From positions 1-44,890 of the forward strand of contig PBTO01000115.1 of the NCBI GenBank assembly GCA_002726595.1: a stretch of 44,890 nt of DNA, in the 5' to 3' direction. Position numbers and translations under genes: made by a program. Of this stretch, positions 1 through 44,890 are shown piece after piece. The stretch's first letter is position 1, and each line of letters begins with the position of its first letter. This DNA is from Gammaproteobacteria bacterium (GTDB taxonomy: Bacteria > Pseudomonadota > Gammaproteobacteria > Pseudomonadales > Pseudohongiellaceae). The notes under the pieces are model-generated. The model was not told where the DNA came from, did no database searches, and saw only the letters and a list, made by a program, of their open reading frames with translations.

Positions 1-516
1 ATGCTGGTGGCCCTGGGCATGATCATGTTGTATATCGCCGTGCGTTTTCAATTCAAATTCTCGGTGGGGGCAGTAGTAGCCCTGGCCCATGATGTTATTA
101 TCACGCTGGGCATTTTTTCCATCTTCCGGATGGAATTCGATCTGAACACCTTGGCGGCCCTATTGGCAATAATTGGCTATTCCCTTAACGATACCATCGT
201 AGTTTCGGACCGGATCAGGGAAAATTTCCGCCGCATGCGCAAAGGAACCCCGATAGAAATGGTTAATGCTTCCCTCAATCAGGTGCTTGGCCGCACGCTG
301 GTAACATCCTTTACAACCTTGCTGGTGCTGTTTTCCATACTGTTTATCGGCAGTGAGTCCACCCAGGGCTTCGCCCTCGCCTTGATAATCGGCGTGATTG
401 TGGGTACTTACTCTTCCATTTACGTGGCCAGCAATGTCATCATCTATATGAACGTCACCAGGGAAGATCTGATGATCCCGGTTAAGGAAGGGGTTGAGTT
501 GGATAGCACGCCCTGA
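1..516 (+). CDS. secF: Protein translocase subunit SecF, C-terminal part (5' end lies outside the window)
   Basis: The ORF is open from base 1. The translation shows the SecD/SecF C-terminal membrane module (GYSLNDTIVVSDRIRENF motif followed by several hydrophobic helices). Confidence 0.85.
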   Translation: MLVALGMIMLYIAVRFQFKFSVGAVVALAHDVIITLGIFSIFRMEFDLNTLAALLAIIGYSLNDTIVVSDRIRENFRRMRKGTPIEMVNASLNQVLGRTLVTSFTTLLVLFSILFIGSESTQGFALALIIGVIVGTYSSIYVASNVIIYMNVTREDLMIPVKEGVELDSTP

Positions 517-553
517 TCCGCGTGTTGGTACTGCCCAACGGGTCATTCCGCCA

Positions 554-590
554 GGTGTTTGGCGATTTTTTGAAACAACACCCCTTTTTC
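554..590 (+). terminator. Weak candidate terminator after secF
   Basis: GGTGTT (554-559) pairs with AACACC (577-582) and is followed by CCTTTTT. The stem is short and the loop is large. Confidence 0.3.
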
Positions 591-798
591 TGTTATAGCC
601 CACACCATTGCCTGTTCCGGGGGTATTGTTAATAGTAAAGTTGAACTTTTTTAAGGCGATACAATCACAAAGAAGCAGAAATTCGATAAATCATTGTCAG
701 ACGGCACGCGGCATGTGTTATGTTCTGTCACTGCTGAATTTAGACCGGCGTGGCGAATAAGCCGTGCTACATAAGATTATTCCAGGAACTACTTTTTT

Positions 799-3138
799 AT
801 GTCCGCCAGCAGTAAGTCAGCCAATCGAATATCTCGGCTCATTCCACTTCCCAGCCTGTTGCAACTGATATTCCTTGCATCTTCCCTGACTGTTGCCACA
901 CAACTACAGGCACAGAACAGCGAGTTGTTTCCCCGTCCAGCCGAGCTGGAACCGGCCATCGGTTTTTGGGTCAGGGTTTATACCGAAGTAGATACTCAAA
1001 GCGGTTTTCTGCACGATTCTCAGAATCTGTCCGTCATCTACACTGCCCTGCCGCGGAATCGGAGGGGGATCGAAAATACCCGTGAGCGCATTCAGCAAGA
1101 TCTCAGAATTCTGGGCTCTGGCAGGCGTAGTAATTTAACCAGTGATCAGAAGGAAATCCTCGACTTGTGGCCGGCGGATGTCAGCAACCAGACACTTAAC
1201 AATGCTGCCAATAATGTACGCTGGCAGTTAGGCCAGTCCGATCGGTTTCTAGGCGGTCTGCAGCGCTCCGGTGCCTACCGGCAGCATATCAACCAGGTGG
1301 TAAGAGAGAAGAACCTGCCGCTTGAACTGGGTGTATTACCCCATGTTGAATCCTCGTTCAATCCCGGTGCGTTATCCAGTGCTTCGGCGGCAGGCATGTG
1401 GCAATTCGGCAGAGCAACGGGACAGCGGTTCATGCGCATAGACCACATAGTCGATGAACGTATGGACCCGTATACCGCTACCAACGCCGCGATGAGCCTG
1501 CTGGAGTACAATTACAGCGTGCTTGGAACCTGGCCACTGGCACTTAATGCGTACAATCATGGTGTAGGTGGCATTGCCCGGGCAGTCAGGGAAACCGGTA
1601 CACGCGATATCGCCACTATTATTGCCAATTACCGGGGCCGGGCTTACGGTTTTGCCTCGCGTAATTTCTACCCCCAGTTTCTTGCGGTTTTGGAAGTTGA
1701 GAACAATGCGCAACGCTTCTTCGGCGATGTGCGCTTTAATCCGACACCGGATTTTGTGGAGGTCGTTACAGATTCCTATATCGATGCAGAGGTCTTTGCC
1801 CGCTCGATCGGCATCAGTCTGGAGCAGTTGCAGGCGGATAATCGTGCGCTCAGGCCGGTGGTATGGGAGGGCAATAAACGCATTCCAGAAAGTTTCACGA
1901 TCAAGGTGCGGCGCGGAGCTGTCGCCAATCCAGACCAGTTGCTCGCCCAGATACCAGCCGATTTTAAATTTCCAGTACAGACACCTGACATCGCATACAT
2001 TGTAGAACGTGGCGACAGTCTGTCGGTGATAGCCAGGCGGTTTGACACCACGGTCGGCAGACTGGTTACGCTCAATCAACTGGCAAGCCGGAACCGGATC
2101 AGCATCGGGCAGCGTCTATTGCTGCCGCAGGATAATGACGAACTGCCACGACTCCCGCTTGGCACGCCACAGCCACCCCCGAGTGACGGTATTTACACTG
2201 TACGCCGCGGTGATACGGTTTCCTTGATTGCGACTCGTTTTAGTATCGAGGAGACTGAATTATTAAGCCTCAACGGAATACAGGATCGCCATAGAATTTA
2301 TCCCGGGCAGGAGGTTACGCTACCAGGTTTTGAAACTCCCACCACCGAGTTAGCCGTCATCAACGCAGCCAATGAACCGGTTCCACCGGTGCAGGTGCAG
2401 TTCGCGGAGGCAGAGAATGAAACGCAGCCGGAAGCCGTCATTGAGGTGGCTGGTACCGGTTCAGCCGCAACTGCAACTACCCCAACTGAGGCTCCCGCTA
2501 CAATAGCTGAACCCGAGCCAGTGTCAGAGCCCGAGCCTGAACCGGTACAACTTGCACTGAACGAAGTGAGGCTGCCGCCGGCGGCAGTTTTACCTGACGA
2601 TCAGCAACTCGAGACGCCGGTTTCAGAGGACGATGAACAAGCCGTTGCCGTCGATCCGGTGTTTGATGTGTCGCAGAGTAATGCCGAGCTAGCGGAAGCT
2701 CTGTCAGCGGATCCTTCGGATTATTCGGTGGCGGCAAATAATTCTGTCGAGATTCAGGCCTTGGAGACTCTCGGTCATTATGCCGACTGGCTGGAAATTC
2801 GCGCATGGGATCTACGCAGGTTGAATAATATGAGTTTCAGTACTCCGGTCATTATAGGCAACCGACTGTCTCTCGATTTCTCGCGAGTCAATATTGCCGA
2901 ATTCGAATTGAAACGGCGCGAGTTTCATTCCAATCTGCAACAGGAATTCTTCAGCCGGTATCGCATTCAGGATGTGGAACAATACAAAGTCGCTGAAAAT
3001 GACAACATCGGCTCAATCGCACGAACCCGCTATAACACACCAATCTGGTTACTACGCCAATACAATCCCGATCTGGATTTCAACCGCATTCAAATAGATC
3101 AGGAGATTGTGTTTCCACTGCTGGAAAGCGTGGAGTAA
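799..3138 (+). CDS. mltD: Membrane-bound lytic murein transglycosylase with three LysM domains (MltD-like) and a long acidic Pro/Glu-rich linker
   Basis: It has an N-terminal signal-like segment and an SLT catalytic motif (HVESSFNPGALSSASAAGMWQF). There are three LysM-like units: YIVERGDSLSVIARRF, YTVRRGDTVSLIATRF and YKVAENDNIGSIARTRY. An EPEPVSEPEPEPV linker is also present. Confidence 0.8.
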   Translation: MSASSKSANRISRLIPLPSLLQLIFLASSLTVATQLQAQNSELFPRPAELEPAIGFWVRVYTEVDTQSGFLHDSQNLSVIYTALPRNRRGIENTRERIQQDLRILGSGRRSNLTSDQKEILDLWPADVSNQTLNNAANNVRWQLGQSDRFLGGLQRSGAYRQHINQVVREKNLPLELGVLPHVESSFNPGALSSASAAGMWQFGRATGQRFMRIDHIVDERMDPYTATNAAMSLLEYNYSVLGTWPLALNAYNHGVGGIARAVRETGTRDIATIIANYRGRAYGFASRNFYPQFLAVLEVENNAQRFFGDVRFNPTPDFVEVVTDSYIDAEVFARSIGISLEQLQADNRALRPVVWEGNKRIPESFTIKVRRGAVANPDQLLAQIPADFKFPVQTPDIAYIVERGDSLSVIARRFDTTVGRLVTLNQLASRNRISIGQRLLLPQDNDELPRLPLGTPQPPPSDGIYTVRRGDTVSLIATRFSIEETELLSLNGIQDRHRIYPGQEVTLPGFETPTTELAVINAANEPVPPVQVQFAEAENETQPEAVIEVAGTGSAATATTPTEAPATIAEPEPVSEPEPEPVQLALNEVRLPPAAVLPDDQQLETPVSEDDEQAVAVDPVFDVSQSNAELAEALSADPSDYSVAANNSVEIQALETLGHYADWLEIRAWDLRRLNNMSFSTPVIIGNRLSLDFSRVNIAEFELKRREFHSNLQQEFFSRYRIQDVEQYKVAENDNIGSIARTRYNTPIWLLRQYNPDLDFNRIQIDQEIVFPLLESVE

Positions 3139-3159
3139 AACGGCTCTTTGAGTCGATGT

Positions 3160-3185
3160 CTGTACTGCCCCGAAGAGCAGTACAG
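3160..3185. terminator. Perfect 9-bp hairpin between convergent genes (no U-tract)
   Basis: CTGTACTGC (3160-3168) and GCAGTACAG (3177-3185) are separated by an 8-nt loop. The hairpin lies between the stop codons at 3138 (+) and 3286 (-). Confidence 0.3.
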
Positions 3186-3285
3186 CGAGTAGCTTCATTC
3201 CTTATTCCCCACTTAAGTCTCTGGCTTCTCAGCGTGGGCGGGCCACGGAAACCGTACCCTCCTACTTTGAGGCATTGCTGCCGGC

Positions 3286-4140
3286 CTAAAAGAAAAACTG
3301 CAGGCCTATGCCGTTTCCATACTCCGTATCCCTGTGCACGGTAATTGCAAAACGGTTGCTCAAGCGGTAATTGAATCCGTAGCGGCGCTCATTATCGGTG
3401 TTCCAACGCCAGTCGAAACCGAAGTTCTTGGTTAGATCCATTTCGGACTGCAACTCCAATCGAAAATCGCCGTGGTCATCGACGCGCCATCCGCTGTCGA
3501 TCAGAAACGGTAAGGTGATATTCAGCCCGGCGATCGCGATATCATGGCTGCTGTCATGGTGATGTTCCCTGGTTTCCATGCCTGCAAATCCGGACACAAA
3601 TCGGCTGAAATGATAGTTGTACAGGAGGTGCACTTCATAACTATCAACCACGTCGGCATCCAGCTCAAAATCGAAGGAGTGACGCTCGTCGGAGAGGGTG
3701 AATTCATAATCCATGAACTGGCTCATGAGGTGAAATTCATCGATCCTGAACCATCGATTCGCGGGTTGCATCAATCTACTGGTGTCTTGAGTAAACAAAG
3801 AGCTCTCTTCATAACTCACCACCCTGGCCATACCAGTCTTCATGTGGTACTGATTGTGACAATGAAACAACCAGTCCTCTTCCGCAGATGCATCGAACTC
3901 GATCATCACATGGCCCATAGGCGGTATGTTTACCGTATGCTTTAGCGGGCTCCTTGCGCCGTGCTGGTTAATGACACGAAAGAAGTGGCCATGCAGATGC
4001 AGAGGATGGTGCATCATGGTGTCGTTGCTCAGATGAAAGCGTACATTCTCACCCTTGCGAATAATGACCTGGGCCTCTTCCCGGACTGACTTGCCACCAG
4101 GACTCAGACCACCCTGCTGACCAACGCGATGAATCCACAT
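3286..4140 (-). pseudogene. 5'-truncated multicopper-oxidase (CopA-type) C-terminal cupredoxin domain fused in frame to a CopB-like outer-membrane segment
   Basis: The translation carries the C-terminal MCO copper motifs HPLHLHGH and HCHNQYHMKTGM. It then runs without a stop into a CopB-like region ending GIGLQFFF. There are no MCO domains 1-2 and no signal or Tat peptide. The rest of the tracked ORF (4141-4368) is antisense to the neighbouring gene. Confidence 0.55.
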
Positions 4141-5274
4141 TATGTGGCAGAGACTGGCCATCTGCTGTTTATGCGTCAGGGGGCACTCATGGCAGTCGGC
4201 TTCGATCCAGACCAGCTTGTAAAAGAAGGCGACCCGGTGCTTATAGAGGAAGACGTGATGCAATCCCTCGGCATGCCAAACGTTAATTTCGATACAGGTG
4301 CCGCACAGCTGGCCGTGTCCTCGTCTGGGCATCTGGCGTATGTGCGCGGTGGTGTATTTCCAATTCAAGCGGGGACGTTGATGCGTGTGACGCCTGAGGG
4401 TGGAGCGGAACCTCTCGATTCAGTTTCTCTTGCAAATTTCAGCTTCTACTATATGAGGTTGTCCCCCGGGGGCGATCGACTTGCGTTCGTGGACGTCCAA
4501 GGACGCAGGGCTAACATCTATGTGCATGACTTTGCTCGCGACACCACTCAGCAGCTGATCACCGGCGGCTACCGCAGTACGTTTTTGAGTTGGAGTCCGG
4601 ATGGTGAATCCATCGCATTCAGTACAAACCGTGAAGACGGTGTTAATAACATTTATCGTATGCCGGCGGACGGCAGCGGTGAGCAGCCGGAACGCCTGGC
4701 ACCTTCAGACCAGTTTCAGTCCATGATGTCGTGGTCATCCGATGGGGTCATAGCTTACATGCAGGGCGGTGATATATGGATGCTACCACCCGATGGCGAG
4801 CCCGCACCCTTTTTCACCTCAGAGGTATTTGAGTCCCATGCCACTTTTTCGCCGGATGGCAAGTGGCTTGCTTATACTGCTGGAAGTTCGAGAGGGAATG
4901 AGGTGTACATTCGCCCCTATCCCGGTCCGGGGACTGCGGCTTTGATCTCCGGCAACGGTAGTGCTGCTCCCGCGTGGTCGCGCGACGGCACACAGCTCTA
5001 CTTTCGACAGGGTAGTCTAATTCTTCAAACTGTGGTCCTGATGGTGGTGGATATAACCGAGGGGAGGCCATCACCCGCACGGCTGCTCATCGATCCCTGG
5101 CCTTACATGAATCTTAATCCGACAAGGAGTTTCGACGTTCTAGAAGAGGGTGGGTTCATCGCAACTACTATGGATGGAGCGCAGGTCGCTGATGCGAGTG
5201 AGCGCTATCGGGTCGACGAAATTCAGGTGGTTTTAAACTTCTTCGAGGTGCTGCGTCAGCGAGTGGTGGATTGA
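4129..5274 (+). CDS. PD40/TolB-like beta-propeller protein, apparently missing its N-terminal part
   Basis: It has repeated PD40-like units (SWSPDGESIAFS, FSPDGKWLAYTA, APAWSRDGTQLYF). The C-terminal VVLNFFEVLRQRV tail is typical of kinase- or regulator-linked TolB-like proteins. The ORF opens in mid-repeat (HLLFMRQGALMAVGFDPDQL) with no signal peptide or upstream domain. Confidence 0.5.
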   Translation: MNPHYVAETGHLLFMRQGALMAVGFDPDQLVKEGDPVLIEEDVMQSLGMPNVNFDTGAAQLAVSSSGHLAYVRGGVFPIQAGTLMRVTPEGGAEPLDSVSLANFSFYYMRLSPGGDRLAFVDVQGRRANIYVHDFARDTTQQLITGGYRSTFLSWSPDGESIAFSTNREDGVNNIYRMPADGSGEQPERLAPSDQFQSMMSWSSDGVIAYMQGGDIWMLPPDGEPAPFFTSEVFESHATFSPDGKWLAYTAGSSRGNEVYIRPYPGPGTAALISGNGSAAPAWSRDGTQLYFRQGSLILQTVVLMVVDITEGRPSPARLLIDPWPYMNLNPTRSFDVLEEGGFIATTMDGAQVADASERYRVDEIQVVLNFFEVLRQRVVD

Positions 5275-5345
5275 GTCAACAATCAAAGGGGTTTTCGCGG
5301 CTACATAATGCTGCAGTCGAACAAGAATAAAAAGGGAGAAACATT

Positions 5346-6404
5346 TTGAATTTTCACAGCGTACGATTCATTGCATTACTTACGATCATAGCCGGGTCGA
5401 CGCTAACTCGCAGCTTCGCTCAGGACGTTGTAGTGCCGAGGAATTTCGATGCTGAGATTGAAGCTGCCTTGCGCTCGGCCAAGCGGGCGGCTGGTTTTGA
5501 ATTTCTTGGCACACTCAATCGGATTTGTCTGCTGCCGGCCAGTGGTGGGGTAAACACCAGCGATAACCTGCCAAGATATGTAAGAGACCCTGACACCATC
5601 CCGGCGCGCGAGGTCTGGTACGCTGAGCCCGCCAAAGTCTATGACAATCTTTATTTCGTCGGCGGCAAGGTGCACACATCCTGGGCGCTGACCACAAGCG
5701 ACGGCATTATTATTATTGATACGATCTTCCCCTATAACTCCGAAGAATTGATCATCGGCGGATTGGAGAAGCTCGGCCTCAATCCGGCGGACATCAAATA
5801 CGTCATCATTTCTCACGCCCATGGAGACCATATCGGGGGCGCGCAGATTCTACAGGAACGCTACGGTGCCCAGGTTGCCATGGGCGCTGCGGACTGGGAC
5901 CTGGTCACAACTTACCCAAACCGTTATGCAACCATGGCGCCAAAGCGTGAGATAGTGGCAACCGATGGGATGCAACTTATCCTGGGTGACACCATTGTTT
6001 CGCTGTGGGAAACCCCGGGTCACACGCCCGGTACGCTGTCCTATACGTTTACCGTTTTCGATAACGGCAGGCCAGTGAGCGTGGCGTATTCCGGCGGCAC
6101 CGCTTTCAACTTTGTGAACAATACGCCAGATCCGGGAATCGAGAATTTTCAGATATATATCGAGGCCCAGCAGCACATTGCGCAGCAAGCGGAGGCCGTC
6201 GCTGCCTCTGTGCTGCTTTCCAATCACTCGGAATTCGACAATGCAGTTAACCGGAACAAGATGCTGGCAGGTCGTGGGGACGGTCCACATCCGTACGAAG
6301 TCGGCGCAGAGTGGGTGCAGCGCTACTTCCAGGTGATGCAGGGGTGCGCCCGCGCAGCGCAGTTACGGCTCGAGAAAGAGCTCTTCGAAAACCCCACACT
6401 TTAA
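5346..6404 (+). CDS. Exported metallo-beta-lactamase-fold hydrolase
   Basis: TTG start preceded by AGGGAGA. A signal peptide ends at SFAQD. The HxHxDH motif is present (SHAHGDHIGG), with a downstream TPGHTPG. Confidence 0.8.
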   Translation: MNFHSVRFIALLTIIAGSTLTRSFAQDVVVPRNFDAEIEAALRSAKRAAGFEFLGTLNRICLLPASGGVNTSDNLPRYVRDPDTIPAREVWYAEPAKVYDNLYFVGGKVHTSWALTTSDGIIIIDTIFPYNSEELIIGGLEKLGLNPADIKYVIISHAHGDHIGGAQILQERYGAQVAMGAADWDLVTTYPNRYATMAPKREIVATDGMQLILGDTIVSLWETPGHTPGTLSYTFTVFDNGRPVSVAYSGGTAFNFVNNTPDPGIENFQIYIEAQQHIAQQAEAVAASVLLSNHSEFDNAVNRNKMLAGRGDGPHPYEVGAEWVQRYFQVMQGCARAAQLRLEKELFENPTL

Positions 6405-6518
6405 GAAGGCCAATTCATCAGGAAGAAGTTCAAACCAGAAATATGCCAGTTATTTAAAACGGACGTTCAGTACAAATTATTCTATACTCAGCACTAAAAT
6501 AGTATCGAGGGTATTTGT

Positions 6519-8312
6519 ATGAGCATTACCATAACCGCTGACAGGTTTTCTCAGAATCCTATATCGACGCCTTTGATGCGCCGGTTCACAAGCAGGCTTG
6601 CACTTACATTTGTTGCCGCACTATCAGTAGCCTGTGCGCCTGAACAGCAGGCCGTCGAAAACTCGCCGACTGTTGTTTCAACAACCTCCTATGCGCCTCA
6701 GAACCGGCCCGATGTGAGAGGAATGAAGGGTGCTGTTTCTTCCGATCATCCATTGGCGACCCAGGCGGGCTTGCGGGTATTGCAGGAAGGCGGCAATGCG
6801 ACCGATGCCATCATCGCCATGGCCGGGGTTCTGGCTGTCGTTCGACCCCATATGAACGGCATTGGTGGCGACGCCTTCGGTATTTTTTATGATGGCGAGA
6901 GTGGGGAAATCACGGCGCTGAATGCCAGTGGCAGAGCCGGCGCAGCGGCAACACCTGAATTTTTTATGGCGGCAGGTGTGGATCGAATTCCTGGATCAGG
7001 CGCCCTCTCGGTGAGCGTACCCGGCGCCGTTGCTGGCTGGGAAGATGCTCATGAACGATTCGGCACGATGGATTTTCAGTCTCTGCTTGCTCCAGCAATC
7101 GATTATGCGAAGAACGGCTTTCCAGTTTCGACCCGGCTGGCAATGGATTTTGAAGAACAGGGGCGCTCACTGAACCAGGCCGGGCGCAATCTGTATTTGC
7201 CCAATGGCTCGGCGCCTGAGGTTGGGACATTACTTAAAAACGAAGCGCTGGCCGCATCGCTCGATACTATTGCGCGCGAGGGAAAGGCGGCTTACTACGA
7301 TGGTGCGATTGCACGGCAACTGGCGGCATTTGTCACCGAGCAGGGTGGTCATCTGCGGGCCAATGACTTCGTTAATCACACCTCCACCTGGGTGGAGCCG
7401 CTTCGCGGTGATTATCTCGGGCACACGTTTCTTGTCATGCCACCCAATACTCAGGGGGTGGCCCAACTCGCCCTGATGGAAATGGCGAAGTCGCACCCGA
7501 TCGAGTCACTCGGGCATAATACTGCTGAGTATTTGCACACACTAATCGAGTTGAAGAAACTGGCCTTTGCAGATCGCGATCGCTGGGTTGCTGATCCTGA
7601 GCTTGCCGCGGTGCCGGTGAATCGACTGCTCGATGCAGATTACCTGCGTGAGCGTTCCGCACTGGTCGATGCAAACCAGGCCGCAGAGTCAGTGGAGCCG
7701 GGTTTCGGCGATGAAATATTTTCCAACAGTGATAAGGACAGGGAAGATGCGGGTGATACCGTTTACCTGACCGCGGTGGATCAGTGGGGTAACGCGGTGA
7801 GCTGGATTCAGAGTAATTTCGCCGGCTTCGGTTCTGGACTGCTCGACTCAGAAACGGGCATCCTGCTACACAATCGTGGTTCACTGCTTTCACTCCAGTC
7901 CGGTCATCCCAATGAGGTGGCGCCGGGCAAGCGCCCCTATCATACACTCTCACCACTCATGGCGATTTATCCCGATGGAGGTTTTGCTTTTACCATGGGT
8001 ACGCCCGGAGGTGATAGTCAGACTCAATCGTTGTTACAGATTGTGCACAATATGCTGGTGTTTGGTATGACTCCACAACAGGCTATCGAGGCACCGCGAT
8101 TTCGATCCTCAGGCGGACTCTCGGTTGCCATCGAGGATCGTGTTACTCCCGAGGTGTTGTCCGCGCTTGAATCCTTGGGTCACAGACTGCGGATTGTTGA
8201 AGGTTGGACCGCTATCTTCGGTGGTGCTCAGATGATCTTCCATGATCCGGAGTCAGGTGTGCTGACAGCGGCGGCTGACCCACGGCGCGAAGCCTATTCG
8301 CTGGCCTACTAG
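6519..8312 (+). CDS. ggt: Gamma-glutamyltransferase
   Basis: The length is right for the family and there is a signal or lipoprotein-like leader (an alternative start is Met at 6576). The autoprocessing/nucleophile region is GDTVYLTAVDQWGNAVSWIQS, and a C-terminal GTPGGDSQ motif is present. Confidence 0.85.
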   Translation: MSITITADRFSQNPISTPLMRRFTSRLALTFVAALSVACAPEQQAVENSPTVVSTTSYAPQNRPDVRGMKGAVSSDHPLATQAGLRVLQEGGNATDAIIAMAGVLAVVRPHMNGIGGDAFGIFYDGESGEITALNASGRAGAAATPEFFMAAGVDRIPGSGALSVSVPGAVAGWEDAHERFGTMDFQSLLAPAIDYAKNGFPVSTRLAMDFEEQGRSLNQAGRNLYLPNGSAPEVGTLLKNEALAASLDTIAREGKAAYYDGAIARQLAAFVTEQGGHLRANDFVNHTSTWVEPLRGDYLGHTFLVMPPNTQGVAQLALMEMAKSHPIESLGHNTAEYLHTLIELKKLAFADRDRWVADPELAAVPVNRLLDADYLRERSALVDANQAAESVEPGFGDEIFSNSDKDREDAGDTVYLTAVDQWGNAVSWIQSNFAGFGSGLLDSETGILLHNRGSLLSLQSGHPNEVAPGKRPYHTLSPLMAIYPDGGFAFTMGTPGGDSQTQSLLQIVHNMLVFGMTPQQAIEAPRFRSSGGLSVAIEDRVTPEVLSALESLGHRLRIVEGWTAIFGGAQMIFHDPESGVLTAAADPRREAYSLAY

Positions 8313-8600
8313 GCTGGGAGTACTATGCGCTTCGCCGGAACAATCTCGATTCCGCAGGAAGTGTTCGCGGCGGTGCTGGAGCATACTGCCCGGAGTCTCC
8401 GGCAGCACTGTTCGGTCAACGCATTCTTGAGATGCAGATTAGCGATGCGGTCAATCAGATAACTGTAGAAAGATTGAGCAAGCGCAGGTAAGATAGATTA
8501 AGTACGCTTTATAATCCGGCCCCACAGTAATACCTTTTCTTGTTAACAATCAACACGCTGTGGAATTCGGGGCCTGCCCGAGTAATTTAGGAGATCAGCC

Positions 8601-9644
8601 ATGTCAATCACCAACCAGTTGTCAGTTACCTCTGCCGTCCTTGGTTTATCATTATCCGTCGTGTCGAGTATCGGTCTGGCTCAAAGTGCTGAAAGACCCG
8701 AATTAAGCGGGGTCTGGACCAACGCGTCGCGCACCGGCCTGACCCGACCACGGGGCATTGAACAACTTGTGGTTTCTGCCGAGGAAGCCGAACAGATCGT
8801 GGCGAACATGGGGATAGCGGGTATATCACCTGACAATATAGCTGCCGGTCCGGCCATTGATCCCAATACAGGTGCGCCACCGGCGGGGGGACAGGATTTT
8901 GGCTTGCGTGGCTACAACCTGTTCTGGACAGATCCCGGTTCGACGCTTGCCTATGTAAAGGGTGAATATCGAACCTCATTGATTATTGATCCGGCAAACG
9001 GGCAGATACCGCGGCGGGTGAATCCTGAAAACTTCCAGCGGCGTAACTTCGGTATCCGTTATTTTACCGGCGTTGGTGATGCCGCGGGTCCTGAAGCCAT
9101 GCCCATAGAAGAACGCTGTCTCATTGGATTCGGGAATACGGCCGGTCCGGGCATGATGGGTACGCTTTACAACAGCACCTACCAGTTCATCCAGACTGAA
9201 GACTATGTCACCATACTGGTGGAGATGGCCCATGATGCCCGCATTGTTCCTATTTTTGATTCGGCCGAGGAGGCGCGGGCCACACACCGACCCGAAAGCC
9301 ACAAGCCCTGGTTTGGTGACTCAAGAGGCTGGTATGAAAATGGTGCTCTGGTTATCGAGACGGATAACATCAATCCCTTACAGATGGAGCAAAGTTCAAT
9401 TCCGATAACAGAGGATGGCAAGATAACCGAACGCTTCAGCCGTTACTCTGATACCGAGATGGTTTATCAGTTCACAGTGGAGGACTCCAATCTTTATAGC
9501 CAGCCCTGGACTGCGGAGTTGAGCTACCATGCAACCGACGGGCGACTCTACGAGTACGCTTGTCACGAAGGTAACTATGCTATTGTTGGAATTCTTGCCG
9601 GCGCCCGCCGTCAGGAAGCTGAAGCTGAAGCTGAAGGAAGATAG
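8601..9644 (+). CDS. Exported protein of unknown function
   Basis: A strong SD (AGGAGA) lies 6 nt upstream. The signal peptide ends at GLAQS. I recognised no family motif. The C-terminal tail is EAEAEAEGR. Confidence 0.6.
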   Translation: MSITNQLSVTSAVLGLSLSVVSSIGLAQSAERPELSGVWTNASRTGLTRPRGIEQLVVSAEEAEQIVANMGIAGISPDNIAAGPAIDPNTGAPPAGGQDFGLRGYNLFWTDPGSTLAYVKGEYRTSLIIDPANGQIPRRVNPENFQRRNFGIRYFTGVGDAAGPEAMPIEERCLIGFGNTAGPGMMGTLYNSTYQFIQTEDYVTILVEMAHDARIVPIFDSAEEARATHRPESHKPWFGDSRGWYENGALVIETDNINPLQMEQSSIPITEDGKITERFSRYSDTEMVYQFTVEDSNLYSQPWTAELSYHATDGRLYEYACHEGNYAIVGILAGARRQEAEAEAEGR

Positions 9645-9681
9645 AAGATAGAAGGAATTGAACGATCACCAGGGGTCGGTT

Positions 9682-10221
9682 TTAGGGCGGCTTAACTGCA
9701 ATGACGTTGAGGCTCATCGCTCGTCCGTTGGCAAAATCCATATGTGGCAAATAGGCTCTGCTGTAGTCGTCGTAGTCTTCAGGGAGAAAATCTCGCCAGT
9801 CGTATAATTCGATATTGGTGAAGTTAGCGTCCTGAAGAAATTTCTGTAGCAGGGCAAAGTCGAAAGCCATGTGGTGAAAATTAAAGTCATAAGTCTGCCC
9901 CCCATAGAGCAGCCCCTGGCATCCATTAAGATTTTTTGCTGCGGTGTATTCAGCTGCTATGGCTGCGAAATCCGGAACAGCTAAGCGAATAATTCCGCCT
10001 TTTATCAATACCCGGTTCCATTCCACCAGGACATTGACAGTTTCGGACCGCTTAAAGTGCTCCAATACATGGGACGCGTAGATCTCCGCAATCGGCTCAT
10101 CCGAAAACTGACCAAGGTCTCTGGCGTTACAGACGAAATCGACGTTTTTATACGGGATGACATCGAGCTGTTTAAAACCCGGCAACACGTTCTTGCCACA
10201 GCCAAATGTAGTTTCACTCAA
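9682..10221 (-). CDS. Small class I SAM-dependent methyltransferase (Methyltransf_11-like)
   Basis: FGCGKNVLPGF, SHVLEHF and LIKGGIIRLAVPDF are spaced as in short type-11 methyltransferases. Confidence 0.6.
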   Translation of the reverse strand: MSETTFGCGKNVLPGFKQLDVIPYKNVDFVCNARDLGQFSDEPIAEIYASHVLEHFKRSETVNVLVEWNRVLIKGGIIRLAVPDFAAIAAEYTAAKNLNGCQGLLYGGQTYDFNFHHMAFDFALLQKFLQDANFTNIELYDWRDFLPEDYDDYSRAYLPHMDFANGRAMSLNVIAVKPP

Positions 10222-10400
10222 TTCTCCGAGTCGGGGGGATCATTTGCCACGAGAAATCTACCTGTATTCAGAAAATTTAACAATAAAGGTAGATGGACTT
10301 TAGCGGGCATGCGATTTATATTTCTGTAGAGTTCGGGTAACAAATGGTCCTGAAGAGGACATCAGTGATAACCACATAAAGAAGAGCAGGAGAATTTATC

Positions 10401-11549
10401 ATGCGTTTAACAATCACCGCCATCGCTGCCAGCCTATTGCTGACACTGGCACCCATACAGGTCTCTGCCCAGGCAACGCAGAGCTTTGAGCCTTTTCATG
10501 TAGCAACCTATTCAGTCAACGGCGTGCAGGCGATTGGCCTGGTCCTGCGTGAGGAACTGATGGTCGAGATCGAGGCAGCGAACGACAACCTGCAGCAGAA
10601 CCCAGCCTATCCGGAAATGGCCATGCCTGAAGATATGCTAGGCCTGATAGGCCTGTACGAATACGGTCTTAAAACTCGCCTGTATGAGATCGTCAATCAC
10701 CTGGTGGAAGATGCTGTACTCACGGCGAGTAATCGCCCCAGCTTCATCCATAATGTGGCAGATGTGGATCTGCAGGCACCGATCCAGTATCCAGGCAAGA
10801 TCATGAATGCGGCAGGTAACTTCTACACGCACATTTGTGAGGGATGCAGTGAGGAGGAACTGGCCGAATCCAGCCGGGAGCGGCGGGAAAACCGGGGCGT
10901 TCCCTACCTGTTTCTCAAGCCGAGCCGGGGTGCGGTAATCGGCACCGGGGAAGACATAGTCATTCCCGCTGGTCGGAACCGCACTGACTGGGAGATCGAA
11001 TTTGGTACCGTCGTCGGCCGCACAGGTAAGTATATAGCAGCAGAAAACGCTCAGGACTTCGTCTTCGGCTACATGGTAACTATCGATATTTCAGATCGTG
11101 GTGGTAGAGGCGAAGAAAACCGCCGGTCTGACTGGTTCGTTGGTAAGGGACACGACACCTTCGCCCCCCAGGGCCCATGGATTACGCCAAAAGAGTTCTA
11201 TGGAGATCCCATGGAGCAATTGCATCAACAGCTTTCCATCAACGGGGTATTGGTCCAGGAAGCCAGAGCCGGCGACATGATCTTCAATATCTGGGAGCTC
11301 ATGGAGTACGCCTCATCCCTGATCACGCTCTTCCCAGGTGATGTGCTAAACAGTGGCACCACCGGTGGCACTGCGTTGGCAGGATTCGATACGGGTGTCC
11401 GCAGCGGCTTTCTGGAGCCGGGTGAAAGTATTGAAGCCACCATCGATGGTATCGGCACACTGCGGCATGATGTCGTAGCTGGTGAAGAGTTACCGGACAA
11501 TCTTTCAGGTGCCCAACTGCCACCTGTGCAAAGTCTGCGAATTAATTAA
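10401..11549 (+). CDS. Fumarylacetoacetate hydrolase (FAH) family protein with an N-terminal signal peptide
   Basis: A good SD (AGGAGAA) is present. The leader MRLTITAIAASLLLTLAPIQVSAQA looks like a signal peptide. FAH core motifs are PYLFLKP, DWEIEFGTVVG, GYMVTIDISDR and LFPGDVLNSGTTGG. Confidence 0.8.
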   Translation: MRLTITAIAASLLLTLAPIQVSAQATQSFEPFHVATYSVNGVQAIGLVLREELMVEIEAANDNLQQNPAYPEMAMPEDMLGLIGLYEYGLKTRLYEIVNHLVEDAVLTASNRPSFIHNVADVDLQAPIQYPGKIMNAAGNFYTHICEGCSEEELAESSRERRENRGVPYLFLKPSRGAVIGTGEDIVIPAGRNRTDWEIEFGTVVGRTGKYIAAENAQDFVFGYMVTIDISDRGGRGEENRRSDWFVGKGHDTFAPQGPWITPKEFYGDPMEQLHQQLSINGVLVQEARAGDMIFNIWELMEYASSLITLFPGDVLNSGTTGGTALAGFDTGVRSGFLEPGESIEATIDGIGTLRHDVVAGEELPDNLSGAQLPPVQSLRIN

Positions 11550-11613
11550 TTCCGCAGGATCGCAGACAAATGACTCTCATTCGTATTTGATGAAGAGTAT
11601 TTGAAGAAGTCGC

Positions 11614-11650
11614 AAACAGGTGGAGGGAGCTGTATCCCACCACCTGTTTT
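11614..11650. terminator. Bidirectional rho-independent-type terminator between convergent genes
   Basis: AAACAGGTGG (11614-11623) pairs with CCACCTGTTT (11640-11649), with T-runs at the 3' side. It lies between the stops at 11549 (+) and 11678 (-). Confidence 0.55.
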
Positions 11651-11677
11651 GCTAATCACTGCAGCGGAAACGGCGTA

Positions 11678-12763
11678 TTAATTTTCCCTTACGTATTTCA
11701 CCAGTTGCCTGGGGCCGACCTCTGCGCCGTAGATATTACCCGCCGCATCGGCAGCAACGCCTTCGGCCGCACTGGTTCCACCTGGACTGAGATCCGGATC
11801 GGGAATGAAATACAACACGTGGCCGGTGATTGCACTGCCGACACGAATACCGCGACGCCACCCTGGATTAGACGTAGCGCTGGACTCCGAATCAGCCGCA
11901 TAGAGCATGTCATTATCATCGATGAAGATGCCGCTCAGCCGTCCAAATTGCTTCCATTCGGTTATGAAGGTGCCATCCTGTTCGAAAATCTGGATGCGCA
12001 CATTGCCGCGATCGGCGACAAACAGTCTGCCGCGGGAGTCAAAGGCCAATCCGTGGGGTGTACGGAACTCGCCGGGAGCGGTACCGATCTGGCCCCAGGA
12101 TTCAAGAAACCTGCCCGTGCTATCGTATTTGGCAATTCTTGCAACAGTTGAAAGGTCGGCATTTGCGCCCTGACCACTGTGACCATCACCCACATAGATA
12201 CTGCCATCAGGACCCACTATCACGTCATTGGGTTCGCTTAGTACCGGCCCGGTTCCATCCCCAATAACGCCGGGGGAGCCCAGTGTCATCAACAATTCAC
12301 CGTCCGGACTGAATTTGTAAACCGCGCCTCCTTTACCTGCTGCGTTGGGATTCTGTGCCAGTTCTGCCGCAGATGCCAGGCGGGCATCGGCGATCCAGAC
12401 ATTGCCGCGGTCATCCACATCGATGCCGTGCGGCCAGATGATCATGCCGCCGCCGAAGGAAGCAAGAATGTTCCCGTCCTTGTCATACTTGATGACAGAG
12501 TCGACGTTGGAAAGAGCGCAGCTATTGGAGCTGCACCGTTCAGCCACCCAGATCGATTCACCGTCAGGATCGATGTCCACAGAACTGGTGGATCCCCAGT
12601 CCCGACCATCGGGGAGTTCGAAAAAACCATTAATGGTTTGATACGGATTGGGATGTTCATTAGTAGGATTAACCACGGTCTGTGCCTGCAGAGCCGTGCC
12701 AAATAAAAACCAGGAGACTATTAGCGAAATGATTGCCCATCGGGCTCTAACTGTGTGAGACAT
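11678..12763 (-). CDS. Exported NHL-repeat beta-propeller (peptidyl-alpha-hydroxyglycine lyase-like)
   Basis: NHL-like blades are present: WPHGIDVDDRGNVWIAD, PNDVIVGPDGSIYVGD and PHGLAFDSRGRLFVADRGNVRIQIF. I moved the start to Met 12763, which gives the signal peptide MSHTVRARWAIISLIVSWFLFGTALQAQ. The tracked ORF extends to 12829. Confidence 0.75.
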   Translation of the reverse strand: MSHTVRARWAIISLIVSWFLFGTALQAQTVVNPTNEHPNPYQTINGFFELPDGRDWGSTSSVDIDPDGESIWVAERCSSNSCALSNVDSVIKYDKDGNILASFGGGMIIWPHGIDVDDRGNVWIADARLASAAELAQNPNAAGKGGAVYKFSPDGELLMTLGSPGVIGDGTGPVLSEPNDVIVGPDGSIYVGDGHSGQGANADLSTVARIAKYDSTGRFLESWGQIGTAPGEFRTPHGLAFDSRGRLFVADRGNVRIQIFEQDGTFITEWKQFGRLSGIFIDDNDMLYAADSESSATSNPGWRRGIRVGSAITGHVLYFIPDPDLSPGGTSAAEGVAADAAGNIYGAEVGPRQLVKYVREN

Positions 12764-12868
12764 AACATGCACCGTTTTAATAATTACAAAGGGGGAGAAA
12801 GCATAAGAGCCTGCCGCGCTAATGTCCATATCTGCCGGGAGTTAATTAGGGATCGGCCCCGTTCAGGT

Positions 12869-13987
12869 TCACCTGCCCTGAAGCAATCTGGCGAATAGGG
12901 CCGCGTATCGGTCCTGCAAATTGTTACTACTATAGCTCTGCAAATCAGCTTGCGGCAATGTGGTTCCAGACCGGCGCAGTTCCAGCCAGGTTCTTAAGAT
13001 GTCGGCCGCCGCCGCTTCGGCTTCCGCTGTTTCCGCAGCGGGAAACAGAAATTGCGGCTCCAGGTATTCCGGATATACCAGTCTGGCGGGCGCCAGTGGC
13101 GTGCAGCCACACAGGATTGCTTCCTGCATTGCTACGCCCTGAAATTCGTGCAGTGCGGTGGACAGCACCACATCACTTTGTTGCAAACAGGCGAAGTACT
13201 GCTCTTTGTTGTCGATAAATCCAAAATGACCTGCTGCAAGACCCGTTCGCTGGCAGTGAGACTCGAGTAATTCTTGAATTTGATCAAATTCTGCCGGCCA
13301 TTGCCTGAACTGTTCTCCCAGAATGTGAAATCTGATGGGTAATTCTTCTTTAGCAATCTGACGAATAATCTCCAGTAATATCCCCGGGCCCTTGTCGTAC
13401 TCCCATCGGTGATTCCAAACCACGCTCAGGTGGTCGGCAGCGGATACTCGTTCGTTCTTGTCGGGAACATCTATTGGTACGGGTAGCGCAGTGCTGGCTT
13501 CAAGATGACTGGATAAATTTTTCGGCACCAGATCCGGTAGCTGTTTAAAGAGAGACCTGGCACCTTCAAGAAAAGTGGTTCGATTATAGTTACTATTGAA
13601 GCAGATCGCATCTGCACATAAAGCAGAGTAGATGGGAACAAGTTGCTGTTCTGCGTTCTTGTTTGAAACCGTTCCCATCGGATAGGCAAATTGGTTTTCA
13701 TGGAAATAGACCAGCGTGGGGAGCGTCGCCAGTTTAGGAATAAATCCTCTGAGGCTGGACAGGTCCACCATTGAGGTGGCGATCAGTAGATCGTAATCCT
13801 CCCTAAATGAGTCGGCTTCATCAAATCCCCAACTCAGGCTGTTGCCCCTGATGCGCCAGCTAAAATGCCTTGCAGGCAGAGCTCGTTGTGTCCACTCGTA
13901 TGCGGAGAACATGTTGGCCAGTTGATCACGCCAGTAGTGATGGCTGCTGGTATCGTAGGCAGAGAGCAAGAGAATTTTTTTAGTCAC
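12869..13987 (-). CDS. DUF3524-type GT4 glycosyltransferase (bacterial homologue of the tRNA-queuosine mannosyltransferase family)
   Basis: The N-terminus ILLLSAYDTSSHHYWRDQL...LPARHFSWRIRGNSLSW is the DUF3524 hallmark as I recall it. The C-terminal half looks like a GT-B/GT4 domain. Confidence 0.65.
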   Translation of the reverse strand: MTKKILLLSAYDTSSHHYWRDQLANMFSAYEWTQRALPARHFSWRIRGNSLSWGFDEADSFREDYDLLIATSMVDLSSLRGFIPKLATLPTLVYFHENQFAYPMGTVSNKNAEQQLVPIYSALCADAICFNSNYNRTTFLEGARSLFKQLPDLVPKNLSSHLEASTALPVPIDVPDKNERVSAADHLSVVWNHRWEYDKGPGILLEIIRQIAKEELPIRFHILGEQFRQWPAEFDQIQELLESHCQRTGLAAGHFGFIDNKEQYFACLQQSDVVLSTALHEFQGVAMQEAILCGCTPLAPARLVYPEYLEPQFLFPAAETAEAEAAAADILRTWLELRRSGTTLPQADLQSYSSNNLQDRYAALFARLLQGR

Positions 13988-14115
13988 AGACGCACCATTT
14001 TACTTTTGCCACAACCCCATGCAACTATGCTTCTATCGAGGTGGTTTCTCCAATCCGGTAAGCAATGGACTTCGGCATAGAAATCCGTGGATTTTTTAGC
14101 AAAGGGGCAGTTTAG

Positions 14116-14736
14116 ATGAGTATTAAATTGTATGGGATGACATATAGCAATTATTACAATATGGTCAAGGTGGTTTTAATCGAGAAAGGTATGGAGTTTG
14201 AAGAGGTGCATCTTCTGCCGAATCAGGAAACGGAGTACCTGGCCAAGAGTCCAATGGGTAAGGTGCCCTGCCTGGAGACCGATGAAGGATTTCTTACCGA
14301 AACCGGTGTGATTATCGATTACCTGGATGCTCTGGGGCAGGGCCCATCGTTTTATCCCCAGGACGCTTTTGCCAAAGCTAAGGTCCAGGAGTTGATTCGA
14401 CATATGGAGCTCTATATTGAATTGCCTGCACGCAGACTCTATGGCGATTTGTTTTTTGGTCGCCCAGTAAGCGATGAAGAGAAGGCTAAGGTGAAAGAGC
14501 TCCTGGAAAAAGGCTTCACCTCATTCGCCAAACTGGCCAGGTATGATCCCTACATCGCCGGTAGTGAGATTACCTATGCTGACTTTTTCTTTTGCTTCAG
14601 TGTAGGGATTGCTACTACAGTCTGTAAGAAGGCATTCGATTGGGATGCCTACAATGAGATTCCCCACATCAGGGAGTTGCTCGATACGCTTAATGAAAGG
14701 GAATCGGTAAAGCGAGCGCAGGCGGATCGAGTTTAG
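14116..14736 (+). CDS. Glutathione S-transferase
   Basis: The N-terminal thioredoxin-like part is GKVPCLETDEGFLTETGVIIDYL, followed by a helical C-terminal domain. Length is 206 aa. Confidence 0.8.
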   Translation: MSIKLYGMTYSNYYNMVKVVLIEKGMEFEEVHLLPNQETEYLAKSPMGKVPCLETDEGFLTETGVIIDYLDALGQGPSFYPQDAFAKAKVQELIRHMELYIELPARRLYGDLFFGRPVSDEEKAKVKELLEKGFTSFAKLARYDPYIAGSEITYADFFFCFSVGIATTVCKKAFDWDAYNEIPHIRELLDTLNERESVKRAQADRV

Positions 14737-15605
14737 CGATGCGGGACTCTCTCGAGGATACCCACATTGCTGGACATATCCAGAATCGCCTCAATATTCG
14801 CTTCGATATCGTCGGCGGTCGCTTCTGAACCCAGATTAACGCCTTCATTTTCCCGTACATCGGCGCAGTAGTAGCGTCCACCTGCGGCCTGAACAATTCG
14901 GCCATTGGGGGCTTTGTCACTGCACAAAAAGACTACGGCGGGAGTAACCAGTTCCGGGGCAAGTTTTTCTGCGCTGTCTTCAAAGCCGGGCAGGTCAAGA
15001 GTCATACGGGTTGCTGCGACTGGAGCGATGGAATTGGTGAAGATATTGTATTTTGCGCCTTCCATGCGCAGCGTATTCATAAATCCCACCAGTCCGAGTT
15101 TCGCCGCCCCATAATTGCTTTGGCCAAAATTGCCAAACAACCCGGAAGTGGAAGTGGTCATCACGATGCGGCCATAGTTCTGTTCGACCATGATTGGCCA
15201 AACTGTCTTGGTGGTATTCACGCTACCGGTGAGATGGACGTCGATGACTGCATGCCAATTATCGAGTTCCATCTTGGCAAAGGTTTTATCACGCAGGATA
15301 CCGGCATTGTTTACCAGGATGTCAATTCGGCCCCACTCGCTCAGGGTGTCCGCCACCATTGTTTCCACTGCCGCTAAATCAGTAACCGATGCACCGTTGG
15401 CAACCGCAATGCCACCGCCCTGACATATTTCTTCAGCAACCAGTTCGGCAGCGGCAGCCGAGCCACCACTACCATCCACTGCCCCACCCAGGTCATTGAC
15501 GACAACTTTGGCGCCCCGTCGACCGAGTTCCAGCGCATGTTGTTTACCCAGGCCTCCTCCTGCTCCGGTAACTATTGCAACCTGATTATCAAATCGAATC
15601 GTCAT
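14733..15605 (-). CDS. SDR-family 3-hydroxyacyl-CoA dehydrogenase of the MFE-2 (multifunctional enzyme 2) type
   Basis: VAIVTGAGGGLGK, VVVNDLGG, NNAGILRD, GRIVMTTSTSGLFGNFGQSNYGAAKLGL and NSIAPVA closely follow the MFE-2 dehydrogenase domain. I chose the start at Met 15605; the tracked ORF extends to 15641. Confidence 0.8.
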   Translation of the reverse strand: MTIRFDNQVAIVTGAGGGLGKQHALELGRRGAKVVVNDLGGAVDGSGGSAAAAELVAEEICQGGGIAVANGASVTDLAAVETMVADTLSEWGRIDILVNNAGILRDKTFAKMELDNWHAVIDVHLTGSVNTTKTVWPIMVEQNYGRIVMTTSTSGLFGNFGQSNYGAAKLGLVGFMNTLRMEGAKYNIFTNSIAPVAATRMTLDLPGFEDSAEKLAPELVTPAVVFLCSDKAPNGRIVQAAGGRYYCADVRENEGVNLGSEATADDIEANIEAILDMSSNVGILERVPHR

Positions 15606-15802
15606 ACTTCTATCTCCATCTCCATCAAAGTGAAAATTCAACCCTCGGTTGAATTTAATGCTGGCTGGATTCTATGTCGTGATGGGCGATGCTGCAATGG
15701 ATTGTGTCAGTCCCTGGAAATTTTCGCCCCCGAGTGTGGATAGCAACCCGAAATTCGTTATCATCCCTTACCTGTAATCAATTGCTATCGGGCCAGGCCT
15801 AT

Positions 15803-16507
15803 ATGAGTGAAATTGAACCCGTTCCAGCCGCTACGGTCGTACTGGTGCGAGATGCCGCAGTAGTTAAGAAAACAGTAGTTAACAAAGCAGTGGTTAAGAA
15901 AACAGCTGCGAACGAAATAGCGGCAGACGGAATAGAAGTGTTGCTGGTGCAGCGCAATTCGAAACTAGTGTTCCACGGTGGCCACTGGGTGTTTCCTGGA
16001 GGAAGAATAGATCAGGGTGATTTTCCGGAGGGCGATAATAATCCGGAGTACCTCGCGGCGAAAAATGCCGCGGTCAGAGAAACCCGGGAAGAGGCAGGTA
16101 TAGAAATCAAGGATACCGATTTGATCCATACCGCCCATTGGACCACGCCCCCCAATTTACCCAGACGCTTCAGCACCTGGTTTTTTATCTGCCCCCTAAG
16201 CAAGCCGGTTGCGGTCAGTGTGGATAATGATGAAATTCTCGACTACCGCTGGTTGAGTCCAGCCGCGGCGATTGCGGAGGCTGAATCCGGGCAATTGGTA
16301 CTCCCACGACCAACTCTAACTACGCTGAAAGACCTGCTGCCCTATGCAAATCTGCAGCAGTTGGTGGAAGGAATTAATCAAGCCAGTATCCGGATTTTCC
16401 CGGCAGATTCTCCCTATTATTGCGCTCCCCATGAAAAGGGCGAGACGCAGGGTGAAACAGGCGAGACGCGGGGTGAAACGGGTCAGACGCAGGGTGAAAC
16501 AGACTAA
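15803..16507 (+). CDS. NUDIX hydrolase with in-frame tandem repeats near both termini
   Basis: The Nudix box is GGRIDQGDF...AAVRETREEAGIE. I chose the start at Met 15803 (MSEIEPVPAATVVLVRD); the tracked ORF starts at 15689. Confidence 0.75.
   Translation: MSEIEPVPAATVVLVRDAAVVKKTVVNKAVVKKTAANEIAADGIEVLLVQRNSKLVFHGGHWVFPGGRIDQGDFPEGDNNPEYLAAKNAAVRETREEAGIEIKDTDLIHTAHWTTPPNLPRRFSTWFFICPLSKPVAVSVDNDEILDYRWLSPAAAIAEAESGQLVLPRPTLTTLKDLLPYANLQQLVEGINQASIRIFPADSPYYCAPHEKGETQGETGETRGETGQTQGETD
15857..15916 (+). repeat. 30-nt tandem duplication inside the NUDIX gene (AVVKKT units)
   Basis: GCAGTAGTTAAGAAAACAG (15857-15875) and GCAGTGGTTAAGAAAACAG (15887-15905) match at 18 of 19 positions. Confidence 0.7.
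16439..16501 (+). repeat. Three 21-nt tandem repeats encoding GETQGET/GETRGET/GQTQGET at the NUDIX C-terminus
   Basis: The units are GGCGAGACGCAGGGTGAAACA, GGCGAGACGCGGGGTGAAACG and GGTCAGACGCAGGGTGAAACA, back to back. Confidence 0.85.
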
Positions 16508-16839
16508 AAAGAGATTTTCCTGCGTACAAGTCTAAACAAGCTGACCGAAGACCATATTCCGGCACAAAAATGTCAAAAAAATGGCGATTTTGAACAATCG
16601 CAACAATCTGACATTTTGTCCTCATTGACGGCTATAAGCGCTTGCTTTTCAGCCCCACTTAATGGGATAGTTAGGCTCGAACAGCTGAAGTACACTGGTT
16701 GGACATGTGGCCTGTGAAAATGCAGCGAAGAACAACAAATATGGGCTTTTTCACGGATTGCCGCACTAGTACCTGATAACACAGGTTGTGACCGGTCAGC
16801 GCCGCTAACCCATCAATAGCCACTGGCAATCGAGAGTCT

Positions 16840-19800
16840 ATGTCTTCTCCCACATTTGATAGTTTGCGACAAACCCTTAAAAGCCTCCGCCGTCGACGCA
16901 GCAATCTTTTCATTCTTCGTCAGGTAAGCATCTGCGCCATAGTAATCGCCCTGCTAGCGTTGCTGATGACTGCAATATCTGCCTCGATGGACCTTGATAA
17001 AGCCGGCACTATCGTACTGTTTGGTATTTCCCTGCTACTGATTGGATCATTACTCTGGCTCTTGTCTCGTACATTGCAACGTCGACACGCGGACGATCAG
17101 CACCTGGCCCACTACGTCGAAGAGCATATTCCCGATTTCGAACAGCGGTTGATTACCTCATTGGAATTTACCGAAGAAGATCTGGTCCATGGTCGCCAGG
17201 GCGTGTCCCGACAATTTATTCAGCATCTGTGGGAGGATGCACAACTTCATGTAGCTGAACAGCAACAGCAGGTAGAGTCGGTAACGCCGGCGCGCGCCTC
17301 CTGGATTTCATTCAGCTCAGCCATGGCGGTGGTCGCTATCGTGGCGGTTATTTTGGTCAGCTCCGATGCCTTGTTCCAAGCGGGCAGTCGGTTAGTCTGG
17401 CCGTTCGCAATTAGTGAGCCGGTCGTGTTTATAGATGTGCCAGCGAATGTAGAGATTAGCGTTGAGCCAGGTGATCTTGAAATGCAGCGGGGCGACAGTC
17501 TCACCATCGTTGCCCGGGTGACTAATGCAATTCCTGGCACGGTGAACTTGCGACTGCAGGAAGATAATGTAAATTGGCGTGATGTCACCATGGCCCGCGA
17601 CGGTAGTGGCAGTGAAAGTGCAACCTACAGTTATTTCCTGCCCTCGCTGCAGGAAGACACCACCTATTATGTAAATTTTGAAGAACGCATTGAGCACAGC
17701 TCTCAGCAATATCGCATCAGTCTGTTTGATTTGCCGCAGATTGAACAGATTGACGTGGCGTTCGATTATCCTGATTACACCGGCCTGGAGGATCTGCTCG
17801 AAGAGGATAGCGGCGACATGGTCGTGCCCGAGGGAACTGAAGTCGGGTTGACAGTTACGTTTAATAAAACTATCGCCAATGCAAATCTTCAATTCGATGC
17901 CCCCTACAGCACCGGTGATGAGGAAGAACTCGAAACAGTGGTTCCTTACGAGGATTTAGTGCTCGCAGTTGATGGCAATATTGGGCGCGCAAGTTTCACA
18001 GTTACCCAGGATGGTGTTTACCACATTTCGGCAACAGATCTGGGCGATCTGGAGACCAAGAATCCACTGGATTATTTTATTCGGGCCATTGAAGACATGC
18101 CACCGGAATTGGAGTTGAAGCGACCCGGTCGGGATGAGGACGTAATGCCGCTGGAAGAAGTAGTGCTGGAGATTGATGCCAACGATGATTACGGACTCAG
18201 TGAGTTTAGTCTTAATTACAGTGTGGTCGGGTTGGATGAGGTTGAAGTTGACTTCTTGCCTGAGCAAAACGTGCGCAATGTGGCAGGCAATGAACTGATC
18301 TATTTGGAGGATCTCGAAGTCGAACCTGGAGATTTTGTCAGTTATTTCCTTACCCTCGCTGATAACAATGGACTGGAAGGCCCGGCGGAAGTTATCTCCG
18401 ACATCTATTTTTTACAGGTTATACCAACCGACCAGGAATTCAGACGCTCCGCCCAGCAAGGCGGCGGTGGCGGCGGCGGTGGCGGCGGTGGTGGTGACAG
18501 CAGTGCATTGGTTTCAATTCAAAAGGATGTCATTGCAGCAACCTGGAAATTGCGTAATCGTCAGAGCAAGGTTTCAGCAGAAGACTTCGCCTCAGATGCG
18601 GAAATAATCGCTGAATCCCAAAGAGAGGCAACCGACCGAGCCCGCATGTCAATCGACCGCCTGGCCGAGCGATTGAATTTCTCCGATGACAGTTATGACA
18701 ATGCAGTTGAGAATTTATCTTTAGCGATCGAGCAAATGAATCTGGCTGCTCTCGAACTGGATATAGAGCAAGTCACCAGTGCCCTGAAGCCGGAACAATT
18801 GGCCCTGCAACATATTCTTAAAGCAGAGGCAGCCATCAATCGAACTGATATAAGCATGCAGCAAGGCGGTGGTGGTGGCGGCGGTGGCGGCGCCCAACAG
18901 GAACGTGAAGATCTGCGTGAGCTGTTCGAGATGGAATTGGGTCAATTGGAAAATCGTTATGAAACGCCGAACAGCGCAGGCGGTGGCGGACAAAACGCAG
19001 AAGAAATAAACAAGCTGGAAGAACTGGCGCGACGGCAGGAAGGTCTGACCAGGGCACAAAGAGAGCTGTCTCGCCGTGAAGAACAGATGACCGAAGAGCA
19101 GAAACGCCGTGAACTGGAGCGCCTGATGCGGCAGCAGGAGCAGTTAAGTGAAGAAGTACAACAGCTTGCCCAGCAGTTGTCTCGTGGCCAGCAAAATTCA
19201 CAATCCCAGTCTCAATCCCAGTCTCAGTCCGGGTCCCAGGCTCAACAGTCGGGCAGTCCCTCTTCCAGCAGCAGTGGTGGACAGCAAGCGCCGCAGACAG
19301 CTCTGGAAAGAGCCGCTCAGCAAATGCAGGAAGCAGCCCAGAGTGAAACGGCATCCATGGCAGCGGCCCGGAGTCAAAAGGCACTGGAAAATCTGCGCGA
19401 GCAGCAACGTGAATTAACCGAGAAGTCCGACCGTTCTGTTAATCAACTGGCGCAAAACCTGGGTCAGCGTGGACAGCAATTGCTGCAACAGCAACGGGAA
19501 TTGCAGCAAGATCTGCAGGATGCCGTTCGTCAGCAGGGCTTGGGGCAGACACGACAATCTGTGCGTAATGATGAGAGCATGCAGGAACTGATCGAAGACC
19601 AACAGCAACAGCAGAGAGATCTGGATGAGATCGAGGAAATGCTGCGGGCGATAGTGGCTCGAGGCGATAACGATGACCAGCGTCTCATGTCGCAGGCGCA
19701 GGAAGCTTCCCGTGAATTACGACCGATCCGGGAGGAGATGCAAACCAGCAATCGCGTGCTGCGAAATGGCATGGTGAATTTGTCGGTGGATATAGAGCAG

Positions 19801-20535
19801 GAGCTGGAAAGTCAGTTAGAAGACTTTGTCCAAAGTTTGCAGGCCTTGAATCCCTCGGCCGCCGGTTCGGCATCGGATCAGATTCAACAGGTAGCCCAGA
19901 GCGCTGAAGATCTAAGAGAACAACTTGAAGATCTGGAACAGCAAGCCCTGGCCTTTAACGAAGCCGGTCAACAGGCAGGCCCGGGAGTGCCATCGTTGCG
20001 GGAAATGCGAGATCAGTTACAGCGCAGTCAACAGCTTGCACAGCAGTTGCAACAACAACTACAACAACAGCAAGGTCAGCCAGGCCAGCAGGGTCAACCC
20101 GGGCAAGGTCAACCAGGCCAGCAAGGCCAACCAGGTCAGCAAGGTGGTCAGTCGGGGCAGCAGGGTGGTCAGCAGGCAGGTGGCCAGCCCGGTCAGAATA
20201 ATAATGGCGGTGCCAGACAAATCGGCGGCGGCAATGCTAATCGGCTTGGCGGTGTCATCGATACCAACGGCAACAATTCTGCCTACGGTGATGCACGGTC
20301 AATTCGGCAGCAACTGACACAACAAGGAATTGAAGATTTTCTAAACCAGCCTGAACTGTTCAGGCAACTTCTTCAGCCCATACTTGAACTCGAAGGTGCG
20401 CTTCGTGCACAGGCAGAGTTGGATAATATTAACAACAAATTGTATGCCACTGTGGACGAGGATATACCCGATGAGTACAAAGATCTGGTTGAAGAATACT
20501 ATCGTGTATTGTCCGAAAACCAGGGGTCACAGTAA
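16840..20535 (+). CDS. Large membrane-anchored, low-complexity coiled-coil protein (DUF4175-like), first gene of the Bat-like operon
   Basis: There are three N-terminal hydrophobic helices and a ~400-aa beta-rich region. These are followed by ~650 aa of Q/E-rich heptad-like sequence with poly-Gly, SQ and GQP/GQQ runs. The position next to MoxR/DUF58/BatA genes matches the DUF4175 context as I recall it. Confidence 0.6.
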   Translation: MSSPTFDSLRQTLKSLRRRRSNLFILRQVSICAIVIALLALLMTAISASMDLDKAGTIVLFGISLLLIGSLLWLLSRTLQRRHADDQHLAHYVEEHIPDFEQRLITSLEFTEEDLVHGRQGVSRQFIQHLWEDAQLHVAEQQQQVESVTPARASWISFSSAMAVVAIVAVILVSSDALFQAGSRLVWPFAISEPVVFIDVPANVEISVEPGDLEMQRGDSLTIVARVTNAIPGTVNLRLQEDNVNWRDVTMARDGSGSESATYSYFLPSLQEDTTYYVNFEERIEHSSQQYRISLFDLPQIEQIDVAFDYPDYTGLEDLLEEDSGDMVVPEGTEVGLTVTFNKTIANANLQFDAPYSTGDEEELETVVPYEDLVLAVDGNIGRASFTVTQDGVYHISATDLGDLETKNPLDYFIRAIEDMPPELELKRPGRDEDVMPLEEVVLEIDANDDYGLSEFSLNYSVVGLDEVEVDFLPEQNVRNVAGNELIYLEDLEVEPGDFVSYFLTLADNNGLEGPAEVISDIYFLQVIPTDQEFRRSAQQGGGGGGGGGGGGDSSALVSIQKDVIAATWKLRNRQSKVSAEDFASDAEIIAESQREATDRARMSIDRLAERLNFSDDSYDNAVENLSLAIEQMNLAALELDIEQVTSALKPEQLALQHILKAEAAINRTDISMQQGGGGGGGGGAQQEREDLRELFEMELGQLENRYETPNSAGGGGQNAEEINKLEELARRQEGLTRAQRELSRREEQMTEEQKRRELERLMRQQEQLSEEVQQLAQQLSRGQQNSQSQSQSQSQSGSQAQQSGSPSSSSSGGQQAPQTALERAAQQMQEAAQSETASMAAARSQKALENLREQQRELTEKSDRSVNQLAQNLGQRGQQLLQQQRELQQDLQDAVRQQGLGQTRQSVRNDESMQELIEDQQQQQRDLDEIEEMLRAIVARGDNDDQRLMSQAQEASRELRPIREEMQTSNRVLRNGMVNLSVDIEQELESQLEDFVQSLQALNPSAAGSASDQIQQVAQSAEDLREQLEDLEQQALAFNEAGQQAGPGVPSLREMRDQLQRSQQLAQQLQQQLQQQQGQPGQQGQPGQGQPGQQGQPGQQGGQSGQQGGQQAGGQPGQNNNGGARQIGGGNANRLGGVIDTNGNNSAYGDARSIRQQLTQQGIEDFLNQPELFRQLLQPILELEGALRAQAELDNINNKLYATVDEDIPDEYKDLVEEYYRVLSENQGSQ
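18460..18495 (+). repeat. (GGY)12 simple-sequence repeat encoding Gly12
   Basis: Twelve consecutive GGC/GGT codons. A second, shorter GGY run begins at 18865. Confidence 0.9.
20074..20196 (+). repeat. Imperfect GQP/GQQ triplet (collagen-like) coding repeat
   Basis: It translates to GQPGQQGQPGQGQPGQQGQPGQQGGQSGQQGGQQAGGQPGQ. The Gly-X-Y register is interrupted once. Confidence 0.8.
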
Positions 20536-20549
20536 ACGGCTCCGTAGTA

Positions 20550-22853
20550 ATGCAATTCACTGAACAAAATTTGCTGGCAGCATTTAGAGAAGGCACTCTG
20601 ACTTTCGCCTATGGCATCAGTGTGCCCCTGTTTCTGCTATTTGTTATATTGATTGTTGTCGGAGTCTGGTTTAGCTACAGAACAACCACCCGGCCCGTGG
20701 CGCAGGAATGGAAAACCTTCCTCGTCGGTATTAGATCTGCCGTCCTCGTGATATTGCTTTTTTGCCTGCTGCGCCCGGTAATTACCACACTGCAGGTATC
20801 ACCCCAGGAAACTTACCTCGGTTTACTAATTGACGATTCCCAGAGCATGTCGATAGAGGACCTGGCGGGTCGGCAATCGCGACAGAGCGCGGTTGAAGAG
20901 TTAATTTTTGAAAATGGATTGTTGGAGGAGCTGGAACAGAACTTTCAGATTCGAACTTTTCGCTTCGACAAGGATACACAGCGAATTTCCGGTGTGGAGA
21001 ACCTTAGCGAAGAGGGCACCGCATCCTCCATCGATCAGGCCTTGAATTACGTAGACGACCAGCTTAACGGTTTACCTCTTGGCGGCATTGTCCTGGTGTC
21101 AGACGGTGCTGACAACAGTGACTCTGATCCCCTTGCCACCGCAGAAAGTTTTGGCGCACGCCAGATTCCCGTATTTACCGTCGGTGTCGGGCAGGAAGAT
21201 ATCCCGCAGGATATTGGCATAGTCGATGTGAGTGCGGCGAAGACGGTGCTCGAAGGATCTGTCTTTAGTGTCCAGGTTGCGGTGAATCATCAGGGGTATG
21301 AAGGAGAGGAAATTGAACTCACCATCATGGACGGTGAGACTGAGGTTGTTGCTGAAACTGTGATTCTTGGATTGGAGGGTGTTACTCGAAGATTTGATCT
21401 TGAACTGACTCCGGAACGGCCCGAGTTGATTGTCTATGATTTGAATATCGAGCTCAGGGATGACGAGATAATTAGTCAAAACAACCACTATAGTTTCCTG
21501 GTGGATAATTCAGAAAAAGATCCGCTGGACATTCTTTACGTGGAAGGCCATCCACGCAACGAATACAAATTTATCCGGCGTGCGGTGGAGGACGACACTT
21601 CATTGCGACTCGCTACCTATTTGCAAACCGGGCCGGAGAAATACTACCGCCAGGGAATAGAAAGTCCAACCGAGTTGAGCAGCGGTTTTCCGGAAGACCG
21701 CGAAGAGCTATTCCAGTATGAAGCAATTATCCTTGGTGATATTGAGAAAGACTTCTTCAATGCAGACCAGCTACAGATGATCGAGGATTTTGTAGCGGAA
21801 AGAGGCGGCGGTTTCCTGATGAGCGGCATGGTGGACGAGGAATTTATCAACACGCCCATTGCCGATATATTGCCCATCACATTGATCGAAGAAAGCTTTC
21901 TTCCCAGCTTCCTGCGTGGCGGCATCCGCCGCGGAGACCATCCAACAGGCGAGTTGTATTTTCCCCGTTTAACAACCAATGGCGAATTTTCGCCGCTGCT
22001 GAGATTGTCCAGCGATGATTCAGAAAACTCGCGCTTGTGGCAACAGCTTCCCGAACTGCAGGGGATTTATGTAACCGGGCGTACCAAGCCAGGCGCTACC
22101 GTGTTAGTTGAGCACCCACTTTTGGTGTACCAGAATCAGGCCCTGCCGCTGGTGGCCACGCAACGATATGGCAGTGGACGCAGTATGTCGGTAACAACCG
22201 CGAGCAGTTGGCGCTGGCAGATGATGTTAGCCTCGGAAGACCAATCCCATGAAACGCTGTGGCGGCAGATGCTCAGGTGGTTATCCGTATCTGCTCCAGC
22301 CCGGATTAGCATCGATTTCGATCGGGAGTTCTACAACGTGGGCGATGAGGTTAATGTCACAGCCACCGTGCTCAATGATCAATATGAGCCCGATAATGAT
22401 GCCATTCTGTGGATGCAGAAAACCGATCCGTTGGATCAAATTACAGATACGCCAATGGAATGGGATATCGAAGAAGATGGTGTCTATCGTTCCAGCTTTA
22501 CCGTCGAGGAAGAAGGCGTGTTTAATCTCCTGGTCGATGTAGCGAGTGCCGCCGGTGATGCAGCCCGGGACAGTTCTGAAAAGCGTACTGCCTTCGTGGT
22601 CACTCCTTCTCTGCGCGAATACACCAATGCCGGTCTCGATAGTGGCTTACTTGCAAGAGTTTCCCAGGCAAGTGGAGGCTCTTATTTCGACATTGACGCG
22701 GCTGGCAACCTCTCTGAGGCCATTGAGTTCACACCAAATGCCTACTCCCAGGAAGTGCAAATTGATCTGTGGGACCGTCCATGGTTATTGGGTCTGTTGA
22801 TTCTCTTGCTGTGTATCGACTGGATAACTCGGCGCATGCGGGGGCTGTCTTGA
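20550..22853 (+). CDS. Membrane-anchored VWA-domain protein with a suspected GATase1-like (ThuA/DUF4159-type) middle domain and a C-terminal TM anchor
   Basis: N-terminal TM helices are followed by the MIDAS motif LLIDDSQSMS and by VLVSDGADNS. A later segment reads ILYVEGHPRNEYKFIRR...YEAIILGDI...GGGFLMSG. The C-terminal helix is WLLGLLILLLCIDWI. Confidence 0.65.
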   Translation: MQFTEQNLLAAFREGTLTFAYGISVPLFLLFVILIVVGVWFSYRTTTRPVAQEWKTFLVGIRSAVLVILLFCLLRPVITTLQVSPQETYLGLLIDDSQSMSIEDLAGRQSRQSAVEELIFENGLLEELEQNFQIRTFRFDKDTQRISGVENLSEEGTASSIDQALNYVDDQLNGLPLGGIVLVSDGADNSDSDPLATAESFGARQIPVFTVGVGQEDIPQDIGIVDVSAAKTVLEGSVFSVQVAVNHQGYEGEEIELTIMDGETEVVAETVILGLEGVTRRFDLELTPERPELIVYDLNIELRDDEIISQNNHYSFLVDNSEKDPLDILYVEGHPRNEYKFIRRAVEDDTSLRLATYLQTGPEKYYRQGIESPTELSSGFPEDREELFQYEAIILGDIEKDFFNADQLQMIEDFVAERGGGFLMSGMVDEEFINTPIADILPITLIEESFLPSFLRGGIRRGDHPTGELYFPRLTTNGEFSPLLRLSSDDSENSRLWQQLPELQGIYVTGRTKPGATVLVEHPLLVYQNQALPLVATQRYGSGRSMSVTTASSWRWQMMLASEDQSHETLWRQMLRWLSVSAPARISIDFDREFYNVGDEVNVTATVLNDQYEPDNDAILWMQKTDPLDQITDTPMEWDIEEDGVYRSSFTVEEEGVFNLLVDVASAAGDAARDSSEKRTAFVVTPSLREYTNAGLDSGLLARVSQASGGSYFDIDAAGNLSEAIEFTPNAYSQEVQIDLWDRPWLLGLLILLLCIDWITRRMRGLS

Positions 22854-23938
22854 TGCTGGCAAACAGAATTGTGAAGAGCAGAATAGTAAGGCGACAGCCA
22901 ATCCTGGCCATGCTGGTACGCGTCGGCATCCTGTGCCTGGGAGTTTCGATGGCCGTGGCACAGCAAGCGCAGGACGAACTCACCAGTGACTATTTTCTCG
23001 ATCGGCCAGACTCGACAAAATACGCAGTCATAATGACCGGCCCCTCAGTGGGGGAAGAAACCACAGCGACTTTCAGACAATGGGCTTTCTCCCTGCACGA
23101 TATTCTGGCACGGGACTACGGTTATAGTTCTGACACCATCACCTTGCTGCTGGATCGCGGGGGGCAAGGTGAACCCGGCAGTGAGCGTATTGACGGCGCT
23201 TGTGATTTAGCGGGGATTCAACAGGGACTTGCCGCCGTGCAATCGCAGGTGAAATCCGGTGATCAAATTTCGATTTTCCTGATTGGACACGGCTCCGGTG
23301 TAGATGAAGAAGCCAAGTTTAATATTGTCGGTCCCGATATAACCGGCGGTGAGTTTGCCGATATGCTGGATGCCTTTTCCGAGCAGGACATTGTGATAAT
23401 AAATTCAACCAGTGCCAGCTATGGATTTTCCACCTCACTTTCTGACGAAGGGCGAGTAGTGATTTCTGCCACCCGCTCCCCGACAGAAAAGTATGATCCG
23501 GTATTCTCTCGCTATTTCATCGAAGCACTGGACAGTCGCAACGGTGATTATGATAAGAATAATCGTGTTTCCATGCTGGAAGCATTTAATTACGCGAAAA
23601 GCAGCGTGGAGCAATGGTATGAAGAGCAGGGGCGGCTGGCATCAGAGCACGCCGGTCTCGATGATAACGGTGATGCGCTGTTCACCCTGAGCCCAACTGT
23701 TGATGAAGCAGATGGTCGGATAGCTGAAATCGCCTATATCGACACCTTGTTGATTAATGACGAAAACCTATCCGAGGAAGCCATAGAATTAAAATCCCAA
23801 ATGCAGGAGCTTGAACGTTCGGTATTTATCTTGAGGGGGAGTAAAGCCGATTTTCTGGAAGCCGATTACTGGCAACAGATGGAAGAACTGCTGGTTGATC
23901 TGGCGCGGACAACAGGACGATTCAATGAGACAAAATAA
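22853..23938 (+). CDS. Exported legumain/peptidase-C13-like (clan CD fold) protein lacking a catalytic cysteine
   Basis: The start ATG overlaps the previous stop (TGATG at 22851-22855), and a signal-like leader ends at AVAQQ. YAVIMTGPS...TITLLLD...ISIFLIGHGS...IVIINSTSASYGF...VVISATRSPTEKY parallels legumain blocks. The His is kept (codon 23288-23290), but there is no Cys after it. Confidence 0.5.
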   Translation: MLANRIVKSRIVRRQPILAMLVRVGILCLGVSMAVAQQAQDELTSDYFLDRPDSTKYAVIMTGPSVGEETTATFRQWAFSLHDILARDYGYSSDTITLLLDRGGQGEPGSERIDGACDLAGIQQGLAAVQSQVKSGDQISIFLIGHGSGVDEEAKFNIVGPDITGGEFADMLDAFSEQDIVIINSTSASYGFSTSLSDEGRVVISATRSPTEKYDPVFSRYFIEALDSRNGDYDKNNRVSMLEAFNYAKSSVEQWYEEQGRLASEHAGLDDNGDALFTLSPTVDEADGRIAEIAYIDTLLINDENLSEEAIELKSQMQELERSVFILRGSKADFLEADYWQQMEELLVDLARTTGRFNETK

Positions 23939-26627
23939 GCAAAAGTCACACATTTTAGTATTGGCACTTGTCCTTGGCAGTGTTTGCTCCCTGCAGGCTA
24001 TTGCGCAGGACGATATTGCTACTGGTGAGTCTGCCCTGTACCGGGGGGAACAACTCTTGTTGAACGGCTCCTACGCCGCCGCAAGTGATGTTTTTCTCCT
24101 GGCCGATGGTCTGGATCGAAATGAAGGTATAGTTGGGGCTAGTAAGGCCTACGCTCTGACCGGCAACTACGTCCAGGCGATGAGGGTATGCGAGGAAGCC
24201 ATAGAAGACGGAGATTATGCACGTTTCCCGCTAATCAGCACGCAGTTGGCAGAAGTCAAGCGGGCTGTGGGTGAATCCAGTGAAGCGCTTGCGATACTGA
24301 GTTCGGTAATCGAAGAGCAATATGAAGCGCCAGTTCGCACACTTGTGCAGTACGGTAGCCTGCTACAGTTTGTCGGACAGAAGCAGGAAGCATTTGAATT
24401 TCTTGATCGGGTAATTCAGCGTTACAACAATGGCCTGGTATTTAGTTCTGAAGATGTTGCCATGGTGGCTCTGGCAAGTTGGCTGCTGGATAATTTTCAT
24501 GATGCCAATAGCCTGTTTAATGAGGCCACGCGTGCCAATCCCAATAATCTTGAAGCCCATACTCTGTGGGGCGATTTATTCCTGGAAAAATACAATGCAT
24601 CCGATGCTGAGCGTTCCTATCAGGCGGCGCTGGATCTAAACCGCCGCTACGTCCCGGCATTGGTAGGTATTACCAAGGTCGTCGGTGATGAGAGAGCGAT
24701 TCAGCGGGCGCTGGCTATCAATCCGCGCTATGTACCGGCACTCGAAGCCTATGGGCAGTTATTGCTGCTCAATAACCGCAAAGAAGAAGCGCAGAGTATT
24801 TTCGATCAGGTTCTGGCCATCAATCCAGAATCCTTGAAAACTCTGAGTGTGCTGGCAGCACAGGCGATGCTGGAAGAGCGGCAGGAAGACTACGACGAGT
24901 TGCTGAGCAGGGTAGAAGCCTTCACTCCCAATAATCCCAAGTTCCTGGGTGATATTGCTGACACCCACGGCAATAGCTACCGGTTCACCGAGGCTGTCGA
25001 ATTTGCTCGTGCCGCGATTGCTGCAGACCCGCAGTACTGGCAGGGGTATACATTACTGGGAAGTAATCTGATTCGCCTGGGCGAGGAAGAAGAAGGCAAG
25101 GCAAATCTCGAAATTGGCTTTGAAAACGATCCTTTCAATGTAATGACTTCTAATATGCTAACGGTGTTTGACACCCTGGCTACCTATACAACCCAGGAAA
25201 GTGAGCACTTCAAGGTGCACATGAGCGAGCATGATGCAGATATACTCTGGCCCTATCTTGAGCCATTACTGGAAGAAGGCTGGACCACACTGACGGAGAA
25301 GTATAATTACGAACCGGAAAGTCCAGTACTAATCGAAATATTTGAGAAAACTGAAGACTTTGCAGTGAGATCGGTCGGCTTGCCCGATATTGGGCCATTA
25401 GTGGGAATTTGTTTCGGCAAGGTTATTACACTGATCTCGCCGGATACACTCACCGCCAACTGGCAGGAAATAGTCTGGCATGAATTCATGCATGTTATAA
25501 CATTACAGATGACAAACAATCGCATGCCGCGCTGGTTGTCGGAAGGCATCTCTGTCTGGGAAGAGCGGGAGGGAAGGCCGTACTGGGGCAGAAGCCAGGG
25601 CCTGGACCTGGTAAGAGCAGCGCAGCAGGACAAGTTGTTGCCCGTAGGTGAGCTAAATTCCGGTTTTACCGGCGCGCGGAATAATGCAGACCTCGGTTTT
25701 GCCTACTTCCAGTCCTATCTGGTAGTGGACTTTATCACCAGCGAATACGGTTTCGATAAACTGGTGGAACTGGTAGATCAGTATGGCCTGATCAAGGAAG
25801 ATAGCGAGAGATTCCAGGAAGTTTTCGGTCAATCACTGAATGCTTTCGACAGTGGCTTTAGTGCCTGGATATCGCGTCGAGTGGAAGAAATTAATGTCTA
25901 CGTTCATACCGAAGATGTGCCGGATGAAGGCGAGGGCCACGGTCACGGGGTAAGAGAAAATGCCAGTGCCATACTGGCTGAACTATATAATAATGCCTCG
26001 CTGAAGCAACTGATGCGTTCGCGAATCGAAGAGAATGCACGGGATTTTCAGGCTCATCTGCAACTCGGTATAGTTCTGTTCAAGGAAGAGGGTTTTATGG
26101 AGGCTAAGTTCTATCTGGAACAGGCCCACGAATTGTTACCAACCTATACAGGCTATCCCAGCCCAGCACTGGTACTGTCCCAGATTTATGAGCAGGAGGG
26201 CAATCGCCCCGCTCAGTTGGAACAACTTGAAATACTGGTAGAGAATCAACAGCATGACTATGACTCGGCGATGATTCTGGCTGAGGCGGCCCTGGAAGGC
26301 GGCGACACTGAAGCGGCAGAATATTATATCGACCGGGCAATCCAGGTCGATCCTTACAGGTCGGACGTGCATGAGCTCAAAGCCAGGTTTGCCGAATCCA
26401 CCGACGATAGCGAACTGGCAGTAACCGAGTATGAAGTGCTGGTAAAACTGGAAATAAACGATCCAGTAGAGGCAAGGACAAACCTGGCGGAGGCGTATTT
26501 GAAAAATGGCCAGGTGCAACAGGCGAAACAAAATATATTGAGTGCGTTGGAAATTGCACCCAGCTACGAGCGGGCTCAGCAGGTATTATTGCAATCTGTG
26601 GATCAAGGTGATGCGCCCACTAATTAA
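23925..26627 (+). CDS. TPR-repeat protein with an embedded peptidase-MA (gluzincin, Peptidase_MA_2-like) domain
   Basis: The start overlaps the upstream gene by 14 nt and the signal peptide ends at LQAIAQD. TPR-like helical repeats lie on both sides of WHEFMHVITLQMTNNRMPRWLSEGISVWEE (HExxH plus a downstream Glu). Confidence 0.7.
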   Translation: MRQNKQKSHILVLALVLGSVCSLQAIAQDDIATGESALYRGEQLLLNGSYAAASDVFLLADGLDRNEGIVGASKAYALTGNYVQAMRVCEEAIEDGDYARFPLISTQLAEVKRAVGESSEALAILSSVIEEQYEAPVRTLVQYGSLLQFVGQKQEAFEFLDRVIQRYNNGLVFSSEDVAMVALASWLLDNFHDANSLFNEATRANPNNLEAHTLWGDLFLEKYNASDAERSYQAALDLNRRYVPALVGITKVVGDERAIQRALAINPRYVPALEAYGQLLLLNNRKEEAQSIFDQVLAINPESLKTLSVLAAQAMLEERQEDYDELLSRVEAFTPNNPKFLGDIADTHGNSYRFTEAVEFARAAIAADPQYWQGYTLLGSNLIRLGEEEEGKANLEIGFENDPFNVMTSNMLTVFDTLATYTTQESEHFKVHMSEHDADILWPYLEPLLEEGWTTLTEKYNYEPESPVLIEIFEKTEDFAVRSVGLPDIGPLVGICFGKVITLISPDTLTANWQEIVWHEFMHVITLQMTNNRMPRWLSEGISVWEEREGRPYWGRSQGLDLVRAAQQDKLLPVGELNSGFTGARNNADLGFAYFQSYLVVDFITSEYGFDKLVELVDQYGLIKEDSERFQEVFGQSLNAFDSGFSAWISRRVEEINVYVHTEDVPDEGEGHGHGVRENASAILAELYNNASLKQLMRSRIEENARDFQAHLQLGIVLFKEEGFMEAKFYLEQAHELLPTYTGYPSPALVLSQIYEQEGNRPAQLEQLEILVENQQHDYDSAMILAEAALEGGDTEAAEYYIDRAIQVDPYRSDVHELKARFAESTDDSELAVTEYEVLVKLEINDPVEARTNLAEAYLKNGQVQQAKQNILSALEIAPSYERAQQVLLQSVDQGDAPTN

Positions 26628-27480
26628 TCAGAGATGCCTCAAATTGGTAAACCGTTGCAGAAGATTACTGGTATTTTTATCTCTGCTGTTGCTGATGCCT
26701 GCGGCATCGGCCCAGGTATTGCTATTCGGTTCCAACGAAGGTCTTGCTATCTATGGTACCGATATCACGGAATTTACCTGGGTTCGAGGTCGCTACACAA
26801 ACCACGGTGGTGGGCGAGGACGTGGACGTGGATATGGCCGACGCGGTGGCTGGTGGGATACCGACTATCCTGACTCGGACGAAAATTTTCTCAGGGGCGT
26901 TCAGCGTTACACCAATATCGATACGAACCCGCGTAATCACGACTTCGTTGAGTTGACCGACCCCAGGCTGTTTGAGCATATCTTCCTTTATATGAATTGG
27001 AAACGTGTTCCCATCGGCTCCACCTTTAGCGGACCCAATTTTACGCCTGAAGAAATTGAAGCACTGCGTGAATTCATGTTCCGTGGTGGATTTGTTATGG
27101 TGGACGATTTTTGGGGGCAGCCCCATCTTGATGACATGTTTATGGAAATGAACAAGATATGGCCGGACCGAGAGATTATTCAGCTCAATACCAGCCATGA
27201 AATATTTCACACTTTCTTCGATATTGACCAGTTGGCTCAGGTTCCAGGACGCATGGTAACCTGGGATCTCGGTGGCTATTTCTCGCTGGATGATCCGAAC
27301 TATCCACCCGCTGTCTATGCCGTACTCGACGACGATGGGCGGGTAATGATGGTTGCCAATTACAATACCGATCTCGGAGATGGGTGGGAACATACTTTCT
27401 ACGAACCCTACCCAACCAAGTACACGAACGAAGCCTATAAGATAGGCATTAATTTTTTAATCTATGCATTTAGTCACTGA
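26611..27480 (+). CDS. DUF4159-like protein with an RG-rich segment
   Basis: The start overlaps the upstream gene by 17 nt and a signal or anchor ends at PAASAQ. The segment GGGRGRGRGYGRRGGWWDTDYPDSDENF...LTDPRLFEHIFLYMNW...EEIEALREFMFRGGFVMVDDFWG fits my recollection of DUF4159. Confidence 0.6.
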   Translation: MRPLINQRCLKLVNRCRRLLVFLSLLLLMPAASAQVLLFGSNEGLAIYGTDITEFTWVRGRYTNHGGGRGRGRGYGRRGGWWDTDYPDSDENFLRGVQRYTNIDTNPRNHDFVELTDPRLFEHIFLYMNWKRVPIGSTFSGPNFTPEEIEALREFMFRGGFVMVDDFWGQPHLDDMFMEMNKIWPDREIIQLNTSHEIFHTFFDIDQLAQVPGRMVTWDLGGYFSLDDPNYPPAVYAVLDDDGRVMMVANYNTDLGDGWEHTFYEPYPTKYTNEAYKIGINFLIYAFSH

Positions 27481-27496
27481 AAGATAGGAACCACCC

Positions 27497-28747
27497 ATGG
27501 CAGAAGAAGAAGTAGAAGCAGCAGCAAAAGTAGCAGAATCAGAAGAAGTAGCTGAAGCGGCTGCATCGGAAGAAGTAACCGAAGCAGCGGAAGAGGCCGA
27601 GGCGACAGAAGCAGAAGAAGTATCCGAAGCAGCTGAGGCGGCGGGAGCAGAAGAAGTAGCCGAAGTTACAGAAGCAGCTGAGGCGGCGGGAGCAGAAGAA
27701 GTAGCCGAAGTTACCGAATCAGCAGATGCGGACGAAGTATTGGAAATTGAAAGTGAGGACGATCTGCTGCTGGTAAAGAAAATGCAGGACGGCAGGGATC
27801 AAATTGTTGGCGAAATAAAGAAAATAATTATTGGCCAGGAAGAGATTATCGATGAGTTGCTTATAGCCCTGTTTGCCGGTGGTCACTGTCTGGTAACCGG
27901 TGTTCCCGGTTTGGCGAAAACACTTTTGATCAAGACTGTTGCCGATATCCTGGAAGTTGACTTCAGCCGGATCCAATTTACACCCGATCTGATGCCGGCC
28001 GATGTTGTCGGTTCGGAAATAGTAGAGGAAACCAGCGGAAAACGGAAACTGAAATTTGTCAAAGGTCCTATTTTTACCAGCATCCTGCTCGCTGATGAAA
28101 TTAATCGAACACCGCCCAAGACCCAGTCCTCGTTGCTGGAGGCGATGGAAGAGAAGCAGGTTACGGCGGCTGGCAAAACCTATCCCATGCTTGCGCCCTT
28201 CTTCGTGCTGGCTACTCAGAACCCGATTGAACTGGAAGGCACCTATCCGCTACCGGAGGCCCAGTTGGACCGGTTCATGTTCAAGATTGAGCTGGGTTAT
28301 TTATCTGAAGAGGATGAGGTTACAGTGGTAAGCACCACTACCCAGACTAACGAAGCCACACTTTCACATCCACTAGGTGGTAAAGATATTCTTGAGTTTC
28401 AACGCATAGCCCGCCAGGTTCCTGCTGCCCAGGCAGTAATTCGATATGCAGTAAGACTGGTACACGCTTCACGCCCACAAAATGAGTCTTCGCCCGATTT
28501 TATAAAAGACTGGGTAAGTTGGGGAGGGGGAATTCGCGCCTCACAGAATCTTATTCTTGCCGGTAAGGTCAGAGCCTTGCTGCTTGGCCGCTACAATGTT
28601 TCCTATGGTGATGTGCGTGCCCTGGCCCATTCGGTAATGCGTCATAGAATTTTACTGAATTTTCATGCCGAGGCGGAACGGGTCACAACCGATGATGTGA
28701 TAACACGATTGCTGGAATCGGTGCCAGAACCGTCATCTGATATTTAA
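27497..28747 (+). CDS. moxR: MoxR-type AAA+ ATPase with an ~85-aa acidic Ala/Glu repeat N-terminal extension
   Basis: Walker A is GVPGLAKT and Walker B is ILLADEINR. The blocks QSSLLEAMEEKQVT and VLATQNPIELEGTYPLPEAQLDRF are typical of MoxR/AAA_3. Confidence 0.9.
   Translation: MAEEEVEAAAKVAESEEVAEAAASEEVTEAAEEAEATEAEEVSEAAEAAGAEEVAEVTEAAEAAGAEEVAEVTESADADEVLEIESEDDLLLVKKMQDGRDQIVGEIKKIIIGQEEIIDELLIALFAGGHCLVTGVPGLAKTLLIKTVADILEVDFSRIQFTPDLMPADVVGSEIVEETSGKRKLKFVKGPIFTSILLADEINRTPPKTQSSLLEAMEEKQVTAAGKTYPMLAPFFVLATQNPIELEGTYPLPEAQLDRFMFKIELGYLSEEDEVTVVSTTTQTNEATLSHPLGGKDILEFQRIARQVPAAQAVIRYAVRLVHASRPQNESSPDFIKDWVSWGGGIRASQNLILAGKVRALLLGRYNVSYGDVRALAHSVMRHRILLNFHAEAERVTTDDVITRLLESVPEPSSDI
27626..27715 (+). 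repeat. Perfect 45-bp tandem duplication in the moxR 5' extension
   Basis: GAAGCAGCTGAGGCGGCGGGAGCAGAAGAAGTAGCCGAAGTTAC occurs at 27626-27669 and again at 27671-27714. Each copy encodes EAAEAAGAEEVAEVT. Confidence 0.9.
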
Positions 28748-28773
28748 GTAGCCTCTGATCAGCAGACATCCCT

Positions 28774-29667
28774 ATGACTGAGACTCTCAATTTTCTGGAC
28801 CCCAAGGTGCTCGCCAGTTTGCATAATCTGGAGCTGCGCGCACGGGTTGTAGTGGAGGGGTTTTTATCCGGATTACACAAGAGTCCGCATCGCGGTTTTA
28901 GCGTTGAGTTTAACGATTATCGCCATTATCAACGGGGCGATGATATGCGCCATGTTGACTGGAAACTCTACGCTCGAAGTGAAAAATTATATATAAAGCA
29001 GTACGAAGATGAGACCAATGTGCGTTGCGTGATCGTTCTGGATACCAGCGCTTCGATGTCTTATACCTCAGGTGGCATAAGCAAGCTCGATTACGGGATC
29101 ACGCTGGCTTCTTCGCTGGCTTATTTCATCATGCGGCAACGGGATGCGGTTGGCCTCATTACCTTCGATGATCAGATTAGAGATTATATTCCGGCAAAAT
29201 GCAGACAGCCGCATTTAATGCGAATATTACGTACGCTCGCCCACGTAGAGGCTGGAGAAAAGACCGATGCGGTGAAGCCGCTTACAGATCTGGCGGCCTC
29301 TCTCCGGAAAAAAAGCATGGTCGTGTTAATCACTGATATGCTGGATGACGAGACACGGGTCATAAATACCTTGCAGAACTTGAGAGGAATGGGCAATGAT
29401 GTCATTGCGTTTCATGTCATGGATGATGCCGAGCTAAATTTTCCGTTTAATGAAGCCTCTGAGTTTATTGATATGGAGAACAATGAATCCTACATCACCT
29501 CACCAGCGGCAATACACAAGTCTTACATGGAAAATTTGAATGAGTTCCTCGAGTTCTGCAAAAAAAAGTGTCAGAGCAGTGGTGTAGATTACTGTCTGCT
29601 GAATACGGCCGAGCCACTGGATGAGGCGCTTTCATCCTACATGACCAAACGCAGCAAGAGTTTCTAG
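28774..29667 (+). CDS. DUF58 (VWA-like) protein, MoxR partner
   Basis: The hallmark block HKSPHRGFSVEFNDYRHYQRGDDMRHVDWKLYARSEKLYIKQYEDE is present. The MIDAS-like motif is VIVLDTSASMS. Confidence 0.85.
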   Translation: MTETLNFLDPKVLASLHNLELRARVVVEGFLSGLHKSPHRGFSVEFNDYRHYQRGDDMRHVDWKLYARSEKLYIKQYEDETNVRCVIVLDTSASMSYTSGGISKLDYGITLASSLAYFIMRQRDAVGLITFDDQIRDYIPAKCRQPHLMRILRTLAHVEAGEKTDAVKPLTDLAASLRKKSMVVLITDMLDDETRVINTLQNLRGMGNDVIAFHVMDDAELNFPFNEASEFIDMENNESYITSPAAIHKSYMENLNEFLEFCKKKCQSSGVDYCLLNTAEPLDEALSSYMTKRSKSF

Positions 29668-29681
29668 GGTAACACTGAACA

Positions 29682-31706
29682 ATGGTCTTTCTCTCACCTC
29701 TATTTCTATTTGGCTTATTGGCAGCGGCACTTCCGATCGCGATTCACCTCATTCGCAAGGAAAAACCACCGAAAATGATGTTCAGTACCATTCGATTTTT
29801 GAAGAAAACGTCGAAGAAACTGATCCTGTTTCAACAGATTCAGCAGTGGCTTCTGCTCCTGTTGCGTGCGGTTGTTATTATGCTGCTGGTAATTGCATTT
29901 GCCAGGCCCCTGGTCGATCAATCGGTATCAAGATTACTGGATGTAGAGCCCCAATCGGTAGTAATTCTTCTGGATAACTCCATGAGTATGCGCTATGGCG
30001 AGAGTTTTGTGGACGCTAAAGCCGCCGCAGTTGAAATTCTGGATGATTTATCCCCAGGTGATGAAGCGGCACTGGTCCTGTTCTCCAATTCTGCCGAAAC
30101 TGTTCGTGAGTTAACAACCGATGTTGATAGCCTGAGAAGTTTTGTTGAGGGTATCGGTCAGCCAGGCTACGGGACCACTCGATATATGCCTAATCTGCGG
30201 CTGGCAGATCAGTTGCTGGAATCATCACGATTTGAAAACCGGGCAGTCTATATGATTTCTGACTATCAGGAAGAAGGACTGGATGGTAGCGATGATAATT
30301 GGAAACTGGCACCCGGCGTAGGCTTCACCGGTATTGATGTGGGTAGCGAGGAAAGTACCAATTTGGTGCTAACCGATGTCAGATCCCCTGAAACCTTGCT
30401 GGAAGATTCTGCCGAGCAGCAGATATTAGTTCGGGTCAGAAGTTCCGGGACGGTACATGTTAGCCAGGGTGAGGTCACACTGGGAATTGATGGCAACCTG
30501 GTGGACCGGGTTCCTGTAGATCTGGCAGATCAATCGGAACAGGTGGTTGATTTGACGGCTGTATTCGACACAGAAGGGACTCATGTTGGAGAGGTAACCC
30601 TGAATGGGGACAGCTTTGCCGTTGACAATAAATTTTATTTCACCGTGGATGTGCTGCCAAAAATCAGGGTATTGGTGGTTAATGGTGAAGCATCAGATGA
30701 CTGGTTTGATGATGAGGGGCACTGGTTTGGGCTTGCCGTTAGTAGTGCAGCAGAATCACCCTTCACTCTTGAATCAGTCGAACCAGCCGCGCTGAGTGCC
30801 GCGTCGTTACGCCAGAATGATGTGGCCGTCCTGCTTAACGTCGGGGATTTGAGTGGATCGCAGGCTGCCGCAGTCAGCTCCTACGTCGAGTCGGGTGGAG
30901 CTCTGCTGATTGCTCCAGGTGACAGAGTAGATGCTGATCGTTTTAATCAACAATTTAGCGAGATTTCTCCAGCATCGCTGCAGTTCCAGGAATCTTCCGG
31001 CCGGGATGATTATCTTGTGATCGCTGATTTCAATAGGCGTCATCCAATATTAAGACCACTGGAAGCTGACTGGTCTGTACGATTTCAGGGGCATTGGACC
31101 ATGACACCAGATGCTGAAGCCGATGTGCTGATGCAATTCGATAATTCTGAACCGGCTTTGGTAGAACGGTCTGTGGGAGAAGGCAAAGTGATACTATTCG
31201 CCTCGACCATGGATCTGGAATGGAACAATTTACCCTTGCAGGCGCTGTTTCTCCCCTTTGTGCATGAGACGCTCAGGCATCTCGTACAGCCTCCTACGAA
31301 GCAACGAGCATACCAGATAGGTGATACCTTCAGTGTGGTATTGGACGGTCAGACGAATGAGGTTCAGGCGCAGGGGCCTGATGGTAATGCCCTGGAATTT
31401 ATCGATGAGAACTTTGTTGTAAATGCGGCAACTCCCGGATTGATTCGTGCAACAGTTGACGGAGTACCACAGACTTATGCTGTCAATGTAATCCCGGAGG
31501 AGTCACGCTTTGCAAAAACCGCCGTTAGCAACCTTTATGACACGATAATTAATCCAGACACCGAGCCATTTCAATCCCAGGCAGTCAGAACCGCTCAACT
31601 CATTGAAGAACTGGAGCGTCCCCAGCGTATTTGGTGGTGGATTTTGAGTCTTGTGATGTTGTTATTAGTGGCCGAAGTCCTAGTTGCTAACAGAACCTAC
31701 CGTTAG
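29682..31706 (+). CDS. BatA-type protein: N-terminal double-TM aerotolerance-regulator domain, VWA domain and C-terminal TM anchor
   Basis: The N-terminus is MVFLSPLFLFGLLAAALPIAIHLI...STIRFL. The MIDAS motif is VVILLDNSMSMRYG. A suspected GATase1-like segment reads IRVLVVNG...GGALLIAPG. The C-terminal helix is WWWILSLVMLLLVAEVLV. Confidence 0.8.
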   Translation: MVFLSPLFLFGLLAAALPIAIHLIRKEKPPKMMFSTIRFLKKTSKKLILFQQIQQWLLLLLRAVVIMLLVIAFARPLVDQSVSRLLDVEPQSVVILLDNSMSMRYGESFVDAKAAAVEILDDLSPGDEAALVLFSNSAETVRELTTDVDSLRSFVEGIGQPGYGTTRYMPNLRLADQLLESSRFENRAVYMISDYQEEGLDGSDDNWKLAPGVGFTGIDVGSEESTNLVLTDVRSPETLLEDSAEQQILVRVRSSGTVHVSQGEVTLGIDGNLVDRVPVDLADQSEQVVDLTAVFDTEGTHVGEVTLNGDSFAVDNKFYFTVDVLPKIRVLVVNGEASDDWFDDEGHWFGLAVSSAAESPFTLESVEPAALSAASLRQNDVAVLLNVGDLSGSQAAAVSSYVESGGALLIAPGDRVDADRFNQQFSEISPASLQFQESSGRDDYLVIADFNRRHPILRPLEADWSVRFQGHWTMTPDAEADVLMQFDNSEPALVERSVGEGKVILFASTMDLEWNNLPLQALFLPFVHETLRHLVQPPTKQRAYQIGDTFSVVLDGQTNEVQAQGPDGNALEFIDENFVVNAATPGLIRATVDGVPQTYAVNVIPEESRFAKTAVSNLYDTIINPDTEPFQSQAVRTAQLIEELERPQRIWWWILSLVMLLLVAEVLVANRTYR

Positions 31707-31914
31707 AATTACTGATAATGTGCTGCTTGATCGTACCCCCTGTGCTTGTGGAAGCACGATGGGAACTAAATCTAACTTATTGATTTTTAAGAAAAATAAA
31801 TTAATACCGAGATTAAAAACTATAACTCCTAGAATAAACCTGCGGACAGGCCGATTTTTGTTGAATCCCTCGCCTTAATGGGCCATAGTATCCAGCAGAA
31901 CAGGGTGCATTGGT

Positions 31915-32709
31915 TTGAGACTACTAAAACAATTATTACAAGCAGCCTTTGTCAAAACATCTAATAGATTTCTGGTTTTCTTAGTTCTTCTAGTTACTGT
32001 TAGTCTGTCTGACGCTGCGAGCGCGCAATCACTGAATTTTAATCAAAGCAGTGCTTTCGTGCAGCCGGCAATTGCTCCATTCGATCTGATCCAGGCACTG
32101 GATACGGATTTTGGTCCCTATGATTTTCGCCTGGCCGAACCACTGCAGACTCTGGGCAGGCAATTGGAGGAGTCCGGCAATCACGGTGACGCTGTAGCGG
32201 TTTATCAACAGGCGTTACATGTTACCCGTGTAAATAATGGGCTTTATCACGAATCCCAGGTGGGGATTCTGGAAAGGCTTATCGAAAACAATAAGGCGCT
32301 GAAGAATTGGGAAGCAGTCAACAACCACTATGCCTATCTTGAGCATTTATACCGACGACTCTATGAGGTTGAAGACCCCAGGTTGGAGACCGGACTACAA
32401 AAGGTGGTGTCCTGGCATGTGAATGCCTTGAATGTGAATCTGGATGGGCGGCGGGTAGAACATCTGCAACAAGCCAATAAGCTGTTTAAACTTCGACTCG
32501 AAATAGCCGAGCAAACCCTGACAGCGGATGATCCAAAATTTGCCTTTCTGCACTACAACATAGCGATCTGTGAACGCCAATTGTATCTCGCCTCTGATAT
32601 AAATCGGGAACTGACACGGAAGAAAAGACGCTCAAGAAGTGATAGTGATACTAACAGGCGTGACAATAATAGAAGCAATAATAGACGAGTATTGGCCGAT
32701 CTGAATTAG
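31915..32709 (+). CDS. Exported helical (TPR-like) protein of unknown function with a basic Arg/Ser/Asn-rich tail
   Basis: TTG start, with a signal-like leader ending at AASAQS. The helical repeat-like core is GDAVAVYQQALHVTRVNNGLYHESQV. The tail is KKRRSRSDSDTNRRDNNRSNNRR. Confidence 0.45.
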   Translation: MRLLKQLLQAAFVKTSNRFLVFLVLLVTVSLSDAASAQSLNFNQSSAFVQPAIAPFDLIQALDTDFGPYDFRLAEPLQTLGRQLEESGNHGDAVAVYQQALHVTRVNNGLYHESQVGILERLIENNKALKNWEAVNNHYAYLEHLYRRLYEVEDPRLETGLQKVVSWHVNALNVNLDGRRVEHLQQANKLFKLRLEIAEQTLTADDPKFAFLHYNIAICERQLYLASDINRELTRKKRRSRSDSDTNRRDNNRSNNRRVLADLN

Positions 32710-33563
32710 TTCCACCATTCCCTCACAGCACCTCCTTCTCGACAGCAAAAACCGAACGTGAGCCACCCATGACCATGGATCATAAGGATCGCATGGACCC
32801 GTTAAATAGGAGGGGTTGATTCTGTGGAATTTGTAATTAGATCGCTAAAGAAGAAACTTGAAAGTAACTCAATGCTTTAGAAAAGGGGGGGAACAAAGAA
32901 AAACTCCCAAGCCTCTTTCTTTAGCTCCTCAAAACCCGCAGACATTTTCCATGATGCCGCAATGCTCTGAAGTTTGAAAATACTAACACAGCCACTTGCG
33001 ATTCTTTTTAAGGGGTTACAATTTGTCACAATGGATCCAGCAGGTTTCGGCGCCGCGTTGGACCTTGCCAATGTTCACTGCGCTCCAGGCATTTTCTTTT
33101 GAATCGAATCGCCAGACGTGGCAAAAGCCAGCGAACGAACGTTTGGTCGAAATGAGGTTAATTTCTGGGTTCATCTTCAGATTTGGAGCCGCTAGTCAGG
33201 GAAATCATCTGTTACGGGATCCAGTGTCAGGCTCGATAGTGACGATCTTGCCAGGTATAGTCCAGTAAACCCGTTTTCTGCCTGGATAAGCCTGGTACAG
33301 GATTTCCATTATAATTTTCGGGTTTATAATACAGAGTGCCATGTATATTTTTATATAAACGGCCGCAGATATTATCGGGCTCCCTGCCTTGATTCCACGC
33401 CAGAGTAGTCTTTACAGAAGAAAACAGGAATTTGGTGGCTCAAGCCGGTCATTGGGAATACTATTGGCCTTCTGTCTCATAGCAGGTCGTGGAGATAGGT
33501 ATCGCCGTAGGTAATATGCAATCGATCAGGCAGTTCTTTGGTCAGGTGAAGAGGTAGACATTC

Positions 33564-34355
33564 GTGAAAGATTTATCAAACAGAGTGGCAATAGTCACCG
33601 GCTCCAGTAGTGGTGTGGGTGCAGCAACAGCAAGATTACTTGCCTCGTTGGGATGCCATGTAGTCATTAATTACAACTCAAACTCTGACGGGGCGAACGA
33701 AGTAGCTCAAGACTGTATCGGTGAAGGTGTTGAAACGTTGGTTTGTCAGGGCAACGTAGCCGAAGACGAGGACTGCCAGGAGTTGGTGAAGCAGACAATG
33801 CAAAAGTGGAGTCGCGTGGACATCCTGATCAACAACGCCGGAACCACCAAGTTTTGTGATCATGCCAATCTCGATGGCCTGGATGCTGCAGATTTTCACC
33901 GGATCTATGGTGTTAATGTAGTTGGTGCCTATCAGATGGTTCGAGCCGTAAGCGAGACCATGAAATCTTCAGAAGATGGAGGTGTTGTGGTCAATGTAGC
34001 ATCCACTGCCGGAGTGACCGGGATTGGCAGTTCAATTGCCTATGCAGCTTCCAAAGGTGCTATGGTAACCATGACACTCTCACTGGCTCGCTCTTTGGGA
34101 CCCAAGATACGTGTCAACGCCGTCTGTCCGGGATTTATTGAAGGTGATTGGTTACGGGATGGATTTGGTGACAAGAAATACGAGGAATTGATGAACTTCA
34201 ATCGTAAGAATTCAGCCCTGGGAGTTACCGCCACGGCAGAAACTGTTGCCGATTCAATTCTTTATTTTATCAGCGGTCCACAAATCGTCACCGGAGAAAC
34301 GCTTATTGTGGATGGTGGCAGACACCTGAGCATGACGCCACTAGTCCGTCGCTAA
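33564..34355 (+). CDS. SDR-family oxidoreductase
   Basis: GTG start. Motifs are VAIVTGSSSGVG, NNAG and YAASKGA, plus PGFIEGDW. Length is 263 aa. Confidence 0.8.
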   Translation: MKDLSNRVAIVTGSSSGVGAATARLLASLGCHVVINYNSNSDGANEVAQDCIGEGVETLVCQGNVAEDEDCQELVKQTMQKWSRVDILINNAGTTKFCDHANLDGLDAADFHRIYGVNVVGAYQMVRAVSETMKSSEDGGVVVNVASTAGVTGIGSSIAYAASKGAMVTMTLSLARSLGPKIRVNAVCPGFIEGDWLRDGFGDKKYEELMNFNRKNSALGVTATAETVADSILYFISGPQIVTGETLIVDGGRHLSMTPLVRR

Positions 34356-34391
34356 GCTGATCCTTTCATGAAATATCCGGGCTAAGCTGAA

Positions 34392-34928
34392 TCATCTTGC
34401 GACAGGGCGCTTCTGTAATTTTCGTTGCAGGGTTCTGCGGTGCATCTTCAGTTGACGCGCAGTGGCCGATATATTGCCTTCGTTTTCCTGCAGAACTTTC
34501 TGAATATGCTCCCATTCCAAACGGCGCACAGACATGGGCTCGGTGAAGGCAATAGGAGTATAGTCTGCACTTTCACCGAGCAATAGCGCGGCCAGGATTT
34601 CGTCAATATCGGCGGGCTTGGAAAGATAGTTGTCTGCGCCCAGCTTGATAGCTTCCACGGCCGTGGCAATACTTGCATATCCGGTAAGAATTAAAATTTG
34701 GATTTCCGAGTTTGACTTCTTGAGCAGGGGAATCAGACTTAACGAGGTTTGACTGCCGAGATTCAGGTCCAGTATGGCGTAGTGAAAGTTTTGTTCACCG
34801 AGTAAATCTGTAGTGGCTTCAATACTCACGGCGTGCGCAACAGAATACTCACGCTGCGTCAATGCACGGCTGATGACTTGGGCAAAGACCTCGTCATCTT
34901 CTACCAACAATATGTTTAGTTGATCCAT
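34392..34928 (-). CDS. regA: RegA/PrrA/ActR/RoxR-type response regulator (REC + Fis-type HTH)
   Basis: The receiver has LLVEDDE and AILDLNLG. The C-terminal block VRRLEWEHIQKVLQENEGNISATARQLKMHRRTLQRKLQKRP is typical of this family. Confidence 0.8.
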   Translation of the reverse strand: MDQLNILLVEDDEVFAQVISRALTQREYSVAHAVSIEATTDLLGEQNFHYAILDLNLGSQTSLSLIPLLKKSNSEIQILILTGYASIATAVEAIKLGADNYLSKPADIDEILAALLLGESADYTPIAFTEPMSVRRLEWEHIQKVLQENEGNISATARQLKMHRRTLQRKLQKRPVAR

Positions 34929-36251
34929 CTAGCTGACAGTACTTGCGGGGAGTTTTATCAGGGTCAGTGCGCCGCCCATTTTCAAATTAAACATCTCGAT
35001 AGTGCCACCAAGTTTTTGAATGGCGGCGTTGGCCAGAAAAATGCCAAGCCCCATACTGTCCTTGCGGCTTGATTTAAACGGCTCGCCCATATTTTCCATC
35101 ACTTCCGTTGGAATGCCGGGGCCGTCATCGTTCACGGCAATTTCGAAATGTTTTTGCTCGCCCTCTACCCACTTGAATAAAACGTCCACATGGTTAGTGG
35201 AGGCCTTTATCCCGTTTTCAATAATATTGATGATGGCATGTTTAACACTGAGGTTAGAGGAGATATTTGGATTCGCGTTGCTGTCTACCATGAACTCGAC
35301 GGAGGCAGAGGGGTGAATATTTATAATATAATCCTTGATGTCATTCACATAAGTGGTGAGCTGAACTTTTTCTTCACGATCTTCATTCTCTTTGTGGTAA
35401 TAACGAATCAGCTGATTCAAGGAATTTTTGCAGCGACCGACCTGCTCCTTGAGCAGAGAGATGTCAGCTTTTATTTCTGAGTTTTTCAGTTCTTCCGGAC
35501 TCTGCTTGTTTAACTCGGTAAGCAGCACTGCCATGGTGGAAAGGGGAGTGCCCAGGGCGTGGGCTGTGCCTGCCGCCAGCGTGCCAATTGCCACAAGTTG
35601 CTCGTTTAGCATTTCTGTCTCTCTGGCTTTCGCCAGGTTAGATTCACGTTCACGAATGGCTTTTGCCATATTAGTAACGAATAAGGTAATCAGAATTGCG
35701 CTCACCACGAAAATTACCCACATGCCAACCAGGTGCAGTTGAAAACCCACCACGTCTTCACTGGCACCGGAATCGGATTGCAATTCCAGCAATATAAAAA
35801 AGCTGTAAATAGCAATGCTTCCCAAAGCAAACACATTCACATAGAACTGGGTTAACAGGGTTGCACCAACCGCCAGCAAGACCAGCAGATAGGAGATGAG
35901 TGGATTACCGGCACCACCTGTGTAAAAAAGAAGTATGATCAAAAACAGGACATCCAGTAGGAGATGGGAAAATAATTCCGTATTGGTTATGGCCCAGGAG
36001 GCCCGCAGGCGCCAGAAGCCCAGCACTACAGAGAGCAAAATGCAGGCAATCAAGCTTAAGATAAGCAGGATTGGCACTTCAATCGGAGAGAGTAGCTGAA
36101 ATACTATCAATCCAATGCTACTCATGACCGTTACAATAATACGCAACAATAACAGCCGCTGGAGAGCGAGGCGCCCTACGCTGCGCCCTTCACCCGAATA
36201 GAGCGGTACCAACAGGCCTAATATTCCAGAATTACTTTTTGTGTGTAGCAT
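34929..36251 (-). CDS. regB: RegB/PrrB/RoxS-type redox-sensing histidine kinase
   Basis: About six N-terminal TM helices are followed by the H-box LAAGTAHALGTPLSTM. A conserved Cys context downstream (LLKEQVGRCKNSL) recalls the RegB redox box. The ATPase G-boxes are DDGPGI and GLGIFLA. The stop abuts the regA start. I chose the start at Met 36251; the tracked ORF extends to 36374. Confidence 0.75.
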   Translation of the reverse strand: MLHTKSNSGILGLLVPLYSGEGRSVGRLALQRLLLLRIIVTVMSSIGLIVFQLLSPIEVPILLILSLIACILLSVVLGFWRLRASWAITNTELFSHLLLDVLFLIILLFYTGGAGNPLISYLLVLLAVGATLLTQFYVNVFALGSIAIYSFFILLELQSDSGASEDVVGFQLHLVGMWVIFVVSAILITLFVTNMAKAIRERESNLAKARETEMLNEQLVAIGTLAAGTAHALGTPLSTMAVLLTELNKQSPEELKNSEIKADISLLKEQVGRCKNSLNQLIRYYHKENEDREEKVQLTTYVNDIKDYIINIHPSASVEFMVDSNANPNISSNLSVKHAIINIIENGIKASTNHVDVLFKWVEGEQKHFEIAVNDDGPGIPTEVMENMGEPFKSSRKDSMGLGIFLANAAIQKLGGTIEMFNLKMGGALTLIKLPASTVS

Positions 36252-36506
36252 TGGTCCATTGTACTGAAAAGTAGCACAATTACTAATCAGCAAAGGCTCG
36301 ATATTAGCCGCCAGAGTACCGAAAATGCTGGTTTTATGGACTATGCAAAGCGGATTGGGCAGGTTATATTGCAACGCTGTTGGCAGACAGAAAGGTATGG
36401 CGGGACCTGGAATCCGCGAGATCGATAGTTACATTCAGTTATGCCGACAAGTAAAAACGGTTTTAATTTAAACAGCGGCTTGGTAAAACAGGAAATCCAA
36501 ATAGAT

Positions 36507-38138
36507 ATGAGTACTGACAATATATATGAGCAGGAGCTCGGCAAAAACCCGGCTAATTTTACTCCCTTAACACCGCTGAGCTTTATCGAAAGGTCGGCCA
36601 GTGTCTACTCCGATCATACTTCCATAATCCACGGTGAATCCAAATACACGTGGTCGCAAACATATAAACGCTGCTGCTTATTGGCTTCTGCACTGAAAAA
36701 GATGGGAATCACAACAGGTGATACAGTGTCTTTTATGGGGGCAAATACACCCGAATTATTCGAAGCGCATTTTGGTGTGCCAATGATAGGGGCCGTGCTC
36801 AATGCACTCAATGTAAGACTGGATGCAAAAGCCATCGCATTCATTTTGGAACACGCGGAAACCAAGATCCTTTTTACGGATAAGGAATACAGCGATACCA
36901 TCAAGGCGGCATTGGAAATCGTATCCAATAAGCCTGTAGTTATAGATATCGACGATCCTTATTTTCAAGAAGGAGAATTGCTGGGCGAGCAGAACTATGA
37001 TGATTTTATAAATACGGGAGATGAGGACTATGCCTGTTTTCAAATCGAAGACGAATGGCAGGCAATTTCACTAAATTACACCTCAGGAACTACTGGTGAC
37101 CCCAAAGGCGTGGTGTATCATCATCGGGGAGCTTATCTCAATGCCGTCTCCAATGTACTGTGTTGGGACATGACCTCACATCCGGTCTATCTCTGGACCT
37201 TACCGATGTTTCACTGTAACGGCTGGTGCTGGCCCTGGAGCTTAGCGGCGGTCGCTGGCACCAGTGTCTGCCTGAGGCACGTTCGTGATGATGCTATTTT
37301 TGCTGCCATCAAAAAGCACCGGGTTACGCATTTTTGCGGCGCTCCGGTTGTTTTAAACACATTGATAAATGCAGATGACGAATTAAAACAGGGAATCGAG
37401 CACAAAGTTCTTTCCATGACTGCAGGAGCAGCCCCACCGGCGGCCGTAATCGCAGGAATGGAAAACATGGACATCAATGTAACTCATGTGTACGGCCTCA
37501 CAGAAACCTATGGCCCCTGTGTTGTCTGTGCACCACAGGCAGATTGGAGTGATCTGTCAACCGACGATCGCGCTGAATTGCTGGCCCGGCAAGGTGTGCG
37601 AGCGCCATTGCAGGATGAGCTCATGGTGGCTGATCCGGAGACCATGCAGCCGGTGCCAAAAGATGGCAAGACTATGGGAGAGATATTTATCCGTGGGAAT
37701 ATCACCATGAAAGGCTACCTGAAGAACCCTAAAACCACCGAAGAGTCGTTCGTCGGGGACTGGTTTCATTCTGGAGACCTAGCAGTGTGGTATGCTGATG
37801 GCTACACGCAAATCAAGGATAGATCAAAAGATATCATTATCTCTGGTGGTGAAAATATCTCATCGCTTGAAGTGGAATCGGTCTTGTTCAAGCATCCGAA
37901 AATAATGGAGGCGGCGGTCGTGGCCAGCTCAGATGAAAAATGGGGTGAGGTGCCCTGTGCCTTTGTTTCCTTGAAATCAGGCCAGGAAATGACCAAGGAG
38001 GAATTAGTCGAATACTGTAGGGGGGAGTTGGCAGGTTTTAAAATTCCCAAGAAGGTAATATTCGGCACGATCGACAAGACTTCTACGGGGAAGGTGCAGA
38101 AGTACTTGCTTAGAGAAAAGGCGGAGTTGGCAGACTGA
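36507..38138 (+). CDS. AMP-forming acyl-CoA synthetase
   Basis: AMP-binding motifs are LNYTSGTTGDPKGV, YGLTETYGP, WFHSGDLAV and DRSKDIIISGGENISS. I chose the start at Met 36507; the tracked ORF starts at 36441. Confidence 0.85.
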   Translation: MSTDNIYEQELGKNPANFTPLTPLSFIERSASVYSDHTSIIHGESKYTWSQTYKRCCLLASALKKMGITTGDTVSFMGANTPELFEAHFGVPMIGAVLNALNVRLDAKAIAFILEHAETKILFTDKEYSDTIKAALEIVSNKPVVIDIDDPYFQEGELLGEQNYDDFINTGDEDYACFQIEDEWQAISLNYTSGTTGDPKGVVYHHRGAYLNAVSNVLCWDMTSHPVYLWTLPMFHCNGWCWPWSLAAVAGTSVCLRHVRDDAIFAAIKKHRVTHFCGAPVVLNTLINADDELKQGIEHKVLSMTAGAAPPAAVIAGMENMDINVTHVYGLTETYGPCVVCAPQADWSDLSTDDRAELLARQGVRAPLQDELMVADPETMQPVPKDGKTMGEIFIRGNITMKGYLKNPKTTEESFVGDWFHSGDLAVWYADGYTQIKDRSKDIIISGGENISSLEVESVLFKHPKIMEAAVVASSDEKWGEVPCAFVSLKSGQEMTKEELVEYCRGELAGFKIPKKVIFGTIDKTSTGKVQKYLLREKAELAD

Positions 38139-38351
38139 ATTTGAAATGGGAGCCAAATCTTTCAATACGCCGCAAGAATTTTAAAGTTGGTGATTGCGTA
38201 TTGGGATTCGGTAGCGCAGCGCGCCTTCACTGAACCTCTTTAACTTAGTGCCATAAGTACGCCAAAAGCAGTTGACGGGCACGTTCTGGCGACCGGGATG
38301 TGGATGGGGTATTACGAAAGAGCAGAATGGTACGTAAAAAAAATGGCAGGC

Positions 38352-38396
38352 AAAAAAATAGTCACCTGAGAGCCCGGAGCTGGTCCTAGGTGACTA
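38352..38396 (-). terminator. Rho-independent terminator of the repeat-protein gene at 38414-39091
   Basis: TAGTCACCT (38359-38367) pairs with AGGTGACTA (38388-38396). It is followed on the minus strand by a run of 7 U (A-run at 38352-38358 on the plus strand). Confidence 0.6.
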
Positions 38397-38413
38397 ATTA
38401 CTGCATATCAAAA

Positions 38414-39091
38414 TTACAAGTAGTGTCTGATTATCTCGCCAACATTCGCATTGTCATCGATATCCAGATCGACTTCTTTGTACAAATGGATATCGCCTTG
38501 CACTGACGAGCTGGCATCAATTGTTATTTCCACTGAGTTTCTATTTCTGTTAAAAAATCGTGAGAACCAGGATCCGCGGTTTCTTTTTACCACGATATCG
38601 CCTTCCACAGTGCTGTTATCACGAATAGTGATATCGCCGTTCGAAGATTGAATGTTTTCACCAATTCGCGTATTGCTAAGCTGAATTCTGCCATTCACGG
38701 TAGTCACGCTTTCTCTGACAACCGAGCGGGGTTCGAGCACGATTCGCCCGTTCACAGTACTCAATGATCCATTAACGATTACCTCTTCGCTGGTCCTGAT
38801 GCCACCGTTAACTGTTCTGGCGCTACCTATGGTTGCATGGTCAGACAAGTTAATTCCGCCGTTAACTGTTTTTATATCCGAGGCAGATGCTCCTGAGCCA
38901 ATGCCCACTCCGCCATTGATTGATGAAATATCACCGACTTGAGTCTGCGCATCGACTCGGATACTTCCATTTATCTTGGAAATATCTCGTAGTTCGGCTC
39001 CGTCCGCAGTGGCAGTATACAGATAGCCACCCAGGAACATTGCTAACATAGTTGCTGCTACCACGTTCTCTTTATATTTAATGACTCGCAT
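38414..39091 (-). CDS. Membrane-anchored or exported repeat protein, predicted beta-helical (DUF4097/bactofilin-like xNGxI repeats)
   Basis: An N-terminal hydrophobic segment is followed by about seven ~18-aa repeats (INGSIRV, INGGVGI, VNGGINL, VNGGIRT, VNGRIVL, VNGRIQL, SNGDITI). Confidence 0.55.
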   Translation of the reverse strand: MRVIKYKENVVAATMLAMFLGGYLYTATADGAELRDISKINGSIRVDAQTQVGDISSINGGVGIGSGASASDIKTVNGGINLSDHATIGSARTVNGGIRTSEEVIVNGSLSTVNGRIVLEPRSVVRESVTTVNGRIQLSNTRIGENIQSSNGDITIRDNSTVEGDIVVKRNRGSWFSRFFNRNRNSVEITIDASSSVQGDIHLYKEVDLDIDDNANVGEIIRHYL

Positions 39092-39562
39092 TTTTTTCCC
39101 CTTTTATAAGGTTGGCCTCTGGGACTCACCTCTTAAACTCCTTAGATACTCCGAATAACGTAAGGAGGTGGTAATAATCTGCTGCGCTTTCAATACCTGT
39201 ATAAATCGTAGCAATTTAATTCTAATAAGCTTGCCAATATTTAATATTTAGTAAAAACAACAGCTTATGGCAGATTGCCGACCGCTCAGATGGGGCCGGA
39301 TAGTCAGTTTTACCACAATAAATGGTGAGAATGGCTAAATTGCAGGCAAGCGTAGTGTATACAAAGTGTTATTGAGGTACATGCTGAGAATAGTTTGATA
39401 GACTGGCAGGCGCTCCGACAATCAAGCGTCCCGGTGAATTATCCGGGCTAATATCGCTGCAAAGCATCGCCTTGCGTTCAGTGTTGGGATAGATGTCAGT
39501 TTTTATTTCAGCTCCAAAATAATTAATCAGAGGCTAGCTAAACAAATAACAGGAATCTATCG

Positions 39563-40627
39563 ATGAAAATACCAGCAAAGCTGTATCTATCTATTTGCGC
39601 AACTATTTTAGCCCTGACTTTATCCCCGTCGGCATTAATTGCGCAAAACCTCGTAGTGGAGTCCGATACGCACCGCTTCAATGAAATCGCAGAAGGCGTC
39701 TGGTTTGTATCCGGTAACGGGACAGTTCAGACCATGAGTAATGCGATGGTATTGGTCGGCGAGTTCGATGTGCTTGTGGTGGACTCCCATGTGACGCCCG
39801 CAGCGTCCCGGGCTCTGCTAGATTCCCTGTCGGTAATCACCGACAAACCCGTACGCTATCTGGTCAACAGCCATTACCATTTTGATCATGCTCATGGTAA
39901 TCAGTCGTTTCCGCAAGGCGTTGAAATTATCGGCCACAGTTTTACCCGCGCCAAGCTTAGCGGCGAGATCGGTAATGTGTTAGAGGAAAGTACCTTCAAG
40001 AGTTTCTCCGATGGCGTGCCGACACTGGTGGCAAATCTGGAAACCCAGGCTGCTGCGGAATCAGACCCGGCACGCAAGGTGGCACTGGAAGAAAGACACC
40101 GGGTGCAGCGGGACTATATGAACGCGATACAGGAAATTGTCCCCACGCCGCCGAATATTACGCTCGATACCACTATGACTCTATTCCAGGTCGTTGCCCG
40201 GGGCAGTCGTGAAATCCAGTTGCTGCACCTGGGCCGGGCCCATACCGGTGGCGACGTGGTGATTTATTTACCCCAGGAAGGAGTCGTGTTCACTGGAGAC
40301 ATGATGTTGCCTGGCCTGGCTTATATGGGTGATGCCCACGTTGATGAGTGGCCGGTGACTCTCGAAGCCTTGAAGGGTCTGGATTTTGACGTAGTACTCC
40401 CGGGGCATGGTGCACCTTTCAGGAGCAGGGATCCAATCGCTAACTTTCAGGCCTATCTCACCGACCTCTGGCAGAAAACCGGTGATATGCACCGGCGCGG
40501 AGTTAGCGCAGAGCAGGCTGCCGAGCAGATAGACATGACTAACCATCGTGATAATTATGCGCAGCTTAGAGGCCCAGGAGTAGATCCCAGGGCAATTCGG
40601 CGTATATATGAGCTGCTGAATAATTAG
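39563..40627 (+). CDS. Exported metallo-beta-lactamase-fold hydrolase (second copy of the fold in the window)
   Basis: The signal peptide ends at LIAQN. HxHxDH is present as NSHYHFDHAHGN, with a later HTGGD and PGHG. Confidence 0.8.
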   Translation: MKIPAKLYLSICATILALTLSPSALIAQNLVVESDTHRFNEIAEGVWFVSGNGTVQTMSNAMVLVGEFDVLVVDSHVTPAASRALLDSLSVITDKPVRYLVNSHYHFDHAHGNQSFPQGVEIIGHSFTRAKLSGEIGNVLEESTFKSFSDGVPTLVANLETQAAAESDPARKVALEERHRVQRDYMNAIQEIVPTPPNITLDTTMTLFQVVARGSREIQLLHLGRAHTGGDVVIYLPQEGVVFTGDMMLPGLAYMGDAHVDEWPVTLEALKGLDFDVVLPGHGAPFRSRDPIANFQAYLTDLWQKTGDMHRRGVSAEQAAEQIDMTNHRDNYAQLRGPGVDPRAIRRIYELLNN

Positions 40628-40653
40628 TCAGACTGTTGGTTCAAGCGTTACTG

Positions 40654-40681
40654 AAAGGGATCTTGAACAGATCCCTTTTTT
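40654..40681 (+). terminator. Rho-independent terminator after the MBL gene, overlapping the stop codon of the convergent gene
   Basis: AAAGGGATC (40654-40662) and GATCCCTTT (40670-40678) form a perfect 9-bp stem with a 7-nt loop. The T-run continues to 40681. Confidence 0.75.
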
Positions 40682-42453
40682 CATCCTGCCACTCTCGGGC
40701 CAGCCAGAATTTCATTGAGTAAGAGATTATTCGGGTTGTTGCAGAGGTGTTTGCGATAATCAGCCACAAAGGTTGACCAGGTACTACGCTGATGCAGTTT
40801 TTCGATGTTTGCGTAGTCATTGTATTTTGACATGACAAAGACTTTAGCCTTGCAACAAATATACTGCTCCACAAATGAGTTAATATCATCCTCATGCTCG
40901 ATATCATAATATTTGAATTTCCCTAACGGTGAATTCATCAGTTGGCCGATTTTATTTGTGGCGATGAAGACGTTAGGGGGATCAATATGCTCCTGTTTTG
41001 CTAGTTCGAGCAATGCACTATGGATATTCTCTTCATTGAAATTGGCATGACTTTCGAGTGATTTATTGGCCATAACGTCAGGATAGCGAAGGTGTACGGC
41101 GATATAGTCATTTTTCAGGCTGGCCTGGATGAATTGTTCACCATGACTCTTTATGGCGTCAGAAAAATCAAGATTTCCGCAGATTTCACTGTAAAGAGAT
41201 TCGAAAGCCGGATTTGTCTTGCAGTCATGGCATCCGTTGATCAGGCATTCTGAGATAGCGGTGTTATTAAACAAATGTTTAACGCACAATACTGGCTCAT
41301 CAATTGCTGACAATTCGCTATAATCTTCGATGCTTCTAAAATGCCGCTGATGCAAAAGCTGTTCTTTGGAGTCGTGACCCAGTAGCGTCTCCACCTTCAG
41401 TTTCTTATTCAGATAAGCACCGTGCAATACATAAGTCTTGTCAGGAATAAGTTCGCGATTGTCTGCATTAATATCTAAAACCTTATCTGGAATTTTGTAG
41501 TGGAACAGTTCGGAAAAATTCCAGCTACACCTTCCCTCTGTGTAGTGCTGGTATACCGGCGGAAGTAACACTTTTCTCTTGAGTATCGCTCCCATGAGAA
41601 GGGCCTCCTTAAAGCCCATAATCTGATTCCCCGGACCACTGTCCGTTGAAATTAGCAACAGATATTGATCGTTGCCATTGACAGCTTCATCTTTTGAAGT
41701 TCTGGATGCAGCCGATTCAATCTCCAATGTGGCATCAATTCCCGAGAAGCCTTGTGGTATTTCCAGTCGCTGGCTTTTCTGTTTGAGCAAAGTCAAATCC
41801 GGATCGGTTTGTTCGAGTGACAACGCGGCATGATAATGTTTAATCACACTACTTGGGGATATAGGCACAATATCTTGTCCGGTAATTTGGGGTGTATATT
41901 GATTTAGATCGCGACCGGATTGAAGTCCGTTTTCCTGGTCAAACATAAACGAGATCAACATATGTCTCACTCCGGAGGTAACCGGTCTTACTTCGTGGAG
42001 TCGCGCGGGCCGAAAAATAATGGCACTGCCTTTTTCGAGAATAAAGCTACGATCAATTTCGGCAAAATACAGTTCGCCGCCCTGATAATCGGCCGGATCC
42101 GATAGTGCAATGACAAAGCTCAGTTGCCTGTGCTCCATTCCTCCCTGAATATCGGTATGGGCATTATAATGACCTCTGTCTTCGCCCTTGTAGTAGCCCA
42201 CTTTCCAGCGCTCCCTGTATCTAACCGAAACGCCAAAATCCTGCTCGAAGATTTGCTTTATGCTATTTAAAATCAGTGAATCAATGGGAGCGCAATCCTT
42301 CCTTGAAAGAAAACAGTCCTGGCGTATCTTCTGAACGGGATCGACTCTCTTTCCCACTTTTGACTCTTCAAGCTCCAGCTTATTGGCCAGATCGAAAACA
42401 TAATCAATCATTTCATCTGAGAGAATTTTTTCTACGATGACAATCTGATTCAT
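40681..42453 (-). CDS. Fusion protein: N-terminal PKHD/prolyl-4-hydroxylase-like 2OG-Fe(II) dioxygenase plus C-terminal O-fucosyltransferase-like (O-FucT family) glycosyltransferase
   Basis: The N-terminal half has HTD (HxD), LSFVIALSDPADYQGGELYF and LHEVRPVTSGVRHMLISF, as in YbiX/PiuC-type hydroxylases. The C-terminal half has STDSGPGNQIMGF, YIAVHLRYPDVMA, VFIATN and QYICCKAKVFVMS, resembling the three conserved fucosyltransferase-superfamily blocks. Confidence 0.6.
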   Translation of the reverse strand: MNQIVIVEKILSDEMIDYVFDLANKLELEESKVGKRVDPVQKIRQDCFLSRKDCAPIDSLILNSIKQIFEQDFGVSVRYRERWKVGYYKGEDRGHYNAHTDIQGGMEHRQLSFVIALSDPADYQGGELYFAEIDRSFILEKGSAIIFRPARLHEVRPVTSGVRHMLISFMFDQENGLQSGRDLNQYTPQITGQDIVPISPSSVIKHYHAALSLEQTDPDLTLLKQKSQRLEIPQGFSGIDATLEIESAASRTSKDEAVNGNDQYLLLISTDSGPGNQIMGFKEALLMGAILKRKVLLPPVYQHYTEGRCSWNFSELFHYKIPDKVLDINADNRELIPDKTYVLHGAYLNKKLKVETLLGHDSKEQLLHQRHFRSIEDYSELSAIDEPVLCVKHLFNNTAISECLINGCHDCKTNPAFESLYSEICGNLDFSDAIKSHGEQFIQASLKNDYIAVHLRYPDVMANKSLESHANFNEENIHSALLELAKQEHIDPPNVFIATNKIGQLMNSPLGKFKYYDIEHEDDINSFVEQYICCKAKVFVMSKYNDYANIEKLHQRSTWSTFVADYRKHLCNNPNNLLLNEILAGPRVAG

Positions 42454-42596
42454 AGAGAGCTCGATATTCTCGCCGTCAGCATTAAAATAAAATTAACAGC
42501 TCAAAAAATCTCGGGTAGGGAACTTTAGACCCAAACTCCTGGCCCTTCCTGAAACCTGTTGATGATTTCAGGTCGGGACAGGTTTTAGCCTGGATT

Positions 42597-43916
42597 TTAA
42601 TCGAGAGTCTGATAACCCATGACAGAGAAAGGTTTATTGCTATTGCTGTCGATGATGGCCTGCATGGCAGTTACCCCTAGCTCCTGCCGCACATTGAGAT
42701 GGCTGTAGGAAGTGATTTGCGTCATCATGATGCCGATCATCTCTTCTACCGGATCGATCCAGAACACGGTGCCCCAGGCCCCACCCCAGGTAAAGCTGCC
42801 GGGAGTCAATGGATCTCTTGAAGTCCCCGCGTTGTTCAGCACACCAAAACCCAGGCCGAAACCATAGCCAGGACCGCGGACGTAGACTTCAGCATCGCCA
42901 CTGTGATTGCTGATCATCAGGTTAACCGTTTTCGGGCTCAGCAGTCTCACACCGTCCAGCTCTCCACCATTGAGAATCATCTGGCTGAACCGCCAGTAAT
43001 CGGAAATCGTCGACGATAATCCAGCGACGCCGCCAAAGTAGGTGGTTTCCCGATACTCCGGTGCACGTGACAGCTCAATAGTTTGATTTGCTCCACTTGG
43101 ACTGTAAACCGCCGCTACGCGGTCTATCTTATCCCGCGGAACATTGTAGAACGTATCGCCCATTTGCAAGGGATCAAATATTTTCTCCTGCAGATAATCA
43201 ACCAGCGGTTCACCCGAAATTCTTTCCACTAACAGGGCCACGTAATCGGTTGAACTGCCGTATTGCCAGGTGTCGCCCGGTTGAAAATTCAGCGGCAGAC
43301 TGGCTCTTTTTACAATCGTTTCCTCCAGAGTCGCTTCACGCGAGAGCATGGCAACCTCATCGTCGTTTAACGCCGTTCGAGCCGGGTCGACACCTGAGGT
43401 ATGGGACAGGACATGGCGAAATGTAATCGGTCGCTTTGCCGGGACTCTGTAAGTGCCATTGTCATCATTGACGATGACTTCCTTACCCTCCAGTTCCGGT
43501 ATCCAGTTGGTAATGGGATCGGTGAGTAAAAAGTGACCTTCTTCGTACAGCATCATCAAGGCCGTTGAAACAATAGGCTTGGTCATGGACATGATGACGA
43601 AGATGGAGTCATCGGTCATCGCCTCGCCGGTTTCCCTGTTCTTCCAGCCCTGTGACTCCAGGTGAATAACCTTGCCCTTGCGGGAAATCAACGAGATCGT
43701 ACCCGCCAGGAGATCCTTATCGATATAGCGCTGCATTGCAGTACTGACTCTCTCCAGCCGTTCTGAGGAAACTCCCGTGTTCTCCGGCGTGTCTAGCGGG
43801 AGACCATCTGCCAGCGACAGGGAGGACAGGCATAAACCTGTTGCGGCCAGCAGGCATTTGCAGTAATTAATCTGTATGTATTTGTCGAATTGCGCGAGCA
43901 TAATTAACCCCTTCAT
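42597..43916 (-). CDS. Exported serine hydrolase of the beta-lactamase / penicillin-binding (class C-like) family
   Basis: The SxxK motif is SMTKP, preceded by a signal-like leader. The length and layout fit the Beta-lactamase family. An alternative start is Met 43901. Confidence 0.75.
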   Translation of the reverse strand: MKGLIMLAQFDKYIQINYCKCLLAATGLCLSSLSLADGLPLDTPENTGVSSERLERVSTAMQRYIDKDLLAGTISLISRKGKVIHLESQGWKNRETGEAMTDDSIFVIMSMTKPIVSTALMMLYEEGHFLLTDPITNWIPELEGKEVIVNDDNGTYRVPAKRPITFRHVLSHTSGVDPARTALNDDEVAMLSREATLEETIVKRASLPLNFQPGDTWQYGSSTDYVALLVERISGEPLVDYLQEKIFDPLQMGDTFYNVPRDKIDRVAAVYSPSGANQTIELSRAPEYRETTYFGGVAGLSSTISDYWRFSQMILNGGELDGVRLLSPKTVNLMISNHSGDAEVYVRGPGYGFGLGFGVLNNAGTSRDPLTPGSFTWGGAWGTVFWIDPVEEMIGIMMTQITSYSHLNVRQELGVTAMQAIIDSNSNKPFSVMGYQTLD

Positions 43917-44026
43917 TGTTTTCTAGTAAACAGCCGCAGTATAAAGGACTTAATCACAATTTGACCAGCACATGGTTTTGCTGCATCCTCACCGACCGTT
44001 CGAGCCTCTAAATGCACAGGTAGCCC

Positions 44027-44461
44027 ATGAGCGAGCAGGAATCCAGAAAAAACACCACCCCGCCTTTTATGAAGCCAGGCCATAGTGCTGGCGACTTTGT
44101 GGAATCGACCCAGTGGAAGATCCTGCGGGAAGAACCAGGGCTGGTCGAAGTGGATGCCCATTTGCCGGATCACTTGCTCAACCCGAGAAAGCAGCTCTTT
44201 GGGGGTTTTACCGGCACCTACGTGGATATGATATCCATCTACACCGTGCGCTCCCTGTTTACAGACAAGGACGATTTCCGCTGGGCCGCCACCATCAATA
44301 TGCGCATAGATTACCTCAAGCCCGTGCTGGGCCCACGGTTCTTACTTAAAGGCGAAGTAATCCACGATGGACGATCAACCTGCCTAGTCGCTACGCATTT
44401 CACTGACATGGAAGGCAACAAATTAGTCTACGCGGTTACTACTCTCCATAAGAATAAATGA
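44027..44461 (+). CDS. PaaI-family hotdog-fold thioesterase
   Basis: The protein is 144 aa. The blocks LNPRKQLFGGFTGTYVDM and GEVIHDGRSTCLVATHFTDMEGNKLVYAVTT are typical of PaaI/4HBT-type thioesterases. Confidence 0.7.
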   Translation: MSEQESRKNTTPPFMKPGHSAGDFVESTQWKILREEPGLVEVDAHLPDHLLNPRKQLFGGFTGTYVDMISIYTVRSLFTDKDDFRWAATINMRIDYLKPVLGPRFLLKGEVIHDGRSTCLVATHFTDMEGNKLVYAVTTLHKNK

Positions 44462-44540
44462 ATGTGAAAGCTAGAATGGTGGAAACTTTGGTAAATCGTG
44501 CAGGATTAGCAGTTTTACTTGGTTCACTGCACCTTGGCGA

Positions 44541-44673
44541 GACTCAGGAATGAGTTCGGTAATGATTAGCGTGACACGCCGTAAATACATCCCTGTAGGC
44601 TCTGCGCCCGCGTCTGACCGCCAAGGATGGCGGGAATGCCGAAAATGCAGGAGCATTTTTCGGCCTGCGGGCG
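44541..44673 (+). ncRNA. Structured intergenic element with three GGA-containing hairpin loops (candidate Csr/Rsm-type RNA, CsrA-regulated leader, or REP-like repeat)
   Basis: The hairpins are ACTCA-GGAA-TGAGT (44542-44555), CCGCCA-AGGA-TGGCGG (44618-44633) and GCCGAAAATGC-AGGA-GCATTTTTCGGC (44638-44664). The last two are enclosed by CGCCCGC (44605-44611) and GCGGGCG (44667-44673). Confidence 0.3.
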
Positions 44674-44890
44674 AAGGTCACGCCAATCATTACAGAACCC
44701 ACTCCTTTGAGTTGAGTGGAACTGTATCACCACTGTTCGACGTTACTTTGTAGCTGCGCGGAGAGACGCATGGCAGCTCGCTTGATAGATCTCGCCAAAA
44801 AGTTTCCCTGCACAGTAAACAAGAAAAGGTGAACAAAGGCACAATAGCTACAGTCTGCTCCAAGGAATGGGATTGATGTTCAGTGCGGTG

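Follow-up and report, generated by a model that had tools for sequence, protein, structure and literature searches.

A gammaproteobacterial stretch of 44,890 nucleotides (here, the window) carries eight genes in which a MoxR-type ATPase, a DUF58 protein, and a BatA-type protein are joined by five further membrane or secreted proteins, which raises the question of whether the eight work together and what they would do. The eight open reading frames are co-directional and closely packed between positions 16840 and 31706. Our re-check returned the same coordinates as an earlier, sequence-only reading, the same range of junctions (+26 to −17 nt), and the same three overlaps: from g1 to g8, the junctions are +14, −1, −14, −17, +16, +26, and +14 nt, with a TGATG at 22851 to 22855 shared by g2 and g3 and overlaps of 14 nt for g3/g4 and 17 nt for g4/g5. 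The interior contains no unrelated gene, and gaps of 332 nt upstream and 208 nt downstream separate the cluster from neighbors unrelated to it (NUDIX and SDR, respectively); the flanks consist of housekeeping genes syntenic with a relative. Judged from the DNA, the eight genes probably form one operon. We also note, with low confidence, a candidate promoter whose hexamers and TG lie within the sole upstream intergenic block conserved with the relative L001, the spacer sequence being different; it escaped a consensus scan, its −35 element matching at only 3/6 positions.

Table 1. Features of the cluster in the window
Feature	Positions	Strand	Description	Evidence or remark
Candidate promoter	16642..16671	+	TTGCTT-N18-(TGG)GATAGT, extended −10	~170 nt upstream of g1
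g1	16840..20535	+	DUF4175 membrane protein, 1231 aa	Pfam DUF4175 31.4 bits, residues 303-463
g2	20550..22853	+	BatA-type membrane protein, 767 aa	Pfam VWA, GATase1_like; MG2 weak
g3	22853..23938	+	Secreted/anchored protein, legumain/metacaspase fold, 361 aa	AF2 model, Foldseek, family profile
g4	23925..26627	+	Secreted TPR-gluzincin-TPR protein, 900 aa	Peptidase_MA_2 65.8 bits, residues 456-649
g5	26611..27480	+	Secreted DUF4159 protein, GATase1-like fold, 289 aa	DUF4159 126 bits
g6	27497..28747	+	MoxR-type AAA+ ATPase	AAA_3 207 bits, AAA_lid_2
g7	28774..29667	+	DUF58, cytoplasmic VWA-like adaptor	DUF58 162 bits, VWA_2
g8	29682..31706	+	BatA-type membrane protein, 674 aa	Pfam BatA 68 bits, VWA_2, ThuA, CARDB

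The arrangement recurs widely. Around genes of the g3 family, we found the same cluster in 80 genomes (Acidobacteriota, Gemmatimonadota, and Gamma- and Betaproteobacteria), the eight-gene set being present in at least three phyla, and in 78/79 loci from several phyla the eight families lay clustered on one strand. The usual order elsewhere is g2-g3-g4-(g5)-g6-g7-g8-g1, of which the order in the window is a cyclic permutation. Among loci with enough flank to count each gene, g2 was always present and always adjoined g3 (69/69), and orthologues were found for g4 in 57/68, g5 in 41/59, g6 in 54/59, g7 in 51/56, g8 in 43/52, and g1 in 37/46, the last usually after g8. A second DUF4159 paralogue often precedes g2, and five loci, L026 among them, show g2-g3 alone. 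Since g4 is missing beside g3 in 11/68 loci and g5 in 18/59, neither the peptidase-fold gene nor the DUF4159 gene is strictly obligatory in cis. No other family occurred in more than 6/80 flanks. The hosts are mainly aerobic soil and marine bacteria and include a cultured species, Gemmatirosa kalamazoonensis. The five genes that precede the MoxR-DUF58-BatA core in the window are thus conserved with it across phyla, and the peptidase-fold genes, which had been described as two inserts, are parts of an old and widespread module and are not specific to this genome.

We then analyzed the eight products, which comprise two cytoplasmic (g6 and g7), three membrane (g8, g2, and g1), and three secreted (g4, g3, and g5) proteins. 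The sequence-only reading had nearly every product anchored or secreted; according to hydropathy, this holds for six of the eight and fails for MoxR and DUF58. Its domain assignments were matched by profile searches for the MoxR AAA+, DUF58, DUF4159, and TPR/HExxH gluzincin proteins, for the second membrane VWA protein (g2), and for the BatA/VWA protein of the core (g8), and its three DxSxS MIDAS motifs were located in g2 (residue 95), g7 (90), and g8 (98). Across phyla, little or no variation was seen in these motifs, in the gluzincin site, or in the Walker motifs.

The ATPase g6 has no hydrophobic anchor and begins with an acidic, E/A-rich extension of ∼95 aa encoded by in-frame tandem repeats. 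Its Walker A (G135-x-P-G-L-A-K-T142) and Walker B (D200-E201) residues show 90% conservation or more among 60 homologues. The MIDAS motif of g7 (D90-S92-S94, DTSASMS) is identical in 55/55 homologues, and the protein contains no hydrophobic segment; we know of no biochemical study of DUF58 proteins.

The membrane proteins g2 and g8 are full-length paralogues (hhalign 99.7%, E value 1e-26, 547 columns). In g2, two N-terminal TM helices are followed by VWA, Ig-like, and GATase1-like domains and a C-terminal TM helix, with the bulk predicted to be periplasmic; DxSxS of its MIDAS motif (D95-S97-S99, DDSQSMS) is kept in 71/72 homologues, and its only two Cys residues lie inside TM helices. g8, which also scores 75 bits on NCBIfam TIGR02226, has a double-TM N-terminal domain and then VWA, Ig-like, and ThuA/GATase1-like domains and a C-terminal TM helix. 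It has no Cys, and its MIDAS residues (D98-S100-S102, T166, and D194; DNSMSMR) are identical in 48/48 homologues. The double-TM domain encloses a K/R-rich cytoplasmic loop (residues 22 to 55), in which H22, L23, F34, and F39 reach 90% conservation or more. The topology of g8 obeys the positive-inside rule and matches that determined experimentally for Borrelia BB0173, an inner-membrane protein with its VWA domain on the periplasmic side (PMC5700661), as is predicted for both g8 and g2.

The DUF4175 assignment of g1 was upheld, with a score above the Pfam cut-off of 27.3 bits and scores of 30 to 61 bits over the same profile region in eight orthologues. Hydropathy places three TM helices in g1 (residues 29 to 47, 57 to 75, and 156 to 174), which leaves a predicted cytoplasmic segment of ∼80 aa (76 to 155) and a predicted periplasmic part composed of a beta-rich region, Gly runs, and a low-complexity, Q/E-rich, coiled-coil-like tail of ∼500 residues.

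g4 has a predicted signal peptide and, like other Peptidase_MA_2 gluzincins (clan MA(E)), scores above the Pfam cut-off and combines HExxH with a downstream Glu ligand: its zinc site (H519-E520-x-x-H523 plus E540, with HEFMH at residue 519) is identical in 61/61 homologues of other phyla. Unlike other Peptidase_MA_2 proteins, it carries this domain between two TPR arrays, with many TPR matches on either side, in a 900-aa secreted protein. We found no solved or characterized close relative, the PDB sequence matches being confined to the TPR regions. The mature part of g5 lacks Cys and resembles weakly the GATase1-like part of g8 (hhalign 69%); its sole solved relative is the uncharacterized protein 4i66.

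The window g3 protein gave no sequence match in Pfam, NCBIfam, or PDB, and its family is large (1,990 clusters at 50% identity). Its AF2 model (pLDDT 90.3) was closest, in Foldseek, to prolegumain (6ysa, 7e-10), legumain, PIGK, and metacaspases, the best matches including peptide asparaginyl ligases and PIGK as the GPI-transamidase subunit; the family profile matches AtMC4 at 1.6e-8, and 26/40 relatives match Peptidase_C13 (11/40 match EF-hand_5). The model, these relatives, and the profile alignments agree with the earlier description of g3 as legumain-like without a catalytic Cys. The fold is thus that of clan CD (C13 legumain, asparaginyl endopeptidase, and PIGK and C14 metacaspases in MEROPS; Foldseek E values of 7e-10 to 1e-6), and g3 shares with the clan a His-Gly motif (His146-Gly147, His146 at the catalytic His position) at the equivalent strand end and an S-G motif after the nucleophile position. 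A C-terminal helical domain recalls prolegumain, and an acidic, EF-hand-type loop (D232 to E243) recalls metacaspases, which are Ca dependent. Unlike clan CD enzymes, g3 has this loop as an insertion, does not conserve the Asn42 equivalent, and reads Ser187-Ala188-Ser189 where those enzymes have their Cys motif, with Ser187 at the catalytic Cys position; it is, moreover, a periplasmic protein of bacteria encoded within a MoxR cluster. Most of the family lacks the catalytic Cys, a minority of relatives having a Cys at position 188 instead, and His146, Ser189, Asp162, and Thr207 are ∼99% conserved. We regard g3 most probably as a pseudo-peptidase that binds substrates or has a regulatory role and, with lower probability, as an atypical Ser-dependent hydrolase.

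We propose, at roughly even odds (about 0.5), that the eight genes are a conserved module that builds an inner-membrane-anchored, periplasm-facing complex serviced by a cytoplasmic AAA+ motor. Support for this proposal comes from the tight spacing and three overlaps, the domain assignments, the topology, the cross-phylum synteny, the invariant catalytic, MIDAS, and Walker residues, the g3 fold with its His146, and the g2-g8 paralogy. By analogy with NorQ/NorD and RavA/ViaA, a MoxR hexamer would grip DUF58, which may dock on the only portions of the membrane subunits that lie in the cytoplasm, namely, the conserved K/R-rich BatA-domain loop and the g1 segment. ATP hydrolysis would then assemble the periplasmic complex or switch its conformation, while the periplasmic MIDAS sites would bind acidic residues of partners or substrates. 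In this scheme, g4 would be the working peptidase, and g3, the constant neighbor of g2, would most likely have a substrate-binding or regulatory role. The function is most likely protein processing or quality control in the envelope, and hence envelope integrity, a role that has been reported for the simpler Rhizobium RL3499-RL3502 operon. Several points count against this proposal: we know of no experiment on a MoxR system that sets a precedent for coupling from cytoplasm to periplasm; g4 or g5 is absent in cis from some loci, and others show g2-g3 only; and deletion of all bat genes in Leptospira, where the cluster had internal promoters, gave no phenotype (PMC3557215).

Possible, if clearly less probable, is a scaffold or adhesion complex, in which MoxR-DUF58 would act once to fold or insert the BatA-type and DUF4175 proteins, the mature periplasmic complex of VWA, Ig-like, GATase1-like, and coiled-coil parts would be structural or ligand binding, and the peptidase-fold proteins would mature only its own subunits. 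Maturation chaperone is the usual description of MoxR proteins (PMC3893208; PMC13036017), the long tail of g1 fits such a role, and the lack of a nucleophile Cys in all GATase1-like modules and of a catalytic Cys in g3 implies that much of the complex is non-enzymatic. However, the invariant HExxH...E of g4 argues for continuing catalysis, and the TPR arrays that flank it suggest recruitment of external substrates. The two explanations overlap, the main difference being the target.

We consider it improbable that g3 cleaves a C-terminal signal and transfers the protein to an envelope acceptor, in the manner of legumain-type ligases and GPI transamidase, with the VWA proteins and g4 as accessory subunits. 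The ligase and PIGK matches, the four highly conserved residues, and the constant proximity of g3 to a membrane subunit would suit such a transpeptidase, but the window protein and most of the family lack the Cys needed for an acyl-enzyme, we know of no clan CD enzyme with a Ser nucleophile, and no sorting-signal substrate family is conserved in the cluster neighborhoods. An oxidative-stress function, first proposed as "aerotolerance" for the Bacteroides Bat operon, is less probable still: the MoxR, DUF58, and BatA-domain core is common to bat loci, but most of the hosts are aerobes, the products contain no redox domain, the periplasmic parts are nearly Cys free, and the Leptospira bat deletion left oxidative-stress tolerance unaltered (PMC3557215). 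In MoxR-vWA conflict systems, effectors of caspase-like and, in rare cases, metallopeptidase type occur, and many are inactive (PMC7159879); g6 does match the bpMoxR model (41 bits). We nevertheless hold a defense role of this type (Kaur et al. 2020) to be very unlikely, since the AAA_3 match is far better, six products are membrane bound or secreted, none of the eight matches a PADLOC model, housekeeping genes make up the flanks, and gene content stays uniform from phylum to phylum instead of diversifying. Chance juxtaposition of the core with unrelated neighbors, for which only the loci without g4 or g5 speak, is already refuted by synteny, the same families occurring in the same circular order in all four groups of hosts with variable flanks.

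We therefore read the cluster as a new, widespread variant of MoxR-DUF58-BatA envelope operons, a set of which we know no earlier study, and as an enzymatic entry point to the unexplained "Bat/MoxR" envelope systems. Like Bacteroides fragilis bat, Borrelia bb0170-bb0176, Leptospira bat, and Rhizobium leguminosarum RL3499-RL3502, it places a MoxR AAA_3 gene beside genes for DUF58 and a BatA-domain, double-TM VWA protein, and it includes a TPR protein. The likeness to the Bat operon noted earlier thus stands for this core and not for the rest: our profile search of the eight products detected neither a BatD-type protein nor an SH3 domain, the BatA-type proteins with GATase1-like domains form a pair of long paralogues, the TPR protein bears an intact gluzincin domain, and legumain-fold, DUF4159, and 1231-aa DUF4175 proteins are conserved extras. 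In Rhizobium, growth on complex TY medium requires both RL3499 (MoxR) and RL3500 (DUF58) (PMC5118466), and RL3499 is cited for membrane integrity and morphology (PMC3893208). By analogy, the only mechanistic template for the present cluster is the MoxR-VWA pair of the NorQ/NorD type. NorQ/NorD, RavA/ViaA, and CbbQ/CbbO likewise combine a MoxR hexamer with an adjacently encoded, MIDAS-bearing VWA-type partner; in NorQD, the AAA+ pore holds a VWA finger, and adaptor and target are remodeled by the ATPase (PMC13036017). The targets of these systems are cytoplasmic or membrane enzymes, which undergo metal insertion or remodeling, whereas the presumed clients here are periplasmic in nearly all of their mass, with a DUF58 protein as the adaptor.

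Inspection of the open reading frames placed the eight co-directional genes of the cluster (g1 to g8) exactly where the sequence-only reading had put them, at 16840-31706, with successive junctions of +14, -1, -14, -17, +16, +26 and +14 nt. The TGATG at 22851-22855, the 14-nt and 17-nt overlaps and the three DxSxS motifs (the MIDAS motif of VWA domains) were likewise present, together with an HEFMH motif. Of the membrane anchors and signal peptides claimed for nearly every product, hydrophobic segments were found in six; only MoxR and DUF58 have none. The cluster is set off by gaps of 332 nt upstream and 208 nt downstream, matches its flanks in GC content, and lies between unrelated genes (a QTMAN-like glycosyltransferase, GST, SDR and NUDIX upstream; a small TPR-like ORF, an SDR and a two-component pair downstream). 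The contig belongs to a marine gammaproteobacterial MAG whose closest relatives are Pseudohongiellaceae. Our reading of the eight genes as a single operon rests on spacing, overlaps and synteny. Consensus scans for sigma-70 promoters and terminators gave counts close to, and not above, those of shuffled sequence and therefore did not help to delimit transcription units, and an Rfam scan of the window found no RNA family.

Features of the contig, with profile scores against model cut-offs and, for the cluster genes, the number of loci encoding each family among those of the best 80 with a long enough flank
Feature	Position	Strand	Assignment or sequence	Loci
MltD-like gene	799-3138		Lytic transglycosylase (SLT + LysM)	
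NUDIX gene	15689-16507			
NUDIX tandem repeat	16432-16502		3' end of the gene; 21-nt unit, 3.4 copies	
Upstream intergenic region	16508-16839, especially 16605-16690		Only block there conserved with the related locus L001	
Candidate extended -10 promoter of the cluster	16642-16671	+	TTGCTT-N18-TGGGATAGT, inside the L001-conserved block	
g1	16840-20535	+	DUF4175 (PF13779), 31.4 bits vs 27.3; three TM helices and a Q/E/G-rich low-complexity tail	37/46
g2	20550-22853	+	VWA and GATase1_like, weak MG2	69/69
g3	22853-23938	+	No Pfam or NCBIfam match	
g4	23925-26627	+	TPR arrays around Peptidase_MA_2, 65.8 bits vs 32.4	57/68
g5	26611-27480	+	DUF4159 (PF13709), 126 bits vs 25.9	41/59
g6	27497-28747	+	MoxR AAA_3, 207 bits; AAA_lid_2, 41 bits	54/59
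g6 N-terminal extension	27497-27790	+	Acidic, E/A-rich, ~95 aa	
g6 tandem repeats	27545-27731	+	In frame, periods 45 and 81 nt	
g7	28774-29667	+	DUF58, 162 bits	51/56
g8	29682-31706	+	BatA PF07584, 68 bits; TIGR02226, 75 bits; VWA_2, 52 bits; CARDB-like; ThuA/GATase1-like	43/52
ORF9	31915-32709		264-aa secreted protein, weak TPR similarity	
Stretch after ORF9	32710-33563		850 nt, no ORF >90 aa	
Oxygenase-fucosyltransferase-like gene	40681-42453	-	590 aa; 2OG-Fe(II) oxygenase and GDP-fucose protein O-fucosyltransferase-like domains	

Several other features of the window were recorded. The repeat in the NUDIX gene encodes a Gly-Glu-Thr-rich C-terminal peptide repeat. ORF9 begins 208 nt 3' of g8 and has homologues at L001 only, in two tandem copies; it could be an addition to the cluster restricted to this lineage, and the stretch that follows it may be a decayed second copy. 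The MltD-like gene, which at L001 lies directly upstream of the QTMAN-like gene, is separated from it in the window by ~8.5 kb of other genes (a multicopper-oxidase fragment, PD40, metallo-beta-lactamase-fold, gamma-glutamyltranspeptidase, FAA hydrolase and NHL-repeat proteins). The oxygenase-fucosyltransferase-like fusion is unusual for a bacterium.

We searched all eight proteins against Pfam (E <= 0.01) and, alongside, NCBIfam. The profiles bore out the DUF4175, VWA, Peptidase_MA_2, DUF4159, MoxR, DUF58 and BatA guesses. The match of g1 to DUF4175 is weak and counts as solid because eight orthologues in other phyla reach 30-61 bits over the same profile region; the alphaproteobacterial NCBIfam DUF4175 model, TIGR02302, did not match g1. 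Apart from the TIGR02226 domain, no NCBIfam equivalog was found for the eight proteins, and NCBIfam TPR matches were all far under their cut-offs. While phmmer detected no paralogy among the eight, profile-profile comparison identified g2 as a full-length paralogue of g8 (99.7%, E 1e-26, 547 columns), aligned DUF58 with the VWA domains of both, and found a weak resemblance between g5 and the GATase1-like part of g8. All three GATase1-like modules are without Cys in their mature or periplasmic part and hence cannot be amidotransferases. The MoxR protein has the AAA_3 domain, Walker A and B motifs and AAA lid of its family, and the DUF58 gene beginning 26 nt 3' of it places it in the MRP subfamily, for which an adjacent DUF58 gene is the criterion of Snider and Houry (as cited in PMC12067865). 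In g6 orthologues of other phyla the alignment begins only near residue 86; the L001 orthologue has 383 aa. The repeat-encoded N-terminal extension may serve as a regulatory or pseudo-substrate tail specific to the lineage, or translation may actually start at Met96.

We then compared gene neighborhoods. With one genome taken per GTDB species, a pattern scan yielded at least 596 loci encoding a g3 relative, and the eight window proteins were searched against all ORFs of the best 80. By organism label, these 80 comprise 51 Acidobacteriota, 17 Gemmatimonadota, 4 Gammaproteobacteria, 1 betaproteobacterium, 4 labeled Clostridia/Heliobacteriaceae and 3 unclassified. The Clostridia-labeled loci (L003, L013, L018 and L027, under Heliobacteriaceae, Heliomicrobium or Clostridia) have a cluster similarity typical of Acidobacteriota and probably reflect faulty binning of the source MAGs. 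The eight families lie on one strand in 78/79 loci, and the five genes preceding the MoxR-DUF58-BatA core in the window are conserved with it among these best 80 of at least 596 loci. The commonest order is g2-g3-g4-(g5)-g6-g7-g8-g1, frequently preceded by a further DUF4159 paralogue 5' of g2; g1 comes first in the window and in its close relatives L001 and L002, and one betaproteobacterial locus reads g6-g7-g8-g1-g2-g3. The set thus recurs across phyla in cyclically permuted orders, which correspond to one conserved circular order opened at different points. Beyond the set, each family occurred in 6 of the 80 flanks at most; the module is self-contained. It is also ancient and widespread, and not a local expansion. 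On the 6.6-Mb contig of L001, synteny with the window extends to the housekeeping flanks. When plasmids were searched by tblastn, g8 led to the full set on the 1.1-Mb plasmid 1 of cultured Gemmatirosa kalamazoonensis KBS708, at about 725-755 kb, and g5 to an isolated DUF4159 gene only.

Two variations were seen among these loci. DUF4159 paralogues occur as a pair, the first 5' of g2 and the second between g4 and g6, at many loci (L010, L015, L025, L031, L048, L051 and others); the window's single DUF4159 gene occupies the second position, yet its product is closer to the first paralogue (1e-36 to 1e-49) than to the second (1e-18 to 1e-31). At L026 and L057, from unclassified MAGs, a very close g2 relative (E ~1e-153) is followed by g3, and the other six families were not found within 10 kb; L026 has five co-directional ORFs without a Pfam match 5' of g2 and an enolase gene 3' of g3.

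We next analyzed g3, described from sequence as a legumain-like protein without a catalytic Cys. Its close homologues number in the hundreds; one is tagged "caspase family protein" and the rest are unnamed or "hypothetical". An exhaustive search (E <= 1e-3) gave a family of 1990 clusters at 50% identity. A sequence search of PDB chains found nothing, and g3 itself did not reach the PF01650 gathering cut-off; two longer relatives exceed it (27.9 and 31 bits vs 22.8). Among 40 relatives, 26 matched Peptidase_C13 at E <= 1 and 11 matched EF-hand_5, and the family profile matched Arabidopsis metacaspase-4 (E 1.6e-8). A first AF2 model from 20 close homologues was discarded (pLDDT 63), though it already pointed to metacaspases and legumain; a model from 40 diverse homologues reached pLDDT 90.3. 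In Foldseek its top PDB matches, at E 7e-10 to 1e-7, were prolegumain (6ysa, E 7e-10) and legumains, followed by peptide asparaginyl ligases, PIGK of the GPI transamidase and metacaspases. The modeled structure has the caspase-hemoglobinase fold of Peptidase C13.

The active-site register agrees between the HMM alignment to metacaspase-4 and an hhalign alignment to human legumain. In this register, His146 is the catalytic His, Ser187 takes the place of the catalytic Cys and Ser189-Gly190 is the conserved S-G that follows it; the catalytic Asn (Asn42 position) is not conserved in the family. Fold and alignments therefore agree on a legumain-like protein that has kept the His and lacks the His-Cys(-Asn) catalytic set of C13. 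Conservation was scored over 122 representatives with 27-55% identity: G145-H146, S189, D162 and T207 are each 99% conserved, D232, E243 and E265 are kept in 122/122 and S240 in 99%, and Ser occupies position 187 in 80%. Across 81 loci, 72 have H/S/S at the H146/S187/S189 triplet and 5 more have Thr at 187. D232-E243 forms an EF-hand-type loop, and g3 defines a large Cys-less legumain-fold family that keeps the His and this Ca-type loop. Position 188 is Cys in 5/122 representatives and 2/81 loci, in a T-C-S-G motif like the QACRG of caspases, and the family therefore descends from Cys peptidases. The carriers of this x-C-S-G motif (loci L051 and L081; proteins P0137, P0145, P0155, P0178 and P0267) may be active cysteine peptidases and would serve well for comparison with the Cys-less majority; the window protein has S-A-S at this site and no Cys under either register.

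Two g3 relatives have additional domains: P0245 (538 aa) combines a g3-like domain with TPR repeats and may be a g3-g4 fusion, and P0220 (613 aa) combines one with a MacB-like periplasmic core domain. Both could be gene-calling merges or real fusions pointing to physical association. Tat export was considered for g3 and g5, each with RR in the signal peptide, and was rejected for g3, the N-termini of which are not conserved among close homologues.

Functional residues of the other products are strongly constrained across phyla. In g4, the HExxH motif and E540 (H519, E520, H523) are kept in 61/61 homologues, and the motif together with the Peptidase_MA_2 score makes g4 a putative gluzincin. DxSxS is kept in 71/72 homologues of g2, 55/55 of g7 and 48/48 of g8, the last with T166 and D194 also in 48/48, and the MoxR Walker motifs GxPGLAKT and DE are at least 90% conserved over 60 homologues. 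From hydropathy and the positive-inside rule, g8 and g2 are predicted to have their N-terminus outside, a K/R-rich loop (~34 aa in g8, ~15 aa in g2) inside between the two BatA helices, a periplasmic bulk of VWA, Ig-like and GATase1-like domains, and a C-terminal helix returning to a short basic tail. This predicted arrangement matches the experimental topology of the Borrelia BatA-like protein BB0173 (PMC5700661). For g1, the prediction starts with a cytoplasmic N-terminus of basic charge and a TM hairpin; a cytoplasmic segment of ~80 aa then leads to the third helix, and ~1050 residues lie in the periplasm. The g3, g4 and g5 products have cleavable-type signal peptides, and MoxR and DUF58 are predicted to be cytoplasmic.

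From gene content, motifs, fold, synteny and predicted topology, which we regard as established, we infer a mechanism in all its interactions, trans-membrane coupling and substrate. The only solved MoxR/VWA mechanism is that of NorQ/NorD, in which the AAA+ pore takes up a VWA finger and the ATPase, by twisting and stretching the adaptor, remodels the client (PMC13036017). By analogy, MoxR-DUF58 would act on g8 and g2 through their cytoplasmic loops, where H22, L23, F34 and F39 show conservation of at least 90%, and perhaps on g1, and so assemble or switch a periplasmic complex. The periplasmic MIDAS sites would bind acidic residues of partners or substrates, g4 would be an active peptidase with TPR arrays that recruit substrates, and g3, which invariably adjoins g2, would be a substrate-binding or regulatory pseudo-peptidase or, less likely, an atypical hydrolase. 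In its boldest form, to which we give a probability of roughly 15%, this proposal makes the cluster a hitherto unrecognized trans-membrane machine: cytoplasmic MoxR-DUF58, via the short cytoplasmic BatA loops, would switch the state of the periplasmic VWA/MIDAS domains in an integrin-like "inside-out" manner and gate an ATP-dependent periplasmic protease, with g3 as the first clan-CD enzyme to have a His-Ser (hydroxyl) dyad or as a dedicated substrate receptor. Were this so, proteolysis would become ATP-dependent in a compartment without ATP.

Taken as a whole, the observation made from sequence is confirmed, and its interpretation is supported, with ATP-driven maturation or proteolytic remodeling at the envelope as a proposed activity. 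MoxR-DUF58-BatA/VWA operons are, to our knowledge, among the most widespread bacterial clusters without a known mechanism; the Bat locus was reportedly described in 1999, and deletion studies are said to have given weak or conflicting phenotypes. Here, a fixed set of eight families occurs in at least three phyla, Acidobacteriota, Gemmatimonadota and Proteobacteria, which dominate soils and oceans. Its peptidase, with an invariant site, makes the substrate question testable by catalytic-dead alleles and N-terminomics, and the cultured carrier KBS708 makes experiments possible. Together, fixed cross-phylum architecture, intact peptidase and cultured carrier render a 25-year-old question experimentally approachable. 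The Cys-less g3 family (~2000 clusters) bears further on how clan-CD peptidases and pseudo-enzymes evolved.

Taken singly, the domains are familiar ones, and variability among MoxR/VWA operons is known. The core belongs with the MRP-type MoxR-DUF58-BatA kind represented by Bacteroides bat, Borrelia bb0170-0176, Leptospira bat and Rhizobium RL3499-RL3502, and g8 has the BatA double-TM segment fused to VWA. The label "Bat-like" holds for this core and not for the full BatA-E set: Pfam (E <= 0.01) detected no BatD-type or SH3 family in the eight proteins, so the cluster is not a complete Bat operon. Unlike Bacteroides BatA-E, it has no TPR+SH3 BatE, and its only TPR protein carries a peptidase domain. 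In Leptospira, deletion of all bat genes left growth and oxidant tolerance unchanged (PMC3557215); in Rhizobium, growth on complex TY medium requires RL3499 and RL3500 (PMC5118466), and RL3499 is cited for membrane integrity and morphology (PMC3893208). M. tuberculosis MoxR1 reportedly interacts with RipA, a cell-wall peptidase (PMC12067865), a precedent linking an MRP MoxR to an envelope peptidase. The MoxR-vWA ternary conflict systems (Kaur et al. 2020) share the MoxR and VWA parts; this defense reading is rejected because no PADLOC model matched the cluster proteins and the products are secreted or in the membrane, and is further ruled out by the housekeeping flanks, by gene content uniform across phyla and, among the eight proteins in Pfam, by the lack of a VMAP, iSTAND or FtsH-type third component with cytoplasmic effectors. 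Our literature searches found no description of the eight-gene cluster; of their matches, Acinetobacter AdvA (DUF4175) has an unrelated context and a DUF58 match in a Helicobacter paper was actually DUF583. The cluster is thus new as an eight-gene variant of a known and mechanistically unsolved kind, to which it adds two long BatA paralogues, a gluzincin-TPR protein, a legumain-fold protein, DUF4159 and DUF4175.

Follow-up and report, generated by a model that had tools for sequence, protein, structure and literature searches.

The fusion gene and its insertion site

The locus lies in a 44.9-kb stretch of gammaproteobacterial DNA, the whole of which was analyzed and is referred to here as the window. 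It consists of a single gene placed between conserved MBL and serine-hydrolase genes (Table 1). As claimed in the original prediction, the gene was recovered as one ORF, and all of the oxygenase and glycosyltransferase motifs quoted for its two halves were found in the encoded protein, which is entered at NCBI as MBQ14970.1, "hypothetical protein CMQ17_11320." The start codon is backed by aligned homologues that begin with MNQIV or MNKIL. An AlphaFold model of the protein (mean pLDDT, 82.7) showed two confident domains, and residues 209 to 260 between them had a pLDDT below 50. In the alignment, the length of this linker differed among family members.

Table 1. Features of the fusion gene and its surroundings
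Feature	Position	Strand	Description
Conserved flanking MBL gene	39563-40627	+	Convergent with fusion gene
Inserted segment compared with related genomes	40622..42596	.	blastn synteny to L030 and L028; lowest G+C of any 1,975-bp window in the 44.9 kb
Hairpin AAAGGGATCT-N5-AGATCCCTTT, then T-run	40654..40681	+	Between convergent MBL gene and fusion gene; z = -3.4; inverted repeat I21, 10 nt, 100% complementary
Fusion gene	40681..42453	-	Complete ORF, 590 aa, stop codon within coordinates
C-terminal GT-B glycosyltransferase domain, POFUT1/GT65-like	40696..41670	-	Residues 262-586; Pfam, Foldseek, profile alignment
Interdomain linker, predicted disordered, fast-evolving	41671..41868	-	About residues 196-261; model pLDDT, pN
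N-terminal Fe(II)/2-oxoglutarate dioxygenase domain, P4H/PKHD type	41869..42453	-	Residues 1-195; Pfam, PDB profile, Foldseek
Stable hairpin	42538..42585	-	In 143-nt spacer from serine-hydrolase gene to fusion-gene start; -21.6 kcal/mol; z = -4.2; inverted repeat I3
Conserved flanking serine-hydrolase gene	42597-43916	-	

Comparison by blastn with related genomes revealed an empty site in the Pseudohongiellaceae genome L030, in which the two flanking genes are 44 bp apart, compared to 1,975 bp in the source. In L028, the same flanking genes are parted solely by an unrelated 152-aa ORF. The empty site in related genomes bears out the proposal that the gene was acquired horizontally as a self-contained single-gene module. 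Neither a direct-repeat target duplication nor a transposase or integrase was found in the inserted segment. An imperfect 17-nt inverted repeat is present at the insertion junctions and may be due to chance.

With 43.3% G+C, the fusion gene is below both of its neighbors (53.0% and 51.9%) and deviates from the window mean of 50.5% (standard deviation, 2.9) with a z score of -2.5. The G+C counts made by hand on single lines of sequence (23/60 at 41281, 19/60 at 41461, and 35/60 at 42781) were exact, though these lines were extremes. The view of the gene as compositionally distinct was upheld by the G+C deviation in the whole-window scan but not by its synonymous codon usage, which was unremarkable (rank 14 of 18 among the large genes), nor by its GC3 of 0.459, with lower values elsewhere in the window. 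The AT-richness of the gene comes mostly from the amino acid composition of its product. Between the source gene and the L002 gene, pS was 0.72 (saturated), and pN was lower in the two domains (N, 0.12; C, 0.15) than in the linker (0.33). This comparison shows strong purifying selection on both domains within bacteria. That selection, together with the ameliorated codon usage and the saturation at synonymous sites, marks the acquisition as old.

Two hairpins flank the gene. The one adjoining its stop codon has a stem of 10 to 11 bp with a U-run next to it on the plus strand and looks like an intrinsic terminator of the plus-strand gene. The second hairpin, with no U-run directly after it, is a possible terminator or attenuator. 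Neither of the two matched any Rfam family. The gene had been described as bracketed by a strong terminator (40654-40681) and a structured spacer (42548-42585); both hairpins are real by their z scores, but the first one was not listed in a consensus terminator scan.

The two catalytic domains

Oxygenases of the family in question are recognized by an H-x-D...H iron triad and, about 10 positions past the distal histidine, a basic residue that binds 2-oxoglutarate (2OG). In the N half, the Pfam profile 2OG-FeII_Oxy_3 (PF13640) matched residues 88 to 169 with 43.7 bits (cut-off, 27), and the corresponding motifs are H99-T-D101, L117SDPADYQGGELYF130, and L152HEVRPVTSGVR163. The iron triad H99/D101/H153 and R163 at the 2OG-binding position were invariant in 17 fusion members and in 53 further members of the oxygenase subfamily. 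A profile search of the PDB with the N half returned 3dkq (1.5e-12), PiuC (2e-10), the P4H of B. anthracis (BaP4H; 2.6e-10, nearly full-length), and PBCV-1 vCPH (2.4e-6), and Foldseek found 3dkq, PiuC, PHD2, vCPH, and BaP4H at E values of 1e-9 to 1e-11. PHD2 was matched by Foldseek with an E value of 1e-9 and a TM score of 0.67, whereas the sequence profile search of the PDB gave no PHD/PhyA entry at E values up to 10, with collagen-type P4Hs present. Residues 1 to 190 were modeled with a pLDDT of about 85 to 95 and adopt a double-stranded beta-helix fold in the model.

The best sequence matches of the N domain were PKHD hydroxylases (PiuC, YbiX, and Sbal_3634) and small P4Hs (BaP4H, vCPH, and the Chlamydomonas enzyme CrP4H), with which it has in common the H-x-D...H...R motif set, the signature PV..G.R, and the double-stranded beta-helix. 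These enzymes are single-domain proteins, whereas the fusion protein has two domains and scores far under the PiuC/YbiX equivalog cut-offs (NCBIfam PRK05467, 52.1 bits versus a cut-off of 143), with core residues 88 to 169 alone aligning. The protein is therefore not a PiuC/YbiX orthologue, and by sequence its oxygenase is orthologous to no characterized enzyme. For the PKHD group itself, we know of no physiological substrate.

The C half matched O-FucT (PF10250) with 41.4 bits (cut-off, 31.5) at residues 266 to 544, corresponding to profile positions 3 to 312 of 326. Both Pfam matches thus exceed the curated cut-offs, in agreement with the P4H-like and O-FucT-like identities proposed at the outset. 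The glycosyltransferase (GT) motifs are GPGNQ (residues 273 to 277), AVHLRYPD (452 to 459), VFIATN (495 to 500), and CCKAKVFVMS (533 to 542). GPGNQ, H454 and R456, ATN (498 to 500), and R556 with the adjoining STWS (557 to 560) were invariant in the 17 diverse members, so that the alignment retains the catalytic motifs of both domains throughout. The C half models confidently as a GT-B fold, as predicted, with POFUT1 as its closest match in the PDB: the top 21 Foldseek matches were all POFUT1 (E values of 1e-14 to 2e-11; TM scores of 0.61 to 0.65 relative to the target), the best being 3zy6 (E value of 1e-14; TM score of 0.63 relative to the target). In the profile search of the PDB, C. elegans POFUT1 (CePOFUT1) was matched at 1e-8. 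The profile alignment placed the GPGNQ, HLR, and ATN motifs opposite GRFGNQ, VAVHLRN, and VFVASDK of CePOFUT1, and the conserved arginine expected in the HLR block, R456, was both invariant and aligned with the HLR of this enzyme. The identity to POFUT1 is just 15 to 16%, too low for the sequence to reveal the donor sugar. On the precedent of the superfamily, the putative donor is a GDP-sugar such as GDP-fucose; some PF10250 members use other donors. As the oxygenase domain begins at residue 3 (strand E3-7 in the model), there is no space for a signal peptide or a membrane anchor.

Distribution of the fusion and alternative domain partners

A search by domain architecture, which had been suggested as a check, showed the P4H + O-FucT fusion to be rare yet real. 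It was found in 32 clusters among 5.8 billion proteins, and both full domains were present in 55 representatives among the best 150 of 1.84 billion. No description of this architecture was found in the literature searched. The fusion is retained across about 30 to 38% identity, with inserts between the domains in several members. In P0050 the domain order is reversed, and this is also the case in P0070, but there the GT match is weaker and fragmented. Each domain also occurs standalone, as many oxygenases of ~200 aa and GTs of ~330 to 360 aa, including GT genes in L014 and L015.

The family is chiefly one of the Nucleocytoviricota (giant viruses of marine protists), and purifying selection has apparently retained it in these viruses as well as in bacteria. 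Most members are located on giant-virus contigs, in contexts that hold PolB, D5 primase, TFIIS, and ubiquitin enzymes. The bacterial holders are few and marine: the Pseudohongiellaceae-like source gammaproteobacterium, Pseudohongiella, Granulosicoccaceae, and a few others. In a midpoint-rooted neighbor-joining tree, the source protein was placed in a small bacterial clade with 88% bootstrap support. This clade lies inside a more varied radiation of sequences from AT-rich genomes, of which the members checked for context are viral; on the C domain alone, support for the bacterial clade was only 35%. The G+C content of the fusion gene was lower than that of its flanks in all seven bacterial contexts, whereas the gene blends into the viral contigs (20 to 30% G+C). 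The transfer probably proceeded from the virus/eukaryote gene pool to bacteria.

The same oxygenase subfamily was also found in 53 multidomain members without O-FucT. PF11397 was present in 20 of them, an FkbM methyltransferase in 2, and a tubulin-tyrosine ligase (TTL) in 1. About one-quarter of the other oxygenase partners were non-glycosyltransferases, including AhpC/TSA and an alpha/beta-hydrolase-like tail. Going by its Pfam description, we take PF11397 to be the GT60 family of Gnt1, the Skp1 hydroxyproline GlcNAc-transferase. The function of Gnt1/GT60 is documented (PMC6939170). That the oxygenase subfamily is fused to this type of GT as well supports a coupling of hydroxylation and glycosylation. 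For the PF11397 members P0073 and P0140, a PDB sequence search gave no GT match. Two further candidates were rejected. GT60 genes in viruses are not a general partner of the oxygenase, which was nearby in 1 of 80 loci, and the unannotated tails of Synechocystis P0029 and others are not cryptic GTs, as profile-profile comparisons with both GT profiles gave probabilities below 1%. The P0029 tail contains a GCSSG motif of the alpha/beta-hydrolase type.

Proposed function and relation to known systems

We consider it fairly probable that the protein is a cytoplasmic bifunctional enzyme that hydroxylates and then glycosylates an acceptor, belonging to a mainly giant-virus family that is present as a single-gene insertion in a few marine bacteria. 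The N-terminal P4H/PKHD-type dioxygenase would add a hydroxyl group to the acceptor, most likely to a proline (or another residue) of a protein, and the C-terminal POFUT1-like GT-B domain would transfer a sugar from a nucleotide sugar onto the new hydroxyl. The flexible linker would tether both domains, and the product of the first reaction would therefore be passed to the second domain. The order of the reactions, the protein nature of the acceptor, the type of residue, and the donor sugar are all presumed here; peptidyl-prolyl hydroxylase activity is a candidate suggested by the similarity to BaP4H, vCPH, and CrP4H. The consecutive action of the two enzyme types put forward in the original prediction is strengthened by the domain-fusion evidence, but we still infer it.

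All-against-all BLAST of the ORFs up to 5 kb from the fusion gene at 28 loci revealed no conserved neighbor or substrate gene common to the seven bacterial contexts, apart from the synteny of close relatives, which agrees with the earlier statement that no substrate gene is adjacent. Among the ORFs of the window, no proline-rich or collagen-like one was credible as an acceptor, and no Skp1-like gene was seen in the loci examined. In seven viral loci an ORF of ~250 aa adjoins the fusion gene; it had no Pfam match and, in a fused form, a sub-threshold GT47-like match, and we regard it as a lead only.

The same chemistry could be directed at a non-protein acceptor, such as a cell-envelope glycan, a lipid, or a small molecule (natural product or nucleotide sugar), with the O-FucT-like domain acting like the plant polysaccharide-building enzymes of PF10250; we judge this rather unlikely. 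A glycan acceptor is conceivable because some plant GTs of PF10250, namely GT106 and related ones, have polysaccharides as their substrates (PMC3522684, PMC3558879). FkbM partners, which are typical of glycan and natural-product tailoring, accompany the oxygenase in L009 and P0085 and the GT domain alone in P0105, and the giant-virus copies are often close to other putative sugar-handling ORFs, a weak indication. However, in none of the seven bacterial contexts does the gene lie in a cluster for LPS, capsule, or biosynthetic genes, and the closest solved relatives of both halves (POFUT1/2, BaP4H, vCPH, CrP4H, and PHD2) act on polypeptides. The characterized members of the alternative partner GT60 likewise glycosylate polypeptides, and TTL, joined to the oxygenase in one member, is a protein-modifying family.

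It is improbable that the two domains are fused but functionally independent, for example as a PiuC/YbiX-like oxygenase with its own substrate and a GT acting on ordinary Ser/Thr, or that one of them is inactive in bacteria. The standalone occurrence of each domain, such as the GT genes of L014 and L015, and the rarity with which viral GT60-type genes adjoin this oxygenase (the same 1 of 80 loci) would fit such independence, but the fusion has been kept across its whole identity range, occurs in either domain order, and has variants with other GT partners; in addition, the catalytic residues of both domains are all invariant, and purifying selection within bacteria is similarly strong on both.

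A role in nucleic acid hypermodification, in which a base would be hydroxylated as by JBP/TET and then glycosylated as in base J or glucosyl-5hmC, would explain a single gene without a partner or substrate gene and would suit a self-contained module moving between viruses and bacteria. One relative, P0091, carries a SAP DNA-binding domain at its end and matches Tet_JBP below the threshold (21.8 bits versus 34.9). We nevertheless hold this role to be very improbable: the source protein had no Tet_JBP or AlkB match at E values up to 1, TET structures appeared only at E values of about 2 in the PDB profile search, compared to 1e-10 to 1e-12 for P4H/PKHD, and the GT is POFUT-like, unlike JGT or the phage DNA glucosyltransferases. 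Finally, an artefact of assembly or gene calling, such as contig chimerism or a frameshift missed between two genes, can practically be dismissed: the gene comes from a MAG contig, in which errors may occur in principle, and nothing else was found in favor of it, whereas the two halves form a single gene in dozens of independent bacterial and viral assemblies, the source ORF itself recurs undivided in separate ENA, JGI, Logan, NCBI, and Tara assemblies, 20 contigs carry a 590-aa variant of the same 90%-identity cluster, the 55 divergent representatives share the fusion, and the flanks are syntenic with related genomes up to both junctions.

Bifunctional hydroxylation-glycosylation, our preferred function for the fusion protein, follows the same logic as base J formation by JBP1/2 with JGT and as phage TET with GT, in which a 2OG oxygenase makes a hydroxyl group that a GT glycosylates. 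These systems, however, use another oxygenase clade (TET/JBP) and other GT families, and their similarity to the fusion protein is not significant. LH3 (PLOD3) and mimivirus L230 also combine a hydroxylase and a glycosyltransferase in one chain and include a giant-virus representative. In LH3/L230, the sugar is transferred by a GT-A domain, with UDP-sugars as donors. Their domain order is GT, accessory domain, and lysyl hydroxylase, whereas that of the fusion protein is the opposite, with a GT-B fold; the similarity of the oxygenase cores is marginal (E values of 0.03 to 0.1 over about 55 residues), and the substrate of LH3/L230 is collagen, for which the window holds no counterpart ORF. POFUT1 (GT65) and POFUT2 (GT68) have the same fold as the C domain, with conserved and alignable GNQ, HxR (catalytic Arg), and (A)T(N/D) motifs. 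They are ER-lumenal and fucosylate existing Ser/Thr in folded EGF/TSR modules, in contrast to the fusion protein, which is found in bacteria and viruses, is without a signal peptide, and has its GT behind an oxygenase.

Protein hydroxylation is known to be coupled to glycosylation in collagen, in plant cell-wall proteins, and in the Skp1 oxygen-sensing pathway of protists. We know of no description of such coupling in bacteria; also to our knowledge, Skp1, the acceptor of the protist pathway, is absent from bacteria, and GT65 has been reported from the secretory pathway of eukaryotes alone. According to PMC11570480, which cites van der Wel 2019, the single-chain P4H/Gnt1 enzyme of Pythium (PhyA/Gnt1) is a characterized precedent. 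Like the proposed fusion enzyme, the Skp1-type enzyme is one cytoplasmic chain that unites an Fe(II)/2OG oxygenase of the P4H superfamily with a GT capping the new hydroxyl, and its GT family, PF11397/GT60, is the one seen in sister architectures of the fusion's oxygenase subfamily (20 of 53). The two differ in that the GT of the fusion is a POFUT1-like GT-B of PF10250 and not PF11397/GT60, in that its oxygenase is by sequence closer to collagen-type P4H/PKHD than to PHD/PhyA, and in the host, a bacterium or giant virus and not a protist.

A tentative extension of this comparison, possible at best, is that free-living marine bacteria carry out in their cytoplasm an O2- and 2-oxoglutarate-dependent glycosylation of hydroxy-amino acids resembling the Skp1 pathway, by a GT65-like enzyme captured as a single gene from the giant-virus pool and acting on a conserved protein. 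As such an enzyme would work without a cotransferred partner, its acceptor would have to be a protein conserved between protist/virus hosts and bacteria, e.g., a translation factor or a ribosomal protein. If true, bacteria would have their first described case of O-glycosylation of the hydroxyproline type. Once found, the acceptor would define a posttranslational modification new to bacteria and giant viruses, assign the POFUT-like (GT65) fold a role in the prokaryotic cytoplasm, and put on record a functional exchange of genes between Nucleocytoviricota and bacteria. As the fusion protein is small, soluble, and self-contained, it is directly testable. Bifunctional hydroxylase-glycosyltransferases as such are already known; the combination of P4H and O-FucT is a new form of them, in which the gene family, common to giant viruses and a handful of marine bacteria, represents a one-polypeptide version of hydroxylation-glycosylation with a different GT fold.

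Domain architecture of the fusion protein

The ORF listing returned the fusion gene as one ORF, and all motifs quoted in the original prediction are present in its translation. A Pfam search assigned 2OG-FeII_Oxy_3 to residues 88-169 (43.7 bits, cut-off 27) and O-FucT (PF10250) to residues 266-544 (41.4 bits, cut-off 31.5), and the same two assignments were obtained when the halves were scanned separately. With NCBIfam the oxygenase core alone was matched, at 52 bits compared to a cut-off of 143 for the PiuC/YbiX equivalog. As a single-sequence query against the PDB sequences, the protein found the PKHD-type hydroxylases 3dkq and PiuC, with the N half only.

In an alignment of 17 full-length homologues (31-74% identity to the window protein), H99, D101, H153, and R163, which form the iron triad and the 2-oxoglutarate-binding Arg, were invariant. 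The same holds true for G273-P-G-N-Q277, H454, R456, A498-T-N500, E529-Q530, H554, R556, and S557-T-W-S560. The glycosyltransferase (GT) domain also contains a cluster of cysteines, C-x4-C-x2-C together with the invariant C425 (ISECLINGCHDC...EIC), which is kept in most members and missing from the AT-rich viral clade of the homologues P0025, P0027, and P0030; it may represent a metal site or a disulphide.

AlphaFold2 predicted from this alignment two confident domains (mean pLDDT 82.7) and a disordered linker (residues 209-260). When the predicted model was compared with the PDB by Foldseek, 21 POFUT1 chains ranked first (E 1e-14 to 2e-11, target-relative TM 0.61-0.65), followed for the N domain by 3dkq, PiuC, PHD2, collagen P4H, PBCV-1 vCPH, and B. 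anthracis P4H. The family profile run against the PDB sequences matched in the N domain 3dkq (E 1.5e-12), PiuC (2e-10), BaP4H (nearly full-length, 2.6e-10), vCPH (2.4e-6), and Chlamydomonas P4H (7e-4). A profile limited to the C domain matched CePOFUT1 at 1e-8, pairing SGPGNQ with GRFGNQ, IAVHLRY with VAVHLRN, and VFIATNK with VFVASDK; the next matches were POFUT2 (2e-4) and FUT8 (about 0.2). In BFVD, the best structural match (E 3e-32) was an environmental protein of Megaviridae, whose annotation is GDP-fucose protein O-fucosyltransferase. With POFUT1 heading the Foldseek matches of the predicted model and CePOFUT1 those of the C-domain profile, the proposed GT-B/O-FucT-like fold of the C half is supported, and the conserved Arg expected in the HLR block is R456, which aligns with the HLR of CePOFUT1. 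The finding is real, and its interpretation as a fusion of a P4H-like oxygenase with an O-FucT-like GT stands.

The window is a 44,890-bp MAG contig in NCBI, and the fusion protein is listed there as MBQ14970.1, 'hypothetical protein'; near-identical copies either bear the annotation '2OG-Fe(II) oxygenase' or originate from Tara mesopelagic samples. A full-text literature search gave no description of a P4H/2OG-oxygenase plus O-FucT architecture. O-fucosyltransferase, prolyl, and hydroxyproline are not mentioned in a 2022 review of giant-virus glycans, and a 2023 pangenome paper merely notes PF13640 oxygenases in Mimiviridae and Phycodnaviridae (PMC10598087).

Positions of the fusion gene, its surroundings, and related features (L numbers are fetched genomic loci)
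Feature	Sequence	Position	Strand	Remarks
Fusion ORF	window	40681..42453	minus	590 aa
Cysteine cluster of GT domain	window	~41179-41253		residues ~401-425
Additional DNA	window	40622-42596
Inverted repeat, left arm	window	40628-40644
Inverted repeat, right arm	window	42596-42612
Serine-hydrolase gene	window	42597-43916	minus
blastn block 1	window	39649-40621		L030 10328-9356
blastn block 2	window	42597-43775		L030 9311-8133
Bat/MoxR-type cluster	window	16840-31706		same-strand
1023-aa ORF	L009	5889-8960
Standalone GT	L014	1248-2321
Standalone GT	L014	2360-3433
Standalone GT	L015	7998-9071
~250-aa ORF family	L019	2753-3517
~250-aa ORF family	L012	9910-10653
~250-aa ORF family	L010	12362-13105
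~250-aa ORF family	L015	3225-4892
~250-aa ORF family	three further loci
Run with fusion gene	L007	338-6823
Oxygenase plus tail	L008	8001-9344
GT60 plus oxygenase	L032	1758-3425

Occurrence in bacteria and giant viruses

A word-indexed search of 5.8 billion clusters returned only 32 relatives, nearly all unnamed and most with both Pfam domains, and in 1.84 billion representatives, searched exhaustively with a profile, 122 proteins reached E<=1e-30. Domains were mapped in homologues with HMMs cut from the 17-member alignment, and both full domains were present in 55 proteins among the best 150 of the 1.84 billion representatives. In P0050 the order is reversed, with the GT preceding the oxygenase; P0070 has this order too, but its GT match is weaker and fragmented. 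Several fusion proteins contain an interdomain insert, and in an ORF of contig PBDW01000005.1 (L009) an FkbM methyltransferase lies between the oxygenase and the O-FucT-like GT. The latter also occurs as a standalone protein of ~360 aa on two AT-rich viral contigs (L014 and L015), one labelled GVMAG and the other a 127.7-kb IMG/VR contig; the L014 copies are a tandem duplicate.

A pattern scan of prokaryotes with one genome per species (185,579 species) yielded only five loci, in a Pseudohongiella MAG, a Granulosicoccaceae MAG, a Gammaproteobacteria MAG, Synechocystis (oxygenase only), and a 'Pelagibacteraceae' MAG. Nine loci were found in the viral collection, eight of them on GVMAG-labelled contigs. 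The contexts of four homologues show giant-virus hallmarks: P0016 has a D5-type primase-helicase, TFIIS, and a ubiquitin-conjugating enzyme as neighbours, P0027 has DUF5760, P11_C, and UCH, and the syntenic P0012 and P0015 adjoin a 1538-aa B-family DNA polymerase, RNase III, ERCC4, and UCH. As the 'Pelagibacteraceae' contig L009 (MAG Pelagibacteraceae SP337) has 21% G+C and six syntenic genes in common with the GVMAG contig L017, it is probably of viral origin and mis-binned into a SAR11 MAG.

A ~250-aa ORF family with the pattern 'GRGFY-WKP ... GD-L-Y-DCG' is represented in seven viral loci, next to the fusion gene or close to it, and in L012 and L019 it follows immediately downstream. The L011 member of this family is without the pattern, and the L015 copy forms a fusion with a region that gave sub-threshold GT47/RXYLT1-like matches. 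A Pfam search of the family gave no match; it may encode another glycosyltransferase or some partner protein.

Insertion site, composition, and phylogeny

The serine hydrolase has thousands of relatives with 75-84% identity, and the named ones are labelled Pseudohongiellaceae, SAR86, or unclassified Gammaproteobacteria. Two loci, L030 (GCA_040879025.1, a Pseudohongiellaceae MAG) and L028, keep the wider synteny of AMP-dependent ligase, MBL, and serine-hydrolase genes, in L028 as far as a histidine kinase and a response regulator, and neither contains the fusion gene. In L030 the serine-hydrolase and MBL genes converge with 44 bp between them; in L028 an unrelated ORF of 152 aa occupies the space between the two. 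The two blastn blocks on L030 delimit the additional DNA of the window, which almost exactly coincides with the islet of the original prediction. No integrase, transposase, or target duplication was found in the inserted segment. At its junctions there is an inverted repeat with 13 of 17 positions complementary and the outer 7 nt perfect (TCAGACT/AGTCTGA), whose right arm forms the final codons of the serine-hydrolase gene; it may be a recombination scar or due to chance.

P0002 (L002, 70% identical) lies in the same chromosomal neighbourhood as the window, on the ammonium-transporter side; L002 lacks the serine hydrolase and has PhoU on the other side. The remaining bacterial members have unrelated contexts. 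In L007 (Gammaproteobacteria MAG SFB_Oligo_Co_135) the fusion gene follows an MltB-type lytic transglycosylase gene at a distance of 16 bp and shares a run of genes on one strand with those for a Vgb-lyase-like propeller, alanine dehydrogenase, and PPK2. A cluster elsewhere in the window, unrelated to the fusion gene, is a Bat/MoxR-type 'aerotolerance'-style operon comprising genes for a DUF4175 protein (1231 aa, strong A-over-T skew), VWA/GATase1-like and TPR/Peptidase_MA proteins, a MoxR-type AAA_3 ATPase, DUF58, and a BatA/VWA protein.

The additional DNA is the lowest-G+C 1,975-bp stretch of the whole 44.9 kb, and the fusion ORF has 43.3% G+C compared to a mean of 50.5% (sd 2.9) for the 29 other window ORFs (z = -2.5), in agreement with the proposed AT-rich islet. 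The three 60-nt G+C counts offered for it are exact, but they represent extreme lines. The GC2 of the ORF (0.320) is the lowest in the window, its GC3 (0.459) is not, and its synonymous codon usage is ordinary (rank 14/18 among large window genes); the AT-richness is thus largely a matter of which amino acids are encoded. Each of the two flanking hairpins folds significantly better than shuffled sequence (z = -3.4 and -4.2). The first has a T-run and lies between the convergent MBL and fusion genes; neither matched Rfam.

In a neighbour-joining tree of 53 fusion proteins (491 domain columns), the window protein belongs to a clade of eight sequences, six of which were context-checked as bacterial; the context of P0007 is not among these. 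The bootstrap value of this bacterial clade is 88% with both domains, 78% with the N domain alone, and 35% with the C domain alone. The clade (mean identity 53%) lies nested among sequences from AT-rich genomes that are more diverse (mean identity 38%) and viral wherever their context was checked. A second lineage from bacteria, L007, forms a branch of its own. The G+C content of the fusion gene is below that of its flanks in all seven bacterial contexts (e.g., 0.408 versus 0.515 in L001 and 0.433 versus 0.505 in the window), and on the viral contigs (20-30% G+C) the gene blends in. The simplest reading is that bacteria imported the gene from the gene pool of giant viruses or protists, a direction that we infer, since the tree is in substance unrooted.

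Comparison of the window gene with the L002 gene gave saturated synonymous sites (pS 0.72) and pN values of 0.12 for the oxygenase domain, 0.15 for the GT domain, and 0.33 for the linker. The saturated pS with low domain pN argues that purifying selection has long kept both domains inside bacteria, which fits the ameliorated codon usage. The fusion gene is best explained as a member of a mainly giant-virus family that was gained long ago, as a single gene, by a few marine bacteria.

Partners of the oxygenase and a candidate function

A census of 53 multi-domain representatives of the oxygenase subfamily without an O-FucT domain revealed as partners PF11397 'GlcNAc' (20 representatives), which we take to be the family of Gnt1, AhpC/TSA (12), FkbM methyltransferase (2), Tubulin-tyrosine ligase (1), and SAP (1). 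A tail that resembles an alpha/beta-hydrolase and contains a GCSSG motif recurs as a third partner, unrelated to either GT, in 12 representatives. One of these is WP_190598260.1 (P0029) of Synechocystis salina LEGE 00031, in which the oxygenase is followed by a ~250-aa tail with this nucleophile-elbow motif and whose gene (L008) is strongly AT-rich compared to its flanks (0.371 against 0.471). The tail of P0032 showed a weak UPF0227 match. Large multi-domain relatives containing GT60 and the oxygenase are P0113 (1340 aa), P0140, P0169 (1706 aa), and a protein encoded in L032. P0140 and P0169 have an additional AhpC/TSA peroxiredoxin, P0113 and P0169 have weak GT2 matches, P0169 also has a GT1-like domain, and P0113 has two oxygenase copies. 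Viral GT60-type genes are usually not near this oxygenase (1 of 80 loci).

The best-known members of the O-FucT and PF11397 GT families glycosylate hydroxyl groups of polypeptides. The repeated fusion of the oxygenase, in either order, to one of two GT families counts as classical domain-fusion evidence for both activities belonging to one pathway, and this pattern provides the main support for the putative hydroxylate-then-glycosylate mechanism. This support is limited by the recurrent hydrolase-like tail and by the rarity of the oxygenase near GT60-type genes on viral contigs. The window protein is best explained as a bifunctional hydroxylase-glycosyltransferase whose acceptor would most likely be a protein. 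Gnt1, the GT60 enzyme, puts GlcNAc on the hydroxyproline of Skp1 (PMC6939170). According to the account in PMC11570480, a PhyA/Gnt1 enzyme of Pythium ultimum has been characterized (van der Wel et al. 2019, Glycobiology 29:705), which, like the window fusion, is a single chain.
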